64,000 bases of DNA from an uncultured virus (IMG/VR IMGVR_UViG_3300029967_000119) (Duplodnaviria; Heunggongvirae; Uroviricota; Caudoviricetes): the IMG/VR virus record IMGVR_UViG_3300029967_000119; one strand, 5' to 3'. The position numbers were made by a program, and so were the translations under genes. The notes beneath the pieces were generated by a model. That model searched no databases. It was given only the letters and a program-made list of their open reading frames with translations, and was not told the DNA's origin. Positions 1 through 64,000 of this stretch are shown piece after piece (position 1 is the stretch's first letter; each line of letters starts with the position of its first letter).

Positions 1-1
1 C

Positions 2-214
2 AATTGCAAGTTCTTTTGGAACTTACTCTATGTCATCAAGTGGGACGTTCACGTCCCACTTGCATTTCTTCCTTGGATGCATGACTACACATATGTCTGG
101 GCAGATGAAGACTATTGCAAGTTCTTTAAGCTCAATGAAGAAGAGACTGCATTCATGTCAAGAGACATCAACTGGTGGCTTGATCATGACTTAGTTGAGT
201 ATACAAAGATTTAG
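2..214 (+). CDS. 3' end of a gene, resembling the C-terminus of Eco57I-like (type IIG) methyltransferase/restriction proteins (partial)
   Basis: Open frame from nt 2 to TAG 212-214: ...VPLAFLPWMHDYTYVWADEDYCKFFKLNEEETAFM..., matching the 'P..D....W.D..L...F.L...E..FI' tail seen in these enzymes. Confidence 0.45.
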   Translation, partial: NCKFFWNLLYVIKWDVHVPLAFLPWMHDYTYVWADEDYCKFFKLNEEETAFMSRDINWWLDHDLVEYTKI

Positions 215-225
215 TGATTTTGAAT

Positions 226-1056
226 ATGAAAAAAGTCAACCAAGTTTGGGCAAATGACTTGGCAGAGAGGTTGAATAGCACTGTCCATTATATGAAAGCA
301 TATGGCATCATTCGGAAAGCAATAGAAGATCAGCTTGATGAAGGCCTCATCACAACATATCCTCCAGAGATTGCTATAGAGCATTTGAAGAGTGTGCTTG
401 ACTTTAGAGATGTCGACTTGGATGAAATCATATCATATACAGATGATGAGCAAGACAAGTCATGCTTGATCCATCTGACAATACCAATACAAACAAACAA
501 AGAAGTCAAAGAAAAAATCGTAGAGAAAGCTAACCAGGTGTTCATTATGTCTGGCTATGTCCTTGCTCTAGAGACAATCATGAACTATGAAGGAGTGATA
601 GTGTATCATTATGAATATGAGCCAAATTGGGTAAAGCCAGAGAGAAAGCATTGGAATGGAGTGCCGATCTTATATCATATGACTGCAAGCATTTGGAAAG
701 ACAAGATTGAGAGGATTGGTCTTGTGCCTACTGGAAAGAACAAAGACTTCAACTATTCAGGCAGGATATATTTCATGAGACCATACAAAGATGAAGACAA
801 TACATTTGAACTTCTTAAGTTTGTATGGAAGTCTAAGTTGCAAAACCTCAAAGACCTTCCAAAGAGCATTATTGCCAAGCCTGTGTTCTTTGTGCTAGAT
901 ACATCAAAGTTCCCAGAAGACACCACTTTCTATCATGACCCTATGATGGGGCATTCTTTTTATGTAAAGCAAAACATCAGGCCAGAGCTCTTGAGATATG
1001 ATGAAGAGCTCACTGAGAGGTTCATTTCATACTTAGAAAAGCATGAAGATGACTAG
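226..1056 (+). CDS. hypothetical protein; C-terminal half has an ADP-ribosyltransferase-like LYHxT...GLxP...RIYF pattern
   Basis: ORF ends in TAG; motif LYHMTASIWKDKIERIGLVP...GRIYF; first ATG at 226. Confidence 0.5.
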   Translation: MKKVNQVWANDLAERLNSTVHYMKAYGIIRKAIEDQLDEGLITTYPPEIAIEHLKSVLDFRDVDLDEIISYTDDEQDKSCLIHLTIPIQTNKEVKEKIVEKANQVFIMSGYVLALETIMNYEGVIVYHYEYEPNWVKPERKHWNGVPILYHMTASIWKDKIERIGLVPTGKNKDFNYSGRIYFMRPYKDEDNTFELLKFVWKSKLQNLKDLPKSIIAKPVFFVLDTSKFPEDTTFYHDPMMGHSFYVKQNIRPELLRYDEELTERFISYLEKHEDD

Positions 1057-1092
1057 ATACATACAAATTAAAGATTTCAAACAACTTTAAAG

Positions 1093-1728
1093 ATGAGACA
1101 ACTTTCTTCAAAGTACAAGTGCTTTCCATACTATGACCAACTCCAGTTGCTTGAAGATGACACCAGGAGGAAAGTCATAGTGTGTGACTGTGATGGCATC
1201 TTGACTGATGGCACCTCAACATACTCTAGAGATGGGAAGGTGCTCAAGACTTATGGCTCTTATGACAAGGAGATGATGAGGTGGCTCCAAGAGCTTGGAT
1301 TTGAGTTCATCTTCTACACTTCTGACAACTTGGGATTTGACATACACAAGAAGAGGCTCCAAGACTTAGGCGTTGAGCTCAAGGTTGGCTATGTCAAAGA
1401 GAGGATCAAAGAGATACAAGACATCCATGCTGCAAACCCAGATGCATGGATTGCATACTTTGGAGACTCAATCTCAGACTTAGAGATTGGTGAGATGGAA
1501 GAAGTCAGCTTCTTTGGAGTGCCTGGCAATGCACCTGACTGGGTCAGGAAGTATGTGCTGATGCATTCTGACAATTCATGCAACAACTTAGCAGGCAAGA
1601 CTCACACCTGCTTAGAGCATGGCTCACATGGTGGATTTGCCAAGCTGTGTGAACGTGTAATTGAAGACTATTGGCACATTGACTTTTATAATCAGAAAGG
1701 AGAACCCACATATGATGAACGAGTTTAA
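1093..1728 (+). CDS. HAD-superfamily phosphatase, KdsC/YrbI-like
   Basis: HAD motif I DCDGILTDG, motif IV YFGDSISD, C-terminal GSHGGFAKLCE. Confidence 0.75.
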   Translation: MRQLSSKYKCFPYYDQLQLLEDDTRRKVIVCDCDGILTDGTSTYSRDGKVLKTYGSYDKEMMRWLQELGFEFIFYTSDNLGFDIHKKRLQDLGVELKVGYVKERIKEIQDIHAANPDAWIAYFGDSISDLEIGEMEEVSFFGVPGNAPDWVRKYVLMHSDNSCNNLAGKTHTCLEHGSHGGFAKLCERVIEDYWHIDFYNQKGEPTYDERV

Positions 1729-2806
1729 AGTAGGAACAAACTTTGATGAAGAGATCATAGACATTGCGGCACAGCTCAATGACAAGTACAGTGATCGCGG
1801 AAAGATAGTAGAGTTCTATGGGTCTGACAGGTCTCATGCAGCTTTGGCAGCTAGGCCAGACTTCAGGTTGCATGACATAACAGAAGAGCAGCTCAAGCAC
1901 TTTGTCAAGAAGGCGGCAGACAATGGCATGACCTTCAACTACACGATGAACTCGATATTCCCATACATGACTAAGTCTGAGCTTGTAGCTCACAAGCAAG
2001 AGATCCAAGACTGAGTCAAGAAGCTTGAAGACTTTGGTGTGTATCGGATCACCATTGCAACACCAATCATGGCGGCAATAGTCCGTGAGGTGTCAGACAT
2101 AGAGCTAGAGCTCTCGACCATAGCTCACATTGATGCGGTGTCTCAGATGAAGATATATTGGGAGTTGTTCCGCATCAACAAGTTCTGCGGCAACATCTTG
2201 AAGAACAGGAGCAAGCCGTTCTTGGTGAATGCTGCCAAGTGGTGCAATGAGCATAGTATCATATATGAGATGATGGCTCAAGAGTTCTGCTACAACACAG
2301 CAAAGTCTGGCCATTGCGCAACACACTGCATATTCCGTGACTCATGCTACATCTGCCATGCAGGCAACAAGACTAAGGAGGATGCTCTTGCATACGGCAA
2401 CTACCCAATGGGGTACTGCATTGGATCTCGTGAGAATGAAGAGGAAGGATGGCTCAAGAGCAGGTGGATTCGCCCAGAAGACTTGCACTATTACAATGAG
2501 ATAGGCATCAAGAACTTCAAGTTGACTGGCAGGACTGGCACATCAGAGTACATGAAGAAAGTCATGGAGGCATACATGTCACAGAGCTATGATGGCAACT
2601 TGCTTGAGCTCTGGAAGCCCCTTGAGACAATCTACAATGGGCAGGCAGAGAAAGACTGGAAGTCGGCATATGACATCCCAAACAAGAAGCTTGATGGGTT
2701 CATTGATCATTGGTTTGATGGGAATGGATTTGAGTGTGAGAATGAAGTGTGTGGAGAGACTTGCAACTACTGCCGTAAGTGGTGGCTCAACAAGTTAGCA
2801 CAATAA
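1712..2806 (+). CDS. peptidase U32 family protein (Fe-S, prephenate-dependent hydroxylase family), 364 aa with one TGA=Trp
   Basis: Track ORFs 1661-2014 and 2039-2806 are in one frame joined by TGA 2012-2014 (QEIQD-W-VKKLEDFGVYRITIATP); U32 motifs FNYTMN, ELSTIAHID, Cys cluster C..HCIFRDSCY, WIRPEDL, NFKLTGR. Confidence 0.85.
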
Positions 2807-2815
2807 GGAGGCAAC

Positions 2816-3928
2816 ATGGACAAGATGCAACTAGAGCTAGAGCCAATAGAGTTCTCTAACGGCTTCACATTGAACAATCTAGACATGTCAAGCAAGACAA
2901 GCTTGATAGACCACATGATAGTTGGGCCTTGTGCTGCGGAGTCAGAAGAGCAGGTGATGGAGACCGCAACACAGCTCAAAGGGCTTGGCTACAAGATGAT
3001 CAGAGCTGGTGTCTGGAAGCCACGCACATTGCCAGGAGCATTTGAAGGGCATGGTGAGAAAGCATTGAAGTGGTTGAGCAAAGTGCAAGAAGAGCTTGGG
3101 CTGCTTGTGTGCTGTGAAGTCGGCACTGCAGAGCATGTGAAGCTTGCTCTTGAGTATGGGGTTGACTTGCTCTGGATTGGCTCTCGGACATCAACCAACC
3201 CATTTGCAGTTGAGGAAGTTGGTGTTGCTCTTGATGGGCATGCCATCCCAGTCTTGGTGAAGAACCCAATGAACCCAGACTTGAACTTGTGGGTGGGCGC
3301 ACTCAAGAGGCTGAACAACCATGGCATCAAGAAGCTTGGAGCAATCCATCGTGGGTTTGGCTCATGCTCACCATCAGTCTACAGGAACCATCCAGGCTGG
3401 GCATTGCCAGTAGAGCTCAAGCAGATGTATGAGAGTTTGCCAATCCTTTGTGATCCATCACACATGGGTGGCAAGCGTGAGTATGTCCCAACTCTCTCAC
3501 AGACTGCTCTTGACCTTGGCATCTACTCTGGCTTCATGATTGAGAGCCACTGTGACCCAGACAGTGCATGGACTGACAAGAGCCAGCAGGTCACACCTTC
3601 TAACTTGGACTACATCGTCAGCTTGCTTGGTCCGCGCAAGCATACAGCAAGTGTAGATGCTTCATTGAATGCATGCCGGACAGAGATTGATGAGATTGAT
3701 GAAGAGATCCTCAACAGCATATCAAAGAGGATGAAAGTGTCTAGAGAGATTGGTGAGATCAAGAAGGGCCTCAAGATGCAGGTGTACCAGAATGACAGAT
3801 ACCTTGAAGTGCTTGACAAGATGAGCATATATGGGTCTTTGGTTGGGCTTGATGCTGGGTTTGTAGAGAACCTGTTCAAAGACATCCATAATGAGAGCAT
3901 CAAGCAGCAAATAGAGCTAGTTCAATAA
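2816..3928 (+). CDS. bifunctional DAHP synthase (class I) / chorismate mutase, Bacteroidota type
   Basis: GPCAAES, RAGVWKPRT, WIGSR, VLVKNP, HRGF, DPSH, IESH; C-terminal AroQ-type RTEIDEIDEEILNSISKRM. Confidence 0.92.
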   Translation: MDKMQLELEPIEFSNGFTLNNLDMSSKTSLIDHMIVGPCAAESEEQVMETATQLKGLGYKMIRAGVWKPRTLPGAFEGHGEKALKWLSKVQEELGLLVCCEVGTAEHVKLALEYGVDLLWIGSRTSTNPFAVEEVGVALDGHAIPVLVKNPMNPDLNLWVGALKRLNNHGIKKLGAIHRGFGSCSPSVYRNHPGWALPVELKQMYESLPILCDPSHMGGKREYVPTLSQTALDLGIYSGFMIESHCDPDSAWTDKSQQVTPSNLDYIVSLLGPRKHTASVDASLNACRTEIDEIDEEILNSISKRMKVSREIGEIKKGLKMQVYQNDRYLEVLDKMSIYGSLVGLDAGFVENLFKDIHNESIKQQIELVQ

Positions 3929-3932
3929 AGAT

Positions 3933-5234
3933 ATGGAAGGAGAAGGACAGCACAAGCTTGGACTTGGCATAGTAGTGCATGGTGACACGGAGTTCATAGA
4001 AGACACTATCAGGCATGCAGGGCATGCAGCTAGCAGCACAGTCATCTACATGCACAATGTGTCATATGATGGGAGTGAAGAGCTTCCACAGTCTACACTT
4101 GACTTTGTCAGTGATCTCAAAGAGAGGCTCAAAGATGAATATGAGATAGAGAGCAGAGTCATTGAGATTGAAGAAGCTGACAAGAAGGCATTCCCAAGTG
4201 CAAGTGAGGCAGAGTCAGTAGAGGTTGCATTCTACAACAAGTGCAGAGAGGACTTGCTTGCTAGAGGATGTGACTACTTCTTGCTGCTCCAAGATGATGA
4301 GATGGTCAGCGAGAGTGAGCTCAAGTATGGCCTCAGCTTCATGAGCGGATGTCCACAGTTTGACTGCTCATACTGCACTGGCCTCTGGTATTACAAAGAC
4401 ATGCTCCATTACATCACTAATGAGGAGCAAGAGATCAACTTCATCAGCAAGACAACTACACCATTCACTTACAAGAAGTTCTGTGTAAGCCCAAAGGTGA
4501 CATATGAAGTTGAGTTCACCAGGCAGTTTGAGAGTGACAGCAACACAGAGTTCAGAGGCATTGTGGTGCACAAGTTCTTCATGGTCTCAAGTGACATAGC
4601 CAACAAAGTCAAGAGGATGAAAGTGAAGACAAGCTCTGATGCAGACATCATACATGAGTACAACTTGTTTGATGACACAACACACTATGTAGAGCACTGC
4701 TTGCCACATCTTGTCGGCACTGAGAAGTACTACATCTCAAAGCTGACACATCCACTCATTAGGCTGAACTCTGCTGATCCAACTACTGCTCTTGTCACTG
4801 ACTACCATAGAGACATGTCACAAGTGAGAGTGTGCCTCAACATCATCGATGACAAAGACCTAAGTGAGATAGATGTGAATGCCCTTGCAGGATATATCAA
4901 TACAGCAATGATCAGGCACTGGGATGCAGAGACAGACATCAGGAAGATCATAGTAGAGAACTCTAAAGAGAGAGCTACCTGGACTTATGTAGTGAAAGCA
5001 TCAGACTTTGGTGCAAGGGCTTGGCTAGGGTGGTGGGCAAAGAGGTTCTATGACTTGATTGTTGCAAAGTACAACCCACAATCCAAGAAGTTTGATGCAT
5101 ATGACGGGCACCAAGATGACACAATCAAGATACCATTTGTCATCAAGTGTGACCCTAAGAAGATCAAGATCACTGATGACATGTGCCTCTACTTTGAAGA
5201 CACTGTAGACTACTGCAGAAGCTACCATGCATAA
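3933..5234 (+). CDS. putative glycosyltransferase (GT-A fold N-terminal domain)
   Basis: N-terminal LGLGIVVHG..EFIE..I strand-helix and DYFLLLQDDE (variant of the DxDE motif of GT2-like enzymes). Confidence 0.45.
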   Translation: MEGEGQHKLGLGIVVHGDTEFIEDTIRHAGHAASSTVIYMHNVSYDGSEELPQSTLDFVSDLKERLKDEYEIESRVIEIEEADKKAFPSASEAESVEVAFYNKCREDLLARGCDYFLLLQDDEMVSESELKYGLSFMSGCPQFDCSYCTGLWYYKDMLHYITNEEQEINFISKTTTPFTYKKFCVSPKVTYEVEFTRQFESDSNTEFRGIVVHKFFMVSSDIANKVKRMKVKTSSDADIIHEYNLFDDTTHYVEHCLPHLVGTEKYYISKLTHPLIRLNSADPTTALVTDYHRDMSQVRVCLNIIDDKDLSEIDVNALAGYINTAMIRHWDAETDIRKIIVENSKERATWTYVVKASDFGARAWLGWWAKRFYDLIVAKYNPQSKKFDAYDGHQDDTIKIPFVIKCDPKKIKITDDMCLYFEDTVDYCRSYHA

Positions 5235-5943
5235 GCTAGAGAATGGATATGTGCCGACAATACCTCTGATGAAGAGGCTTGCTGGGCATTTGCACACAGT
5301 GCTTGAGCACAAGTGGCTGGTGTTCAAGTGGTGCTGCAAGCTTGGTATCCCTATGCAAGGCATTGCACATGACATGTCTAAGCTTGGCCCAACAGAGTTT
5401 TGGGAAGGTGTGAGATACTATCAAGGTGGATCATCACCAATACCAATCTGCAAGAAGTGGAACAACGGCTACTCAAGAGCATGGCAGCATCACAGGAGAG
5501 CATTGCATCACTATGAGGCATGGACTGACAACTATGACCTTGGCACTGTTGCCCACATGATGCCTTACAAGTATGCGCTAGAGCTCATTGCTGATTGGCT
5601 TGCAGCTGGTGAGACATATGCAAAGAACCAAGGCAAGAGCTTTGATCCTTATGACGAGATCACATGGTGGCAGAAGACAAGAGAGTCTAAGCGGGCTATG
5701 CATCCAGCTCTCAAGCAGTTTGCTGGGAATGCATTGCAGATCATTGCTGATGAAGAGTGGAAGAGCAAGAGAGAGTTGAGGAAAATGTTGAGAGATGCAT
5801 ACACTTGGGCTATAGAGAGGCGAGGCATAGAGCCATCACGCATTGAGAAGCACACAGTGAAGAAGTGGTGCAGGAATGAGGGGATGGAGGGCAAGTATGG
5901 TGAGTTTGCAACTTATATCAACAGAGACAAAGTCACAAGCTAA
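5227..5943 (+). CDS. HD-like domain protein (DUF5662-like)
   Basis: HLHTVLEHK...HDMSK..PTEF.E...Y...AWQHH...HHYEAW...MPYKYALELIADW. Confidence 0.7.
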   Translation: MHKLENGYVPTIPLMKRLAGHLHTVLEHKWLVFKWCCKLGIPMQGIAHDMSKLGPTEFWEGVRYYQGGSSPIPICKKWNNGYSRAWQHHRRALHHYEAWTDNYDLGTVAHMMPYKYALELIADWLAAGETYAKNQGKSFDPYDEITWWQKTRESKRAMHPALKQFAGNALQIIADEEWKSKRELRKMLRDAYTWAIERRGIEPSRIEKHTVKKWCRNEGMEGKYGEFATYINRDKVTS

Positions 5944-5956
5944 CGATACAAACATC

Positions 5957-6487
5957 ATGAAAAGTTTCTTAGACTTCTACAGAGAGACAAGCATCTCTAA
6001 GTACATCAAGCCAGAGACAATCAGGTTTGATGAGTTCAAAGGAGAAATCTATAGCACAGATGACTTGACTCTGTTCAGGCTGTCAAGCAACAACTTTGCA
6101 TCGAAGATCCTCTATGAGCCACAAGAGTTCAGCAGCAATGCAATCCACTACTGCAAAGATGATGGCTCCGTGCTCTATGAGGCAGATGAGATAGGGTACA
6201 TCGACTGGTGGGACCTCTATGACATCTTGACTGGGGATCCTAACAATGATGAAGGCTATGGGCTGTTTGAGAGCAGTGCACTTGCCAAGATGCATGAGTT
6301 TGGTGAGATGCTTGTGGAGTACTTCAAGGAAGCCCTTGACTACAGGAAGGATACACAGAAGACGGCTGAGAACATCAAAGATGGCTATGCTTGGATGGCA
6401 GAGCAGTCACAAACATGAGGTCCATCACCTATGTGGGAGACTGACACCACAGGCATGTATAGCAGCGTAGCTTGGGAACTAATCTAG
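5957..6487 (+). CDS. hypothetical protein, 176 aa with one TGA=Trp
   Basis: TGA 6416-6418 is followed in frame by GPSPMWETDTTGMYSSVAWELI and TAG 6485-6487, closing the gap to the next gene. Confidence 0.65.
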
Positions 6488-6496
6488 AGAAAGAAG

Positions 6497-7258
6497 ATGA
6501 AGAAGATCTCTTTGCTTGCAACATCAGACTTGCATGGTGACTTGCCAGACCTCTCTTGCTACAAGGCAGACTTGCTCTGCATCTGTGGGGATGTCATGCC
6601 ACTCAACATACAGAAGAAGACCTTAGAGTCGCTCTTCTGGCTTGATGGGCAGTTCTTGCCTTGGCTTGAGAGCATTGATGCTCATGACATTGTCTTCATT
6701 GCTGGGAACCATGACTTTGTGTTTGACAAAGACTATAGAAGAAAGACAGAGATGGAATCCAAGATGTGGAAGTCTTTCATGAGCAAGATAGATGAGAGCA
6801 AGAAGATACACTATCTTGAGAGCTCTTCTGTTGTCCTTGAGAATGGCTTGAAGATCTATGGGACACCACACATCACTGGGCTTGAAGGCTGGGCATTCAG
6901 CACAACAGAAGAAGCGCTTGCAAAGATGCTTGCAAAGATGCCAGGAGATGCCGACATCATCTTGTCTCATGGCGCTCCAAAGATATCTCGCATAGGCACG
7001 GTGAACCAAGTGTGCTGGAACATCGACAGAGACTTTGGCTCTCAAGCCATTGCAGATGCAATCATCAACTCTCGTGCAAAGATTGCATTGTGTGGGCACA
7101 TCCACAGTGGGATGCACCATCCAACTATAGTCAACAATACAACGACTGTGATGAATGTCTCTTGGAATGATGAGGACTATGTGCCTTACAAAGACTTGCC
7201 TGAGCATTCTAAGGACTATTGGTGTGGCATCTGGCAGACAGAGGTAGAGATAGACTAA
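6497..7258 (+). CDS. calcineurin-like metallophosphoesterase
   Basis: SDLHG, CGD, AGNHD, SHGAP, CGHIH motifs. Confidence 0.9.
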   Translation: MKKISLLATSDLHGDLPDLSCYKADLLCICGDVMPLNIQKKTLESLFWLDGQFLPWLESIDAHDIVFIAGNHDFVFDKDYRRKTEMESKMWKSFMSKIDESKKIHYLESSSVVLENGLKIYGTPHITGLEGWAFSTTEEALAKMLAKMPGDADIILSHGAPKISRIGTVNQVCWNIDRDFGSQAIADAIINSRAKIALCGHIHSGMHHPTIVNNTTTVMNVSWNDEDYVPYKDLPEHSKDYWCGIWQTEVEID

Positions 7259-7302
7259 GAGCTTCACCTACATAAATAACTCAAATTTCGAGTGGCAACC
7301 CG

Positions 7303-8454
7303 ATGGACATGCCTCCTGCTGCATCTCTGCAGCAACTCATAGACTCTTCTTCTATGCTCAAGTCTCTCTTTGAAGAGACGATTGCTTTGGCAAAGCACAC
7401 AAACCCAGATACAAAGACGAATCCAGCACAGACCCTTGAGCAGCTCTATGAGTATGTGGCATGGTCAGAGCACACATTGCCGAACATGCTGCTAAAGCAT
7501 GAGTCCTACTCTTCTCTCTATGACCACATAGACCAAGGTGTCGACTATCTCTATTGGCTGCTTGACCAGCCACTCAACATTGATGGTGACCCACTCAGCT
7601 TTTATTCGCAGTCTGTGCAGTACATCCCAGAAGTTGCAGAGTGGCTCAGAAGCTACTGCTGCTCTTGGGGATCATGGCTTTCAAGCTCAGAGTCATGGAA
7701 TAATCACGCTCTAGAGATGGTCAAGGCAGACCCGCACTTTAGCAAACATTTGCATGAGTATGAGGACTCTTCTAATTGGCACTCATTCAATGACTTCTTT
7801 TCACGGAGGCTTGCAAGCCCTAGTGTACGGCCTGTCTCCGCTCCAAGTGATGTCACTTCAGTTGTGAGCCCTGTAGATGGGTGCTGCCAAGGGCAATGGC
7901 ACATTGGTCCTGATGGGCAGATAGAAGGATTGTCGGTGAAGTCAAGGAGGTTTGGGAGCATAGATGAGCTGGTTGGAGGAGATGCATTCTATGAAGATCT
8001 CTTCCACAATGGTGAGCTCACACACATCTTCTTGGACATAGATGACTACCATCGCTATCACTTCCCAGTTGATGGAGATGTAGAGCAGTGTTGGCTGCTG
8101 CCAGGCGGCACGTTCGGTGGAGGCACTTACAGATGGGACTCATTGAGGCAGAAGTATTGGCTTGACTGTTGGGAGCCTGGATGGGAGAGCATAGAGACAC
8201 GTAGGTGTGTGCTCATAGATGCTGGTGAGATTGGCTATGTTGTCTGCTTGCCAGTTGGCATGTCACAGATCGCTTCGGTCAATCTCTCATTCAGAGATTG
8301 GTCTGTGCACAAAGGAGATGAGATGGGCTACTTCCTGTTTGGTGGCAGCGACTTTGTGTTGGTGTTCCAAGAGAAGGCACACTTCAAGCTGCTTGCTCCC
8401 CAAGGACAGCACGTCTCTATGGGAGAGCTGATTGGGTCCTGCACTGTCAAGTAG
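7303..8454 (+). CDS. psd: phosphatidylserine decarboxylase proenzyme
   Basis: SFNDFFSRRL, VSPVDG, DYHRYHFPVDG, KGDEMGYFLFGGSD (GS autocleavage site). Confidence 0.88.
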   Translation: MDMPPAASLQQLIDSSSMLKSLFEETIALAKHTNPDTKTNPAQTLEQLYEYVAWSEHTLPNMLLKHESYSSLYDHIDQGVDYLYWLLDQPLNIDGDPLSFYSQSVQYIPEVAEWLRSYCCSWGSWLSSSESWNNHALEMVKADPHFSKHLHEYEDSSNWHSFNDFFSRRLASPSVRPVSAPSDVTSVVSPVDGCCQGQWHIGPDGQIEGLSVKSRRFGSIDELVGGDAFYEDLFHNGELTHIFLDIDDYHRYHFPVDGDVEQCWLLPGGTFGGGTYRWDSLRQKYWLDCWEPGWESIETRRCVLIDAGEIGYVVCLPVGMSQIASVNLSFRDWSVHKGDEMGYFLFGGSDFVLVFQEKAHFKLLAPQGQHVSMGELIGSCTVK

Positions 8455-8455
8455 G

Positions 8456-8551
8456 ATGCCCTAGGAATGCGGCATTTAGTCCTAGTGGGCGGAGAAGTTC
8501 AAAGATGATTAACTTAATTAGAAGTTCAATTTTGAGGATTTGCCGCTCCCT
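8456..8551 (+). repeat. copy 1 of a ~95-nt dispersed intergenic element (copy 2 inverted at 35630-35724)
   Basis: Shared ordered blocks ATGCCCTAGGA, CCTAGTGGGCGG, GATGATTAACT, TCAATTTTGA, TTTGCCGCTCCCT. Confidence 0.85.
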
Positions 8552-8570
8552 GGCACAAAGTTTAAATAAT

Positions 8571-8605
8571 AAAAAGAGAGAGACTATCTCTTAGTCTCTC
8601 TTCAT
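8571..8605. terminator. probable intrinsic terminator between convergent genes
   Basis: GAGAGACTA-tctct-TAGTCTCTC hairpin with an A-run on the left and T-rich sequence on the right. Confidence 0.65.
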
Positions 8606-8621
8606 TTCTGTCTTTCAATTT

Positions 8622-8966
8622 TTAAGCTCTCTTAGTAATCTCAGACACAACAGACTTGAGAGCTTTCTTGTAGTATGAGAGCTCCTCAGTCGTAGTGCAG
8701 TTGTTGATGCACCTAAGGATTGACTCTACTGCGTGGTCAAATGCAGCTTTGGCTCCAGCTGGCCTAGTAGGCAGCACATTGCTGATGAGGATTGCTGCAT
8801 CTGCATCTATGATGTGGTGTGGACCTGGTGCACCACCTCTTGGGTCTCCTTTAGGTCCACGTTGTGGCTTTGAGTTGTTGCCTGACTTTGGTCCTACACC
8901 TGGACTAGCTTTAGGTCCTTGAGGACCTTTAGCATCTTCATTCACTGAATATCTTCGAAGTATCAT
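8622..8966 (-). CDS. hypothetical protein with Gly/Pro/Lys-rich N-terminal repeats
   Basis: ORF ends in TAA; repeated GPK/GPQ units. Confidence 0.6.
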   Translation of the reverse strand: MILRRYSVNEDAKGPQGPKASPGVGPKSGNNSKPQRGPKGDPRGGAPGPHHIIDADAAILISNVLPTRPAGAKAAFDHAVESILRCINNCTTTEELSYYKKALKSVVSEITKRA

Positions 8967-8986
8967 CTCTAGAAAGACTTTCCTTT

Positions 8987-10294
8987 CTAAGATTTATCCA
9001 ACATGATTTCATCTATAGTGCTCTTCAGCACTTCTAAGAAGTCTTTAGGATATGTCTTGAGAATCTCTGAAATCTTGCAATTCCCATATTCATCTCCTTC
9101 TTCTGTGTAGTTGATGTTGTCAAAGTCAAACAATGCCCATGTCTTCTCATTCACATCAATGTCTATGCACACCACAGAGAGTGCATCCCCAAAGCAATGT
9201 CTCTTATCCTTTATCATCAAGAACTTGTGCCCTCTAGAAACATATTCATCAAAGTATGTCTTGTTTGATGTAGAGATGCACCACCTGGTCCCAACACCAA
9301 AGAGTCTAGAGTCTTCATAGCTTGTTATCCTATACAGCTTCAACTTTGGTGTCTCATATACTAGAGACTTTGTCTCCATGTCTAGAATCTGTGACTTCTT
9401 TGACTTGCTCTTTCGTTCTTCTCCAACTTCTACATCTCTAGATATGTCTATCCAGTTCTTGTTTGTGATGTCTTTGTCTTCTATGTAAAGAAGAACTTTG
9501 TCATATCTCTGTATGAGATCTATTATTGCTTCAGGCTTTCTCCTAGAGCAATATAGCTGGCACATCTTGTAGATGTACTTCCAGGAGCTTGATGGGTCTC
9601 CAGCTTTGAGTTGCTCAAACACATCTTTAGGTATCAAGTTGTTTCCTATGAACACAGACCTTGCATCTTTCAAGTTCTCATTCAAAGGAATAGCTTCAAT
9701 CTTCTTTATCAAGTCCATTGCTACTTCAACTGGAAATTTTTCTTCTATGTATGTCACTTCATCATGATCATTGACAACTGTGTTCCAACCAGACTTATGG
9801 ACATATGAGCATTCACCACTTGACTTGTCATATACAAATGCAGACCCTTCATCAATGCCATAGAATGAGTTGCTCTTCAAAATCAATGACCGTTCTTCAT
9901 CAACAAAGCAAATTTCAAGACGTCCAAAGTCTTCAAACTTGAAGAACCTTGAATTAGCTTTCACTTCCTTAGACTTCAAGTTGATGAAGTCTATAGTTTC
10001 TTTTGGAACTATAGCTAACAATGCATCAGCTGATCTCTCTTCTTCTTCATGGTATTCATTTCCAAACTTGTCATATGCAACCCAATTTCCCACTTCTGAG
10101 ATCATGACTTGTAGGTCTTTAGATGAATCATCAAGGTTCTTCAAGTAAAGCCACCTGATGATGAATCCTGGACAATGATCTCTGAAGAACCTTTTAGCTG
10201 GATTTTTGTCAAATTCAAAGAAAGTCTGCCTTGCATCAGAGACAGACTTCAATTCATAGAATTCACAATCTTCAATCTTAGCTAGCAGTTCCAT
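8987..10294 (-). CDS. hypothetical protein with phage-type 'GTRWCIS' domain
   Basis: Long ORF, likely start ATG 10294 (MELLAKIED), ends in TAG. Confidence 0.7.
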   Translation of the reverse strand: MELLAKIEDCEFYELKSVSDARQTFFEFDKNPAKRFFRDHCPGFIIRWLYLKNLDDSSKDLQVMISEVGNWVAYDKFGNEYHEEEERSADALLAIVPKETIDFINLKSKEVKANSRFFKFEDFGRLEICFVDEERSLILKSNSFYGIDEGSAFVYDKSSGECSYVHKSGWNTVVNDHDEVTYIEEKFPVEVAMDLIKKIEAIPLNENLKDARSVFIGNNLIPKDVFEQLKAGDPSSSWKYIYKMCQLYCSRRKPEAIIDLIQRYDKVLLYIEDKDITNKNWIDISRDVEVGEERKSKSKKSQILDMETKSLVYETPKLKLYRITSYEDSRLFGVGTRWCISTSNKTYFDEYVSRGHKFLMIKDKRHCFGDALSVVCIDIDVNEKTWALFDFDNINYTEEGDEYGNCKISEILKTYPKDFLEVLKSTIDEIMLDKS

Positions 10295-10745
10295 CTTGCA
10301 AAGTCTTAAGTGCCTTGTAGTCATCTTCCATCTTCTGTGTCAATGACCCATCTATGTCAAGAAGCCCAGAAGACCAGTATACGTCTACAACTTCTTCCTC
10401 TTTGAAATATAACCCAATCCCAAACCAACCCACAGACTCATCATCAAGTGCAAAGACTTCTTCTTTGTAGCAGTCAGGCAACTCATCGGACTTCGTGATG
10501 ATGAAGAATGGTGTCTTCCAACCTATTGGGTGGTTCTTGAAGATGCCAAGGTCTTCATTGTCTTTGCAATAGATCTTATAGTGCTTCTTCAAATCTTCAT
10601 CAGCATCCTCATAGTTGATGACTCTCTGCACCTCTACAGTGTATTGCCTGCTTGGTGTCAGCTTCCCATCATCATAGCACCAGAGCAAGTCTCCAGTGTG
10701 GAGCTTCTTAGCTTGCTTGACCCAATATTCAAATGTCTTTGCCAT
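10278..10745 (-). CDS. hypothetical protein
   Basis: 155-aa ORF co-oriented with neighbours, ends in TAA. Confidence 0.7.
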   Translation of the reverse strand: MAKTFEYWVKQAKKLHTGDLLWCYDDGKLTPSRQYTVEVQRVINYEDADEDLKKHYKIYCKDNEDLGIFKNHPIGWKTPFFIITKSDELPDCYKEEVFALDDESVGWFGIGLYFKEEEVVDVYWSSGLLDIDGSLTQKMEDDYKALKTLQDGTAS

Positions 10746-10832
10746 ATGCTTTTAATCTAAAAACCTCAAGTGTCTCTCACTATCTTATGGAGGTACTTGA
10801 GGATGTCTTCTTGTAAAGATTCTCCTGACTTC

Positions 10833-11483
10833 TTAGTCTTTCTTGAAAGCTAAGTTGACAGTGAACAGAGGGTGTTTGTCATCTTCACAATCTATGCCAA
10901 TCCAAACCTTTGCAATGCCTTCACAACTGAGCTTGTCTGTGAGCCAATCCTCAATCCTCATCATGAAGTCATCATCATACCATCTGTCATCATAGATGGA
11001 AGGGTCAAACTTGTTCAAGAACTCCTGGCGGGCCTCATTGCTAAGTATTAAGCTAGGGATTGAGTCTATGAGATATGCTTCAAATGAGCACCACTCAGGC
11101 ATCATTGTGTCATCAAACTTCACACCATAAGACTGCTTTGTGTCTTCATCCGCTTTATGCCAAGTGATCTTGTAAGAGTCATTCTGGAGCCCAGACTTGA
11201 TGTATTGCAGCACTGCATCAAATATTTCATTCTCAAGCTTGAGCTTCTTCATTGCAATCTCTTTCATGGTAGCCTGCTTCACTGCAGGATGAGCTCTGTC
11301 ATAGAAGGCTTTGCCAAGTAATGCAGTAGATGCATCATCTTCTTTTGTGTCTTCTATAGTGTTTGCATCTTTAGTGCTCACTTCATCATCAGAGCTGAAG
11401 AGGCTAGAGTCTTCAAATATCTCAGCAAGCTGATCAAAGAAGTCCTCAAGAAACTTGTTGTTGTGTGTGTCTGTGTGTATCAT
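10833..11483 (-). CDS. hypothetical acidic protein
   Basis: Likely start ATG 11483 (MIHTDTHNN) just downstream of the TATATTTG promoter; the track's upstream extension overlaps the promoter. Confidence 0.7.
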   Translation of the reverse strand: MIHTDTHNNKFLEDFFDQLAEIFEDSSLFSSDDEVSTKDANTIEDTKEDDASTALLGKAFYDRAHPAVKQATMKEIAMKKLKLENEIFDAVLQYIKSGLQNDSYKITWHKADEDTKQSYGVKFDDTMMPEWCSFEAYLIDSIPSLILSNEARQEFLNKFDPSIYDDRWYDDDFMMRIEDWLTDKLSCEGIAKVWIGIDCEDDKHPLFTVNLAFKKD

Positions 11484-11504
11484 GTTCCTTTTATTTTTTG
11501 TTGA

Positions 11505-11542
11505 TGCAAATATAACACAAAATCTTGAAACTAGAAAATCTT
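11505..11542 (-). promoter_or_regulatory. Bacteroidota sigma-A-type promoter (-7 TAnnTTTG)
   Basis: Minus strand AGATTTTCTAGTTTCAAGATTTTGTGTTATATTTGCA; same motif recurs five times in intergenic gaps. Confidence 0.75.
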
Positions 11543-11576
11543 TTGTGAATTTTTTTTGCAAAAATTTTAGGTTGAG

Positions 11577-12284
11577 CTAAGACTTTGTCTTTTCTTCAAA
11601 GAGCCCTTCTTCATCATCAAACTCAAAGCTCTGCTGGCTCTGCCACTCAGCAAACTCTTGCCTAAGCTTTGGTTCTCTTATATATTCAGGAAGCATTCTC
11701 CACTCATTCTTCTCATCATCCTTTCCAAGGTTCTTGATGATAGCACCAGCATGCCTAGAGGCAAACTTCAAAGCTTCAATGTCACTCATCCCGTTTGCCT
11801 TGGCTTCATTGTACCAGAGGATGCTCTCCCAATATCCATCATTGTCTGGCCACTTGCCATCTTCAGGAACTATTGAGCACACATTCCACCATGTGAATGC
11901 AAAGCCAAACAACACTATGGTGAACTGGCCAGGAAACTCATATCTATAAGAGTCATATTTAGTCTTCCACATCACATCAAAGTTGAAGACATGAAATGAG
12001 AGCCAGATAGGCAGCTTGTAAGTTGGCTTGAAGTGCTTTGCAATGAATGGATGTCTTGTCTTGTATGATTCTGTCCATTCATACTCTGGAATGTAGAGAT
12101 GCTTGTTGTCTGTTGACTCTCTATAATCCTTAGAGTACTTGCCAAGCCTGATGATAGGGCCACGTCTCCAGACTGGAAGCCCAGGAGAGTTCCTCCAGCT
12201 CCTGAAGCAATGCACAATCCTTGGTCGGACAAAGACATTCTTTGTCTTCTTCCAAAGGTTGTTCATCTTGATGATGCTCTTCAT
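11577..12284 (-). CDS. hypothetical Trp-rich protein
   Basis: ORF with 13 Trp, all TGG; likely start ATG 12284. Confidence 0.7.
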   Translation of the reverse strand: MKSIIKMNNLWKKTKNVFVRPRIVHCFRSWRNSPGLPVWRRGPIIRLGKYSKDYRESTDNKHLYIPEYEWTESYKTRHPFIAKHFKPTYKLPIWLSFHVFNFDVMWKTKYDSYRYEFPGQFTIVLFGFAFTWWNVCSIVPEDGKWPDNDGYWESILWYNEAKANGMSDIEALKFASRHAGAIIKNLGKDDEKNEWRMLPEYIREPKLRQEFAEWQSQQSFEFDDEEGLFEEKTKS

Positions 12285-12288
12285 CTTG

Positions 12289-12657
12289 CTACTTCTTGTC
12301 TTCAAACTTGATCTCCTTGGCAAGGACCTCAGTGATGAGTGAGAGGTTCTCTTTCACCTGGCTGTAGATGTCAACTTTGACATCCACGCCTTCCTTAGGT
12401 GGCCAAGTAGACACTATCATCTCATACTCACACTTGCTCCACCAACGATACTGTGCTTCACGGTTCACCCATGCTTCAAGCTCTTTCATTGTGGAAGGCT
12501 GTGGCAGACTTTTGTTTGATGCAGAGTCAAATCCCCAATATGCTTTCTTCTTGCCTGCATTGTGCTTCCAGGTATCAGCAAGAGGCTCTATGACATCAAA
12601 TGGCTCAGGCTTAGAAGCATTGAATGGCCAATAGAATACATTGAACTTGTGTTTCAT
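12289..12657 (-). CDS. hypothetical phage protein
   Basis: 122-aa ORF, motif YRWWSKCEYEMIVSTWPP...KVDIYSQV. Confidence 0.75.
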   Translation of the reverse strand: MKHKFNVFYWPFNASKPEPFDVIEPLADTWKHNAGKKKAYWGFDSASNKSLPQPSTMKELEAWVNREAQYRWWSKCEYEMIVSTWPPKEGVDVKVDIYSQVKENLSLITEVLAKEIKFEDKK

Positions 12658-12700
12658 GATTTTATGTCTTTAAAGGTCAAACTTGTCCTGTCTTTCAAAA

Positions 12701-12729
12701 ATTATAAGGCAAGAACAGAAGAAAGTCTT
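12701..12729 (-). promoter_or_regulatory. sigma70-like promoter AAGACT-N17-TATAAT
   Basis: Minus-strand sequence upstream of gene 12657; same pattern precedes the tRNA and tmRNA. Confidence 0.5.
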
Positions 12730-12743
12730 TAGAGAAGAGACTA

Positions 12744-12784
12744 AAAAAATAAGGATTACTTAAATTAAAAGTTTAAGTAATCCT
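12744..12784 (-). terminator. intrinsic terminator downstream of the tRNA gene
   Basis: 13-bp perfect stem AGGATTACTTAAA/TTTAAGTAATCCT followed on the minus strand by TATTTTTTT. Confidence 0.8.
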
Positions 12785-12799
12785 CATTTTTAATAAATG

Positions 12800-12892
12800 C
12801 GAGGGTGCTACGATTCGAACATAGATCTATGGTTTTGGAGACCATCTTTACGGTTTTGAAGACCGTTGTCTTGCCAATTAGACGACACCCCC
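12800..12892 (-). tRNA. atypical 93-nt tRNA-Trp-like gene with two tandem anticodon arms: UCA (UGA suppressor) and CCA (Trp)
   Basis: Minus strand: GGGGGTG TC GTCT-AATTGGCA-AGAC A ACGGT-CTTCAAA-ACCGT AAAG ATGGT-CTCCAAA-ACCAT AGAT CTATG-TTCGAAT-CGTAG CACCCTC G; 7-bp acceptor, 4-bp D stem, canonical T loop, G73 discriminator, CCA end not encoded. Confidence 0.92.
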
Positions 12893-12910
12893 ATTTTGTA
12901 AACTTCTATT

Positions 12911-12938
12911 ATTATAAAAGAACTCTTCTAAATGTCTA
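12911..12938 (-). promoter_or_regulatory. sigma70-like promoter for the tRNA, TAGACA-N16-TATAAT
   Basis: Minus strand TAGACAtttagaagagttctttTATAAT ending 18 nt before the tRNA 5' end. Confidence 0.55.
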
Positions 12939-13830
12939 TCTTACGTTTTAATTTCCAGCCATCTTTTAAGAAATTATCAAGATCTTTTTTATAGACCATC
13001 TTAGATATATTATCTTTATGTATCCACGCTTTTCCTTGGGCCGCTTCTATTACTTTATCTGATGCTGGAAGATATCTACCCTTCTTTCATCCTTCATTTT
13101 CTCATAAAGCTAAGTCTTCTTTCTTTATCTTCTTGTTTTCTTTTCCTTTATTGACTCAACATGTACCTCATTGTGAATTTGTTTTTCCTTGTTGATGATT
13201 AGTCTTTAAAAAAGTCTCGTGTTGTTTCTTCTTTGTTTCTTCTGAGTGCTTTCTTCCAACTCAGACATGTTTTAATTCTCCACTAATATATCTTGGGTCA
13301 TCAACTTCTACAAGAAAATGATTGTTATTTTTATCTTTAACTATAAGACGATGACCATCTGTAAATTCTCCATTAAGATATCTAGGGTCATTTGAATCTA
13401 TTAATCTATAATTTCCATCTTTATCTTTGACTTGTTTATATCCCTTCAAAAGAGACTTGTATTTTTTGTTTTTATTAGATCGAAACTCATCACAAGAAAT
13501 CAGCTTAATCTCATCTCCTTCTTTCACCCAAGTCATCCCAATGTTTCCTCAACAATCTCCACCTAATCTCATATTATAGCAGTTCTTGTCTTCAACTAAA
13601 GTTTCATTCACAACTTCAGCCTCATACATTGATGCTTCTTTTCTTGTCTTAAAAAACTTCAATATCTCTTTTGAAAAATTCTCAATCCCATATCTTTGAT
13701 ATGCTTCATGAAGTCGAAGCCCAGATCCCATATATCCATCTTCTAGATCATCTGTTGAATGAATCCCAAAATAAAAATGCCCATTGACTTTGTTTGAAAT
13801 CTTATAAAAATAATTATATTTCTTTTTCAT
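12928..13830 (-). CDS. GIY-YIG (Seg-like) free-standing homing endonuclease with NUMOD-like repeats, 300 aa with six TGA=Trp
   Basis: YFYKISNKVNGHFYFGIHST...YMGSG...YGIENFSKEIL...YNMRLGG; frame continues through TGA at 13549, 13261, 13168, 13156, 13102, 13087 to TAG 12928; includes GRKHSEETKKK and GKTNSQWGTCWVN. Confidence 0.88.
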
Positions 13831-13883
13831 AAAATGTGCGTTCGATATAATTTCAATTATTTATCAAACCCACACTTAATTTT

Positions 13884-14702
13884 TTAAAGTATTCCTTTCC
13901 AATCCAAATATAGCCCATCTTGCAAGAACTTGAACCAAAGCATCTTCTTCAAGTCTCTATATCCATACTTCTTGAGCTCACTCCTATCCATATGGCTCCA
14001 GTCTCTGCCTAAGATAGGCACTTCAATCATCAGTTTGTCATCAAGCATCTTCTCAAGATATTGATCTTTGAACACCTTCTCAAGCTTAGCTTTGTCAAAC
14101 TTCTCAAGAGCTTCATGGCAGTTCATGAACTTCACAGTATCTGAGCACTCAATTGCTTTCTCAACCAAGCTCTTGTCTTGTATCTTATAGACTCTTGACT
14201 CTACACACAGTGCTCTACTATGCTTAGGCAAGTAGCCTTTCAAGTCAATGTCTTTCCCTAGCTTAGGTGTTCCAATGCTCACAGTGCATAGCTCTGCAAC
14301 TTCGCCTACTTTGAAGTATCCTTCATTGTTGCTATATGCTTCGATGTCAAGGCACTTCTCAGAAGACACACATGGAACACTGTCTGACATGCTCATGCTC
14401 CATTGCCCATGCTGCTTGGCCATCTGCTGTGCACGAGTGAAGTTCTTTGCATTCAGCACGTCACCAAAGCTCAAGTCCTTTTCACTGCTTGGCAGCCTCT
14501 CAAGAGTGATTTCTTCTATGCAGAAGACAAGCTTGTTCGGCATGTCTTTCCTCTCAAGATACCAAGAGCCACCGCTTTCAAAGCCTCTCATGAAGTCTTC
14601 AAGAGCAATCTGCTCTGTGATCTTGCTGAAGTCATCTTGCTTTACCTTTGCAATAGGTTCCTTCTCAGTATTTGGATTTGTGTATTTTCTTGAGAGTATC
14701 AT
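13884..14702 (-). CDS. hypothetical protein
   Basis: 272-aa ORF ending in TAA. Confidence 0.7.
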   Translation of the reverse strand: MILSRKYTNPNTEKEPIAKVKQDDFSKITEQIALEDFMRGFESGGSWYLERKDMPNKLVFCIEEITLERLPSSEKDLSFGDVLNAKNFTRAQQMAKQHGQWSMSMSDSVPCVSSEKCLDIEAYSNNEGYFKVGEVAELCTVSIGTPKLGKDIDLKGYLPKHSRALCVESRVYKIQDKSLVEKAIECSDTVKFMNCHEALEKFDKAKLEKVFKDQYLEKMLDDKLMIEVPILGRDWSHMDRSELKKYGYRDLKKMLWFKFLQDGLYLDWKGIL

Positions 14703-14711
14703 GTCATCATT

Positions 14712-15143
14712 CTATTGCCAGTAGCTGACGATGTCTTGCACAATCCACTTAGTCACTGTGCTCAAGATGTATGCAAATGCTTCAGAGTCATCATCAGAGC
14801 ATTGGATGCCACAGTCAGCGCAGAGCATCACTGCAATGTGTGCAGCTTCATGGGATGCAATCTGCGCAATGCTTGCTTCACTCATGTCTGTTGGCTTCTG
14901 TACCATCAAGAACATGTAGCCGTAGTCACCTACACCTCTAGAAGTGTCTGTGAGCTTTGTTACCTTGAGGGTTGATGCAACATTGCCAACCCCAGCTACC
15001 TGCACTTTGTTGCCTGTTGTGGTGTCAAAGAAAGTCCCATCAAGCATAGATGAGATCTCTTTAGGAGTGCTTCCAAATGCTATATAAAGCTTTCGTGGGA
15101 ACACCACAAAATCATGTGTGTATGTCTTCGCTTCTTTCATCAT
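14712..15143 (-). CDS. hypothetical protein with HExxH zincin-like motif
   Basis: IASHEAAH...SEAFAY. Confidence 0.65.
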   Translation of the reverse strand: MMKEAKTYTHDFVVFPRKLYIAFGSTPKEISSMLDGTFFDTTTGNKVQVAGVGNVASTLKVTKLTDTSRGVGDYGYMFLMVQKPTDMSEASIAQIASHEAAHIAVMLCADCGIQCSDDDSEAFAYILSTVTKWIVQDIVSYWQ

Positions 15144-15149
15144 CTTCTT

Positions 15150-15692
15150 CTACTTCCAAGCTTTTGTCCAGAACTTCCAAGTGATGTCTCTCACTGCTGC
15201 CTTGCTTGGCATAGAAGAGAGGCCAAGGTTCTCAAGCATGTGCTGGTTTGTTGTCTCTTTGTCAAGTGCGCCACACTCTTCAATATAAGGCCCAAACTTG
15301 AAGTATGTGAACCATCTTTGGTCTATGCCCTTAGGCAATGTGACCAAGCCAGACTTCTGACCATCTGGCTCTTCCTCAAGTCCTATCAAGTCAATGCTCC
15401 TGCCACTATACCAAGCAACTTTCAGGTGATGCTTCTCTTGCACATAGTGTGCAGCATCATCTAATGACACAAGGTCACCATCTCCACCAAGCAACACTAC
15501 ACATGATATGCCGGGATTCTCTTCTATCAGCTTGTCCAACACTTCAGATGTCAGCTCTTCACCAATATCTTCTCTGAGCTCTGGGCTATGGCACCCCTCG
15601 CATCTGCCTGGACAGTTGCTCAAAGATATAGAGAGGCACACTTCATCTGGCACCTCTCTGAATGTCTGCTTTGCTTCTACGAACTTCAGCAT
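15150..15692 (-). CDS. nrdG: anaerobic ribonucleotide reductase activating protein (radical SAM)
   Basis: FREVPDEVCLSISLSNCPGRCEGCHSPEL, LGGD, KFGPYIEECGAL...TNQ. Confidence 0.88.
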   Translation of the reverse strand: MLKFVEAKQTFREVPDEVCLSISLSNCPGRCEGCHSPELREDIGEELTSEVLDKLIEENPGISCVVLLGGDGDLVSLDDAAHYVQEKHHLKVAWYSGRSIDLIGLEEEPDGQKSGLVTLPKGIDQRWFTYFKFGPYIEECGALDKETTNQHMLENLGLSSMPSKAAVRDITWKFWTKAWK

Positions 15693-15695
15693 TTT

Positions 15696-16373
15696 CTACT
15701 TGTCTTGCTTTTTAGCCGACTTTGTGATGATGTCATCAACCATCCCATAGTCTAGTGCTTCCTTTGCACTCATCCAGTGGTCTCTGTCGCAGTCAGCAAC
15801 CACAATGTCAAGTGGCTTGCCGGAGTGCTTTGAGATGAGCCCACAGAGCTCTGCTTTTGTCTTCTCTATCTCTTTAGCTGCAATGAGTATGTCTGATGCT
15901 TGTCCATCTGCTCCACCAAGGGGCTGGTGTATCATGACTCGAGAGTGCTCAAGCATGTGCCGCTCACCATTCTCACCTGCACAGAGCAGCACAGCAGCCA
16001 TTGATGCTGCCATCCCAACACATGTTGTGCTCACCTTAGGCTGTATGATCTGCATCGTGTCATAGATGCCAAGCCCTGCAGAGACAACGCCACCAGGGCT
16101 GTTGATGTACATCGAGATTGGCTCTCTAGAGTCTACAGATGAGAGATAGAGCATCTGTGCAATCACTATGTTTGCCACTTCATCAGTTATCTCACACCCT
16201 AAGAAGATGATCCTGTCCATCATGAGGCGAGAGAATACATCCATAGATGCAACATTCAGCTTTCGCTCTTCAATGATAGAAGGATTCATCCAGGCATCTG
16301 CTGTCCTAGCATAGCCTTGGAGCAAGGATGAGCTTGCACCCTTGCTCCTTGCAAACTTGTAGAAGTCTTCCAT
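15696..16373 (-). CDS. clpP: ATP-dependent Clp protease proteolytic subunit, Bacteroidota type
   Basis: MDVFSRLMMDRIIFLG, YINSPGG, GMAASMAAVLL, MIHQPLGG, DRDHWMSA; start ATG 16373 (MEDFYKFA). Confidence 0.95.
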   Translation of the reverse strand: MEDFYKFARSKGASSSLLQGYARTADAWMNPSIIEERKLNVASMDVFSRLMMDRIIFLGCEITDEVANIVIAQMLYLSSVDSREPISMYINSPGGVVSAGLGIYDTMQIIQPKVSTTCVGMAASMAAVLLCAGENGERHMLEHSRVMIHQPLGGADGQASDILIAAKEIEKTKAELCGLISKHSGKPLDIVVADCDRDHWMSAKEALDYGMVDDIITKSAKKQDK

Positions 16374-16374
16374 C

Positions 16375-16962
16375 TTAAGACCAGTCACAGATGTCACCAC
16401 AGAAGAAGAGACCATCTACATACACCTGAGAGAGGTAAGCATGCTCATCAGGATGAGACTCTTTGTAGTCTTTGTTGTCCATCCCATCTTCTTTCTCCTT
16501 CACCTTCTCAAACAGCTCATCAACAGAGACTTCCTTCTCATCCTCATCATAGACAATGCCTTCAGCAAGCCACTGCTTGATGTCATCCTGTGTGACCTTC
16601 TTCAAGTCATCAGAAGCTTCCATGTCAACTCTCCTGATAGTCCTGAATGAGAAGAAGTCCGCCTTGTCATAGAGAGGCTGATCAGTCGGCAGCTTGCGCT
16701 CCTTGATCTCTGGATGATCCATCAAGATTGCCATGAGCATCTTGCCATCAAACTGGAACTTCCATCCTACAGAGGCCTTGCCAATGTGCACACCATCTTC
16801 AGAGGTGACCCAGTCATATCCAAGCTCTCCAGCATACTTGTAGAGCTTGCGCTCAGATGCCTCAACTATCTCCATTGGAGACTTGCAGTCCTTGAGCACT
16901 TCTTGGAGCTCTTTCCTGTCTTCTTCGGCCAACTTAGGGACCCTATAGTAATTCATTCCCAT
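16375..16962 (-). CDS. hypothetical phage protein
   Basis: MGMNYY...HIGKASVGWKFQF motif common in phage hypothetical proteins. Confidence 0.75.
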   Translation of the reverse strand: MGMNYYRVPKLAEEDRKELQEVLKDCKSPMEIVEASERKLYKYAGELGYDWVTSEDGVHIGKASVGWKFQFDGKMLMAILMDHPEIKERKLPTDQPLYDKADFFSFRTIRRVDMEASDDLKKVTQDDIKQWLAEGIVYDEDEKEVSVDELFEKVKEKEDGMDNKDYKESHPDEHAYLSQVYVDGLFFCGDICDWS

Positions 16963-17013
16963 GATTTTGTAAGTTATTGTATCAAAATTTATATGTGAAA
17001 CCTTGCTGCCTTT

Positions 17014-18498
17014 CTAGGCATAGGTTACATTCTCTTGCATCTCCATGTCCTTGGCACCTTTGTCTATCTCTGCTGCTTCATGAGTCATGAACTTCACACT
17101 CTTGTATTTGAAAGCTTCAGCTAGAGGGTCATCTTCTATCCTGATGACAATGCCTTCACGTGGCACTTTAGTGCTGCAAAGCGACTCATTCTTCTCAAGG
17201 CCAAACATAGTCTTGATCTCTTCAAATGCATTCTCTTGGAAGTGGCTCTTAGGATCTAAGTCTGGGAACAATGCCTCAGTCTCACCAGACCAGAGCACTT
17301 CAATTGGCATGAGCCAACTTGGTTCTCCAAGCTCTTGCATCAAGTTCTTGGTCCAGTCTCTTACCTCCTCTACTGCCCACTCACACTTAGTTCCATCTTC
17401 ATTAGAAGTTGTGATCCTGTATGGCATGAGCTTGCATTCTCCTAGCTTGCACCCATAGTCATACTTCTGCTGTATGAAAGTCTGAGTCCCAGGAAGGTAT
17501 CCAACAACTTCTCCATACACAGTCATGCCTTGAGGGACATGCTCTTTCATCTTGTCTGCAACCCAGCCCCACACATCGACATCGTAGAAGTCAGTCTTGC
17601 TCTTGTTGACCCACCTGTTCTTTATCACAGAGCGTGAAGACCAGATGTATCTGTAGTCTACTGTGAAGTCATCTCTATGCAATGAGGCAAGAGGCTTTAT
17701 CTTTGCAAGCAAGTTGCCTATGCTCCTGATGAGAGAGAACCTCTTAGGAAGCCTGCACTTGACATTTGCCAATATTATTGAAGTACCATGAAGCTTAGTT
17801 GTAATCACTAACTTGTGGTCTGGCTTGAGCACCTTCTCAATGTTCTTTCCAAGAGGCTGTGTGTCATAGTGGAACATGAACTCTCCTGGAATGATCGTGT
17901 CAAACCTCTTGAGCCTGTTGTTCCTCTTGCTGCCAGCAGTCTTGAAAGTCTTCTCCACTTTGTAAGGCACATATGCTTGCACAAAGAGCAGCCCATCTAC
18001 AGTGTCAAAGTCTTCATCTACATGAGCAGAGAAGTCAAAGTCCTTGAGCTTAGAGCAGAACTTCACTAGCTCATCGACAGTGAACAAGAAGCCAAATGAC
18101 TGTGTGCCTTTGAGCTTGATTGTCCTGACACGACCATTCTTGTTGAAGTACCCAGAGAGCCTCTTCAGCTTCTGCTGCAATGTGGCTTTCTCGTCTTCAT
18201 CTTCTGTCTTCTGTAGAGCTTCATTGGCAGACTTCCAAAGATCATAGTTTGCATTGAGCTCTGGGTCTTGGAACAAGTTGTTCACTCTCAAGAACTCAGA
18301 AGAGAGCTGACACTCATTGGTTGCATAGATCATGATGTCACCAACGGTGACTTGGTCTTTGCGCACGACTATAGTCTGCCCAGCTATCTCTACAGTTCCA
18401 AGGAAGTCTGAGCCTTCAATCGGCTTGACTTCTGGCACCTTGATGACGGTGCAGCAATATTCATGAGTTCCAGTTGAGGAGAAGCTAAGAAGGTTCAT
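17014..18498 (-). CDS. ATP-dependent RNA ligase (Rnl2/DRB0094-like) with N-terminal OB-like domain
   Basis: Nucleotidyltransferase motifs TKLHGTS, YGEVVG, REGIVIR, FKYKS; N-terminal VKPIEGSDFL and TIKLKGTQSFG. Confidence 0.88.
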   Translation of the reverse strand: MNLLSFSSTGTHEYCCTVIKVPEVKPIEGSDFLGTVEIAGQTIVVRKDQVTVGDIMIYATNECQLSSEFLRVNNLFQDPELNANYDLWKSANEALQKTEDEDEKATLQQKLKRLSGYFNKNGRVRTIKLKGTQSFGFLFTVDELVKFCSKLKDFDFSAHVDEDFDTVDGLLFVQAYVPYKVEKTFKTAGSKRNNRLKRFDTIIPGEFMFHYDTQPLGKNIEKVLKPDHKLVITTKLHGTSIILANVKCRLPKRFSLIRSIGNLLAKIKPLASLHRDDFTVDYRYIWSSRSVIKNRWVNKSKTDFYDVDVWGWVADKMKEHVPQGMTVYGEVVGYLPGTQTFIQQKYDYGCKLGECKLMPYRITTSNEDGTKCEWAVEEVRDWTKNLMQELGEPSWLMPIEVLWSGETEALFPDLDPKSHFQENAFEEIKTMFGLEKNESLCSTKVPREGIVIRIEDDPLAEAFKYKSVKFMTHEAAEIDKGAKDMEMQENVTYA

Positions 18499-19051
18499 TG
18501 CTTGGTTCTTTTAAAGTTTCCAAAATTCTAGAGAGCTCATTTGCCTTCTTCTTTGACAAGTCATTGGTGCCTAACAAGATCTCATCAAAGAAGCATATGT
18601 CAAGAGAAGGCTTGAAGATGTAGTTGGTTGCATTCCTGATGCGCTGCCCAAGACTAGGAGTGACAAGATGAAACTCAAGATAAGCTACATCATCCCACTT
18701 GCCAAGGATCATGTTGTGTGCTGGATCAAAGCAGTCACACACATAGAGAGCCATGTCTCTCTCAGGGATGTCAGGTGCAACTACACTTGGGTCATAGATT
18801 CCAGCTTCCTTGTAGCACTCATCAAGTGCAAGAGAGTGAGTTTTGTAAAGCTCTGCCTCGACATAGCTGCTGAACTTCGACTTGTAGCCAAAGATGTACC
18901 TGATGCTGTACCAGAGCCGCTGCAACACTCCAGCCATCTGGTTGAGCCTGACTTCAAAAGTCACATATCCAGACTCAACTTCTTTGTCTTTGGTAGCATA
19001 GACTCGCAGTTGCAAGCTATCATCTTCTGTCAATATCTTTATGTAGTCCAT
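18485..19051 (-). CDS. hypothetical protein with internally duplicated 'QR.....YIF' motif
   Basis: LQRLWYSIRYIFG and GQRIRNATNYIFK. Confidence 0.65.
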   Translation of the reverse strand: MDYIKILTEDDSLQLRVYATKDKEVESGYVTFEVRLNQMAGVLQRLWYSIRYIFGYKSKFSSYVEAELYKTHSLALDECYKEAGIYDPSVVAPDIPERDMALYVCDCFDPAHNMILGKWDDVAYLEFHLVTPSLGQRIRNATNYIFKPSLDICFFDEILLGTNDLSKKKANELSRILETLKEPSNEPS

Positions 19052-19069
19052 ATATCACTTTTTAAAGTT

Positions 19070-19741
19070 TTATTCAGTTGCAACAGAGAGATACATCTCA
19101 TAGAGCTTAGGATGCTTCTCTTGCACAAGATGCATGATCATCTCCTTTCCAGTGTAGAGCCTGTTCTTGATGTTCGACATGTTTGTGTTCTCTGCATCAG
19201 CTATCTCTCTGAGCTTCTTGCCTTTCACAAGCTTGTCATAGAGAACTCTCTTCACCTTTGCATTCTCAACTCGCTCAATCTCACACACTGACACATCATA
19301 CAGCTTCTTGATGATCTCATCTCTGCTCATGAGCTCAAGCTCATTGTCTTCATTCATGACATACTTGTCATCAAGCTCCTCAGCTACATCTACAGATGCC
19401 TTGCTCAGCATTGAGTCATAGCAGTCAGAGATGTCATAGTCAATGTATGCATCTTTCTTCTTCATTGCAAGATATCCCAAACAAACATTCCTGCAAATCC
19501 TGTAAATCCAAGTTGAGAAAGCTCCTTTGTTTGGATCAAAGCTATCTCTCTTGTTCCATGCATTAGAGAAAGACTCTACAATTGCATCCTTTGTTTTGTC
19601 TTCATCTTTCAAGATTCCAAATGCATACTTCTTCAATCCAAAGTAATATCTCACCCAGAGTGCATTGAAGTTTGCATGGCTCTTGTTTTTGTAAAACTCT
19701 CTTGCCAATGCTGCATCTGTCATCTTGTTCTCACTTTTCAT
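19070..19741 (-). CDS. phage-encoded RNA polymerase sigma factor (sigma70/ECF-like)
   Basis: Region 2 FNALWVRY...FDPNKGAFSTWIYRICRN; region 4 KKLREIADAENTNMSNIKNRLY; start ATG 19741 or 19762. Confidence 0.88.
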   Translation of the reverse strand: MKSENKMTDAALAREFYKNKSHANFNALWVRYYFGLKKYAFGILKDEDKTKDAIVESFSNAWNKRDSFDPNKGAFSTWIYRICRNVCLGYLAMKKKDAYIDYDISDCYDSMLSKASVDVAEELDDKYVMNEDNELELMSRDEIIKKLYDVSVCEIERVENAKVKRVLYDKLVKGKKLREIADAENTNMSNIKNRLYTGKEMIMHLVQEKHPKLYEMYLSVATE

Positions 19742-19762
19742 ATGTAGTTTGTTTTTTGTCAT

Positions 19763-19800
19763 TGCAAATATAACACTTTTTCTTGAAATGTGAAAATCTT
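19763..19800 (-). promoter_or_regulatory. Bacteroidota sigma-A-type promoter (TATATTTG) driving the sigma factor gene
   Basis: Plus strand tgcaaatataacactttttcttgaaatgtgaaaatctt. Confidence 0.75.
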
Positions 19801-19821
19801 TCCTAAAATTTTTGAGAAATC

Positions 19822-20892
19822 TTAGAACCCAATCTTCTTAGACTTCTTGGTGTGGTCATTGTCATTGAAGTTGTAGATGTCTGCTAAAGTCATAGGTCCA
19901 TCACACTTGCTTCCATCAAATCCAAGCTTGTCAAGCAGTGCAGCAGACTTCTCTTCACACAGTGGCTTGAACTCATAGTTGATGATGCACCTGCCTTTCC
20001 TGAGCAGAGCTTGGTCAATGTCTGCTGTAGAAGCATTGAATGTGCAGATGAACTTAATGTTGAAGATGTCAGAGAGGAGACCATCAGTCATGTTCAAGAT
20101 GTCAGACACTGCTCCTATTGGTGAGTCTGTGTCTCTGGACTCTATGAGCTCTTCACAGTCTTCAAGGATGAAGATTGAGTCTTTCTCATCAAGCAAGAAC
20201 TCTGTGAATGCCGGGTCTGTCATTGCCCTGCCTACACTGGGAGGTATGATGACAAATGACTTGTTAGTTGTGTTGATGATGTGCCTGATGTATGAAGTCT
20301 TGCCTGTGCCTGGGTCTCCATGGAGTATGCACAGGCCGCTTGACTTCTCTTTCAAGAAGCTCTGCATCTTCTTGTCCATCTCTATGATGTCATCATTGTA
20401 CTGTGCACCAAGGTCCATCTCCATCTGCCTGATCTTTGCACTTGTCGTGAAGTAAGTCCCACCTGCAAAGCCAATGACAGACACCTTCTTCATGAAAGTC
20501 TCTTCTTTCTTTTCCAAGACAGATGAGATGACATCATAGACATGCTTGCAGTTCACTCTCTTGTTGTCATACACAATGTTCATCCATCCTGGATACACAC
20601 TTGAGCACCATCCATCATCATAGACAAAGAAGCCAGACCTTGGCTCTGAGTCTTCATCATCTTCATATTCATTGGTGAAGAATGCAAAGCCTGCATTTGG
20701 AAACTGTACTTTGATCTTTGCAATGTCTTCATTGCTCAAGTCAACAGAGACTGGATCTTTGAAGTTGTTAGAGTATGATGAAGGGACAATTCCTGGGTTC
20801 ATTGTGCAGAAGAATGATGTCGTTGGAAAGTCAGATAGTGCACCAGTGCTAACCCCAAACACTTTCAAGAAGTCAAGAATCCTTGTATTCAT
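19822..20892 (-). CDS. AAA+ ATPase
   Basis: Walker A LHGDPGTGKTS, Walker B FILEDCE, LNMTDG, DQALLRKGR. Confidence 0.88.
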   Translation of the reverse strand: MNTRILDFLKVFGVSTGALSDFPTTSFFCTMNPGIVPSSYSNNFKDPVSVDLSNEDIAKIKVQFPNAGFAFFTNEYEDDEDSEPRSGFFVYDDGWCSSVYPGWMNIVYDNKRVNCKHVYDVISSVLEKKEETFMKKVSVIGFAGGTYFTTSAKIRQMEMDLGAQYNDDIIEMDKKMQSFLKEKSSGLCILHGDPGTGKTSYIRHIINTTNKSFVIIPPSVGRAMTDPAFTEFLLDEKDSIFILEDCEELIESRDTDSPIGAVSDILNMTDGLLSDIFNIKFICTFNASTADIDQALLRKGRCIINYEFKPLCEEKSAALLDKLGFDGSKCDGPMTLADIYNFNDNDHTKKSKKIGF

Positions 20893-20896
20893 ATGC

Positions 20897-22816
20897 TTAG
20901 TTATTATAAGTCAATATCTTGAGACCAAGCTTCTGTGCTTTCAACATCTTAGATGAAGTTGAATCTAGAGAGTCTGTGAAGAGCACTTGAGCATCAGACC
21001 ACTTTGTAGTCTCTATATATTGTGGATGGGCATTGAGCCACTCTGACTTTGTCTTCCAGCCAGAGCTTGCTGGGCTTCCGGTCAAAATGACTTTGATCTT
21101 CTCAATATCTTCATCTGTCCTAACATTGTCTTTGCTCATCTTGTCCTTGATGAACTGCCAAGTCTGCCCTCCTAGCTCAAGATGCTTCTTCACCGCATCA
21201 TATGCAAACTTGACAACTTCTTCGCTCATGCCTTTGGTATCTGGCTCTCTGCCACAGAGCATCTCTGCAACTATAGCTGAGGTCTTCTCGCCGCAGCTTG
21301 GCAAGCACATGCCTAGCACGGCATCACCCACACTCATTGTCTCTCTGTGCTCCTTGAGAGCTTCAATGATGTTGTCTCTTGTCTTAGACTTCTCCAAGTT
21401 GCTCTCTACCGCCTTGAGGCCGCTGTCATCCATCAAGTCCATGATATACTCTGGCCGTCCACATGACTCATAGAGCATCTCTGCAACACTTGGCCCTATG
21501 CCTTTCACTTTGAGTGCTCTGGCAGAAGCCAAGAACTTCTCTCTTTGTGCATCATCTTCAGATGACTTCTTCATGAGATGGATCTCATCTTGGACATCTC
21601 CATCAGCTGGCAACCCGACCTCTATCTTCTCAAGAGCATCACTAGGTGTCTCTATCACTCCATACAAGAAGGGAATGATGTCGCCAGCAAGAGAGACTTG
21701 CACCCTTGCTCCTTCAGTGATTCTGTGCTCTATGACATATCCATAGTTGTGTAAGCTCACTCGTGACACGACCTTGCCATCCATCTTTACAGGAGTAAGA
21801 TGTGCAACTGGGTAGTACTCACCACTCTTGCCTACATTCCATTCAATGCCTTCTACTATTGTCTCCACTATGGTCGGCTTGAACTTCACAGCGACACAGT
21901 CTTCTTGGCGCTCACGTGTCATGTCTTGGAGTCTGAAATGAACAGCAGGCTTGATGACAAACCCATCAAGAGCAAATGGACAATTTTCACGAACATGTTC
22001 AAATATCTTGTATATTTTTTCAAGTTTTGCGTCATACTTCAAGCCAACCATAGCTGGCCTAGCCATGATGCCAGGCAGCCAGTCTCTGTCTTTGTTGAGG
22101 TAGTCAAGCTCTGCAACTACACCATTGTCACAGACCACTCTATAGTCATAACACACAAAAGAGAGGTCATCTCTGATCTCCATCTGCTCTGGTGTGCCTA
22201 TCCAGTCTTGGCCAAGCACACCTGCTACAAATGATCTTGGGTTTGCAAAGTTGCTGTACTTCTCTTCAAATACGCTCTTTTTGATGAGGCACTCTCCACG
22301 AACTACAAGAGCAATCTCATAGTCTGCATCAGCAGGGTCTTCATGGTCAAGCCACTCAACAACCCTCTCATTGAAGTATCTTGCGAACTCGCCTAAAAAC
22401 CATGGCTTGATGTCTTTGCCCCACTCTCCATCACCTCTTGTTGAGACACTCTGCAAGCTGCAGTCTGGCAAGCTTATCACTGCTTCAAATGAGCACCCAT
22501 CATACTTTGGAGTCACTTCAAAGCTCCAGAGAGGATCACCATACATCCTAGACTTCCTCAAGTATGAGCGGACTTGCTCTTGAAGCTCATCCCAGTTGAC
22601 ATTGTGATCTCTGTCTTCTTTCACCTGTACTTTAGAGAGGCTGCCCATGATAAATGGGTGCTTCACTGTGTACTCAGATGAATGGTGTGTCCCTACATAC
22701 CCACTGTTCTCTAGCCCAATGTCTGACTCAAGCTTGTCAAACTCTTGGTCAGACATTAGAGGCTCACCATTATAGTAAGCCTCTTTTGCTCTGTCATAAA
22801 GTTCATTGTTGCTCAT
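20897..22816 (-). CDS. ligA: NAD-dependent DNA ligase
   Basis: AYYNGEPLMSDQEFD, MGSLSK, TPKYDG, STRGDG, VRGE, NPRSFVAG, DGFVIK, HhH KGIGPS, BRCT; start ATG 22816. Confidence 0.95.
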   Translation of the reverse strand: MSNNELYDRAKEAYYNGEPLMSDQEFDKLESDIGLENSGYVGTHHSSEYTVKHPFIMGSLSKVQVKEDRDHNVNWDELQEQVRSYLRKSRMYGDPLWSFEVTPKYDGCSFEAVISLPDCSLQSVSTRGDGEWGKDIKPWFLGEFARYFNERVVEWLDHEDPADADYEIALVVRGECLIKKSVFEEKYSNFANPRSFVAGVLGQDWIGTPEQMEIRDDLSFVCYDYRVVCDNGVVAELDYLNKDRDWLPGIMARPAMVGLKYDAKLEKIYKIFEHVRENCPFALDGFVIKPAVHFRLQDMTRERQEDCVAVKFKPTIVETIVEGIEWNVGKSGEYYPVAHLTPVKMDGKVVSRVSLHNYGYVIEHRITEGARVQVSLAGDIIPFLYGVIETPSDALEKIEVGLPADGDVQDEIHLMKKSSEDDAQREKFLASARALKVKGIGPSVAEMLYESCGRPEYIMDLMDDSGLKAVESNLEKSKTRDNIIEALKEHRETMSVGDAVLGMCLPSCGEKTSAIVAEMLCGREPDTKGMSEEVVKFAYDAVKKHLELGGQTWQFIKDKMSKDNVRTDEDIEKIKVILTGSPASSGWKTKSEWLNAHPQYIETTKWSDAQVLFTDSLDSTSSKMLKAQKLGLKILTYNN

Positions 22817-22820
22817 CTCT

Positions 22821-23132
22821 CTAGTCAACTTTCTTAGTGAAATGGTAGACCGTGTCCGCCTGCACATTTTCAAGAGATCTCATGTCTTGGCTTGTGACTA
22901 TCTCTACCTTAGTCTCATAGTCTTCGGTAGATACTTTGAGCTCTTTTGTCAAGTTGTTGATGTTCACAACTGCCATTGTAAATGCCAATGTAGCATTTGC
23001 AAACAAGATCCATGCCCAGAACACCAGATGGTCTCCTTTCTTCTCATGAAGCCCAATTGCTGCACATCCACCCCAGAATGACAAGCATAATGTCATGATG
23101 TTCAAGACAATGACTGAAATCTCAAGTCCCAT
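22821..23132 (-). CDS. small membrane protein (two predicted TM segments)
   Basis: Hydrophobic segments at residues ~5-28 and ~36-58. Confidence 0.6.
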   Translation of the reverse strand: MGLEISVIVLNIMTLCLSFWGGCAAIGLHEKKGDHLVFWAWILFANATLAFTMAVVNINNLTKELKVSTEDYETKVEIVTSQDMRSLENVQADTVYHFTKKVD

Positions 23133-23153
23133 ATATAGTTCCTCCTTCCTTAG

Positions 23154-23429
23154 TTAATGTTTCTTCTCTAATTTCTCAAGCTCTTCAAGAAGCAATGCTT
23201 TGTGGAGTGTTGACTCTTTCAGAACACATGACACAATGCACATCGTCTTGTTCAGAGCATCCATTGTGTCTTCTGAGAAGTTGTACTCTCTCACAACTAG
23301 GATTGCGTCATTGAGGAGAGCTAAGTCTTCTCTGTACTTCTGCATCCGTGCATCTTCAGACTTGATGTCTTGTGTGATCTTTTCTATCTGCTCAGAAGTC
23401 TCCATGTCTAGATCAAGTTCAAGAGCCAT
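23154..23429 (-). CDS. hypothetical coiled-coil protein
   Basis: 91-aa ORF in operon context. Confidence 0.6.
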   Translation of the reverse strand: MALELDLDMETSEQIEKITQDIKSEDARMQKYREDLALLNDAILVVREYNFSEDTMDALNKTMCIVSCVLKESTLHKALLLEELEKLEKKH

Positions 23430-23590
23430 GCAAACACTGCTACAAGAGCTGCATTCTGCAAGAATCCCAAGAAGTAAGGCTTCAGGCTCTTGATACCTTT
23501 GCTGTCATCTTTGCTGTCAAATCCAAACAACACAACAAGCAGAACTTCAATCACTGCTGCAATGAGAAGTATGAAAATCAATGCTTTCAT
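23408..23590 (-). CDS. small two-TM membrane protein
   Basis: 60-aa ORF immediately downstream of a TATATTTG promoter. Confidence 0.6.
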   Translation of the reverse strand: MKALIFILLIAAVIEVLLVVLFGFDSKDDSKGIKSLKPYFLGFLQNAALVAVFAWLLNLI

Positions 23591-23610
23591 CTTGCTTTGT
23601 TTTTATCTGT

Positions 23611-23648
23611 TGCAAATATAACAAAAGCTTTCGAACCTGTGAAATCTT
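23611..23648 (-). promoter_or_regulatory. Bacteroidota sigma-A-type promoter (TATATTTG)
   Basis: Plus strand tgcaaatataacaaaagctttcgaacctgtgaaatctt. Confidence 0.75.
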
Positions 23649-23665
23649 CTTGAGAATTTTTGCAA

Positions 23666-23926
23666 CTACCTCTCAATTGCATTCTCTATCTTCTCAGCTG
23701 TCTGCAAGAAGGCTTTCAGCTCATAGATGACGCTGTTCATAGAGACACCTAATGTCTCTTCAGCATACTTGCCTCCATGCGGCCATTGCCTGCTCTCTTG
23801 GCGATGTTCCCTAAGCATTGCTATTGCTTCTTCAGCTTCTCTTGCTTTCTCTATAGCGCTCTCTAGAAGCCGCTCATATTGGATCTCTAGAGCTTTCATC
23901 TTCTCTGCACTGATGTTCTTTTCCAT
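23666..23926 (-). CDS. hypothetical protein
   Basis: 86-aa helical ORF ending in TAG. Confidence 0.6.
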   Translation of the reverse strand: MEKNISAEKMKALEIQYERLLESAIEKAREAEEAIAMLREHRQESRQWPHGGKYAEETLGVSMNSVIYELKAFLQTAEKIENAIER

Positions 23927-23932
23927 ATGTCT

Positions 23933-24553
23933 TTAGTCTTCTTTGCAATAATACAAGAGTGTTGGGTTATTGGTGTGCACATCTATCAAGCTGTATGCTT
24001 GCCTGAATATGCTCAAGTCAAATGCTCTAGTGATGAGATGCACACCATGCACAGTCAGCACGCTGCCTAGCACTTTCTTGTTGTCAAATGGCCTACACTC
24101 TTTCTCAATGAACTCCTCTATCTCATCAGCTCTGCCAGCCATGTCATCATCCAAGTCGACAACCCATCTCTTGTCTTTGTATGTCTTCCCAGCTGCTGCC
24201 TCAAACAAGTTCCTGAATCCAGAGAAGTTCTGGTCAACATACATTGAAGTGCACTCCTTGAGCATCTCTCCAGCTACACCTTTCCAAGTCCTGATAGCAG
24301 GATGGATGTATGCTCGTGCATTAGTCAGCTTGCAGATTGCCTTGATCTCTTGCTCTTTCAAGAAGAGCTCATCTCTAGACCTAATGGCATAGCTCTTCAC
24401 AAGCCTGTTCTTGTTGTTGCCACTCTGCTCTCTGTTGCCATCTTTCTTCCGTATGAGCAGCTGCACAAAGAAGAAGTGTTGACCATCATCTTCCTCAGAT
24501 GGCCATTCAAGAAGCTCTGACATGAGCTTGAAGTTGTCTACATCTTTCATCAT
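23933..24553 (-). CDS. hypothetical phage protein with primase-polymerase-like motifs (hhDhD...TxxGxH)
   Basis: WVVDLDDD and TVHGVHLIT; true start ATG 24553 (MMKDVDNF) since the track's extension overlaps the tmRNA. Confidence 0.65.
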   Translation of the reverse strand: MMKDVDNFKLMSELLEWPSEEDDGQHFFFVQLLIRKKDGNREQSGNNKNRLVKSYAIRSRDELFLKEQEIKAICKLTNARAYIHPAIRTWKGVAGEMLKECTSMYVDQNFSGFRNLFEAAAGKTYKDKRWVVDLDDDMAGRADEIEEFIEKECRPFDNKKVLGSVLTVHGVHLITRAFDLSIFRQAYSLIDVHTNNPTLLYYCKED

Positions 24554-24555
24554 GC

Positions 24556-24590
24556 TACAAATATAACAAAAACTTTTGAGACTTGCACCA
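24556..24590 (-). promoter_or_regulatory. Bacteroidota sigma-A-type promoter (TATATTTG), probably giving a leaderless mRNA
   Basis: caaatata at 24558-24565, four nt from ATG 24553. Confidence 0.65.
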
Positions 24591-24599
24591 TCCTTGCCT

Positions 24600-24635
24600 A
24601 AAAAAGAGGAGCTAAAGTCTCTCAAGCTCCTCTTC
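24600..24635 (-). terminator. intrinsic terminator after tmRNA
   Basis: Minus strand AAGAGGAGCT...AGCTCCTCTT followed by a T-run. Confidence 0.75.
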
Positions 24636-24645
24636 CTAAAGTTTG

Positions 24646-25042
24646 TGGAGATGGGCGGAGTCGAACCGCCGTCCAAACAAAGTCCCATGCAGCTTTCTCC
24701 ATGCTCAGTCATCACTTTCTTGCTTCATCTTACACCTGCTGTGATGCATAGCTCCATGCAAGCATATCTCTTTGTCTTAGCAGAGCCTAAGAGAGTCAGC
24801 TCTGAGCATCTGTCTGAAATGATGCCTCTTTGCCAAGCCAAGACAGAATGAGGCTTGAGAGACACTCGTCTAAGCCGCAGCCTAGGCAACCTAGATTAAG
24901 CTAATGTGACATCGTCAGATTAAGCAGCGAGTGCGTAGCTGTTGTCAGCAGTTGTTGTTTAGAAGTCAGATTTACGAGCGTACTTCCAATGCTCGGCATG
25001 CTTGCCGCACAAAATCAATGCTGTCAAAACCAGAACATCCCC
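24646..25042 (-). ncRNA. ssrA: tmRNA (transfer-messenger RNA)
   Basis: 5' GGGGATGTTCTGGTTTTGAC; 3' GGACGGCGGTTCGACTCCGCCCATCTCCA with G3-U70 Ala identity pair; tag frame 24949-24920 GCT GAC AAC AGC TAC GCA CTC GCT GCT TAA = ADNSYALAA. Confidence 0.95.
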
Positions 25043-25085
25043 AATATGAGTCAAAGAACTTATCAAATTTATAAAGCACAGCCCG

Positions 25086-26027
25086 CTAAATGTCTCCCAT
25101 CAGCCTTGCAACACATGATGTCAATGCATAGTAGAAGTGGTCTAAGCTGCCATTGTTCTCTACACAAGCATTATATGAAGAGAGCGGAAGCTTGGTGCGT
25201 GACTTGTCACGGTCTCTCCTCTCATCAGATATAGTGTTGAGGTCTTCTCTTGTGATGTATATTGACTTGATGTTGAACTGGTCTCCAAACCTCTTCTTCA
25301 AGTCTATGAGTCCATCTTCATCAATGACATACAAGAATGTGTCTCTCTCAGACATAGTCAAGTCAGCAAGAGGGACCCAGTACTCATAGTTGCCATACTT
25401 AGTATATGCAAGTATGTCGTCATGGCTGATGTTGCACTTCTTCTTGAACCAATGGTCAATCCCATCTGCCTCATCATCACGCATTGGCCTTGTTGTGCAA
25501 GAGCAGAGCACATGCAAGCTAAGGTTCCATGCAACTGCAAAAGTGCCGCATGTCTTGCCTGCACCTGAAGGGCCAACTAAGCAGATGATCTTCTTCCTGA
25601 AGTCTATTGTATTGCTCTTCTCATGCTGCCAGAGCATGTCATTGATTGTTCCATCAAGGTCAAGCACTCCATGCCATGGAGCCCACAAGTCATAGTGCAT
25701 ATCACCATTGACGCCTATGTTAGGCTCTCCTAGGCTTCTCCATGTGCCATCTACAGTAAGCGCAAACTTTTCTATGAATGGTCCTTCATCTCCTATCACC
25801 TCTCCGTGGATTATGTAAGGAGTCTCTGCGGACCACTCCTCATTGTTTTGAGCACAAGCCACTTCCCAGTGGGTCAAGTCTTCTTCACTTGCTTTAGCCC
25901 ATGGCACAGCATCAATGAACTTCACTTTGTATGCTCTGCTGTTGCTCAAGATGTTTCTCTCATAAGCCAAGACAATGTCACCTTTGCCTAGCTCTTCTAG
26001 CATGTCTCTCCAGTTGTGTTCCATCAT
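25086..26027 (-). CDS. guanylate kinase-like domain fused to an unknown N-terminal domain
   Basis: LVGPSGAGKT, TTRPMRDDEADGIDHWF, YGNYEY in the C-terminal ~175 aa. Confidence 0.8.
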   Translation of the reverse strand: MMEHNWRDMLEELGKGDIVLAYERNILSNSRAYKVKFIDAVPWAKASEEDLTHWEVACAQNNEEWSAETPYIIHGEVIGDEGPFIEKFALTVDGTWRSLGEPNIGVNGDMHYDLWAPWHGVLDLDGTINDMLWQHEKSNTIDFRKKIICLVGPSGAGKTCGTFAVAWNLSLHVLCSCTTRPMRDDEADGIDHWFKKKCNISHDDILAYTKYGNYEYWVPLADLTMSERDTFLYVIDEDGLIDLKKRFGDQFNIKSIYITREDLNTISDERRDRDKSRTKLPLSSYNACVENNGSLDHFYYALTSCVARLMGDI

Positions 26028-26044
26028 GTCTTTGTCCTCTAAGT

Positions 26045-28036
26045 CTAAAGTCCTATCTCTTGCTTTGTCTCTTTCTTCTCTATCTTGACAATCTTCTTGC
26101 CTTTGAACAGTTGGTTGCCTTTAGCTCCACGCCCTTTCACTAGATGGAGCCTCAAGTCTACATCTTCAGCTCTCTGCTTGCCTCTTGTCGGTGCAACTGT
26201 CACTTCAAGCATGCCAGGATTCTTTTGGTCTGCTTCTCTTGCAACATAGATGACACTTGGCTCTGTCCCTTCAGGTCCTACACTATACTGTGCATTCCTT
26301 GTCAGGGAAGGCAATGTGCATCGCTTCAAGTATGAAGTCCCTGTCAGGGTGTCGGTGTATGCGATGTCATACACATCTTTCTTCATAGTCGCTTTCTTGT
26401 AAGGCCAGCAGCCTACAATCCCTGGCTTGAAGAATGCCTTGTCTGCAACCTTCATGATTGTGTATGAGCCATCTTGTGCCATGACCAAGATGTCATCAAT
26501 GTCACTGCAGTCGCATGCATATGTGCCAGACTTCCTCATTGCATCACCAAAACCGAAGAACCCATTCTCCTTGTCAACATAGAGCTTCACATTGTTCACA
26601 GCAACAGAAGCTACATCTTTGGTGCTTCCAAACTTCTCAACAAGTGTAGTCTTCCTCTGCAAGCTCTTTCCATACTTTGTCTTGAGATGTTCAAACCACT
26701 TGATTGCATACTTGGTGATGTCCTTGATGTCTTTGCTAGTTGAGTTGATCTCTTCCTCAGTCTTCTTGATTGCCTCATCAGACTGTGTGATGTCGAACTT
26801 GGCAAGCTTCTTGAATGGAAGCCCAATGAGGTGGTCTATCTCTTCATCAGTGACATCTGGAAGCTTGCACTTCGTAGCTACTAGTATCTTGAGAGTTGCC
26901 TTTGCAACTTCAATCGTCTCAGCAGTCTTCAGAGTCTCATACATCCTGTTCAAGATGAATGCCTTCTCAAGCAGCTGTGTCCTAAGCTTGAGCATGAGCT
27001 CTCTCAGCTTCACTTCAAGCTCCTTCTTGAGTATGCCTTTGATGTTCTCTGCACTCCACTTGAGGATTTCAGACACACCAATGAATGCTGGCTTGCCATC
27101 TTTGATGACTGCTGCATTAGGCGAGATTGAGACTTCACAGTCAGTGAACAAGTAGAGAGCATCTACAGTGTCCTTTGCAGAGATTCCAGACTTTGGATCA
27201 AGATGGAGCACAATCTCAACATGGTCTGAAGTGTTGTCTTCTACCTTCTTGAGCTTCATCTTGCCTTTGTCTATAGCTTTTACTATAGACTCACGGATAG
27301 AGTCTGTCGTAGTCCCATAAGGAATCTCTCGAATGATAAGTGTCTTAGGATCAACAATGTCTATCTTCGCCCTGCACTTCAACACACCACCTTTGAGCCC
27401 ATCATTGTAGTTCTCTGTTGCAAGGATTCCGCCAGTCTGGAAGTCTGGGAAGAGCTTGAACTCTTCACCTCTGTAAGTTGCAATGCATGCATCACATATC
27501 TCATTGAAGTTGTGTGGCAGCATCTTGCAGGTGAGCGAGACTGCAATGCCATCAGATCCCATTGCAAGCAAGATTGGGAACTTAGTAGGCAATGCAACTG
27601 GCTCTTGGCTCCTCCCATCATATGTTGGCTTCCACTCTGTCACCTTAGGCGAGTAGAGAATCTCCTTTGCAAGAGGATTCAGCCGGCACTCAAGATACCT
27701 AGATGCAGAAGCTGGGTCGCCTGTCAAGATGTTGCCAAAGTTGCCTTGCAAATCAAGGAGCAAGTTCTTCTGTGCAAGTGTAATGAGGGCAGACTCAATG
27801 CCTGCATCACCATGCTCATGAATCAGCATAGTTGATCCAATCACACTAGATGCCTTGATCATCCTGCCGTCATCCATCTTGTAGAGAGTGTAGAGCAGTC
27901 GCCTCTGCACCGGCTTGCAGCCATCTTCTATGTATGGAATCGCTCGATTGAGGAGCACCTCACTAGAGTAGTCGATGTACCAGTTCTTGAATGAGTCTCC
28001 TAATGAGATTATGTCTGAGTTGTACTCTTTAGCCAT
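26045..28036 (-). CDS. type IIA topoisomerase subunit A (GyrA/ParC family)
   Basis: RAIPYIEDGCKPVQRR, HEHGD, GNFGN, ASASRY (catalytic Tyr), PDFQTGG, EIPYG. Confidence 0.95.
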   Translation of the reverse strand: MAKEYNSDIISLGDSFKNWYIDYSSEVLLNRAIPYIEDGCKPVQRRLLYTLYKMDDGRMIKASSVIGSTMLIHEHGDAGIESALITLAQKNLLLDLQGNFGNILTGDPASASRYLECRLNPLAKEILYSPKVTEWKPTYDGRSQEPVALPTKFPILLAMGSDGIAVSLTCKMLPHNFNEICDACIATYRGEEFKLFPDFQTGGILATENYNDGLKGGVLKCRAKIDIVDPKTLIIREIPYGTTTDSIRESIVKAIDKGKMKLKKVEDNTSDHVEIVLHLDPKSGISAKDTVDALYLFTDCEVSISPNAAVIKDGKPAFIGVSEILKWSAENIKGILKKELEVKLRELMLKLRTQLLEKAFILNRMYETLKTAETIEVAKATLKILVATKCKLPDVTDEEIDHLIGLPFKKLAKFDITQSDEAIKKTEEEINSTSKDIKDITKYAIKWFEHLKTKYGKSLQRKTTLVEKFGSTKDVASVAVNNVKLYVDKENGFFGFGDAMRKSGTYACDCSDIDDILVMAQDGSYTIMKVADKAFFKPGIVGCWPYKKATMKKDVYDIAYTDTLTGTSYLKRCTLPSLTRNAQYSVGPEGTEPSVIYVAREADQKNPGMLEVTVAPTRGKQRAEDVDLRLHLVKGRGAKGNQLFKGKKIVKIEKKETKQEIGL

Positions 28037-28041
28037 TTGCT

Positions 28042-29022
28042 TTAGATGCTTTGTCTTTCTTTATAAGATGAAGCTGAGAGATAGTCCTCTACAGCTTTGA
28101 TGCAATCTTGGTTCTTTGATGAGAAGATTTCAATAAAGTTGAGGTTGTTCTCTCTTGCAGTCTTCCTCTTCAGTGGGTCTATGGTTGTCCAAACTTCTAT
28201 GAAGGTCTTGTACATTGGATGTGAAGTCGCTTTGCTTTCCAAGAATGCAAGGTGTTCTTGGTCTTCTTGTGAACTCTGATCATATGGATGAGACTGATGT
28301 GATGCAAAGCCTTGGACTTCAATGAAGAGATCTAATGGCTTGACATAGAAGTCACAGTTGAAAGGATACCTCTTGTCATCTTTGTATTGATACATGACAT
28401 TGTCTTTGCCGAACTTCTCTTCAAGCCACTCCTTGAACTCAACTTCAACTTTAGATGAAGAGAAAGTGTGTCTTGCCTTCTTAGTCTGATAGATTTTCTC
28501 TTGAGCTTGCTTAGAGCCGCCACCATTCTCAACACCATATTTCTTCAAGTTTGTGAGGCGTGACTTCTCTCTGACTTCTGGGTCTTGCTGTGAGAATTCA
28601 ACACCATAATGCTTGAAAGTTGTCTCTCTCACTTTCTTCTTTCCATAGTCAGAAGCATAGACATTTCTTGCACCAAACTTCTTCTCACAAGTGTTCCCAA
28701 GTTTTTCTTGTCATATCCTGTTGCCTTCTGGAGAATGCCTGCACTTGTTTGAGCAAAACACACTTGGGTATTTGCAGAATGAATAGCCTTTGCCTCAACC
28801 ATTGTATGGAATTCAGTTGCCACAAATGCAACATCTTGGTGCTTCTTCTATGTGATAACAGATTCGATACACAATCTCATCAACTTTCATGTCTGGCTTG
28901 TCATGTCATCTGTTCATGAGCCATTCATATAAGCTTGTATCTTGAGCTAAAGTCTTGTTATATTTTGGATTGAAGATGTGATAGCTCTTTTTGTTGTTAT
29001 CTTCATCTAAGAAAACCTTCAA
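28042..29022 (-). CDS. free-standing endonuclease (Zn-finger, KYGVEN repeats, C-terminal PD-(D/E)xK/Vsr-like domain) with four TGA=Trp
   Basis: Frame of track ORF 28042-28632 extends upstream through TGA 28711, 28795, 28813, 28906; PRCCICG, FCSNKC, YPFNCDFY...FIEVQG; start uncertain (TTG 29022, or ATG 29041 with a 1-nt offset). Confidence 0.75.
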
Positions 29023-29044
29023 TACACTCTTGTCTGTTCATCTG

Positions 29045-30907
29045 CTATGCATCAATGTCAAGGCTATTCATTGTAAAGTTGAACCTGTCAGGGGTATTTC
29101 CACCCATGTAGAACTTGAGAGTCGTCTTGATACTATCATTCTCACCGAAATGAACTTGTATGAGCTGGAGGTTTTCTTTCTTTATAAGTTCTTTCATATC
29201 ACCACCTAACTCACCTAAACCTTTGAATCTAGTAATTTCAGCATCCTTTCCAATCTTCTTAACTGCTTCATCTCGTTCTTTCACCGAATAGCAGTATATC
29301 ATCTTAGTCTTGTTCCTGACCCTAAACAGAGGTGTCTTGAAGAAGTATAGGTGTCCTTGCTCTATCAGCTCAGGGAAGAACTGCACAAAGTATGTGAGCA
29401 GAAGCATGAAGATGTGCGCACCATCAGAGTCAGCATCAGCTGCAAGTATGACTTTGTTGTATCTCAACCCGTCAAGGCCATCTTCAATGTCAAGTGCCGC
29501 ACTGAGCAAACTGAACTCTTCATTCTTGTATGCCTCAACTTTCTTCATGCCAAATGTGTTGAGTGGCTTTCCTCTCAGGCTGAACACTGCTTGTGTCTTC
29601 ACATCACGCCCAGCGGTGATAGACCCAGAAGCAGACTGCCCCTCAGTGATGAATATCATCGAGTCATTCTTCAGAGGGTTCCTTGTGTCAGTCAAGTGCA
29701 CCTTGCAGTCACGAAGCTTCTTGTTGTTGAGAGATGCCTTCTTGAGCTCAGACCTAGTCCTAGTCTTGATTGAGGCAATTGCCTTGCGATCTCTCATGTT
29801 AGCCTTTGCCTTCTCTTCAATGAGCTTTGCTCCTTCTGGGTGAGCTACTAGCCAGTCATCAAGCTCTTTCTCAACAAAGTCAAGGATATACTGCCTGATT
29901 GTCACATCCTGTGCAGTTGAGCTCATGTACTTAGAAGAGAGCCTAATCTTGGTCTGGCTCTCGAACTCTGGCCCTTCTACATACACCTTCACATAGCCGA
30001 CAAGGCCTCCTCGCATGTCAGACATCTCATAGTCCTTCTTGTAGTAGTCCTTCAATGTCTTTGCAACTGCTTCACGGAATGCAGCTTGGTGTGTGCCACC
30101 TTGGCTTGTGTACTGGCCATTCACAAATGACATGTACTCTTCAGAGTCTCCAGAAGTGTGCACAATGACACACTCAATGTCTTTGCCTACAAGCCTGATT
30201 GGCTGATACAAGAAGTCTGGGGACTCAGCTCTCATCTTGGCAAGGTCAAGCATGCCATCCTTAGACAGAAAGCTCTCTCCATTGAGCACAATCTCAAGCC
30301 CTGGGTTCAAGCATGCATAGCTCTGGATTCGCTTCTTCAAGAAGTCTAAGTTGTATGTGTAAGACCCAAAGATAGACTGGTCAACTTCATATGAGATGAA
30401 AGTGCCATCTGGCTCAGAAGTCTTAGAGGTCTTGTCAGATGTCTTGATGCCTTGCTCATATGTGATAGTCCTGGCCTTGCCATCTCTGTGTGATGTTGAG
30501 GTGAAGTGTGAAGAGAGGAAGTTGACACATTTTCCGCCCACACCATTCATACCAACACTAGTGAAATATGCTTCAGACCCATACTTGCCTGAAGTGTTTA
30601 TAGTTGAGAAGCATTCTTCAAGCTTATCAAGTGGTATGCCACGCCCATAGTCTCTAGCCGAAAGCACATTGCCCTCTAAGTTGATCTCAATCTTCTTTCC
30701 AGCTCCTATGATGAACTCATCAACTGAGTTGTCTATTGTCTCTTTGAAGAGCACATATATTCCATCATCAAACTGAGAGCCATCTCCAAGCTTGCCGATA
30801 TACATGCCTGGCCTAAGCCTGATTTGCTCTCTAGGCGCAAGCGTCTGTATATCTTTCTCATCATATGCAAGCAAGTTGCTTTCTTTCACTCTAGCTTCTT
30901 TCATCAT
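29045..30907 (-). CDS. type IIA topoisomerase subunit B (GyrB/ParE family)
   Basis: IRLRPGMYIG, ETIDNSVDE, DYGRGIP, GMNGVG, TEGQSA, LRGKPLN, DADSDG, RFKGLGE. Confidence 0.95.
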   Translation of the reverse strand: MMKEARVKESNLLAYDEKDIQTLAPREQIRLRPGMYIGKLGDGSQFDDGIYVLFKETIDNSVDEFIIGAGKKIEINLEGNVLSARDYGRGIPLDKLEECFSTINTSGKYGSEAYFTSVGMNGVGGKCVNFLSSHFTSTSHRDGKARTITYEQGIKTSDKTSKTSEPDGTFISYEVDQSIFGSYTYNLDFLKKRIQSYACLNPGLEIVLNGESFLSKDGMLDLAKMRAESPDFLYQPIRLVGKDIECVIVHTSGDSEEYMSFVNGQYTSQGGTHQAAFREAVAKTLKDYYKKDYEMSDMRGGLVGYVKVYVEGPEFESQTKIRLSSKYMSSTAQDVTIRQYILDFVEKELDDWLVAHPEGAKLIEEKAKANMRDRKAIASIKTRTRSELKKASLNNKKLRDCKVHLTDTRNPLKNDSMIFITEGQSASGSITAGRDVKTQAVFSLRGKPLNTFGMKKVEAYKNEEFSLLSAALDIEDGLDGLRYNKVILAADADSDGAHIFMLLLTYFVQFFPELIEQGHLYFFKTPLFRVRNKTKMIYCYSVKERDEAVKKIGKDAEITRFKGLGELGGDMKELIKKENLQLIQVHFGENDSIKTTLKFYMGGNTPDRFNFTMNSLDIDA

Positions 30908-31970
30908 TGAATTCTTTGTAAACTTTTATCACTTCATCAATCTCATTTCCATATATTGCTATGAAGTTGAGGTTGTTGCTCTTTGCAACATCAATCTTCT
31001 TCACATCTAAGTCTGTCCAAACATAGATCGCTACATTGTATATGTTGCTTTCACTTGAAGCTGCTTTCTGCTTCAGCCTTTCTAATCTATCTAAGTCATC
31101 TTTGTTTGTCTTGTCAAATGGATGCTCTCCATGTGTCCAAAATCCATTCAGCTCAATGTATTGCTTCTTGCTCTTGATGTAAAAGTCACAAAAGAATGGA
31201 TAATTATCATCTTTATGTTGTTGATCTATGTCGTCTTTGTCATAAATTGTGAGCAAGAAGTCATAGAACTTCATCTCCAACTTTGAGACTTTTCCATGGT
31301 CCATCATTGATCCATAGATCCTCTTTTGGATTATTGGACTTTGTGCTGCCCAATCAACACCATACTTATCTCTACAAGTCTGCTTGATCTTCTCAATAGC
31401 TTCTTTGCTCCCGCCTCCATTCACAGTTCCATACTTCTCTAAGCATGTCTTGACTAATTTGTCACGTATCTCTTTGCTCTTCAATGGGTTGTCTACTCCA
31501 TATCGTTCGACCATTGTTGCTTTTAGCTTCCTCTTTGCATACTCAGTCTGATACATGTTGTCACATGGAACTCCACCATTGTATCTCTCCGACACTGTGT
31601 GCTTGACTTTCTCCATCCTAATCTTCTGTCCTTCTTTAGTATACAAGCACTTCTTAGAGCAATAGTTCTTGTATCCTCTAGAGAATTTGATAAACTCTGC
31701 TGGAGCGCCACACACCAAGCATTTAGGAGGTTCTTCAATATGGTTCTTCATTCGATACAAGACTTCACACATAGAGATCTTCTTTCCTTCTGGACACCTC
31801 TCTGCTAGATAATCTGCAACTTCAAATGGATACAAGTCTTCATGTTCTCAATCTGTCCTATACTTGTCTTTCAGCTTTCCACTTTCATCAAGAAAGAAAT
31901 TTATAACATACTCATCATCAATCTTCTTCTCTTTCACTTCTTTATTCTTCATCTGTCTTGCTTCCATCAT
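30891..31970 (-). CDS. free-standing endonuclease paralogous to 28042-29022, 359 aa with one TGA=Trp
   Basis: Extends upstream of the track start through TGA 31848 to ATG 31970; PKCLVCG, YCSKKC, RYGVDNP/KYGVDW repeats, YPFFCDFY...YIELNGFWTH. Confidence 0.8.
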
Positions 31971-31979
31971 AAAGTTCTT

Positions 31980-32552
31980 CTAAATATATCTTTTTAGCTT
32001 TGCTTTTTGAATTGTCAAGCTCTTTGGCCATGCCATCCACCACATCTGCCCAGTCTCATCTTGCCACCACTTGATGTTCTCATCATAGATCCTCCACTCT
32101 TGAGGCATTGCTTCAAGTAGCTCAAGCAAATCACTCTTCTTCACTTCTTCAATGAATGTCGGCCTAGTAGAGACATCTAGTCCTAGCTTGCCAAGCTTGA
32201 ATTTTGAGTCTACCATTGCATCAGAGTTCAATGCCCACTGTGCATCATATGCAAGAAGTCCTTGATGCTTTGCATCTATGAAGACATCCTTGTAGCCATG
32301 AGAACCTGGATTTCCACCAAGCTCAAGCTCTATAGGCTTTGATGTTGCTGCCTTCTTTTTCTTGAACTCTTTCATCTGGGCTTTAACCTTCTCCTCTTTC
32401 TTCTCTTTAGCATCATCTATTGCGTTCCATATTCCTGCAATTATCATGAGGAACCCTTCAAAGAGAGCACATATGACTTTCCAAAGAAAGAAGAGAATTG
32501 CACATGCCACTATGATAGCAATCAAGCCAGCCACTATTAAAAGTATACTCAT
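31980..32552 (-). CDS. membrane-anchored hypothetical protein
   Basis: Long hydrophobic N-terminus; resembles 32569-33066. Confidence 0.7.
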   Translation of the reverse strand: MSILLIVAGLIAIIVACAILFFLWKVICALFEGFLMIIAGIWNAIDDAKEKKEEKVKAQMKEFKKKKAATSKPIELELGGNPGSHGYKDVFIDAKHQGLLAYDAQWALNSDAMVDSKFKLGKLGLDVSTRPTFIEEVKKSDLLELLEAMPQEWRIYDENIKWWQDETGQMWWMAWPKSLTIQKAKLKRYI

Positions 32553-32568
32553 GATTTTTCTTTAATCT

Positions 32569-33066
32569 TTAACGTTTCCAATAAAGCTGGTTCTTCTTGT
32601 CAACAAAGAACTTAAGATCTCCGATGTCATTTCCATCAAAGTCTAGCCACTTAGCTGGGAGCTTCTCAATGTATCTGAGAGCTATATTATATGGAAGATA
32701 TTTTATCTTCAATGGCTTAGGTGGATTCTCTCTATGAGATTTCAATGCTTTGATCTTGAGCCTTGAGTATGCATCTTTGGGAAAATCTCTCATATAGAGC
32801 ATCTGCCAGCTATCTTTAGCTTGCACATACTCATTTAAGTCTTCATTGATTGTGATCTCTATCGGCTTTTTCTTAGAAGCATTCTTTGTCTTGTATCTGT
32901 TTCGAATTGGTCTAATGATTACTCTATCAATCCAGTCTATCAAGCTGCCAATGCCAACACAGAGAAATGCACCTGCATAGAACAGGCATATGCCAACTAT
33001 TCCTATCGCATACCCACAGACAACGATTGCAAACACAATCAGAAGTCCCCATAATATTGCAATCAT
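32569..33066 (-). CDS. membrane-anchored hypothetical protein
   Basis: Long hydrophobic N-terminus; first gene after the promoter at 33097. Confidence 0.7.
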   Translation of the reverse strand: MIAILWGLLIVFAIVVCGYAIGIVGICLFYAGAFLCVGIGSLIDWIDRVIIRPIRNRYKTKNASKKKPIEITINEDLNEYVQAKDSWQMLYMRDFPKDAYSRLKIKALKSHRENPPKPLKIKYLPYNIALRYIEKLPAKWLDFDGNDIGDLKFFVDKKNQLYWKR

Positions 33067-33096
33067 GACTTTAATCTTCTATCTTTAGTTTTCTGC

Positions 33097-33134
33097 TGCA
33101 AATATAACACAAACTTTCGAGACTTGAAAACCTT
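33097..33134 (-). promoter_or_regulatory. Bacteroidota sigma-A-type promoter (TATATTTG)
   Basis: Plus strand tgcaaatataacacaaactttcgagacttgaaaacctt. Confidence 0.75.
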
Positions 33135-33145
33135 TTTGAGATTTT

Positions 33146-33574
33146 TTAGATCTTCAAGATCTTCTTTGCCCTCTTGATGTCACCATCTCTCAGCCCAAGT
33201 TGTGGAAACACATGGATGAGGTGTGAGCTCTGCCAGAGCAAGTAGTCGGTCTCATCATCAAGGATGCAGTACTCAGCCTGTGTGAACTCCTCTCCCATTG
33301 GAAACTCTCCAACATTGTCTTGGAGCCACTTTGCCACACTGTTGCCTCTGCACATCCATGGGCACACCTCTAGCTTCTCTGTCGCTCCAACTACCTCAAG
33401 CTCAAGCCCATTCTCTCTCAAGAACTCTCTAGCATCTTTGAGATACCATGAAGAGCTGATGACCACTTTCACACCTTCTAGCACATTGAGCTTCTTCACA
33501 AGCTGGTTCCCATGCAACCCATGTTTCTCTGTGACTAAGACCCCATCAATATCTAAGAAAAGATACTTGTCCAT
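33146..33574 (-). CDS. HAD-domain protein of the 'Swiss Army Knife' RNA-repair type
   Basis: YLFLDIDGVL, VVISSSW, YCILDD, GL...D..RA..IL. Confidence 0.8.
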   Translation of the reverse strand: MDKYLFLDIDGVLVTEKHGLHGNQLVKKLNVLEGVKVVISSSWYLKDAREFLRENGLELEVVGATEKLEVCPWMCRGNSVAKWLQDNVGEFPMGEEFTQAEYCILDDETDYLLWQSSHLIHVFPQLGLRDGDIKRAKKILKI

Positions 33575-33613
33575 GAAAATTTTATGGGCTCGACATGGTG
33601 AATGTCAAGAGAC

Positions 33614-33645
33614 TAAAAAAAGAGGTGCTTGTCTAAGCATCTCTT
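33614..33645 (-). terminator. intrinsic terminator
   Basis: Minus strand AAGAGATGCTT-agac-AAGCACCTCTT followed by a T-run. Confidence 0.7.
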
Positions 33646-33667
33646 GTCTAAGAAGTTGTGGTGTGAC

Positions 33668-33838
33668 TTACTCAACGACTGTCGAGTCAGCTGCTTCCAC
33701 AGTGACACTGTCTACGACCTCAACTTCTGGCTCAGCGGCTTCAAGAGCCTCTTCTGCTGGAGCCTGCCTGTTGCATGTGCAACTTGCAGCCATGAGTGCC
33801 ATGACGCACACACAAACAAAACCAAAGATCTTCTTCAT
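33668..33838 (-). CDS. small acidic lipoprotein, 56 aa (not in ORF track)
   Basis: MKKIFGFVCVCVMALMAASC-TCNRQAPAEEALEAAEPEVEVVDSVTVEAADSTVVE; signal peptide with lipobox AASC. Confidence 0.8.
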   Translation of the reverse strand: MKKIFGFVCVCVMALMAASCTCNRQAPAEEALEAAEPEVEVVDSVTVEAADSTVVE

Positions 33839-33857
33839 AGTTGAATCTTTTTTCTTT

Positions 33858-34139
33858 TTATTCGGCAGGAATGGATTCTTCTCTTGTGTACACCAAGTCT
33901 CCTACTTCAGAGATTGTGCTCTCAAGAGCATCAGCATTCTCGCCATAGTCTCCAATGCCATTGCAGATGCAATTCCAGAGTGATGAGATCTTCGACCTGC
34001 ACTTCTGCAGAGCTTCGACCTTCTCTGTGACCTCATCAGGCACATCGTCTTCAAGTTCATACTTCTTGAGCACATTAAGCTCTCAGTCAATTATCTGTGA
34101 GGTCTCAAACATTGAAGCCTTCAATGAATCATAGTCCAT
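33858..34139 (-). CDS. hypothetical acidic protein, 93 aa with one TGA=Trp
   Basis: ATG 34139 MDYDSLKASMFETSQIID-W(TGA 34083)-ELNVLKKYE... Confidence 0.65.
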
Positions 34140-34166
34140 AACCTGGGCAAATTCAAATTTGTGTAT

Positions 34167-35580
34167 TTATCAACTCAACTTAGACAAAGCATAGTCTAGT
34201 TGAACCATACTTCTTCTAGAGTTAAATCTAAAAGACTTCAGATAAAATTTATCTAGAGGAACTCGATATAAATTTTTCGAGTTCTTTATATCCATGTATG
34301 CTTGGAACAAGTCCTTGACTTTCCCAACTAAGCTAAATTCTTCCAACGACTTAGCCCAGTCAGTCTTGAAAGTTTCAAGACTTGGCCAAAGAATGCATTT
34401 CTTTGTTTCTTTGTTCTTTCTAACATATTGACTTACAAACTCATAAGCTCTTCTACCTATCTCAAAGGCTGAAAGGCACATGTCTGGCATTTCAAGCCTT
34501 CTGAACAAGAAGTTGCCAACAAATGATGAATAGTTTGGCATGACCTTTTGGAAGTGGATTCCAGCAACATTGCATCTTTTCTGTATGTTGCTGAAGATCA
34601 ATGACCTATTCCAGCAGTTGTTGCAAAGCCTGTTGAACTTCTTTCCTTTGCCTTTGTCTGAAGACTTGATATTTAGATCTTCAATGCCAAAGATAGAGCA
34701 TTGATAATATGCTGCCTTGTTGACAAGCCACTTGCAAGCTTGAAGAAGCTCATGCTTTCTTTTGTTGTTCAAGTGAATGGTCTTAGAGTCTTCACTTGAA
34801 ACTCTTAGGCTTTCTTGCTTGTCATTCAAAGCTTTGAAGTCAACAACCCCATGCTCAATGACTTTGTAGCTTGACTCACTCTTCCACTCTGTGCAGCACC
34901 AACCAATGTAGTTTGGGTTCAAGTCAACACTGAACACTCTGTTCTGCCTTGTCTTGACTTGCACTTCATCTTTCAAGACTTTCTCGTCAAAGCAAAGCCA
35001 GATGAAGTCTTATAGAAAGCCTATAAGTGATTGGAAAGACCTTGCCTTCTTGTGCAATGAAGAGCTTCTTCAAGATCTTCTTCCTTGAGTCAGAGACTTC
35101 AAGCATGAGATGGAGGTCTTTAGTTGGCTTGAAGAGTATGTGCTTCAAGTCTTCTTGGATCTGGAACTTCTGGTTGCCTTTCCTGAATGAGTCACCTATC
35201 GAAAATAAAGGATGCAATCTCAAAGACTTGATTTCTTCTTTAGAGATTAGTCCTTTCTGTCTTTCAAGAATGCTTTTCTTTCCGCCAAAGCAGACTTTCT
35301 TTTTCTTGCTTGTCAGCTGGACAAAAGCTCAAGCTTCAGAGATTGCTTGTTGCCTGAAGAAGTAGCCTGACTCACCAATGATGAGCTCTATGTTATTTAA
35401 AGAGTTGAGCTTTTGGTTCAGCTCAGAGTCTTTTAAGAGAAGCTTTGTCTTTGTGATCTCTTGATGCTCAAATATGTAGTTGTATGCAACATGGAATGCT
35501 GAAGTGTATTGCTTGACATATTTTGCAATGACTTCAGCATCTTCAGTTGACACTTTGTATTTGAGCTTAAGTGTGATCAT
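34167..35580 (-). mobile_element. tnpB: TnpB-like (IS200/IS605 accessory) RuvC nuclease, two TGA=Trp and one apparent frameshift near 35010
   Basis: MITLKLKY N-terminus, FGGKK, RuvC-I VFSVDLNP, RuvC-II IEDLNI, YSSFVG, RuvC-III PDMCLSAFEIGRRA; track ORFs 35329-35580 and 34987-35223 joined by TGA; PITYRLS..DFIWLCFDE needs removal of one nt. Confidence 0.8.
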
Positions 35581-35629
35581 CTCATTATTTATTTTTTAGA
35601 GATGAAGAGCTGAAGTGAGAAGCCGCCCT

Positions 35630-35724
35630 AGGGAGCGGCAAACCTTCAAAATTGAGCTTTTGATTAGTTAATCATCATTGTGCTTAGCCGCCCACTAGGG
35701 CAATCCTGCACAATCCTAGGGCAT
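35630..35724 (-). repeat. copy 2 of the ~95-nt dispersed intergenic element
   Basis: Reverse complement aligns colinearly with 8456-8551. Confidence 0.85.
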
Positions 35725-35794
35725 TTCATGAAAGAGCTTGAAGGTTTAAGTTGGATTAGAAGTGCTGAAGGTCTTTGAAATAATTTTGAAATAG

Positions 35795-36015
35795 TTTTGT
35801 AACAAAATTGAAATATCTTTGAAACAAAACTTTAACAAAAATTTAACAAAATTTTGTAGACATTCCGCCCTGAAGTCGATACAATTCTTGTCTGGGACAA
35901 GGTCGGTGAAGGATCTAGTTAAAGTCTTAACTAGACTAGATCTAGTTAAGACTTTAACTTTAGTTAAAGAACTTTAACTAAAGTTAAAGACTTTAACTAA
36001 ACTAGACAGATCTAG
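35795..36015. repeat. AT-rich AACAAAA repeats plus nested perfect inverted repeats; candidate replication origin
   Basis: 19-bp IR 35917-35935/35941-35959 and 18-bp IR 35952-35969/35972-35989 in the longest intergenic gap at a divergent strand switch. Confidence 0.7.
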
Positions 36016-36142
36016 TAGGCTTAGCAGAGAGAGTATGAGAGAGAGACTGGATGAGACTGAAAAGCTCTGACAGGCCCTCCCGAAAAAATTCCTAGGCTTT
36101 TGAAATTCCCAAATAGATAGTTAAATTGTTGTCCGTCATCTA

Positions 36143-36841
36143 TTGAATACTTTCTTCATTGGCATAGATTTCTCAATGGCAAAGCCGGCAGCGACTCTGG
36201 TCTGTCCAGACAAGTCTCTTCATTTCTTTGCATGGCCAGAGAAGCTGACAAATGTGGCAAAAGACCGGTTCAACTTTCTTCCAACATCTGAAATCATTGT
36301 GAAGTCTAGAGAGATTGGGTCGGTGCCAAGTGACTTGCCGAACTCTCTCCATGTCTACACCCACATAGTTCGTGCGACTTCTCTTGCTCATGAGATAGTG
36401 GATGACTTGAATGGCGCAATCTGCTCATGGCTCTTCAACAATGGAGGCATTGACCAAGAGCATGTGGTCTATGCTGCATCAGAAGGGCTCTCATTTAACT
36501 CCAAGGGAAAGTCAACTCTTGATCTTGCTACATACAAAGGAATTTTCTTGAGTGTGCTTGTCGAGATGCTCAGAAGCAGCCTGGCAAGTCTCTACACTTA
36601 TGCCCCTATGACAATGAAGTCTGTAGCAGGTGCAAGCAAGACAGCTGGCTCTAAAGATGCGATGGTGCAAGCATTCATAGCTGACTTGCCAGAAGGTGTG
36701 TCAGCATTCAGAGATGCTCTTGCATCAGGCAACATGAAGAAGAAAGGCGGAGAGAGCTGAATCGATTGTGTCGATGACATTGTTGACAGCTACTGAGCAT
36801 ACAAGACTATACTAGAAAAAGAGAAGCTCTCTACTATATAA
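36143..36841 (+). CDS. RuvC-like Holliday junction resolvase, 232 aa with two TGA=Trp
   Basis: IGIDFSMAKPA, SEGLSF, APMTMKSVAG...KDAMV; the catalytic DDIVDSY-W motif appears only after reading through TGA 36758 and 36794; ends TAA 36839-36841. Confidence 0.85.
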
Positions 36842-36850
36842 AAGCTTTAG

Positions 36851-39800
36851 ATGGCAAACTCGCTCAGCAACATAAAGATTGCTTCAGGTGTAGTGAAAGA
36901 CTACAATGCTGATGTTGCTTCAAAGGTGGTGTCAGACAAGATTGAAGAGTCTATAGACAGCTTCCTTGGACCGTTGTCTGACACAGTGTCAAGCGACTTG
37001 GCTCCTGTGCTGAGTGCACTCAAGAAAGTCAGGGCAGGTGCAGAGGCTGCAAAGAAGGTTGGTTCTCTTGTAGAGCAAGCTAGCAACTTGACGATTGTGC
37101 CAAAGATGAGTGCAGGATCAGCAATGACAAGTGTACTCACTACAGTCCAGCAGCAGATATGAGCTAGGTTTGAAGAGCTCAAGAAAGAGTGGTTCAAGCT
37201 CAAGGAGAGTGTCAGGAATGTAGGGTCTCCAGCACTAGACACAATCATCGACTCTACAACAGAGCTCATCAAGAGCACCATAATCAAGGTAGTAGACGAG
37301 CAAGTCAGGAAGGAGACTGGGTACTCTCCAATAGAGTCATACTACTTGTCCCAGAAAGCAATCAACTTGTACAAGACTTGGAGAGATGAAAAGGAAGCAG
37401 AGCAAGGAGAGAAAGACATTGAAGAAGCTTCTAAGACATTGCCAACTACAAACATGGAGGATCAAGGCAAGTCTGTGGAAGACACTAAGGAGAAGCTCAA
37501 GGCTTGGCTTGATGAGCATTCTGATGCACTCTACAATGCATTCTTCCTCATTATGCTGAGGGATGCTGTGAGCCCACTCACTGACTTGCTCCAGCAGAAG
37601 ATGAACTTGTCTCCTGGCAGGCTGCTTGCAATCATACAGAGCTTGAAAGACTTGACTTCAATGCTAGATGACCTTGGTGTCACATCGGCTGCAGAAGGAG
37701 CAAGTGATGAGATCAATGCATATGTGGTAGAGCTGAAGACTTTGAAGGAGAGCAAGCAGTCTAGCAAGAGCTTTGAGCTGCAGATTGTCGAAGGCACTTC
37801 TGGGAAGCTCAAGCTTGTGATGAATGCAGATCCAAAAGAAGAGAAGTCTTCATTATACAAAGCATTGAAGGCAAGCAACTTGTTCAGTGCTGACACAATG
37901 CAGGCAATCATCAAGGATGCTAAGTCTGCATATAGTTCTGGAAGTGGCTCTGGCAACTATCCAAGCAAAGGAGACTCAAGTCTCATCTATGACATTGAGT
38001 TTGCATTAGGTGCTGGCACATCGACAGAGCATGTTGAGGAAGCTCCATCTGCTGATGTTGGGCAAGTCTATGAAGAAGTGAGCACAGAGCAAGGCAAGAA
38101 GGTGCTCCCACTGTTGAAGACGATTATTGCAGCAATCAAGGCGTTGCTTCCATCTCTTGCAGCTATAGCTGTGCTGCTTGACAACTACAAGAAGAACAAA
38201 GAGTGGCTCAGAGATGATGCAAGGCAGAACAGCGACATGTTCAAGAAGAGAGCAGGTGAAGCAGCTGGGTACAACAGAGCAGAAGATGTGTCTGGGATGA
38301 ACATCTATGCTGTGCGGACAGAGAGGTGCAAGGCACTGCTCAAGTCTGCAATCGATGCAGAGCCGACAGACCAGATGGTGATTGATGTTCAGCAGACTGC
38401 AAAGTTCATCAAGAAGCTAGATGCTGCAAACATCCCATCTACAGACCTTGATGAGGCAAAGCCAACAAAGATCCTCATCCAGACAGATGGCAAGCTTGAT
38501 GGTGACACTGAAGGGCTCTCATGTGTCGTGCTCAAGTACAGAGGAGAGCTGCTCTGGTCTGACAGCGACAGAGATGAGCTGCCATCACAGATCATGAGAG
38601 GCAATAGAGATCATCCATGCTGTCCATGGATAGATGCAAGCTTTGGGTGCATTGCATCTGGAAGTGGGAGCGGTGGTAGTGGTGGCAGTGGCAGTGGCTC
38701 TAGCAGCTCAGATGAAACTAGTAATGAGAGCACAAAGATTCCAGAAGTCTACACTGACGAGATGGATGGGGCGCAGATGTTCAACACAGACTCTCTCATT
38801 GCACTCTGTGACATTGGAGATCCAACTTCACTTCCAGATTGGGAAGATGTGCTTTCTGGCTTAGATGATGGAAGTGACAATGACAATGACAATGACAATG
38901 ACAATGACAATGACAATGACAATGATGTATCTTCAACAACCGACAGCAATGTCATCAAGTCAAGGAAGTGCATCATTGAGTTTGCTGATGACTGCAAGCT
39001 GTATGACAAAGAGCCTTATGAGTGGTATGTGCAGCCTGGTGATGTGATAGACAACAGCACATTCATTGCCAAGTGTGTGCAGGACTACATCTGGAAAGAT
39101 GTCAGGTCAATCTTCACGACTGGCATTGTGGAAGAGATCAACTTTGACACAGGCAAAGACTACCACATGGCGTACCAGAAGTGTGGTGCAAACAGACATA
39201 TAGTGCTTGACAACTACCAGTATGGCACAGACATCAATGTAGATGTGTCTGTGCTTGAAGAGATAGAGACCAAGTTTGGAGTGGAGGCAGAGCTGTCTAT
39301 GCTCATTGCACACAACTTGTGCTATGCTGTGCTGCCACAGATTCTGATGCGAAGGCACTACACTGACCATACAGAAGTCCTTGGTGTTGCAGAGTACTTT
39401 GGGCGACCTGATGGGCAGCAGATCTATGAAGAGTGAGAGAAGCATGTCGAGAAGACTGTAGATAACTTCATGGGAAATGAAGACATATCTATAGGTGCTG
39501 ACAGGATAAGAGCTACCAATGGAGACTCTTCTATGCTCTCAGATCTTGGCAAGAAAGCAATAGATGCAAAGAAGAGGTTCATGCATGGGAAGCATGAATG
39601 GGGAAATGCAGAGTGGGGCATCATAGACTTGTATGAGAACTATGTGCAGACTCTTGACAAGTGTGAAGGAGACAATGAGGCATTCAGGGACTGCTGGCTG
39701 CTTGGCACATGGTACTACTTGAAGCTCATAGGCAGAGTGCAGACACTCATGGGAGATGAGTGGTCACTTGAGTACTACAACTTGCTGTCTGACATCACTA

Positions 39801-41185
39801 CAAGGCGCAATAACTATGAGCATGTCTCTATCAGCACAATCAAAGACTACATCAACAAAGAGGCTAAGCCACTCTTTGACAAGCACAAGTATAGAGATGG
39901 TGTTGTGAAGCATCTTGATGATGCATTCCCTGAAGGTAGAGCATCATTCACAGACATACACACTTGGTGCTGCGAGCATGCGACAGATCCAGATGATGAG
40001 GACAACAAGCTGCAAGCAATCACCAACTTGTACAAGTACTATGCAGACCACAAGGATGAGTACAAGCATGACAGCATCTATGACACTACAAGCATCCCAT
40101 GGCTTATGGCATACACTACATTAGAAGGCAATGTCTATTATGTCGACACAAGCCTCAATGCGATGCACTACTTCACAGATGCAAACAAAGATGTCTATGA
40201 CTATGTTGGGAGAGACATCAGAGACACTTATGACATCTACAAGCTGACACGGGTTGAGTGGTGGCGGCTCTCTCAGTTCTGGGACAAAGTGTTGGTGAAG
40301 TACAAGACGACATATGACTTGGCCAGCTTGCTAGAGCACCTTGATGAGTATGCTGACAGCTTGAGCCTCTATGCTGAATGGCCGCAGAAGTCAGAGATTG
40401 CAATAGATGGAGTGAACTATGACTACTTCTTCTTTGACAACTATGACTACTGGAAGTATGAGGCAGACAGGATGGCAGATGACCCAGAAGATGGCACAGC
40501 AGCTGATGCTGATGGAGTGACTGCACCTGAGCAGCCATCTGAAGTAGAAGCTCCTAGTGAAGGAGATGCACAGGCATCATTTGACAACAAGGGACTTGAT
40601 GACCAAGACATAGACCAAGTCTACAAGCCAGAGACACAGATCACAGACACTAAGTACTGGGTGAAGTACTTTGGGCTTGCTACTATGCTCTCATTGTTGC
40701 CGATGTACTGAGCTCCTGGACTCATACTCCCGACAGGCACAATCATCAAGCTGCCTGCTGTGTTCATTGCTCTGAAAGCAATCCACATCAAGGCACTTGA
40801 CTTGCTGCTTGTGGTTGGGCTCTCAATCAGAGGCATTGCCATACTGCCAATCTTCTTGTATGTCAACTTGTCATCCAATGACTTGAGCTTGCTCTTTCCA
40901 CTCACTATTGCTCTCAAGCAAGTGAAGGCGCTCTGGGATGCAAACATAGAGAAGACTGAGAACATTGTGCCAGATGTCGCAGATGCACTCATCAACAAGC
41001 TCTACAGAGAGAATGAGAAGCTCAAGAAGAAGAACATGGAGATTGACATACAGCTAGAAGAGATGAAGACAATCTCGTGGCCAGGATACCAGCAGCTCCA
41101 GACTAAGCTCAAAGATGCAGCATTGGGTGTAGGCACAAGGCTGAAGATAGTTCGTGGAGAAGACATATTGAAGACACAAAAATAG
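36851..41185 (+). CDS. very large hypothetical (probably virion-associated) protein, 1444 aa with three TGA=Trp
   Basis: Track ORFs 36851, 37346, 39470 and 40760 share one frame, separated only by TGA 37160, 39434, 40709; ends TAG. Confidence 0.85.
38876..38923 (+). repeat. (GACAAT)8 in-frame microsatellite encoding (DN)8
   Basis: Eight perfect hexamer copies. Confidence 0.95.
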
Positions 41186-41198
41186 ACACAGACAATAG

Positions 41199-41858
41199 AT
41201 GGATGAGTTTCTGATCAAGACTCGCAAGGCAATGCTAGAGAACAACAGCTTGTTTGAAGACTATGCTTACAAGTACATAGTTGAAGACATCATGTTCAAG
41301 GCTGGGAAGATCTACAATGGCTTGAGCAATGACCCAAAGCAAGTCGCTGAAGTGAAGTGCCCACTTGTGCCAGGGAATGTCTACACTTTCAAGTATGTGG
41401 CAATTGCAGACAAGTCAAAGCCAATGGACCAAGACCAAAAGAACTATGACACATTGCCAGTTGTGCTCTGCACAGAGGTGCAGCAAGACAAGATCAGAGG
41501 CATCAACTTCAACCTGTGCTCTCGCACTCTGAAGACTGGCATCTTGAATGAGCTCCAGAATGTGGACCCAGACTACTACTATGGAGATGCAAAGAGCTCA
41601 GGGGTCTTGAAGGGAAGCCAAAATGTGATAAAGATGTTCTTGTCTAGTGACATGACATCTAAGTTCATCCAGCTAGTGTCTTCAAAGTACAAAGTCTCCT
41701 CACAAGAGCTGCTTGTGAGGAGCTACAAGATAGATTGCATCAAGTACTTGAAGCTCATTGACTTGAGCTTGTGGAAGTACATTCCGTTCTTGAGATACAA
41801 GTCTACGCTCCGTGAAGATGTGCTCAAGACAATCATGAGCAAGATGCAGAAGTCCTAG
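41199..41858 (+). CDS. T4 gp2-like DNA end-protector protein
   Basis: PGNVYTFKY...YDTLPVVL...GINFNL pattern. Confidence 0.6.
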   Translation: MDEFLIKTRKAMLENNSLFEDYAYKYIVEDIMFKAGKIYNGLSNDPKQVAEVKCPLVPGNVYTFKYVAIADKSKPMDQDQKNYDTLPVVLCTEVQQDKIRGINFNLCSRTLKTGILNELQNVDPDYYYGDAKSSGVLKGSQNVIKMFLSSDMTSKFIQLVSSKYKVSSQELLVRSYKIDCIKYLKLIDLSLWKYIPFLRYKSTLREDVLKTIMSKMQKS

Positions 41859-44800
41859 AACATGTTGTAAGGCTGCTTGCAGCGCTCACGTGATGCAGGA
41901 TCCTCTAAGTTGAAGTAGAGAGTGTCAAGTGTCTGTGACATGTTGTCTCTGATAGAAGGTGCGCGGAGCATGAGCACATTGGTCGTGCCATAGTCACTGT
42001 TGTGCAAGATGCGTGGATAGATGTTGTATGTGAATGTGTAAGGCACCATGTTGTGTGTCTCTCCATCAGAAGACCACTTCTTTGCACCATATCTCTCAAC
42101 AACTTCTTCTGCATACTCGCTAGAGTACATAGAGAGCCGGTCTACAAGTGCTTCACCTGCTTCATTGATCCACTTCTCATATGGCTTGCCATCATCATAG
42201 ACTGAATACCCAGCTTTCTCAGCATAGTCATATGCATCAGCGACAAGCTCTGTGTCAAGCAAGCTGTAGAATGAAGGCACAATGTCAAATGCATAGAAGC
42301 TCTCTTCATTCTCAAACACTGGACACTGCCAAGCAAGGTCATAGACAAGCGTCCTGAAGCACTCACCTTCATTAGGCATGTTCTCCTTCTTGTTGTCTGG
42401 AAGCTTCACAGTCATTGAGTCTCAGTCAACTAAGATATACTCATCATTCTTGGCAACTGTCTGTGAGAGTGGAAGCGCTTCATCTTCAGAGTACTGGCTT
42501 GTGTCTAGTGCAGCATCAAGGTACTTGTAGCCGTTCCCATATGTTGATGTGACGCCTCTGATTGCACTTGACTTAGTTGAGTTAGGATCGACTTCAAACT
42601 CATAGTTCCAGACTTCCATTGAAGTCAAGAGCGAAGCATCACGCTCTGTGATGTCAAGCTCAGTCTGGAGCATCAATGGAGCATTGTAGTTGAACTGGCT
42701 GTATCTGTCTGCCTCATACAGCTCATTGTTGTAGTAGAAGGTAGAGACATCATCTCTCTTCTTAGCTTTCATGAGAGTTGAGTTGTATGTGACAGCAAGG
42801 TATGGACACTCATCAAAGTGTGAGAGTGCTGAGTCTGACTCAAACGGCCGCCAGAGCAGCTCTTCTTGGTTGTTCCAGTTCACCACATTGTACTGCATTG
42901 GGTCATTGTACTTTGTGGTCGCTCTCTTGAATGGGCTAGAGGAAGGCATGTTTAGCAAGGTCTCAAATGGGTCTTTTGCAAACACAGACACCGCCTTGAT
43001 GTCATCTTGCAAGAAGCCTCTCTTGAGCTTCCATGCATGCCAGTTCACAAACTGATACACCGCCCTAGACATAGAGTTTGTGCACTTTATGTCTGAGTAG
43101 AGCTTGTATGTCGACTTCTCACCATAGAGCTTTGACCCAACTCTTATCTCATCTGTTGACCCATAGAGCTTCACACCAGTCCCACTGTAAGTGTGTCCAA
43201 CTTCAAGGTCTTTAGGAGAAGCAACAAATGCCATTGGGTTGATGTAGAATGACTGGAACCCTGTCATCATGAGTGGCAGATCATACTCAGTTATCTGTCC
43301 TTTGTTCACCACAGATGTCAAAAGCTCTACACCATTGTCTAAGTCATCACAACAGTCAAAGAGTGCCCCATTGTAATGGATCTTGATGTCAGTGACTTTG
43401 AAGTTCATCGTGAGCATGCTAGGCATTGGGTTGCCTTCTTCAAAGAGCACTCTGAGCTTCACATGGTCTTTGTTCAACATGTCTGGGCTGAGGCCACACA
43501 CATCAATCTTGAATCCTTTGTAGAGGCCAGACCAGTTCATGCCAGGGTTTGCAAACACATTCTGGAGCAATGAGCTGTCAAGCATCACAACTTCCTTTCC
43601 AGACTTTGTGAAGTATGACAAGCTTGAGTCCTCATACAAGTCATATCCATTTGCATGCATGTAGCTTGAGTCAAGGTCATACCATGTAGATGGGTTGTCT
43701 GCTAGAGCTGCTGCATTTGTCTCGATCTCCGCTACAGTGCTTGAGAGGCTGATGCTTCCATCTACTACCTTGACATCAAGAGAGATGTAGTTGTCTATCC
43801 AAGCGGATGTGTCAACTGATGGGTCTTCATATATTGATGTGTCATCTGGGACAATCTTGAGAGTAGGCATCACATATGTCTGGAGAGTTGGGTAGTTGTA
43901 CCCAACAAGCATCTCATAGTTAGTCCAGTCTGTCTCTATAGTCAAGTCGACTGACACATCATCTGTGTACTTAGTCCAAGCTTGCTTGCTGAAGCCATCT
44001 ACAGACACATCAATGAAGAACTGTAGTTGGTTAGCAAGGATGCCAGCATCATCAGAGTTGGACTTCTCAAGGTCAACTTGTGAGTTGAATGTGACAAGTG
44101 ACACATCTGGGATGACACGTGGGTCCTTGAATCCTGGCTGCGTGATCTCATAGTATGCTTTGCTTGTAGTGAGACCATCATCTTTAGTGTATACAACTGT
44201 CACTACGACATTGCGAGAAGATGTAGCATAGAGTTGGTTGGCTTGCTTCAATATGAAGAAGTCGGCTGGTGACCCTTCAGATGCAGAGCATGCACTCTTC
44301 ATGTACTCATCAAATGTGCTGTAGTCGACATCATTGACATTCGGCAAGTTGTCATCAACTGTGAATGTGCACTCACACATGCTAGAAGCTGTGCCAGAGA
44401 TCCAAGATGCAAATGTGATTGTGCTCTGCCCAGAAGCTATAGCTGAGGAGACATCTACACTATTGATGTAGACACCAAGGATTGAGGATCCTTCATCTGC
44501 TATGATGCTGAGCTGTAATGAGTCATTTGCTTCAGCAGTGAGCTCTCCAACTGCCTTGAACTTGATTGGTGATGTTGCATCTACCATCGTGACATCTGAT
44601 GACTTGGTGATTCCATCTGGCTCTTCAATAGTGACATAGACATCTAAGTCAGTCTCATCCTCTGCATTGTTTGTGAGTGACACAACTGTAGGTTGTCCAA
44701 AGTACTTTGCAGATGACATTGTGAGTGTATATGGGATGACCTCGTACTTGTGTCCTATAGAAGACTCAAGCCTGCCATTGCTGCTGAACTTGACATCAAG

Positions 44801-46462
44801 AGCAACAAAGTCATCTGCTGGACCCATGTGCTCTACAGTAGATGCAGATGAGTCTGGATTGTTGAGGTCAATGACATAAGCACCAACTACAGAAGTTGTG
44901 TCATCTTTAGGCGATGCGATGAACTTGCTCTTGTCTATTGTGAAGCCATACTTAGCTGATATGTAGTCACCACTGAAGTCATCATCTGTGAATGTGTATG
45001 AGTAGCCATTGTAGAGCCTGAGCTCTGATGGTGCTATGACACCAGAGAGCTCAAAGTTTGTGATTGCACTCTCCTTGAACCAAGCAGAGCTGAGCTTGAG
45101 TGCATCTTGAGCGGCAAGTGTAAAGTGCTTGCCAGCTATCACATGGCAGCTTGCATCTTTGTCAGTATGCATCTGCAATGCCATGTTGCTCTCTTCTGCA
45201 TCCAAGAAGGCAAACTTTGTGTCTTTGTCTTGGTTGAACTCAGAGATCTCTACAAGGTAGTCAGAGTCTGGAAGCACTTCATTGAAGTTCTGGTAGAACA
45301 CTTCCTTCAAGTCACCTTCTACACCCTCATACTTGCTCAATGTCAAGCTCTTTGCAAGAGAGCACCTCACTACAGAGCTGTCAGTTGACTCAGCAAAGTT
45401 TGACATCTGGAGTGGATCATTGACTGTAAGGTGGTCAAGCACATAAGAGAAGCTCTTCCCGACCATCTCTGCTGTCACCACAATCATGTGGGTGTACTTC
45501 ATGCCGGTCGTGTTGAAGACATCTTCATCAAGGTACACATAGATGACATCTCCTTCTACATACTTGCTTGACAAGTTTGTAGGCACTTTCATTTGTGTGT
45601 AGTCATAGTTGGTCCACTTCACAAAGTTGAAGTGCTCGGTGTCTTGTGGGTTGTCTAGGTTTGCCTTGGTCAGCCTAGAGTAGTCATCATCATTGGTGTA
45701 GTATGCACTGTCTGCTGTCTTTTGGACAGTCTTCTCTAAGTCAGAACTGAAAGTAACATCAGTTGTGTCATGCTTGTAAGACACTCCATTAGAGTCTCTG
45801 AGCACATCTTCATCATCTTCAGAGATGTATTCTATAGCAGACCTGACATATGAGAGTGGATCACTCTGTGGGTTGACATAGTCTTCTCTGTCATGATACA
45901 TCTGCACGCTGCCATTTCACATGACAATGTCTACACCAAATGCAGAGGTCTCTTTCTGGTCCAAGTCTGGGTTATGCTCTGCTGAGTACTCATATGGCAC
46001 AGCTGACATGTCCACAAGGATGTTAGTCTTAGGCACATACATCAAGGTAGATGAGTCTCACTTAGTGAGATACAGCTTGTCATATGTATATGTGAATGAG
46101 CTGTTCTTTGTTGTGTCTTCAACATTCAAGCTCACATTCTCGAGAGAAGAGTAGTTGGCATTTATATCTGCAAAGTCAACACTCTCTTTGTCTATGTTAG
46201 CAGATGAATTGACTTTGTCACCATACTTGTCAAGATATTGGATGACACCAGTGTAGTACTTCTTTCCATTGAATGACTTTGCATCTATTGTGTTCACATT
46301 CACTGCATCATGCATGAATGTGTCAATAGGGATGTAGTTTGAGTCAAAGAAGTCATTGATGAATCCAAAGTAAATGCCTGTACCAGCTTTGCCAACAGAG
46401 CCATTGTTGCCTGCAACTCCTACTGCTGGAAGCCCATGATACACTTGTGACAACTCTTGCAT
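41855..46462 (-). CDS. very large acidic beta-rich putative virion protein, 1535 aa with three TGA=Trp
   Basis: Track ORFs 46058-46462, 42422-45907, 41855-42415 are one frame joined by TGA 46058, 45917, 42422; ends TAG. Confidence 0.85.
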
Positions 46463-46468
46463 CCTTTC

Positions 46469-47515
46469 CTATCCTTTAGTTATGAACACTTCAATGTTCT
46501 TCACCAGAGCAACATATGTTAGAGTGCCAGACTCATCATATGTGGTGCTCGCTGTGAGTGCATCACTATCAAATGAGCCCTCATCTAGCTGCACAAGTGC
46601 ATGTGCTCCATTATCATAGTACATAGACATGAGTGGATATGAAGAGCCGGTCTTGATTGCATTGAATGCAGCTTTAGCAGTCTCTACATTGTCTGAAGAG
46701 ACTGTGATCGTAACTTCACCTTCGGCTAAACTCCACTTGCAGAGCTTAGCAGCATTGTAGAATGATGTGATGCTTGACTGCGCAGTCTCTACTTGTGTAT
46801 AGTTGTCTATCACAGCTGCATCTGCACTGTCTTTGATTTCCACGACTGGTGAGTCGATGACTATTGGCTCATCAGAGTAGATGTGCCACGCCTTTGTGTT
46901 TGTATCAAACCAGAACTTAAGGTCTGAAGCCGAAGAGATGTTGTTCTGTGCAACAAGTGCAAGTGCTTTAGAAAGACCATCTATAGATGACATGCTTGCA
47001 CCTATCCTGAGGACATAGTCACCAGAGCTTTGGTCAAACTCAAAGCTACTCTGTGCGATGTCAAGGCCATTGTAGTCGCTCTTCAAGATGATCCTGTCAT
47101 TCGTACCATCATCTATCTGTGTGAAGTACACCTTGTCGTCAACTGTGTTGTCTATCTTTCCAACAAGAGTGAAGTAGTCTTTGTATGTAGAGTCAGATGA
47201 GTAAGCATTGATCTCACTGACATTCTTCATCTTGTAGATCTCCCCACTTGAGCAAATCACATAGTCACCATCTATGTATGGGCGTGACAAGACTTTGCTT
47301 GCATATGCCTTTATCAAGCATCTTTGCTGCTTGATGCATATGAGCATTGTCTCCAGGTCGTCATCACCTTCAGATTGGCTTGTGAAGTTGTAGTCAGAGT
47401 AGAAGATTGCTGTCCCTTTCTCACCAGTGTCGCCAGTCTTGCCATCTATGCCATATGTAGCAATTCCTGGAGCATACAAGTAGTTGTCTGTCTTCTTAGT
47501 CAATGTCTTTGCCAT
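46469..47515 (-). CDS. putative virion protein
   Basis: 348-aa ORF tightly packed in the structural cluster; N-terminal G-x-x-G-x-x-G stretch. Confidence 0.75.
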   Translation of the reverse strand: MAKTLTKKTDNYLYAPGIATYGIDGKTGDTGEKGTAIFYSDYNFTSQSEGDDDLETMLICIKQQRCLIKAYASKVLSRPYIDGDYVICSSGEIYKMKNVSEINAYSSDSTYKDYFTLVGKIDNTVDDKVYFTQIDDGTNDRIILKSDYNGLDIAQSSFEFDQSSGDYVLRIGASMSSIDGLSKALALVAQNNISSASDLKFWFDTNTKAWHIYSDEPIVIDSPVVEIKDSADAAVIDNYTQVETAQSSITSFYNAAKLCKWSLAEGEVTITVSSDNVETAKAAFNAIKTGSSYPLMSMYYDNGAHALVQLDEGSFDSDALTASTTYDESGTLTYVALVKNIEVFITKG

Positions 47516-47517
47516 GC

Positions 47518-50500
47518 TTATCTGGTGATTTTGAATGTTGGATAGAACTTCCTATTTGTGTAGTCTGAAATTGTCACTGTCAATATGATTTCATCATTGA
47601 TGTTCTCATACTCCGACTCATAGTTATCTACAACATTCCAGTTAGCATCAAAGTCTTCTGGGAATGTGTAACTCAGCTCAAAGTCTTGGTTAGTCTGTCC
47701 ATAAGTCTTAGAGTAGAGAGTGAAGTTCTTCTTGTCTGTTATGTCAAAGTACTTGAGCAATGACATCTTGATGTAGTTCTTGATGTATACATCATTATTG
47801 ATTGTGAAGAGCTCACTCCAGTTGTCTGTGAACTTCGGACATGACTCCATGAAGTATTTATAGAGTATCTGAGTAAGGTTCAGCCTGAGCTCTACTGCCC
47901 TAGTGTTTGCAGAGTTGACATTGTAAGTCTGGTCTACATATGAGGAAGTCACATATGTAGGGTATTCCCAGTCAGTTATGTCAACATAGTCATCATTCAG
48001 TACGATGCACTTAGAGCCAAACATAGAGCGGTCTTCTACACCTGGCACGTATCCATTCACATAGCTCCAGGTGTTATCATCAGTGTACTGCCTATAGTAG
48101 TGGTAGTCTCAGTTAGATGCAACAAGTGACCTAGAGTTGAGCATAAAGTAGTTGATGCTTGTAGATGTGTCTGAAGCTGTGAAAGTCTTCATGTTCCATG
48201 GGTTCTCTATAGCTTCAATGCTCTTCATGTGTGTGTTAGAGAGAGTGAAGTTAGAAGAAGCTGTGAGGATGAGAGAAGAGTCTTCATGAGTCTCATAGTT
48301 CACCAAGTTATAAGTCTGGACGTCAAAGTAGCCAGCATTGTACTTGATGTGTGATGGTGTAGTCGTGGTGATTATGATAGGAATGTAGTCTTCATCTATG
48401 TGCTCTACTGTCACACCATTGTTGATGATGTACAAGTCAAATGACTTTGTGAAGCTCTCTTTGTATCTCTCTAAGATATCTCCATTGCTTGTGTCTATGG
48501 CTTCAGATGGAGCGGTGACAGAGTATGAAGTCTGTCCAATGTAGCCACTCTCATTCTTCAAGTTGAGAGCATTGTCAGACACCATACATTCTCCATCAGA
48601 AGTGTTCACTATGTTGTACTTCTCATCTTCAAGATAGTTGATGAATATCTTCTGATTCCAGAGTGATGTGTCTTCAACATTGAACCAAGCGGTGTAGTTG
48701 TCTTTGTTGAGCACTTCTTCTGTGCTTGCATCTGCATCAAGGTAGTCAATCTCTATTAAAGTCTCTGTCTCACTGAGCAACATGTCTTTAGAGTTGCTCT
48801 TGACTACCTGAGCAAAGAGGGTTGTTGAGTCACCAAATGCATGCTCAAAGTCTATGTAGTATGGGTTCTTATGCCAAGCATACTGGTCACTCACAACTTC
48901 AAATGATGTCTTGCCAGACTTGATGATTGTGTCATTCTGGTTGCAAGTCTTGGTCTTGAAGTTGTGGTTGATGAACAAGATGAGCTTCTCTTCTACAGAG
49001 ACATACATCTCATTGTTAGTTGCTTCATCATAGTCATTCACAATGAAGATCTCAAAGTTGTTGTATTCATTGAGTCGTATTGTGTTGATGTACTTGTTGT
49101 CTGTGAATGAGAATGACACCTTGATTCCATAGAAGATGCATTCAAGTGTCTCTGTGTACTTGTTGTAGTAGACATTAGTGCTTGACTTGATGTTGCTTTC
49201 TGCAAGGACTTCCCTAATCTTGTATCCACCCAAGATGGCTTCTTTGATAGAGATTGCTCCTGCACTTGTGTCTATTGTGTCATCAAGGTCACATGACATG
49301 TACCATGGGCTTGTCTTCTTGTCAGATGTCTCAACAAACATCCCAGATCCAGAAGCAATCTTCTCTTGGTAGCTTGAGTCAAGAGCTGCATTCACATCAA
49401 GTGTCTGGTTTACATCATAGTAAGTTCCAAGAGCATTCCACTGTGTGCAAGCTTGCACTGTGATTGGAATCTGCAAGTCACTGTTGTAGATGTCATTCGG
49501 GTCTGCATAGCAGTTCATTGCCTTGAGCTCTGGTGAAGTCCAAGAGAATGCTGTCACTTCATCATTGCTAGAAGTGAGCATCTTCAGGATCACATCACTA
49601 TCAACTGTGAGACTCAGCCTTGTGAGCTGTGTTGATGAGTCTCCATTGTGCAAGACCATGCTCTCATCAATGTAGAATGAAGTGCATGGCAGCATGTCAG
49701 ACTCTTCAAAGGCCCCAGATGAGAGAGTGTAGATTGTGTTAGTCACAAGCATGCCCGGTGCACCATCAAATGTGATGACATCACCAGCATTCCAACTCAT
49801 TGATGCATCATTGCTTACAAGTGTGGTCTCTACATAGTTGATGCGAGTGTCAATGTCTTTGAAGTTGAGCATGCCCATCAATGAGAAATCATGTGCAAGA
49901 GGAGTGTGCAATTTCATGTGGATTGTGTCAGACAATGCATATGGCATGCTGACCATGCCTCTCTCACAGTCAAGAGGAGACATGATGATGTTGCATTCCT
50001 TGTCAATCTCTTCTATCAGCTCTGCTTCTTGCAAGTCATCAAGTGAAGGTATGTTAGAGTAAGCCTTGTATTCATTGATCTTGAAGTCATTAGCTGGCCA
50101 ATACCCATCAGAGCACTTTCCAAGCAAGACTTTGTACTGGTCTTTGAATGCTCAGTCAAACTGGTACATGTGCTCTTCTATGTCAATGAACTTGACAATG
50201 CTTGTAAGTCTCCATCCCAAGATCTCAAACCCATAAGGAGCAAACACCTTGATGTCATCTGAGTAGTATGATGTGCTGTAGCAAAGTGGGTGCAGCTCAT
50301 AAGTCAAGTCTTTCTTGAAGTATGAGATGTAGTCAAGCCCACAGTCTGCGCTGTAGTCCACTACAAGATGGTCTTCATCTGTCCAAGTGAGAGAGGCATC
50401 AAGTATGTCTGATGTGATGTGTTGAAACCAGGTGTTCTCAAAGTTAGAGATGATAGCTATCTGGTCTTCTGTCACATCACTCACATAGAAGTCTGAGTTG

Positions 50501-52692
50501 AACTTCTTGATGCAAGCCGCAATCCTCTTCAGCTGCTCTTCAAGTGGGGCCTGCTTAGAGTGATCTTCTAAGTCCTGTGTGTAGAATGCAAGCCTGTACA
50601 CTGTCGGCCATTCTTCATCCTTGCCTATTGCATTGTTCTTGTCACCATAGAGATCATTGTCTGTGTCATAGAGAGCTTTGCTGATCTTCAGCGTCCTGTT
50701 CTCATTGAACAAGTCCTCTTCACCTTCAATGACTCCCATTGCAACCTCAGTGAGCTGGTTGGAGAACTGGTAGTCTTCCATCTTCTCAACTTTTGGAGGC
50801 TCAGCAAGCAAGTCAGTGTGGTGGTAGATTGAAGGGTCTTCAAGCACAGTCTCAAGATACTCTTCAGTGCTCCTGAAGATGAGCTCTTTCTTTGGAAGTG
50901 AAGACCTCTTGTTGATCTGCACATATGGGAAGATGCAAGACTCTGTGTTGGCAAGCCGTTCATCATTAGATGCAATGATCTCATAAACATATGAGTGCTT
51001 GCTCTTGTCAGACCATGTGAAGTGGTCTCTCACACAGATCCTGAAATGCTCACCATAGTGGATTGGCTCTGTGAAGTGCATCGTCACAAATGACTTTGCA
51101 TCTGTCAAGTCTGTGAGCTCTTCACCTCTGGCATTGATGACATTCTTGTTTGGCTTGTTGATGACTCTCTTTTGCAAAGCATTGTTGTAGTCACCTATCT
51201 CTTTGAGCCTAGAAGCGGAGTTGTTGTCAACTTCAAAGAACATCCTGTCTTGCCAGCTCTCTTCCTTGAGCACATCTTCTATCTTGTCGCTGTCATCTAC
51301 AAGGTTCCAGCCACTGTCATACTTCTCAAGAGAGACCTTCACATCATTGCTTCTCTTGATTACCGCATTATACTTCCAGATTGCATTCTCCTTGAGATAG
51401 AGCCCAAAGTACTTGTGCATCTCATATGTCTCTGACTCTGGATCATTGAACATGAACTCAAGGTTGAGGATGTTAGGATAGATGAGGTTGTTGCGCTCAA
51501 AGCCATTCACAAGGAACATGTCATACCGTTCCTGTGTAGCTGTAGGGTCTGTGAGGATCTTGTTGGCAAAGTAAGATGTCTCTTGCTTTGATGTGATGAC
51601 TCCCCTGTCAAGTGCAATGCCAGTCCACACATTTGTGCCAGTCTTGTACTTGCTTGAGACATCTTCTGGGTCTCTGTCTTGCTCTATGAACTGCAAGCTG
51701 ACTGGAGCGACTATGTCATTGAGCTCCTTTGCATAGCTGTTGATGTACTTGCCAACAGCCGTCCAGTTGCGTAAGTCAAAGCACTTAACCATCTTGCCAT
51801 TAGCGAGCAATGACTTGAAAGTCTCATTGTCATCAAGAGTACCACTGTATGTGCTTGCATTGAAGTGCTCATCTACTCTGAAGATGCAGAAGAAGTCTGG
51901 CACCACATCATTGACATAGAGAGGTGCAAAGACCCTCATGTTCTCTGTGTACAAGAAGTCATCATTAGTCTCAGCCCCATACTCATATATAGTCTGGTAT
52001 TGGTCGGAGTAGTCAACAGAGTTCTTTCTTGGGTTGAGTGCACCATCTGGCAGCTTGTATATCTCACCAAGTGGAAGAGATGAGAACACTCTCTTCACAT
52101 CATGTGGATAGTCACCAGTGTAGTCTACTTCCTGGTGCCTGTAGTTGTTGTTGCTCAAGAGATGAGAGACCTTGATTGTGTCAAGGTACATGTTGCCATT
52201 CTCTGTGACTACAAGCTTGATGTTGCCAGTGAGCTTAGGATTCGTCTTTGCAAGAGCAAATGAAGCAAGCTTTGTGTTGATTGGCACAGACTGGTCATTC
52301 TCATACCACTTGTATGAAGGTGTGACTTTCCTCAAGATGAGGGTGTCTTGCTCCAGCTCTTGCCCATCGACTTCAAGTGAGAGCTTGAATGTCAGAGACT
52401 CTGAGAATGGCTCAAGCATGTTGAAGAAGAACAAGAGCTTGTTGCCATCATTAGAGACACTAGCAGTGAAGTCATGAATCTTCCATGATGCAAGCTGTCC
52501 ATTCACAATGTTTCGAATGACATTGACATTTGCACCATTGACTAAGAGCTTGCTCTCAAGCCAAATGGCAAGCTCATCTGTGAGCTCATTGCTCAAGCTC
52601 AAGATCATCTTTGCAGACTTTGCATCTGGCTTGTAGAGCTTCTTTATGTCAATGAGCAATGTGTCATTTGCTCTATCTAAGAAAAACGTCAT
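47518..52692 (-). CDS. very large putative virion protein, 1724 aa with two TGA=Trp
   Basis: Track ORFs 50152-52692, 48109-50127, 47518-48060 joined by TGA 50152 and 48109; ends TAA. Confidence 0.85.
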
Positions 52693-52695
52693 CTA

Positions 52696-54183
52696 CTACT
52701 TTGCTTCTTTTGAGACAGATCGACTATATGAGTCTATGAATGAATCCCAGTTGTTCTTTGCATCTTCCCAAGTTCATCTTCTCTTGTATCCTGCATCTTG
52801 CATCTCATCATACATCTTGTTGAAGTCTTTGTATGATGGCTTTGATGATATGCTGTCTTCATTTCCAATGTAGGAGCCATCAAGTGCCTTTATCATGACA
52901 ATCACAGCGGCCCATGTCTGTGGCACTGTGTTCACCATGACTTCTATGAAGTAGTTCATGGTCTCACCAGCTGTGAACTCTCTCAAGAACTCAGGCTGGT
53001 CTTGCTCAACCTTGTTGTATGTTTGATTCCAGAGCTGCTTGAGCTTAGGCAAGTTGACGCGAATCTTCCTGCTGTGCATCGAAGCGGCTTTGCCAATCTT
53101 TGTGTTTGACTCCGGTGTAGAAGCTTGTCTCTCAAGCTCTGATGTGATGAATGTATTCACACTCTCACGAAGCTTGTCCATCCTAGTGTTCAGAGCTTGT
53201 GCACAGACATACTTCTCTCTTGACTTGTTGTTGAAAACTTTCTTTATGTTGTTAGAGATGCTTGACCAAATCTGCTTCCAGTCATCTTCAACATTCCCAT
53301 CATTGTCTTTGTCTTTGAGCATCTTGAATGCATCATCAATCTTGAATGGGTCTGCTGAGCTGTAGCTGTTGTCACCAACATTTGCTTGCAAGAGCCTGTA
53401 TGCTGCAGTTGTAGTCACATTGAGATACTCAAGCATGTCTTGTGCAACTTCTTTCTTCTTTGCATCAAGCTCTTCAATGCCAATGCTCTCCATCTCTTTG
53501 TCAAAGTTGTTGACCCCAGCATCACCACTACTTTCCTTGTTTGAGCGGCCACCAAGTATATCAATTTCAGCAGTCTTGTCATTCTCTAAGAGGAGCTCTG
53601 CAAGCTTGCTATATGTAATGAAACTCTCTTGGACATGTCTTCCTATTGATGCATCTTTCAATCTCCAGCTATCAATACTCCCATTCTGGTTGATTGTTCC
53701 TCTTGTGAACTTGTCTTGGTCGGGCTTTCCAACAACATTGCTCTTCACATTTTTTGAGTTCATCTCAGTGAAGAACTTCTCAATATAGTCTATCATTGAA
53801 GAGCTTTGGAACAGCTTCTGAGCATAGTTCTCAGTGTTCTGTATAGCATTCTGAGGGTCAAAGACAAAGTGGTTCAAACCAAACACCTTTCCACCACGGC
53901 TTCTGCGCACTGGCTTCATAATTTGGTTGTAGTTAGTTGGCCTCTTTATCTTGTTGATGTGGATGCTAGGCAATGCTTTGGGTGATGCAACATTTGGATC
54001 CTTAGATGCAAGAGCCTTCAGCTTTGCATCATCAGAGCTTGCAAGCACTTCAGAGTTGAGAGTCTCTCACTTGTTGTCTGGGGTATTGCAAATCACCCTT
54101 CCATTAGGATATTCATTGATTGTCTTGTTTCCTATCATCCAGCTTCCATTGCTGAACTTGACTTGTACGTTATTCTGTGCCAT
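52696..54183 (-). CDS. hypothetical protein, 495 aa with two TGA=Trp
   Basis: ATG 54183 (MAQNNVQVKF), TGA 54067 and 52774, TAG 52696 abutting the next start. Confidence 0.8.
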
Positions 54184-55531
54184 CAGTCTCTTCTGTATAT
54201 TGTGTCTCTATTGGTTCCCACTCAAGGTCACGATTCCTATACACACATCTATAGAACTTCGTGTCTTTGTCTATGATGTTGCCATCATCGTCATACTTGT
54301 ATATGATGCAGATGTCTCCAACATTCCTGCCTTCGATGTTGTATGGGTCAGTGTGCTTAGCTGCTTCTTGCTCTTTGCTATGTACATCTAAGATTTCTTG
54401 GAGGTCTTCAGCGCTCTTCATCCATCTTCACTCACCATCATATATGACTACAAAGAATGTGTTGTCACCACTTCCAGCAAGCTTAGAGCTTGGTGCACCA
54501 TCAACTATGACATTCATTCCAACTAATGCATCCCATTCAGACTTGTATGAATTAGTCCTAGTCTCACCAACTTTGCGCCCAAACCACCTGTCATCAACCT
54601 TATAGATGAATATGTCATCTTTCTTTACTTGCTCTCCAAGAATCTTGCTTGTATCATTTACATCTTCTGGCTTTGATGGCCCTTCCTTTGCAATCCTTTC
54701 AATCTCTTCTTTGATGTCATCATTGGTGATTGTCTCTCATCTTGGCGCTTCATTGCCATCTCCTGCATAATATCTGTAGACTTGTGATCTTGTGAGAATT
54801 TTTCCATCTTCATCTATTGCTTTGATCTCCTTCAGACCATCAACTCAAACCTTCTCAACTGCTGTTCCTTCTTCACCAACATACCTTACAACATATCCTT
54901 TCTCTTTCTCTCTTGCTTGATATATTATTGCGTCACTTCTCTTCACAGTCTCTCCATTGATCTCCATTCCTGCTTCCACTGTCTGTGGGGTCACAGGAAG
55001 AAGCCTCTTTATCTCAGCAGCAAAGCCTTCATATCCAACGACTGTATATTGCCAGCCATTCTCATTCTTCTCAACACTGAACACTGTGTTAACTTTATTG
55101 CGCAACACCTTGTACTTATTGTCAATGATCCCTCTAGCTTGGAGGATTGTGATGTGGTTTTTGTCAACTGTCTCTACAGCTTCCTTGCCAAGGATGACTT
55201 TCACATAGCATCGGTTGCTGTCATCATACCAAACAAAGATGTCATTCTTCTGTACTCGATACGACATTCCAGATTCTTCATCCCCTCCAATGATACTACC
55301 AAGAACTATGTGATCTGGGCCACCTTGATCTCTGTCTTCATCTTCAATCACAGTGGAGACATCAAGATGTGTTGCAACTTCTTCATCTTTGTCTTGCTTT
55401 GGCTGTTGTGCTTGTTGCACCGGCTGTGGAGCAACTCTATCAGGTGGGGATACAATCATGTTGTCATCTTCAAAGACTAAGTCTATCCGCTTGCCTTTGT
55501 AATACATTATGCTTTCATCAGTATGCTTCAT
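54170..55531 (-). CDS. hypothetical protein with repeated 'V.K.DIF/GDICI' units, about 453 aa with three TGA=Trp
   Basis: Track ORFs 54845-55537 and 54170-54421 joined through TGA 54845, 54737, 54428 with no TAA/TAG in between. Confidence 0.8.
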
Positions 55532-55550
55532 CTTCAATTCGAATGCCTTT

Positions 55551-56066
55551 TTAGATGCCCATCATCTCTCTGAGCTGCTCAGTCTGCACAAGGAGTGCAC
55601 GGCTAGAGCCAGCTACATTAGATGCAAATGACTCCTTGTCTTTGTCAGTCTCAGAGTAATTCCATGTGGACCAAAGCTTCCCATCATTCTTGTAGTTAGA
55701 AGTGTTCTTTGACTTCCCCTTTCCACCACGGTCGTTGCCAAACTCCGTCCAATACACAGCTCTAGACATGAGGTTCTTGAGCTTGCGTAGTGCCACTGCT
55801 CCACCTATTGCTCCAAATGCACCAAAGATGAGGCCAAGCACCCCACCAAACAATGCAAAGAGCCCACCTTCAATCTTGCCAAGCCCTCTGAGAGGATCCA
55901 TCACTGTATAGTTGTTTGCTCCTGCATGGAAGTCATCTTCATTGAGGTGCTGTGCATTCCTGTCTCTAGAGAGATCATCTTCAAATGCCGTGCCTTTGAG
56001 CCAATGCTCTTGCAACTCTTCTGGGCTCATCAATGAGAGGCGCTCATATGACAGTCTCTTGTCCAT
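55551..56066 (-). CDS. hypothetical protein with a Gly-rich hydrophobic segment
   Basis: GGLFALFGGVLGLIFGAFGAIGGAVAL. Confidence 0.7.
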   Translation of the reverse strand: MDKRLSYERLSLMSPEELQEHWLKGTAFEDDLSRDRNAQHLNEDDFHAGANNYTVMDPLRGLGKIEGGLFALFGGVLGLIFGAFGAIGGAVALRKLKNLMSRAVYWTEFGNDRGGKGKSKNTSNYKNDGKLWSTWNYSETDKDKESFASNVAGSSRALLVQTEQLREMMGI

Positions 56067-56072
56067 CTATCT

Positions 56073-56110
56073 AAAAAAAAAAAATAATTGCGAGCCCGAA
56101 GACTCGCAAT
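56073..56110 (-). terminator. intrinsic terminator with UUCG tetraloop
   Basis: Minus strand ATTGCGAGTC-TTCG-GGCTCGCAAT followed by TA and a long T-run. Confidence 0.85.
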
Positions 56111-56120
56111 ATTTATCAAC
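56107..56120 (-). promoter_or_regulatory. putative late promoter GTTGATAAATATTG
   Basis: Identical 14-mer at 59691-59704; resembles T4 late TATAAATA. Confidence 0.5.
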
Positions 56121-56138
56121 TGCTTAGCACCTGGGACT

Positions 56139-58346
56139 TTATGACCCACTCTGGCTTGAGTCTTTGACAATTGCTTCAAGTGCTTCAATCCTAGCCACAA
56201 GATGTTCAATGAAGCTCTGCAAGCTCTGTGTCTCTACAGTGTTTGCTGTGTCATTCTTCTTCTCATATGCGATGTTACTTGCAAGATGCTTGAAGTAAAG
56301 GCCATTCACAGAGTTTGTGTTTGGTGTTGTGTCATCTAAGTGGCTTGTCACACCAAGAGAGCTCAGCTTGTTGTCAATGCTCAAGTTGAGTGCATCACTG
56401 TTAGTGCTCTCAATGAGGTCAGCAATTGCATTGGTGGTGCTCAATGTGTCTGGGAATGCAATCACAACACTGTTGCTCCATGCACTCTTGAGAGCATTGT
56501 CTGGATATCCACACTCACTTATGGCACGAACCTTGAACTCAAGCTTCTCGCCTTTAGTGATAGCGATGTCGATCTGGTTGATGTTGATCTCGCTTCCATC
56601 TGCTGGGTTGTCAGCATTCCAGACATAAGTTCCAGACTCTGCATCCCACTCACGCTCTTTGAGCACGCTCTGTGTGAAGTTCCAGTCACTGAACACACCT
56701 GTCAAGCTCTCTTCGCCATCATTGTCTGTATAGGTGTAAGTGTTGAGCTCAGAGCCGGTCTGGTCTTCACGAATGTAGCGATATGCAATGTCAAAGCCAA
56801 TTATCTCTTGTGGAAGCTTCTCATCTGCATCACTATACTGCAATGCTGGGATTGGGAAGAACCCACGGACATGATATTTAGGATCAACATTCACAGCAGA
56901 GTTCTCTTTCACAAGAGTTTGCAAGTAAGAGATGAGTGACGAGTACTGTGTCTGCAAGCTCTCAAGCTGTGTGGTGTTCGTAGAGATTTGAGTCTGCATT
57001 GCATTGTACTCACTCAAGTCAGTGATAGACTGCAAGTCTGTCTTTTGTGCGGCAATTGTTGACTTGAGAGAGTTGATCTCACTCTTCACAGTCTCAATGT
57101 CACTTGTCGTGCTCTTCACCTCTTGGGTGTCAAGTGCAGCATTGATCTGTGTGTTGATCTGCACTACTCTAAAGTCGCCTTCATAGAGAGTAGGGGTGTT
57201 AGGTGTCTTGCCATTGTAAGCAGTGATCCTCTTCTCTTTAGCTTCTGCTACCATGTCAGCACCCCAGTCGACTATATTGTTGACATAGTACTGCGCAAAT
57301 GTAGTGTCTGCAGACTCATCATAGATGAGAGAGTCGGTCTCAAACATCACAGGGGTGCTCCACTCTACAGAGAGTAAGTTGTATGCTTCTTGAACTCCCT
57401 TGAAGTAGATGATGTTGTACTCATGTGCCCCAAAGTGCACTTTGAGCTGCTTAGATCTGAATGGGTCTTCATACCAAGAGAGGATTGAGTTGAGGCCAGG
57501 TGCAGAGACACCACTCTTGTGCTGGATCCTGACTTTGTTCTCATTCTGGTTGATCTCGACAATCTTGAACACCGTCTCATTGAATGAGAGCAAGTCCCCA
57601 ACTGAGAGTATGTTGTTCGCTCCTTGCTCTACACCATCATCACTGACTGTAGAGTATGAGAGTGTGTCAAAGGTGTACCAGATGTTGCCATTGATTGACT
57701 CTGGGTCAGACTTCACAATGAACTCTCCATGCCCAGAAGCATTGACAAGTGGGAACTCAACGGTCTCTTCATCTTCATAGTAGCCAACATTGTTGAGAGC
57801 AAGTATAGAGATGAGCTGAGCATAAGTGTAAGATGCGCCAGAGAGAGTGTTTGCCCAGAGTGCGGCTGCGGAGCTGTCTCTAGAGTCAAGGATGATTCTC
57901 TTCACTTTGCATCTGTCAGCGGAGTCTTCTACTTGGCCGGTGAGGTCAATAGTGACTACAGCTGAAGGATACATGAAGTTCTCAAAGAACCAGTTTGCAT
58001 CTATAGAGAAAGTAGTAGGTGAAGCGACATTCACAATCTTGGCAGGAGCATCAGCGACTGTGTCAAGCTTGACTTCACGATGCGTCCCATCATCAAGAGC
58101 AACAGTGCCTTTGCCTTCATTCAATGCCTCAAGAGATGACTGCACAGAGTTCAGCTTGTTGACTATAGACGTGTAAGATGGAAGCTGGTACTGTGTGGTA
58201 GAGCCATCTTTAGCAGTGTAGTCATAAGTGACATACATGTCATTGCTTGTCATTGACTTCTGCACAGCAGCAAGCATCGACAAGGTGTTGGCCTGTGAGG
58301 TCACCACCTGTCGCATGTTCTCTGCAAAGCTGTTGATGTTAGCCAT
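56139..58346 (-). CDS. large putative virion protein with central coiled coil
   Basis: 735-aa ORF in the structural cluster downstream of the fibre gene. Confidence 0.75.
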   Translation of the reverse strand: MANINSFAENMRQVVTSQANTLSMLAAVQKSMTSNDMYVTYDYTAKDGSTTQYQLPSYTSIVNKLNSVQSSLEALNEGKGTVALDDGTHREVKLDTVADAPAKIVNVASPTTFSIDANWFFENFMYPSAVVTIDLTGQVEDSADRCKVKRIILDSRDSSAAALWANTLSGASYTYAQLISILALNNVGYYEDEETVEFPLVNASGHGEFIVKSDPESINGNIWYTFDTLSYSTVSDDGVEQGANNILSVGDLLSFNETVFKIVEINQNENKVRIQHKSGVSAPGLNSILSWYEDPFRSKQLKVHFGAHEYNIIYFKGVQEAYNLLSVEWSTPVMFETDSLIYDESADTTFAQYYVNNIVDWGADMVAEAKEKRITAYNGKTPNTPTLYEGDFRVVQINTQINAALDTQEVKSTTSDIETVKSEINSLKSTIAAQKTDLQSITDLSEYNAMQTQISTNTTQLESLQTQYSSLISYLQTLVKENSAVNVDPKYHVRGFFPIPALQYSDADEKLPQEIIGFDIAYRYIREDQTGSELNTYTYTDNDGEESLTGVFSDWNFTQSVLKEREWDAESGTYVWNADNPADGSEININQIDIAITKGEKLEFKVRAISECGYPDNALKSAWSNSVVIAFPDTLSTTNAIADLIESTNSDALNLSIDNKLSSLGVTSHLDDTTPNTNSVNGLYFKHLASNIAYEKKNDTANTVETQSLQSFIEHLVARIEALEAIVKDSSQSGS

Positions 58347-58347
58347 C

Positions 58348-59646
58348 CTACTTGTCCAGTTTGTTTATGAGGTTGTTGACAAGAGCACGAAGCTCTGCTA
58401 TCTCTTCATCATGCTTCTTCACATGGCTCTGGAGCTTGCCAACTGCAAGTGACAGGGCTGCATTGTAGTCGACATGCTTGAGTCCATCTTCTTTAGAAGT
58501 TGTGACAAGATCATCATAGCCTTGTGACTCAAGCTCTTGAGCGATGAAGCCATAAGACTGTAGAGAAGTGTCACGCCATTTGAATGCAAACACGGATGGC
58601 TCTGGAACTTGATCATCAATACTAGATATGCCAGTCTTGAGGTTTTTGTCTGAAGATGCATAGAATGCACTAGCAGTCATTGTACCAGAAATCTCGACTG
58701 TATTTGCAAGGCTGATTGTTGCATCAGTGATGTTAATGTTAGAACCAGCTTTATATGTTGTGCCGCCACCTGATGCACTTATCTGATATGGAGAACTTGA
58801 AGTTCCGGATCCACTGATTGTGACATTGGTCCCAGCAGATATAAGTCCAGATACACTGTTTGGGCCAGTAGGACCAGTAGGACCAGTAGGGCCAGTAGGG
58901 CCAGTAGGGCCAGTAGGGCCAGTGCTGCCATCTTGACCTGAACCAGTTACTCCAGGTCCTGTTGGGCCTTGTAGACCCTGTGGCCCTTGTGGGCCTGTGC
59001 TGCCATCTTTGCCAGTTCCGGTGTAGCTTGGTCCAGTTGGACCTTGTGGCCCTTGTGGGCCTTCACCACCTCCACCTCCTTCTCCAGCAGGGCCAGTTGG
59101 CCCTTGTGGACCTTGCGAGCCTTCACCACCTCCTTCTCCTGGAGGTCCAACCGGCCCTTGCCAGCCCTGGAATCCCTGTGGACCAGTCATCTTAGTGACA
59201 TTGTCTATAGCATCCCAGATGCTGTCTGTTGAGTCACTTATCTTCTTGCCATCGCCATCGTAGACATCTTTGCCGATCTCAATGTCTGTGCCTTTCACTT
59301 TCTCTTCAATCATTGTCTCAATCATGTCTGATGTGTCATTGAATGACCAAAGAGCATAGTCTTCTGCAGTGACAGCATTGAAGTCAAGGCACTTCACAGA
59401 TGTGTCATTTGTACCAGCAACATTAGTGAGAGCCATGTTAGTTATCATGATAGTGCCTTCAGACACATCTTTGCTGACAAGCTCATGGCCTTGGACACCA
59501 ATCGGTACTTTGTTGTAGATTGGGATACGATATGTTGCTTGGTCTGTTGAAGTGTTCTCGTAGTATATAGACTCAATTGAAGTGATTGGTGACACATTCA
59601 CATTCAATGAGTCAAGGATTTGCAAGCTCTTTGCTGTCTTTGACAT
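58348..59646 (-). CDS. collagen-like tail fibre with C-terminal intramolecular chaperone (peptidase S74-like)
   Basis: G-X-Y repeats (GPQ/GPT); [25 protein letters not shown] and terminal coiled coil. Confidence 0.85.
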
Positions 59647-59690
59647 TGAGAATTCTTAAGCTATTTTGCTCGCGGGTCTCCCGCCATTTT

Positions 59691-59704
59691 CAATATTTAT
59701 CAAC
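59691..59704 (-). promoter_or_regulatory. putative late promoter GTTGATAAATATTG upstream of the fibre gene
   Basis: Identical to 56107-56120; at the boundary between recombination and structural genes. Confidence 0.55.
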
Positions 59705-59712
59705 TTGCAATC

Positions 59713-61371
59713 TTATTCACTTATCTCAGAGAATCCATTGTGCTTCTGCACGCTGATGCACTTGTCAAACATCTCAAGGTTCATGTCAACATGTGACACG
59801 ATGATGATGTTCAGCTTCTCATCTCTTGCAAACTCTCTCAAGAACTCAAGCATGATGTTTGATGTCTCTGGATCTAGTGTAGACAAGATTTCATCAAGAT
59901 GGAATATGTTGATTGTTGGGAACTTGTGCTTGAGCACTTTGAAGAGCGCACATATGATTGCTAGATCAGCACGAGTCATCTCTCCATCACTCAAGCTCTC
60001 TACTGGAATCTCAACATTGTACTCTCTGACAGTTGCATTGAACTTTGTGTCAAAAGTCACAAAGTATGGGAAGTTGAGAGCTTCAAGATGCTGTGCAACT
60101 GACTTGTTGAAGAGTGGCAGATATGTGTTGATTATCTTCTCTTTAGCCCCATCAGCTGAATATACCAAGAGCAGCTTCTGCAAGTCATCCATGTGTGTAT
60201 TGTCATCATCGATGATCTTCTGTGTAGCTTCTATCTCGGACTTTGTCTTGTCAATGATGTTCTGTATGCCTTTCAGCTGTGATGAGACACTTGCAATGTT
60301 CTCTATTGTCTTGTTCTCTGCTGCAAGCGCAGCAACTTGTGAGTTGATTGCTGAGAGTGCAGAAGAGAGTTTCTCAAGTGCGTCCGACAGAGTCTTGTTG
60401 GTCTCATTCAGTTCATTGATCTTGCTTATGAATGATTCTCTCTGCTCACTTACTTTAGTTTCTGCTTCTTTCAGCTTCTGCTTCACTTCATCAAACTGTG
60501 AGGAGGTGAATGAGCTTCCACATGTGGGGCACTTGTCATGGTTGAAGAGATCAATCTTCTGCTTGATCTGTCTTGCAAGAGCCTCAACTTCATGCAGCTT
60601 CTTCTGCTCTGCAGTTACAGCTGCTCTAGAATCATTGCTTTGCTTAGAGTATGTCTCATATGCTGCCAAGACTTGAGCCTTCTTTGCTGTAAGCTCTTCG
60701 ATCTTAGTAACGTTCTCTTTCATCTTCTCTGATTCTACAGTGCTTGCACTTGCAGATGCTCTCTTGAGCTCTTCTACAGACTGGTCAAGCGTCTTGTTGA
60801 GTGCAAAGAATGCAGAGTTGCTTGCATTGATGTTGTCTCCAACTTTCTTGATGTCATCTTTACACATCTCATAGAGCTTGTTGAGTTGGTCAAGAGAAAA
60901 CACAATGTCAATGATCATCTTCTTGTCATAAGGATTCATTGTCAAGAATGACTTGAACCTTCTCATTGACACTGTTATGATGTTAGAGAACACCTGCTGT
61001 GGGATGTCTACCACTTCATTGAGTATGAATGACTGTGCATCATTGATGCCATAGTTCTCTAAGTCTTTTCCATCTTTCCATATCTTGAGAGAGGATGGGT
61101 TGAATGTCCTCTCTATTGCATACTCATGCCCATTAGAGACAATCTCTCCTCCGATCCAGCCATTCTTGTTGATTCTGTTTGCAATTGCATTCTTTGGAAT
61201 CTTGTCGGACTTGCCATAGATGAGGAGCATTGGCAGAGAGAGTATGGCTGACTTGCCAGCACCAGACTTGCCTGACACTAGCATGAGACAGCCATCTTTC
61301 TGGTACTCTATTGTGTTCACTTTCTCCCCATAAGCAAACACATTCTTGAACATTATCTTCTTGAACTCCAT
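59713..61371 (-). CDS. SbcC/Rad50-like recombination ATPase (T4 gp46-like)
   Basis: Walker A SGKSGAGKS, zinc hook CPTCG, signature LSDGE, Walker B HLDEI, VSH. Confidence 0.92.
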   Translation of the reverse strand: MEFKKIMFKNVFAYGEKVNTIEYQKDGCLMLVSGKSGAGKSAILSLPMLLIYGKSDKIPKNAIANRINKNGWIGGEIVSNGHEYAIERTFNPSSLKIWKDGKDLENYGINDAQSFILNEVVDIPQQVFSNIITVSMRRFKSFLTMNPYDKKMIIDIVFSLDQLNKLYEMCKDDIKKVGDNINASNSAFFALNKTLDQSVEELKRASASASTVESEKMKENVTKIEELTAKKAQVLAAYETYSKQSNDSRAAVTAEQKKLHEVEALARQIKQKIDLFNHDKCPTCGSSFTSSQFDEVKQKLKEAETKVSEQRESFISKINELNETNKTLSDALEKLSSALSAINSQVAALAAENKTIENIASVSSQLKGIQNIIDKTKSEIEATQKIIDDDNTHMDDLQKLLLVYSADGAKEKIINTYLPLFNKSVAQHLEALNFPYFVTFDTKFNATVREYNVEIPVESLSDGEMTRADLAIICALFKVLKHKFPTINIFHLDEILSTLDPETSNIMLEFLREFARDEKLNIIIVSHVDMNLEMFDKCISVQKHNGFSEISE

Positions 61372-61378
61372 GTGCTCT

Positions 61379-62473
61379 TTATATGCTGTCTATTGAGTTG
61401 AGTGCTGTGAAATAGTTCTCATTGAGGGATTTGATCCGTTCCATCTGCCTCTCATCTGCATCTATAGATGAGATCAATGAAGACACAACATCTTTCAGAG
61501 AGACCTTCTCTATGTTGATGTCTAGTGTATCTGTGAGAGCTTTGCCATTGCTTCTCATGATGATTGACACTTTCTTGGCGCCTAAGTCTTGTATCTTCTT
61601 GTAGATTGTTGCCATGTTTGGTGTGTCATCTACAATGATGTCAACATAGTTGTGTGAGAAGATCTTCTTCAAGCTCTCATCATCCATCTTGGAGAACTCA
61701 TCAAATGAGATCTGCAAGAAGAGTGGAGAGACTTTGTTCTCTTTGAATGCTGCTTTGCCTGTTGCAACTTCAAGGATATACACACCTTTCTCATTGCCAA
61801 TGTCAGATCTGTTCAACTGGTATGGGCATCCAACATAAGTCACCTTCTTGGTCTGCTGCCTCTTGTGGATGTGCCCTGCATAGATGTGCCCAGTAAATGA
61901 ATCTACATTGACTCCACTTATCACCTTCTGGTTGTTTGCATACTTCATCTTGTTGATGTCTGTGTGCATGAAAGCATAGTCAGCATTTGCATTCTCTACC
62001 AAACACTTAGTCTCTTCAGTTGCAGACCCAAGGTATGGGATTGCTATACCAACTTTCCCTTCTGGGAAGTTGATCCTTGTCGGTGTACAAATCACAGTGA
62101 CATTGGGGATGAACTCTAAGCTTTTGAGTGAAGTCACACCAACATTTGTGCGTCTGTACAAGTCATGGTTCCCGTTGATGATGACAGTTGGCAGCACTTC
62201 TGCAACTTCTGCAAACATTGTGATTGCAAAGTCATTGACTGCAAGGTTGAGGCTCTTTCTATCATCAAACACATCTCCAAGCACAAGCAGCCCAACCTTC
62301 TTCTGAGCTCTCTCTCCTCTCTTGACTTCTTCTTTGCAAAGTGAGATGAAGAAGCTGTCTGCCCACTCTTTCATGTTTGCCACTCACTCTTCACTAGAGC
62401 CTCTCACACCAAAGTGCAAGTCAGCTATCATCAAGACTGTGTCAAAGTTGAGATCTATTGTTGGCAATCCCAT
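61379..62473 (-). CDS. SbcD/Mre11-like nuclease (T4 gp47-like), 364 aa with one TGA=Trp
   Basis: Motif I ADLHFG lies upstream of TGA 62384 (GVRGSSEE-W-VANM); LGDVFD, GNHD, GHIH; start ATG 62473. Confidence 0.92.
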
Positions 62474-62476
62474 CTT

Positions 62477-63034
62477 CTAGAACATCTTATATGTTTTTGC
62501 AAAGTCCATTGCAGACACATGCATGCCATTCTCATATATGTCTTGGCAAATCTCAGCAAGCATCTTTGGACTCAACACACTGCTCACGATGTACTCATAG
62601 CTGAAGTTGAAGAACTCATTTATAGCTATAGTTGCATTGAGCGCTGTCACCCCACTCATCTTCTCAAGCTTCTCCTTCACATAGTAGAACACTTCAAAGA
62701 TGCTCTTCTTTGGTATCTTCTTTATAGTCCCATCAGGGTTTGTGTACTGCTCTCTGTATGGAGACTTCTTTCAAATCTCTAGCACCTGCAGAGATATGTC
62801 TTTCATCTCATCTTCATCATAGAGTGTCGGCTCATAGTCATCGACATACTCTGAAGCGAGCACTATCTTTGTGTTCCTAGCATAAGTCATGTCTACACTT
62901 GCATCAGTGTAAGCATGGAGAGACTTCATTGTGTTGATGCGCTTCCTCACACTAGGATCAGGTGTGCCTTGTGCAGAAGAGTCTGCTGCAGCAAGCGACA
63001 CATCTATGGTTGCATCAATTGATGGTTGTTCCAT
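62477..63034 (-). CDS. hypothetical protein, 185 aa with one TGA=Trp
   Basis: Track ORFs 62771-63034 and 62477-62692 joined in frame by TGA 62771. Confidence 0.75.
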
Positions 63035-63049
63035 TTGAAGTGTTTGATT

Positions 63050-64000
63050 TTAAGAAGCTTCAAACAAGTCTTGCCCAGATATCCTCAGCTCGCTGAGACC
63101 TAAGTTCGGCAGTTCTTGTTGCCCTTGTTGTTTAGGTTGCCCTACACTATTATATTGTGGGTTTGCCAAAGCTGTCCATTTCTTTGGTATGTCCGTCCCT
63201 TCTACCACTATGTCTTCAGTCGTGTCTTCTGTGATCCTCAAGAACTTTTTGTCTACCACATACTTCTTCTTGTTTCCCATGGCATCACTGTTCCTCAGTG
63301 CTACAGCCTTGAGGTAGTAGACACCTTCTGCATTCATCACAGCTGTCTGGATGATTCCAAACAGAGAGTCAACAGTCGCAATCAGGCCAGCAGACTCAGA
63401 CACATTGCTCATGCTTATGTCAGTTGCATCAAATGCAGACCTGTTAGTCTGTGTCACTGACACGACACACCAGTTGTTCCGCTGAGACATTGCACGGACA
63501 TCCTCACATATAGACTTTATCTTCTGGTATGTGTTCTCAGAGTTCGGGTTCTTGTAGTCTTTCATGATGTTGATGTAGTCAATGAAGACGTTGTCAAACT
63601 TGAAAGGCTTGTCTTCAGTTGAGAGCTCGGCTTCTTTCTTCAGTATGAAAGCTTCTATGTCATACACAGTCGCTGAAGATGTTGGAAACTCTTCAATGAA
63701 GAACTTTCCTGGCTTCTGGAATGAACCAGCTTTCTTTGCTTGGTACGCTGAGACTTTCTCTTTGAACTTCTCAATGTCTTGGACATAGTCTCTGTACTCT
63801 TTGATTGGTATGTCAAACAAGTTTGCGCCAATCCTCTGGTTCACAAGCTGGTATGACAGCTCAAGAGTTATGTACACAGTGTTGAGGCCGGAGTCGACTG
63901 AGTTCGCCGCCAAGTTGCAGAGCCACATCGACTTCCCGACCTTTGGCGACCCCATCAGCACATTGAGGGTCTTCTTTGCCCATCCACCATTCAATGCAAT
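63050..64000 (-). CDS. DnaB-like replicative helicase (T4 gp41-like), 5' end outside window
   Basis: GSPKVGKS, YITLEL, FIDYINI, TQTNR, SESAGL. Confidence 0.92.
   Translation of the reverse strand: MALNGGWAKKTLNVLMGSPKVGKSMWLCNLAANSVDSGLNTVYITLELSYQLVNQRIGANLFDIPIKEYRDYVQDIEKFKEKVSAYQAKKAGSFQKPGKFFIEEFPTSSATVYDIEAFILKKEAELSTEDKPFKFDNVFIDYINIMKDYKNPNSENTYQKIKSICEDVRAMSQRNNWCVVSVTQTNRSAFDATDISMSNVSESAGLIATVDSLFGIIQTAVMNAEGVYYLKAVALRNSDAMGNKKKYVVDKKFLRITEDTTEDIVVEGTDIPKKWTALANPQYNSVGQPKQQGQQELPNLGLSELRISGQDLFEAS

Follow-up and report, generated by a model that had tools for sequence, protein, structure and literature searches.

Gene content and in-frame TGA codons of the window

The window, a stretch of 64,000 nucleotides from an uncultured caudoviricete virus (IMG/VR IMGVR_UViG_3300029967_000119), holds 53 ORFs, 12-15 of which carry 31-34 in-frame TGA codons, the range being set by the choice of starts and ends. 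The ORFs concerned are the following.

1712..2806, + strand: U32-family peptidase-like gene; one TGA (2012), crossed by a single phrog_5757 stretch (8.2e-122)
5876..6487, + strand: function-unassigned ORF; TGA 6416 lies 22 codons ahead of TAG, stop or sense both possible
12928..13830, - strand: GIY-YIG homing endonuclease (phrog_314, 2.5e-33); six TGAs (13551, 13263, 13170, 13158, 13104, 13089)
28042..29052, - strand: DUF7487 homing endonuclease (Pfam and PHROG matches, paralogue alignment); five TGAs (29040, 28908, 28815, 28797, 28713)
30891..31970, - strand: second DUF7487 homing endonuclease; one TGA (31850), in a variable column
34167..35580, - strand: TnpB-like gene in two frames (34990-35580 and 34167-34976); TGAs 35331 and 34172
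36143..36841, + strand: RuvC-like resolvase; two TGAs (36758, 36794)
36851..41185, + strand: 1444-aa virion-block ORF; three TGAs (37160, 39434, 40709)
41855..46462, - strand: 1535-aa virion-block ORF; three TGAs (46060, 45919, 42424)
47518..52692, - strand: 1724-aa virion-block ORF; two TGAs (50154, 48111)
52696..54183, - strand: 495-aa ORF; two TGAs (54069, 52776), by frame continuity only
54170..55600, - strand: ORF; three TGAs (54847, 54739, 54430), by frame continuity only
61379..62473, - strand: SbcD/Mre11 nuclease; one TGA (62386), crossed by a single phrog_100 stretch (8.2e-50)
62477..63034, - strand: 185-aa ORF; one TGA (62773), W in the Lak-B6 homologue

In our first gene model, 12 of the 52 genes contained in-frame TGAs, 31 in total; TGG occurred 319 times. 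An extended model (34 TGAs in 15 of the 53 ORFs) adds the C-terminal extension of the ORF at 5876-6487, the TGA-TAA end of 34167-34976, where the TAA follows immediately 3' of TGA 34172, and the N-terminal ORF of the TnpB-like gene (34990-35580). Whether TGAs 55564, 29040 and 6416 are counted depends on the start or end chosen; the first of these, a fourth TGA of the ORF at 54170..55600, probably precedes the actual start codon near 55531. The recount agrees with the original prediction of about 33 in-frame TGAs in 15 genes. Its statement that credible genes end in TAA or TAG likewise held, since of the 52 ORFs with a stop, 27 terminate at TAA and 25 at TAG; neither codon occurs in frame within the gene models of the window. 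Two ORF ends, at TGAs 6416 and 34172, are ambiguous, and these codons could be true stops. The predicted recoding had been called genome-wide; it is confirmed within the window, to which our data extend, and 38 of the 53 ORFs carry no TGA.

A comparison of coding densities, which had been proposed as a check, was made with greedily chosen ORF sets. Under code 11 this set consisted of 74 ORFs with a mean length of 270 aa and a density of 0.935, and with TGA as sense of 58 ORFs with a mean length of 353 aa and a density of 0.955. The corresponding values were 71 ORFs, 278 aa and 0.920 for TAG as sense, and 74 ORFs, 273 aa and 0.942 for TAA as sense; ORFs lengthened only when TGA was read as sense. 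Past the TGA of 13 TGA-ended code-11 ORFs, the frame remained open for a median of 157 codons, compared with 17 codons past TAG-ended (n = 21) and 18 codons past TAA-ended (n = 24) ORFs.

Under the standard code, these TGAs would be real stops and the split genes would be small genes in their own right, pseudogenes or artefacts of assembly. The code-11 density is indeed already high, neighbouring genes will by chance lie in the same frame one time in three, a long open frame also follows 6 of the 21 TAG-ended ORFs, and public gene calls are cut at TGA (P0241, 331 aa; P0363, 205 aa). However, TGA alone interrupts frames, single PHROG stretches run across TGAs, and essential motifs lie on either side of them, as had been predicted: the Mre11/SbcD motif ADLHFG is located upstream of TGA 62386-62384 (residue 30), and the RuvC motif DDIVDSY, placed by the prediction downstream of TGA 36758, sits between this codon and TGA 36794. 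Furthermore, single Lak-B6 ORFs, read with TAG as glutamine, extend across the TGAs in the three giant virion ORFs. Together with the conserved W columns found exactly at TGAs (see below), this leaves the standard code an exceedingly improbable explanation. In-frame TGAs do lie inside real genes, beyond chance, and the truncation of P0241 and P0363 implies that annotation pipelines need code 4 for this phage.

Homologue columns at the TGA positions

To ten TGA positions, we could align 61-120 homologues each. W was the majority residue in six of these columns; three had a Y majority and one an L majority. In the GIY-YIG endonuclease (112 homologues; 110 non-gap in the first column), the columns read, in the order of the TGAs given above, W 56/110, W 92/112, Y 94/112, W 112/112, Y 87/112 and W 98/112. 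The internal repeats of this protein, on which the assignment to tryptophan had first been based, read as described: GTC-X-VNK and EG-X-KKGR, with X denoting TGA, are followed by GKA-W-IHK and DG-W-KLKR with TGG. The SbcD column contained W in 68/68 homologues, and W is also present in Lak-B6. Among 61 RuvC homologues, residue 206 was Y37 W15 F8 L1 and residue 218 was W41 F17 H1 Y1 with one gap; a fragment that is 71% identical possesses W at window TGA 36758 and terminates at window TGA 36794. The U32-like column (120 homologues) was L63 F41 Y10 W3 T2 Q1, and the nearest relative (95% identity) carries W there. Nine of the in-frame TGAs have no homologue columns.

Comparison with Lak-B6 at ten columns in single-copy genes gave W five times, Y twice, L twice and Q once. 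The two RuvC positions are Y and W. Residues 699-1444 of the 1444-aa ORF match a single 961-aa Lak-B6 ORF in one BLASTP HSP (1e-54) that crosses TGAs 39434 (opposite Y) and 40709 (opposite W); TGA 37160 aligns with Q. The 1535-aa ORF shows collinear matches on both sides of its TGAs to one 1302-aa Lak-B6 ORF, with TGA 42424 opposite L. The 1724-aa ORF matches 15 Lak records by tblastn, with matches in nine of them extending over 84% of the query (32-33% identity); its orthologues in Lak-B6 and Lak-C1 are single ORFs when TAG is read as Q, and both possess W opposite TGA 48111, while TGA 50154 lies opposite L. At residue 49 of the DUF7487 endonuclease at 28042..29052, the Lak-B6 paralogues carry Y/Y/Y/F/F, and the remaining columns are variable. 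This gene sits between two topoisomerase II genes.

Over the first eight deep columns, the summed log-odds were +23.6 bits for W and -6.3 bits for Y, the second-best residue; L (-32.8), S (-44.6) and C (-47.5) scored lower, and G fell outside the best eight. The alignment of TGA columns thus bears out the predicted tryptophan, as do the single-ORF orthologues spanning TGAs. The Y-majority and L-majority columns show that other bulky residues are tolerated at these sites, with W nonetheless by far the best single reading. We consider it highly probable, as part of the overall explanation developed here, that TGA specifies tryptophan in this phage and that genes end at TAA and TAG only.

A tRNA(UCA) with two anticodon-like arms

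The tRNA region comprises the following features.

12752-12784: AT-rich hairpin, downstream of tRNA(UCA)
12799..12892, - strand: suppressor tRNA(UCA), 94 nt (ARAGORN; Rfam RF00005; MFE fold; covariation)
12911..12938, - strand: sigma-70-like promoter match (TAGACA, 16 nt, TATAAT; 11/12; consensus scan only)

The predicted tRNA at about 12800 is thus present, with the anticodon UCA. Its body consists of a 7-bp acceptor stem, a 4-bp D stem, a T arm and a discriminator G; the CCA end is not encoded. The anticodon arm (ACGGU/ACCGU, loop CUUCAAA) is followed by the spacer AAAG and then by an extra arm with a 5-bp stem (AUGGU/ACCAU), the loop CUCCAAA with a CCA pseudo-anticodon, and the spacer AGAU. 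This second loop is a copy of a Trp (CCA) anticodon loop, a feature that the original prediction had not noted. The MFE fold contains five arms and a variable region of 25 nt. RF00005 (53 bits) takes arm 1 for the anticodon arm and accommodates arm 2 as 22 inserted nucleotides of the variable region. As in Trp-type tRNAs, for which G73 is an identity element, the discriminator is G73; unlike in canonical bacterial tRNA-Trp, the decoding arm carries UCA, CCA is found in the extra arm, and the variable region is long. The sigma-70-like match ends 19 nt upstream of the tRNA; the total of such sites does not exceed that in shuffled sequences. Neither a release-factor nor a synthetase gene was found within the window.

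ARAGORN labels this tRNA 'SeC', and a long extra arm might hint at Leu or Ser. Both could be taken to mean that TGA encodes another residue, be it selenocysteine, glycine (code 25), cysteine, or Leu/Ser, as could the mostly L/F column of the U32-like protein and the two Lak columns with L. Against such readings, W is ahead by about 30 bits in the column log-odds. tRNA-Sec possesses a 13-bp acceptor/T branch (8+5) and a 6-bp D stem; the window tRNA, with a 7+5 branch, a 4-bp D stem and RF00005, the general tRNA model, outscoring the Sec model of the same Rfam clan, was rejected as a tRNA-Sec. Moreover, we know of no precedent for a load of 31-34 Sec codons across ordinary genes. A residue other than tryptophan is, in our view, hardly credible.

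Two-armed tRNAs in other phages

The window tRNA shares the layout of a two-armed class seen in our IMG/VR scan: a UCA anticodon arm one base past the D stem, followed by a 3-6 nt spacer, a second arm (stem of about 5 bp, 7-nt loop N-U-C-C-A-A-A), a spacer of 3-4 nt to the T arm and a discriminator G. In an IMG/VR scan that did not fix the second loop, the CCA-loop extra arm was present in 28/28 long-armed relatives. An alignment that took in 34 further distinct members showed G as the discriminator in 35/35 and covariation in all five helices; in arm 2, both-side changes occurred in 4/4 pairs, and 87.9% of the cells were paired. Of the other contigs that carry a two-armed tRNA, 4/4 recode TGA: their coding density rises from 0.47-0.91 (code 11) to 0.88-0.98 (code 4), a gain not seen with code 15. 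A TrpRS-family (PF00579) protein was detected in 0/10 records with a two-armed tRNA, one of which is 100% and one 91% complete. Short-armed UCA tRNAs occur in related phages as well, and 0/5 of these records, mostly fragments, contained a TrpRS gene; the extra arm is thus not indispensable for charging. Among bacterial genomes, a scan yielded 21 selC-like tRNAs matching the loop pattern, from a few related lineages. The window tRNA is one of a conserved class in which the UGA-reading arm is accompanied by a retained copy of the Trp anticodon hairpin. We found no paper describing a CCA-loop extra arm in a phage tRNA(UCA).

Phage lineage and host

Lak-B6 homologues were found for 24 of 52 window proteins (23-61% identity), and a virion block of the window is collinear with Lak-B6 at 355-379 kb. 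The GC content is 44%, as against 24-27% for two stretches of Lak-B6. Lak-B6 itself, used as a control, has a density of 0.48-0.54 under code 11 and 0.94-0.99 under code 15; the same reading of TAG as glutamine fails in the window, where density falls from 0.935 to 0.920 and TAG ends 25 ORFs. Genomes of the Lak clade measure about 470-660 kb, and no terminase gene lies within the window. The window thus appears to derive from a large, gut-type phage that is a distant, higher-GC relative of the Lak megaphages, with TGA rather than TAG recoded.

The phages matched by tblastn infect Prevotella, Tenacibaculum and Chryseobacterium; two further ones infect Sphingomonas. From the hosts of these relatives alone, we infer a Bacteroidota host that uses the standard code. 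As the host is known only via relatives, a code-4 host that itself reads TGA as Trp, with the phage following suit and the tRNA being accessory, may be envisaged. This is very unlikely, given that TGA makes up merely about 10% of the Trp codons and is missing from most ORFs, the GC content is 44%, and the relatives infect Bacteroidota or, in two cases, Sphingomonas. In addition, partial recoding of late genes combined with a suppressor tRNA is the pattern published for phages of standard-code hosts, as far as described in the parts of that study considered here (10.1101/2021.08.26.457843).

Uneven recoding and codon context

Recoding is light and uneven: the fraction TGA/(TGA+TGG) is 0.57 in the homing endonucleases and 0.12 in the virion block, and TGA is almost absent from replication and metabolic genes (0.03 in ordinary genes). 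SbcD, RuvC and the U32-like peptidase also bear TGAs. Recoded phages have been proposed to begin in the host code and to need the suppressor for late genes (Borges et al., 10.1101/2021.08.26.457843, in the parts considered), an idea that the light and uneven recoding of the window may fit.

The base 3' of in-frame TGA is G in 22/34 cases, compared with 64/321 after TGG (Fisher p = 1.3e-7), which points to selection or mutation acting on codon context; no such bias was seen in four heavily recoded phages. Both this preference and the light recoding may reflect an early or constrained stage of recoding. Alternatively, and compatibly with the Trp assignment, TGA might have a dual meaning, being read mostly as Trp once the suppressor is made and yet ending or throttling some genes. 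The G preference, the TAG 22 codons past TGA 6416 and the TAA directly after TGA 34172 would suit such a role. We regard it as unlikely, because no homology-defined gene end falls at a TGA and the heavily recoded phages lack the context bias.

Proposed mechanism of decoding

Under the preferred explanation, in which TGA is read as tryptophan, the phage would supply the decoder, tRNA(UCA), to a host on the standard code. The tRNA is probably transcribed from its own promoter and would most likely be charged by the host tryptophanyl-tRNA synthetase. For the extra arm we put forward, tentatively and at somewhat less than even confidence, that it is a natural pseudo-anticodon serving as an identity handle for the host TrpRS, so that amino-acid identity no longer depends on the codon that is decoded. 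The bases U-C-C-A-A-A would be offered to the enzyme's anticodon-binding domain, with the extra arm either staying in the variable-arm position or, through an alternative fold, occupying that of the anticodon arm. UGA on the ribosome would be left to the real anticodon arm (UCA), codon reading and amino-acid identity thereby residing in separate arms.

Comparison with known systems

Lak megaphages are said to have been described, as phages of Prevotella, by Devoto and co-workers in 2019. As reported in the parts of the paper considered, they recode TAG to Gln and keep TGA as a stop (Crisci et al., 2021, PMC8346664). The window shares proteins and a syntenic virion block with them, whereas its TAG is a stop and its TGA is sense; the code choice has thus switched within this deep lineage.

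TGA-to-Trp (code 4) gut phages with a suppressor tRNA(UCA) are known from the crAss-like, Jade and Agate clades (Borges et al., 10.1101/2021.08.26.457843; Yutin et al., PMC7886860), so that the recoding of the window alone is another example of a published phenomenon. In common with these phages, as far as the parts of both reports considered here describe them, the window encodes its own UCA tRNA, uses TGA at W positions, presumably comes from a phage of a standard-code host, and has virion genes that are more recoded than replication genes. Unlike them, it is recoded much more lightly, belongs to a Lak-related lineage and contains no TrpRS or RF1 'code change module'. The same parts of the two reports make no mention of a CCA-loop extra arm.

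With bacterial tRNA-Sec (selC), the window tRNA shares the UCA anticodon, the long extra arm, the discriminator G and the ARAGORN label; it differs in its acceptor stem (7 bp, not 8), its D stem (4 bp, not 6) and the columns that it would serve (W, not Cys/Sec).

The closest parallel to the proposed role of the extra arm is synthetic. In the work of Mukai (2020, PMC7590224), in the parts considered, an engineered V-arm hairpin mimics an anticodon arm and recruits a synthetase anticodon-binding domain, and this pseudo-anticodon arm raised aminoacylation in E. coli reporter assays. Those tRNAs are specific for His, are built on allo-tRNA scaffolds and are paired with a HisRS to which a further binding domain has been fused. 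The window tRNA, in contrast, is natural, is for Trp and presumably works with an unmodified host TrpRS. The two-armed class constitutes a concrete proposal for how a host TrpRS could be made to serve a new codon. If true, it would explain the efficient charging of stop-codon-reading tRNAs in recoded phages by host synthetases that are not modified, and the pseudo-anticodon arm would provide a ready-made design principle for synthetic biology.

In-frame TGA codons and the reading frames that they interrupt

Coding in the window is dense even under the standard code (table 11), yet TGA ends 13 of its 58 long ORFs. Downstream of these TGA codons, a median of 157 further codons precede the next stop in frame (n = 13), compared with 17 codons after TAG (n = 21) and 18 after TAA (n = 24). 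Since a same-frame neighbor is also found downstream of six of the 21 TAG-ended ORFs, this frame-continuation statistic is not decisive alone. Among sets of ORFs chosen greedily under each code, the one with TGA as sense had the fewest and longest ORFs.

Greedy ORF sets under four readings of the stop codons (code; number of ORFs; mean length; coding density)
Standard code (11); 74; 270 aa; 0.935
TGA as sense (code 4); 58; 353 aa; 0.955
TAG as sense (code 15); 71; 278 aa; 0.920
TAA as sense; 74; 273 aa; 0.942

Our first gene model contained 31 in-frame TGA codons in 12 of 52 genes, versus 319 TGG codons; with three more ORFs or ORF ends, the count rose to 34 in 15 of 53 ORFs, with three sites hinging on the choice of start or end. 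The original prediction of about 33 such codons in 15 genes, with all credible genes terminating in TAA or TAG, thus proved accurate: the 52 ORFs that possess a stop use TAA 27 times and TAG 25 times, and all of the quoted protein motifs were recovered in the translated genes. PHROG matches run unbroken across the TGA codons of the peptidase (phrog_5757, 8.2e-122), of SbcD (phrog_100, 8.2e-50), and of the GIY-YIG enzyme (phrog_314, 2.5e-33). Three giant ORFs of the virion block are seen under code 4 only, and each has a single-ORF counterpart in the Lak-B6 megaphage when TAG is translated as Gln:

36851-41185 (+): 1444-aa frame; residues 699-1444 match a 961-aa ORF (L178 3872-6757, Lak-B6 DNA) in one HSP (1e-54) across the TGA codons at 39434 and 40709
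41855-46462 (-): counterpart is a 1302-aa ORF (L178 7896-11804), with collinear matches flanking the TGA codons on both sides
47518-52692 (-): 1724-aa ORF; counterpart is L001 52-6141 (Lak-B6 DNA), with a single-ORF counterpart in Lak-C1 as well

Because the N-terminal part of the first of these corresponds to a separate 886-aa ORF in Lak-B6, the 1444-aa frame may be a fusion or two genes whose junction does not lie at a TGA. In public databases, genes called in this phage or in close relatives are cut at TGA: an SbcD entry (P0241) begins after residue 30, a RuvC entry (P0363) stops at residue 205, and another RuvC fragment (P0375, 71% identical) ends at the position of the second TGA.

Trp is the amino acid best supported at TGA

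To work against bias, we translated TGA as X in the homology searches, except in the RuvC representative search, which used code 4. Together with the Lak alignments described below, the homologue columns cover all but nine of the TGA codons.

Residues of homologues at TGA columns
Peptidase (all 120 homologues listed): L 63, F 41, Y 10, W 3, T 2, Q 1
SbcD (68 of 120 listed; two near-identical entries truncated at the N terminus and 50 very similar 389-aa proteins excluded): W 68/68
GIY-YIG enzyme (112 of 120 listed; eight near-identical 297-aa entries excluded), six columns in order: W 56/110, W 92/112, Y 94/112, W 112/112, Y 87/112, W 98/112
RuvC (61 of 128 matches; a 100%-identical TGA-cut entry, two two-stretch or partial matches, and all matches weaker than 4e-11 excluded), residue 206: Y 37, W 15, F 8, L 1; residue 218: W 41, F 17, H 1, Y 1, one gap

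The expectation that homologues carry Trp where the phage carries TGA held for most of the deep columns, without exception in SbcD, and failed in the peptidase, where Leu forms the majority, and in three columns with a Tyr majority. A peptidase relative at 95% identity possesses Trp at the TGA position. When log-odds were summed over the first eight columns, Trp reached +23.6 bits, with Tyr as the next-best residue at -6.3, Phe at -9.0, Leu at -32.8, and all others lower; the predicted assignment of TGA to Trp is therefore upheld. At ten aligned TGA positions of single-copy genes, Lak-B6 has Trp five times, Tyr and Leu twice each, and Gln once, and, as Lak uses TGA as a stop, its Trp codons at these positions are TGG. 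Comparison of the homing-endonuclease TGA columns with Lak paralogues yielded one aromatic and four variable columns. Sequence searches of the PDB returned no match to the peptidase, and for SbcD only matches so remote that they say nothing about the TGA column. As judged from these alignments, TGA is read as Trp, and some of the positions tolerate other bulky residues. The column statistics ruled out Sec, Gly, Cys, Leu, and Ser as the amino acid.

Distribution and sequence context of the TGA codons

Use of TGA relative to TGG differs between groups of genes.

TGA/(TGA+TGG) by gene group
Three homing endonucleases: 0.57 (12/21)
Two TnpB-like parts: 0.25 (2/8)
Ten virion-block ORFs: 0.12 (14/117)
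Remaining 38 ORFs: 0.03 (6/209)

Of the 34 in-frame TGA codons, 22 precede G, eight A, and two each C and T, so that the next base is a purine in 30 of the 34, whereas TGG precedes G 64, A 118, C 72, and T 67 times (n = 321; G versus non-G, Fisher p = 1.3e-7). This bias was absent in four heavily recoded phages. Either a mutational route that starts from TGGG or selection for a context in which suppression is favored over release could account for it.

Gene content and relationship to the Lak megaphages

By gene content, as assessed through PHROG and Pfam scans, the window derives from a large tailed phage. Among its genes are those for both subunits of topoisomerase II, an RNA ligase, an NAD-dependent DNA ligase, a DnaB-like helicase, SbcC, SbcD, and a RuvC-like resolvase; a sigma factor, a ClpP-type protease, a DNA end protector, a tail-fibre-like protein, and three homing endonucleases were detected as well. 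Further features are:

1712-2806 (+): U32-family peptidase-like protein, a host-like metabolic gene
2816-3928 (+): fusion of DAHP synthase with chorismate mutase, from the pathway to aromatic amino acids; a host-like metabolic gene
7303-8454 (+): phosphatidylserine decarboxylase, a host-like metabolic gene
15696-16415 (-): ClpP-family protease (Pfam 2e-73)
23133-23932: no convincing ORF under either code
24643-25042 (-): tmRNA (Rfam 146.9 bits) with the TAA-ended tag ADNSYALAA
28042-29052 (-) and 30891-31970 (-): DUF7487 homing endonucleases, paralogues with 33% identity on either side of the gene for the topoisomerase II large subunit; at least five paralogues in Lak-B6
34167-35580 (-): TnpB-like gene, 49% identical to a Lak-B6 copy, in two overlapping frames with a switch near 34976-34990
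35581-36142: no convincing ORF under either code; gene strand and GC skew switch here

The two frames of the TnpB-like gene could represent a frameshift, a pseudogene, or a two-ORF arrangement.

With the 1724-aa ORF as the tblastn query, 30 phage records were matched, 15 of which are Prevotella Lak megaphages (best matches: 84% query cover, 32-33% identity); the others are Tenacibaculum, Chryseobacterium, and Sphingomonas phages and six uncultured ones. When the entire Lak-B6 genome was translated with TAG as Gln, 24 of 52 window proteins found a match (E <= 1e-5, 23-61% identity), and window 36143-58346 is collinear with the 355-379 kb region of Lak-B6. The GC content is 44% in the window versus 24-27% in two 20-kb stretches of Lak-B6. 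Megablast of window 36000-60900 against phage records returned no match, so no near-identical phage record was found, and when SbcD or the peptidase alone served as the query in IMG/VR, no related loci were confirmed.

A UCA tRNA with a second anticodon-like arm

The proposed decoder is a single tRNA gene:

12799-12892 (-): tRNA with anticodon UCA, labeled 'tRNA-SeC' by ARAGORN

The Rfam tRNA model scored it at 53 bits, with UCA in the anticodon loop and 22 nt as a variable-region insertion; it scored lower with the Sec model from that clan. Its minimum-energy fold has five arms, and the extra arm (AUGGU-CUCCAAA-ACCAU) nearly duplicates the anticodon arm (ACGGU-CUUCAAA-ACCGU), with CCA replacing UCA. 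A putative promoter (11/12 match to the consensus) lies 19 nt upstream. An exact 36-nt piece of the tRNA had no match in IMG/VR, and no public sequencing runs, RNA included, were listed as containing window 12000-21999.

A first pattern scan of IMG/VR, which required both loops and thus fixed the second by design, returned 84 stretches; among these and two further stretches, ARAGORN read 26 (17 distinct) as the two-armed build. A second scan fixed only the D-arm motif and the UCA loop, leaving the loop of the extra arm free, and recovered 49 loci with 38 distinct tRNAs. A long variable region was present in 28 of the 38, every one with an N-U-C-C-A-(A/U)-A loop (CUCCAAA 18, GUCCAAA 8, UUCCAAA 1, GUCCAUA 1); in eight the variable loop has the ordinary length of 4-5 nt, and two (one sequence) were not parsed by our script. 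All 36 parsed tRNAs carry a discriminator G. An alignment of 35 distinct long-armed tRNAs, the window's included, revealed covariation in all five helices: 93.0% of the cells pair versus 72.0% in shuffles (none of 500 reached any of five measures) and 34-49% in slid controls, and in the extra arm all four counted pairs changed on both sides. Because the source scans fixed the loops, loop conservation in this alignment proves nothing; only the second scan, which left the extra-arm loop free, bears on it.

Coding density within 2.5 kb of other two-armed tRNAs was uninformative: these flanks consist of tRNA arrays, and codes 4 and 15 raised it equally. The density test accordingly used 20-kb stretches. 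All four other contigs examined (two such stretches each) are TGA-recoded: code 4 lifts their density from 0.47-0.91 to 0.88-0.98, and code 15 brings no comparable gain; Lak-B6, as the positive control, responded to code 15.

A pattern scan of 185,579 species genomes produced 91 stretches, 28 of them inside a tRNA. Seven have the phage build and lie on MAG contigs. The other 21 (L181-L262), most of them near-identical and from Caulobacterales-type genomes with a few other bacteria, are selC-like, with acceptor and D stems that are longer and a GUCCAAA extra-arm loop. An extra-arm UCCAAA loop can thus arise in a Sec lineage too; the ARAGORN label does not separate the phage tRNA from selC-like tRNAs, and these extra arms call for caution in pattern-based searches for the phage class.

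In Lak-B6 we found a tRNA-Trp(CCA) (L013:2113-2204, +) of 92 nt; its extra arm has 8 bp, and the loop of that arm does not resemble an anticodon loop. In the 28 pieces of Lak-B6, ARAGORN detected no tmRNA and no CUA tRNA, only a UUA one.

A proposed route to TGA decoding

Upon entry of the phage into a standard-code host, its TGA-free genes would be expressed at once. The UCA tRNA, made from its apparent own promoter, would then read through the TGA codons of the virion genes, the endonucleases, and a few others, for which it would have to receive Trp from a synthetase. Bacterial TrpRS reads the CCA anticodon and G73. The TrpRS family PF00579 was found in none of ten records with a two-armed tRNA (one 100% complete, one 91%), and the control matched in 14 of 14 genomes. 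Since no phage TrpRS was seen in the window or its relatives, the host enzyme is the candidate for charging, and most simply the conserved CCA-loop arm would be a putative extra identity handle for it. Against a strict need for this arm stand short-armed UCA tRNAs with the same body, in phages that likewise showed no PF00579 match (0 of 5 records, mostly fragments); the contrast between long- and short-armed tRNAs therefore does not discriminate. Borges et al. (bioRxiv 10.1101/2021.08.26.457843) cite work in which UGA suppressors were found to be tryptophanylated in E. coli. If the suppressor also reads through host UGA stops, the pairing of a tmRNA, as the tagging RNA, with a ClpP-family protease able to degrade the tagged proteins would make sense.

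Comparison with known recoded phages

Phage recoding, both TGA-to-Trp and TAG-to-Gln, has been published; this literature reports suppressor tRNAs in 35-40% of recoded genomes, a bias of recoding toward late genes, and close phage relatives with different codes. Our search of mostly open-access literature found only engineered versions of a second anticodon-like arm and no paper describing a natural one; unremarked examples may be present in the tRNA tables of Borges et al. The decoder tRNA is hence a variant without a description in the literature searched. The original observation and its Trp reading are both right, and TGA-to-Trp recoding is itself a known phenomenon, found here in a lineage where a different stop codon was expected: Crisci et al. 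(PMC8346664) describe TAG recoding throughout Lak, with the deepest branches lacking recoding. In Lak, TGA is a stop and TAG specifies Gln, whereas in the window phage TGA is a sense codon and TAG ends 25 ORFs.

What the first reader, a model, noticed from the sequence alone, without database searches (positions are those of the whole stretch)
12800..12892. A tRNA gene with two complete anticodon arms: UGA-suppressor (UCA) and Trp (CCA) in one molecule
Seen: an otherwise canonical cloverleaf (7-bp acceptor, 4-bp D stem, TTCGAAT T loop, G73, own promoter and terminator) carries a tandem 21-nt duplication, ACGGT-CTTCAAA-ACCGT-AAAG then ATGGT-CTCCAAA-ACCAT-AGAT. The two 17-nt hairpins (12850-12866 and 12829-12845) differ at only three positions: the wobble base (U vs C) and one stem pair changed on both sides (C-G vs U-A), so both still pair perfectly. 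Deleting either unit leaves a normal 72-nt tRNA. Established: G73 and the CCA anticodon are bacterial TrpRS identity elements, and UCA decodes UGA. Inference: in a phage that reads TGA as Trp this could be (a) a tRNA that decodes with the UCA arm while the CCA arm, in the variable-arm position, helps TrpRS charging; (b) a conformational or processing switch between tRNA-Trp and suppressor that times the code change; (c) a DNA-level switch by recombination between the repeats; or (d) a decoy loop against host anticodon nucleases. I know of no described dual-anticodon tRNA of this kind.
Basis: partly seen in the sequence, partly recalled or inferred. Interest (0 to 1): 0.97.

Follow-up and report, generated by a model that had tools for sequence, protein, structure and literature searches.

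The report
Phage stop-codon tRNA with spare anticodon arm
A large phage that writes some tryptophans with the stop codon UGA carries a tRNA that reads UGA and also bears a conserved second hairpin copying the normal tryptophan (CCA) anticodon loop, probably the handle by which the host's tryptophan-charging enzyme still accepts it.

Summary
On the minus strand at 12892-12800 lies a 93-nt tRNA. It has a 7/5 acceptor/T domain, a 4-bp D stem and G73. It carries two 17-nt hairpins: UCA at 12866-12850 and CCA at 12845-12829.

It is neither an artefact nor a one-off. I collected 35 distinct tRNAs of this build from independent viral and metagenome assemblies. All five helices covary (0 of 500 shuffles reach the observed values). 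In a scan that fixed only the D arm and arm 1, 28 of 28 loci had a second hairpin with a 7-nt loop NUCCAAA (one NUCCAUA).

The window does read TGA as Trp. In-frame TGAs occur in two homing endonuclease genes and at least three giant late-type genes, several at Trp columns that are conserved or invariant in homologues. The early genes avoid them.

None of 15 related phage records encodes a TrpRS-type enzyme. Phage amber suppressors show the parallel design, a CUA arm plus a Gln CUG/UUG hairpin in 61 of 87.

Best reading: the UCA arm decodes and the CCA arm is an identity handle for host TrpRS. This is inferred, not shown.

I found no paper describing this design. Earlier notes of this scan report the same design on other DNA.

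The parts
12800..12892 (-). 93-nt tRNA gene: opal (UGA) suppressor of Trp type with two anticodon-type arms; G73 at 12800; no encoded CCA end
   Evidence: ARAGORN; Rfam tRNA 53 bits; five-arm minimum-free-energy fold; family covariation
12850..12866 (-). Arm 1, ACGGT-CTTCAAA-ACCGT. Anticodon UCA at 12859-12857. One nucleotide (A26) separates it from the D stem, as for a canonical anticodon arm
   Evidence: Sequence; aligned as the anticodon arm by the Rfam tRNA model
12829..12845 (-). Arm 2 (pseudo-anticodon arm), ATGGT-CTCCAAA-ACCAT. CCA at 12838-12836. It sits in the variable-arm position between linkers AAAG and AGAT
   Evidence: Sequence. In 35 family members loop positions U33 35/35, C34 34/35, C35 35/35 and A36 33/35 are kept while the stem covaries
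12911..12938 (-). Promoter-like site TAGACA-16-TATAAT, ending 19 nt upstream of the tRNA and lying inside the 3' end of the endonuclease gene
   Evidence: 11 of 12 matches. Weak evidence: site counts in the region equal those in shuffles
12752..12784 (.). 15-bp hairpin with T runs on both sides, 15 nt downstream of the tRNA: terminator-like
12928..13830 (-). GIY-YIG/NUMOD3 homing endonuclease gene (SegB/SegD-like, 300 aa) with 6 in-frame TGA and 3 TGG. It is a client of the suppressor. Together with the tRNA it forms an AT-rich island (GC 0.31 against 0.44)
28045..28980 (-). Second homing endonuclease gene (DUF7487, phrog_3339) with 4 in-frame TGA. Its paralogue at 30891-31835 has none
36851..41182 (+). 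1444-codon gene with 3 in-frame TGA (codons 104, 862, 1287)
   Evidence: Homologues of 1092-1691 aa match across both tested TGA positions in one stretch. W in 3 of 6 and 5 of 6 homologues at these positions
41858..46462 (-). 1535-codon gene with 3 in-frame TGA (codons 135, 182, 1347)
   Evidence: Collinear with one 1672-aa protein from N-terminus to C-terminus
47521..52692 (-). 1724-codon gene with 2 in-frame TGA (codons 847, 1528)
   Evidence: Five full-length homologues (1731-1848 aa). W1528 is an invariant Trp column
54173..55537 (-). Probable further gene with 3 in-frame TGA (read-through continues a repeat-bearing protein). Not checked against homologues

Best explanation
This is a working phage tRNA that inserts tryptophan at UGA.

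Arm 1 (anticodon UCA) sits where a normal anticodon arm sits and reads UGA on the ribosome.

Arm 2 lies in the variable-arm position. It is kept by selection as a copy of the tRNA-Trp anticodon stem-loop (loop N-U-C-C-A-A-A). Together with G73 it serves as an identity handle: the host tryptophanyl-tRNA synthetase, which reads C34-C35-A36, still has a cognate CCA loop to bind even though the decoding anticodon has changed.

The tRNA lets the phage express genes that carry in-frame TGA: homing endonuclease genes and large late-type genes. Early genes use the standard code.

Shown here:
- the structure;
- its conservation and covariation;
- TGA at Trp columns;
- the absence of a phage TrpRS in relatives;
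- the parallel Gln design in amber suppressors.

Inferred: that arm 2 contacts TrpRS, and that arm 1 is the only decoding arm.
For: (1) Structure. ARAGORN, Rfam and the minimum-free-energy fold agree.

(2) Family. 35 distinct sequences were aligned (A1). 96.7% of cells are paired. 19 of 25 pairs show changes on both sides. 0 of 500 shuffles reach any of the measures. In arm 2, 3 of 4 counted pairs change on both sides.

(3) A scan that specified only the D arm and arm 1 found 28 of 28 viral loci with a second hairpin. Of the 26 unique sequences, 25 hold TCCAA and one TCCAT.

(4) TGA means Trp in this window.
- Endonuclease gene: the six TGA fall on columns holding W in 14/14, 12/14, 11/14 and 9/14 homologues, and Y/F in the other two.
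- 1724-aa protein: W1528 is invariant in 5 of 5 full-length homologues.
- 1444-aa protein: W1287 is W in 5 of 6 homologues and W862 in 3 of 6.

(5) A complete 135.8-kb relative carrying the same tRNA type has a tail-fibre-like ORF in which TGA aligns with TGG in an internal repeat.

(6) 0 of 15 phage records with this tRNA hold a PF00579 (TrpRS/TyrRS) match. Nine of these records are estimated at least 90% complete. The controls were positive in 14 of 14 genomes.

(7) Generality. Among 87 unique phage tRNA(CUA) with long variable regions, 61 hold T[CT]TGA, the Gln anticodon CUG/UUG between U33 and A37. Control 5-mers occur 0-1 times.

(8) The E. coli TrpRS co-crystal paper reports base-specific reading of C34, C35 and A36, and of G73 (PMC12135181, passages).

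(9) The Borges et al. preprint states as an open question how host synthetases charge phage suppressors (10.1101/2021.08.26.457843, passages).

(10) An engineered pseudo-anticodon arm in the variable-arm position raised charging by a HisRS carrying an added anticodon-binding domain (PMC7590224, passages).
Against: No experiment shows charging, suppression or contact between arm 2 and TrpRS.

A handle is not obligatory. Ordinary single-arm tRNA(UCA) are common: 45 of 56 unique tRNA(tca) in the metagenome sample are 80 nt or shorter. Seki et al. report that 9 of 31 phage tRNA(UCA) gave at least 50% of wild-type yield in E. coli extract, and that 13 of 13 analysed inserted Trp (PMC12636597, Results part 1).

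The TrpRS structure paper says C34 is held only by two backbone hydrogen bonds and by size, so U34 may be tolerated.

Geometry argues against a simple handle. The tip of a variable arm is far from the place of the anticodon. TrpRS has one anticodon site per subunit. The engineered HisRS case needed an added binding domain.

The window's tRNA has G1-C72, whereas 30 of 35 family members have A1-U72.

One G73 tRNA(UCA) with a long variable region (L218) lacks a CCA hairpin.

Arm 1 was fixed by my search patterns, so its invariance is not independent evidence.
Confidence: 0.6

Rival explanations
1. Two-shape tRNA. Either arm can stack under the D arm. With the CCA arm in the anticodon position the RNA looks like tRNA-Trp to TrpRS. 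With the UCA arm there it reads UGA on the ribosome. The same RNA might also read UGG through the CCA arm.
For: Each arm keeps one canonical junction. Arm 1 follows the D stem after a single nucleotide (A26). Arm 2 is followed by a 4-5-nt linker like a normal variable loop. Deleting either 21-nt unit leaves a normal 72-nt tRNA. This reading avoids the geometric problem of a variable-arm tip reaching the anticodon site of TrpRS.
Against: Arm 2 often departs from a decoding-grade loop. Position 32 is G in 9 of 35 members, and the closing pair is not a standard pair in 7 of 35. The Rfam tRNA model places arm 1 as the anticodon arm. Most relatives carry an ordinary tRNA-Trp(CCA) gene beside it, so UGG reading by this RNA is not needed. 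A switch by cross-arm pairing has no covariation support: 361-465 of 500 shuffles reach the observed values.
Confidence: 0.15
2. Arm 2 serves a partner other than TrpRS. Candidates are a host or phage tRNA-modifying enzyme, a phage factor that times suppression, or a bait for a host nuclease that cuts tRNA-Trp anticodon loops.
For: The conserved loop (UCCAAA) shows selection for recognition by some partner, but the identity of that partner is not shown. The window encodes an RNA ligase and a HAD_SAK_2 RNA-repair domain, hinting at conflict over tRNA cleavage.
Against: These models do not predict that the spare loop should match the amino acid of the reassigned codon in both the UGA/Trp and the UAG/Gln cases. 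They also do not explain why a bait should be fused to the suppressor. I know of no Trp-specific anticodon nuclease (recalled, not searched).
Confidence: 0.15
3. A neutral or broken product of a tandem duplication, or an assembly merge of two alleles.
For: The window's two arms differ at only 3 of 17 positions. Raw reads could not be examined.
Against: 35 distinct sequences from independent assemblies keep both hairpins with compensatory changes. The window's 14/17 arm identity is matched by two other members. The window holds client genes with in-frame TGA at Trp columns.
Confidence: 0.03
4. A selenocysteine tRNA, as ARAGORN labels it, or a class II tRNA charged with serine because of its long variable arm and G73.
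For: UCA anticodon, long variable region and G73. ARAGORN labels it 'tRNA-SeC'.
Against: The acceptor/T domain is 7/5, not 8/5. The D stem has 4 bp with an 8-nt loop, not 6 bp with 4 nt. No SelA, SelB or SelD family appeared among the ORFs scanned. TGA falls on Trp or aromatic columns, not on Cys/Sec or Ser columns. The variable arm has a conserved 7-nt loop, unlike Ser or Sec variable arms.
Confidence: 0.03
5. A DNA-level switch: recombination between the two 21-nt units toggles the gene between tRNA-Trp(CCA) and suppressor(UCA).
For: Direct repeats of 21 nt, 16 of 21 identical, in the window.
Against: No collapsed form was seen: 28 of 28 loci with the family's D arm and UCA arm keep arm 2. 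Arm identity in most members is 8-13 of 17, too low for recombination.
Confidence: 0.02

Closest known systems
Phage-encoded opal suppressor tRNA(UCA) of TGA-to-Trp recoded phages (Borges et al., bioRxiv 10.1101/2021.08.26.457843, passages read; Seki et al., PMC12636597, outline and Results part 1 read)
   Same: A phage-borne tRNA with a UCA anticodon. In-frame TGA at Trp positions, mainly in late genes and in homing endonuclease genes. Early genes are in standard code. Reliance on the host synthetase when no phage TrpRS is present.
   Different: The passages I read do not mention a second anticodon-type arm. Here the variable region is a conserved 17-nt hairpin displaying CCA. Recoding in this window is sparse: about 21 TGA sense codons against about 315 TGG in crude code-11 ORFs.
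Engineered tRNAs with a pseudo-anticodon arm in the variable-arm position (Mukai 2020, PMC7590224, passages read)
   Same: A second hairpin in the variable-arm position displays the cognate anticodon, so that the synthetase can be recruited independently of the decoding anticodon.
   Different: That system is synthetic. It is built on an allo-tRNA chassis, uses His, and needs a HisRS fused to an extra anticodon-binding domain. Its effect was modest. This one is natural, on a 7/5 Trp-type body, presumably with unmodified host TrpRS.
Class II tRNAs (Ser, Leu, bacterial Tyr) and tRNA-Sec
   Same: A long variable arm that serves as an identity element for the synthetase. ARAGORN files this tRNA under SeC for that reason.
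   Different: Their variable-arm loops are short and not conserved in sequence. Here the loop has 7 nt with U-C-C-A-A conserved. The variable region is 25 nt. The body is Trp-like (G73, and an arm sequence like the tRNA-Trp anticodon arm).
Anticodon-arm mimics in mRNA leaders that bind their synthetase (E. coli thrS operator; review PMC9976931, passages read)
   Same: An anticodon stem-loop copy outside a decoding context is read by the cognate synthetase.
   Different: Those mimics sit in mRNAs and repress translation. This one is built into a tRNA and would promote charging.
[quoted passage not shown]
   Same: The wording: a long variable arm is read as a second anticodon arm.
   Different: That is a prediction for an ordinary class II variable arm. 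No conservation or covariation argument appears in the passages read. It proposes decoding by the second arm, not identity.

Membership tests
Phage opal suppressor tRNA(UCA), TGA-to-Trp | A tRNA gene with anticodon UCA on a phage genome | tested here: met
   Phage context: topoisomerase II subunits, SbcCD-like nuclease, tail fibre and homing endonucleases
Phage opal suppressor tRNA(UCA), TGA-to-Trp | In-frame TGA in phage genes at positions where homologues have Trp | tested here: met
   Invariant W at HEG1 residue 225 (14/14) and at residue 1528 of the 1724-aa protein (5/5). W in the majority at five further TGA positions
Phage opal suppressor tRNA(UCA), TGA-to-Trp | Bacterial Trp identity elements: G73 as major, A1-U72 as minor | tested here: inconclusive
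   G73 is present in 35 of 35 members. A1-U72 is present in 30 of 35 family members, but the window has G1-C72
Phage opal suppressor tRNA(UCA), TGA-to-Trp | Charged with Trp and suppresses UGA | not testable with these tools
   Needs aminoacylation and reporter assays
Two-armed Trp suppressor family (UCA arm plus CCA arm) | A second hairpin between the anticodon arm and the T arm, with a 7-nt loop N-U-C-C-A-A-A and a covarying stem | tested here: met
   The window's loop is CTCCAAA.
tRNA-Sec (bacterial selC) | 13-bp acceptor/T domain (8/5) and a 6-bp D stem with a 4-nt loop | tested here: not met
   7/5 domain. 4-bp D stem with an 8-nt loop
tRNA-Sec (bacterial selC) | Sec machinery (SelA, SelB, SelD), and UGA at Sec/Cys positions | tested here: not met
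   No such family appeared among about 50 window ORFs scanned with Pfam. Only 64 kb were seen. TGA lies on Trp or aromatic columns
Class II tRNA-Ser | A long variable arm with a short, non-conserved loop, G73, and serine inserted | tested here: not met
   The loop has 7 nt and is conserved. TGA positions align with W/Y/F, and with Ser in 0 of 14 homologues at every one of the six HEG1 positions
Engineered pseudo-anticodon tRNA (Mukai 2020) | The pseudo-anticodon arm raises charging by a synthetase that binds it | not testable with these tools
   The resemblance is one of design only

The most novel reading that the evidence does not exclude
Phages that reassign stop codons have evolved tRNAs that separate 'which amino acid' from 'which codon' by carrying two anticodon arms. 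One arm faces the ribosome (UCA or CUA). The other shows the cognate anticodon (CCA for Trp, CUG/UUG for Gln) to the unmodified host synthetase, possibly by flipping between two L-shapes. That would be a general, natural answer to how a virus changes the genetic code of a cell without bringing its own synthetase. It would also be a portable module for code engineering.
Probability: 0.45. Interest if true: 0.95.

Novelty: new variant of a known kind. Interest (0 to 1): 0.88.

Why it matters
Synthetases for Trp and Gln read the anticodon, so a tRNA that reads a stop codon should be a poorer substrate. How recoded phages get host enzymes to charge their suppressors is named as an open question by the authors who described phage recoding.

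A conserved spare anticodon arm would answer it and can be tested directly: delete or mutate the arm, then measure charging and read-through. It would add a new structural class to natural tRNAs. It would show that tRNA identity and decoding can be physically uncoupled in nature. It would also offer a design principle for suppressor tRNAs in genetic code expansion.

For annotation there are two practical points:
- These genes are currently labelled tRNA-SeC by ARAGORN.
- Their client genes are cut at TGA in public gene calls. P0131 ends exactly at such a TGA.

Tried and rejected
- **Whole genome of the window:** none is held.
- **Sequencing runs for 12300-14000:** none was listed, and no RNA holder was listed. 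Read laying was therefore not used, and single-molecule confirmation and transcript ends remain open.
- **Tandem Repeats Finder:** no row for the 2 x 21-nt repeat.
- **Rfam at E <= 1 on 12400-13200:** only the tRNA. No ribozyme lies beside it.
- **Close relatives of the window's phage:**
  - tblastn of 13 window proteins against all held loci gave three weak hits.
  - The search for related loci with the 272-aa neighbour gave two loci at 36% identity over about 60 residues.
  - Whether the tRNA-endonuclease island is an insertion could therefore not be tested.
- **blastn of 12700-13900 against phage records:** only a 170-nt stretch matched, at 69-71% identity, to segB/segD-type endonuclease genes of T4-like phages.
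- **Loose double-loop scan:** Only 7 of the new loci were real two-armed tRNAs.
- **Metagenome scan:** it also stopped at 120 rows. Many rows are chance matches inside coding DNA.
- **Genome-contig scan:** 1 real tRNA among 8 pattern hits, on a 41.7-kb contig titled as a Bacilli MAG. The design is therefore essentially absent from the cellular genomes scanned with that pattern.
- **HEG2 against its paralogue HEG3:** the alignment runs across HEG2's TGA positions, but HEG3 has C, A, F and R there. This pair does not show what TGA encodes.
- **My first impression that TGA-as-Trp was confined to homing endonuclease genes** was wrong. Same-frame runs of ORFs separated only by TGA turned out to be single giant genes.
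- **Literature:** searches found no description of a natural two-anticodon-arm suppressor tRNA. Passages were read in PMC7590224, PMC12636597, PMC9976931, PMC5389517, PMC7609411, PMC12135181, PMC13092985, PMC10879173, PMC10228390 and the Borges preprint. Supplementary tables, such as the tRNA lists of Seki et al. and Borges et al., were not opened and could hold such sequences without comment.

Full report
**1. The observation**

The minus strand of 12892-12800 reads as follows:

GGGGGTG-TC-GTCT-AATTGGCA-AGAC-A-[ACGGT CTTCAAA ACCGT]-AAAG-[ATGGT CTCCAAA ACCAT]-AGAT-CTATG-TTCGAAT-CGTAG-CACCCTC-G

- ARAGORN calls the gene tRNA-SeC(tca).
- The Rfam tRNA model scores 53 bits. It aligns the UCA arm as the anticodon arm and treats the CCA arm as an insert in the variable region.
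- The minimum-free-energy fold is the five-arm cloverleaf, with z = -2.87.
- The double-arm pattern is found once in the window and in none of 100 shuffles.
- A good sigma-70-like promoter match ends 19 nt upstream. A long hairpin with T runs follows the gene. The promoter scan finds no more sites than it does in shuffles, so this is weak evidence.

**2. It is a family, not an accident**

- An exact-pattern scan for both arms found 14 viral contigs, all called tRNA-SeC(tca) of 94-97 nt.
- To remove the bias of that pattern, I scanned with the D-arm 3' half plus arm 1 only. All 28 loci found have a second hairpin. Of the 26 unique sequences, 25 hold TCCAA and one TCCAT.
- A metagenome scan anchored on another D-loop type (AATTGG) plus arm 1 stopped at 120 rows.
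  - ARAGORN called 71 tRNA(tca) there, 56 of them unique, and 45 of those were 80 nt or shorter.
  - Of the 11 longer ones, the five with a Trp-like acceptor and G73 carry a hairpin or loop with CCA.
  - Two further loci sharing one 99-nt sequence (L199, L251) were found by my own parser.
  - The other six have Leu/Ser/Sec-like or unclear bodies without a CCA loop.
- The 35 distinct two-armed sequences were aligned.
  - On the five-helix structure 96.7% of cells pair.
  - 19 of 25 pairs have changes on both sides.
  - No shuffle out of 500 reaches any measure, and sliding the partners drops pairing to 40-48%.
  - In arm 2, three of the four counted pairs change on both sides. The loop keeps U33 in 35/35, C34 in 34/35, C35 in 35/35 and A36 in 33/35. 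Position 32 is C in 25 members, G in 9 and U in 1.
  - The three inner pairs of arm 1 were fixed by my patterns, so they say nothing.
- A helix between the 5' strand of arm 1 and the 3' strand of arm 2 has no support.
- An arm-2-anchored scan that left the arm-1 anticodon free found UCA in all 14 unique intact two-armed tRNAs. It also found four loci in which the 3' half is preceded by non-tRNA sequence, possibly intron-split genes.
- The window's arms (14 of 17 identical) are among the most alike, but two other members tie with them. The window is therefore a member of the family rather than a fresh duplication.
- Loop-to-loop distance is 21-23 nt in most members. This fits an origin by tandem duplication of the anticodon arm together with its variable loop.
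- Where a canonical tRNA-Trp(CCA) gene lies next to the two-armed gene, the two bodies are only loosely alike. The two-armed lineage is therefore old.
- In 185,579 species genomes, the pattern gave one real tRNA among 8 hits, on a 41.7-kb MAG contig.

**3. What the window is and how it uses TGA**

The window is a piece of a large phage. It encodes topoisomerase II subunits, SbcCD-like nuclease, NAD-dependent DNA ligase, RNA ligase, Clp protease, a sigma factor, a tail fibre protein, several homing endonucleases and a tmRNA.

Homing endonuclease genes:
- Directly upstream of the tRNA, on the same strand, lies a 300-aa GIY-YIG/NUMOD3 endonuclease gene with six in-frame TGA and three TGG.
- It has more than 1,000 homologues. 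Many of the 120 listed are about 260-300 aa.
- In an alignment with 14 of them, the six TGA fall on columns holding W in 14, 12, 11 and 9 sequences, and Y/F in the other two.
- The gene and the tRNA form an island of GC 0.31 in a window of 0.44.
- A second endonuclease gene (28045-28980) has four TGA. Its paralogue at 30891-31835 has none.

Large genes:
- I first thought that TGA-as-Trp was limited to these selfish genes. However, runs of 'genes' in the 36-56 kb region lie in one frame and are separated only by TGA.
- Homologues show that these runs are single genes.
  - The 1724-codon ORF at 47521-52692 has five full-length homologues of 1731-1848 aa. W1528 is an invariant Trp column. Position 847 is variable.
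  - The 1444-codon ORF at 36851-41182 has homologues that match across both tested TGA in one stretch, with W in 5 of 6 and in 3 of 6.
  - The 1535-codon ORF at 41858-46462 is collinear from end to end with one 1672-aa protein of a 660-kb phage record.
  - A fourth ORF at 54173-55537 probably continues through three TGA.
- The 1-34 kb replication and metabolism part has no in-frame TGA outside the endonuclease genes.
- This is the pattern Borges et al. describe: early genes in standard code, late genes recoded, and an intron endonuclease that prefers TGA (passages).
- A complete 135.8-kb relative with the same tRNA type shows TGA aligned with TGG inside a repeat of a tail-fibre-like protein. 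It also has an HNH endonuclease gene with TGA.

**4. How it most likely works**

Shown:
- a conserved tRNA with a UCA arm in the canonical anticodon position;
- a second, covarying hairpin that displays the Trp anticodon loop;
- G73;
- client genes with TGA at Trp columns.

Also shown: none of 15 phage records that carry this tRNA, nine of them at least 90% complete, encodes a class Ic synthetase, so a host enzyme must charge it.

Established: bacterial TrpRS reads C34, C35, A36 and G73 (PMC12135181).

Inferred: the second arm offers TrpRS the CCA loop that the decoding arm has lost.

The strongest indirect support is generality.
- I scanned for phage tRNAs with a CUA anticodon in the same type of arm and a long variable region, leaving that region free.
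- This gave 110 loci and 87 unique sequences. Of these, 61 contain U-[C/U]-U-G-A, the Gln anticodon with its U33 and A37, mostly in a small hairpin. Related control words occur 0-1 times.
- In both reassignments known from phages, the spare loop shows the anticodon of the amino acid that the stop codon now encodes. Both synthetases are anticodon readers.

Against a simple handle:
- One-armed tRNA(UCA) exist and are charged in E. coli extract.
- C34 is only loosely held by E. coli TrpRS.
- The tip of a variable arm is far from the anticodon position.
- The engineered precedent needed an extra binding domain on HisRS.

A two-shape model, in which either arm can take the anticodon position, avoids the geometric objection. 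It fits the fact that each arm keeps one canonical junction. However, many arm-2 loops (G32, or a mismatched closing pair) do not look fit for decoding.

**5. Comparison with what is known**

- It is a member of the known kind 'phage opal suppressor tRNA for TGA-to-Trp'.
- It fails the tests for tRNA-Sec (7/5 domain rather than 8/5, a 4-bp D stem, Trp columns) and for a Ser-type class II tRNA.
- The nearest functional analogue is Mukai's engineered pseudo-anticodon arm.
- The nearest natural analogues are anticodon-arm mimics in mRNA leaders.
- Seven full-text searches, and passages of ten papers, gave no description of a natural tRNA of this build. I did not open supplementary tables.

**6. 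Earlier notes of this scan**

Notes from other windows describe the same two-armed Trp suppressor on at least eight other genomes, with the same reading. Notes describe the amber/Gln analogue. These are unchecked AI notes. I tested both claims myself on public contigs and they held.

**7. Verdict**

The feature is real and conserved. As far as I could find it is undescribed. The mechanism (a synthetase handle) is the best-supported inference but remains unproven.

This window adds three things:
- a member with very similar arms and a G1-C72 acceptor;
- a gene placed in an AT-rich island with a SegB-like endonuclease gene that itself depends on UGA reading;
- a clear split between a standard-code early region and sparsely TGA-recoded giant late genes.

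Noticed in passing
window 24643-25042 (-): A phage-borne tmRNA gene (Rfam 146.9 bits) with tag peptide ADNSYALAA, in a phage that also promotes stop-codon read-through. The 260-aa ORF at 23933-24715 overlaps it and is probably spurious.
   Followed up: no
window 2816-3928 (+): An ORF fusing DAHP synthase (PF00793) to chorismate mutase (PF01817). This is an aromatic amino-acid pathway gene in a phage that adds extra Trp codons.
   Followed up: no
window 36851-41182 (+), 41858-46462 (-), 47521-52692 (-), 54173-55537 (-): Giant genes that code-11 gene calling cuts at in-frame TGA into 2-4 pieces. A public 185-aa protein (P0131, 98% identical) ends exactly at one of these TGA, so a near-identical phage has been gene-called in the wrong code.
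   Followed up: yes
window 28045-28980 (-) and 30891-31835 (-): Two paralogous DUF7487 homing endonuclease genes (34% identity) flank the topoisomerase II large-subunit gene. One has four in-frame TGA and the other none.
   Followed up: partly
window 17014-18498 (-) and 33146-33574 (-): An RNA ligase (PHA02142 OB fold plus RNA_ligase) and a HAD_SAK_2 'Swiss Army Knife RNA repair' domain protein. Together they may form a tRNA-repair kit.
   Followed up: no
window 22873-23933: About 1 kb without a convincing ORF in code 11 or code 4, and with no Rfam match at gathering score.
   Followed up: no
window 34170-35595 (-): The ORF at 35000-35580 has one in-frame TGA and then breaks frame before the 268-aa ORF at 34170-34976. 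There were no family matches. It may be a frameshifted or two-part gene.
   Followed up: partly
L414, L415, L423, L424 (viral contigs): Arm 2 plus the T arm and acceptor 3' half of the two-armed tRNA are preceded by a shared non-tRNA sequence that ends inside the arm-1 loop. This looks like an intron-split version of the gene.
   Followed up: no
last row (one viral locus among L292-L401): A tRNA of the same body type with a CUA (amber) first arm and a GTCCAAA (Trp CCA) second arm. It would read UAG but carry the Trp handle.
   Followed up: no
L218 (metagenome contig): A G73 tRNA(UCA) with a long variable region but no CCA hairpin. It is an exception, or a different kind of tRNA.
   Followed up: no
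L006, L009, L011 (viral contigs): Phages with the two-armed UCA tRNA also carry an ordinary-length tRNA(CUA), labelled 'tRNA-Pyl' by ARAGORN. They hold suppressors for two stop codons in one tRNA cluster.
   Followed up: no
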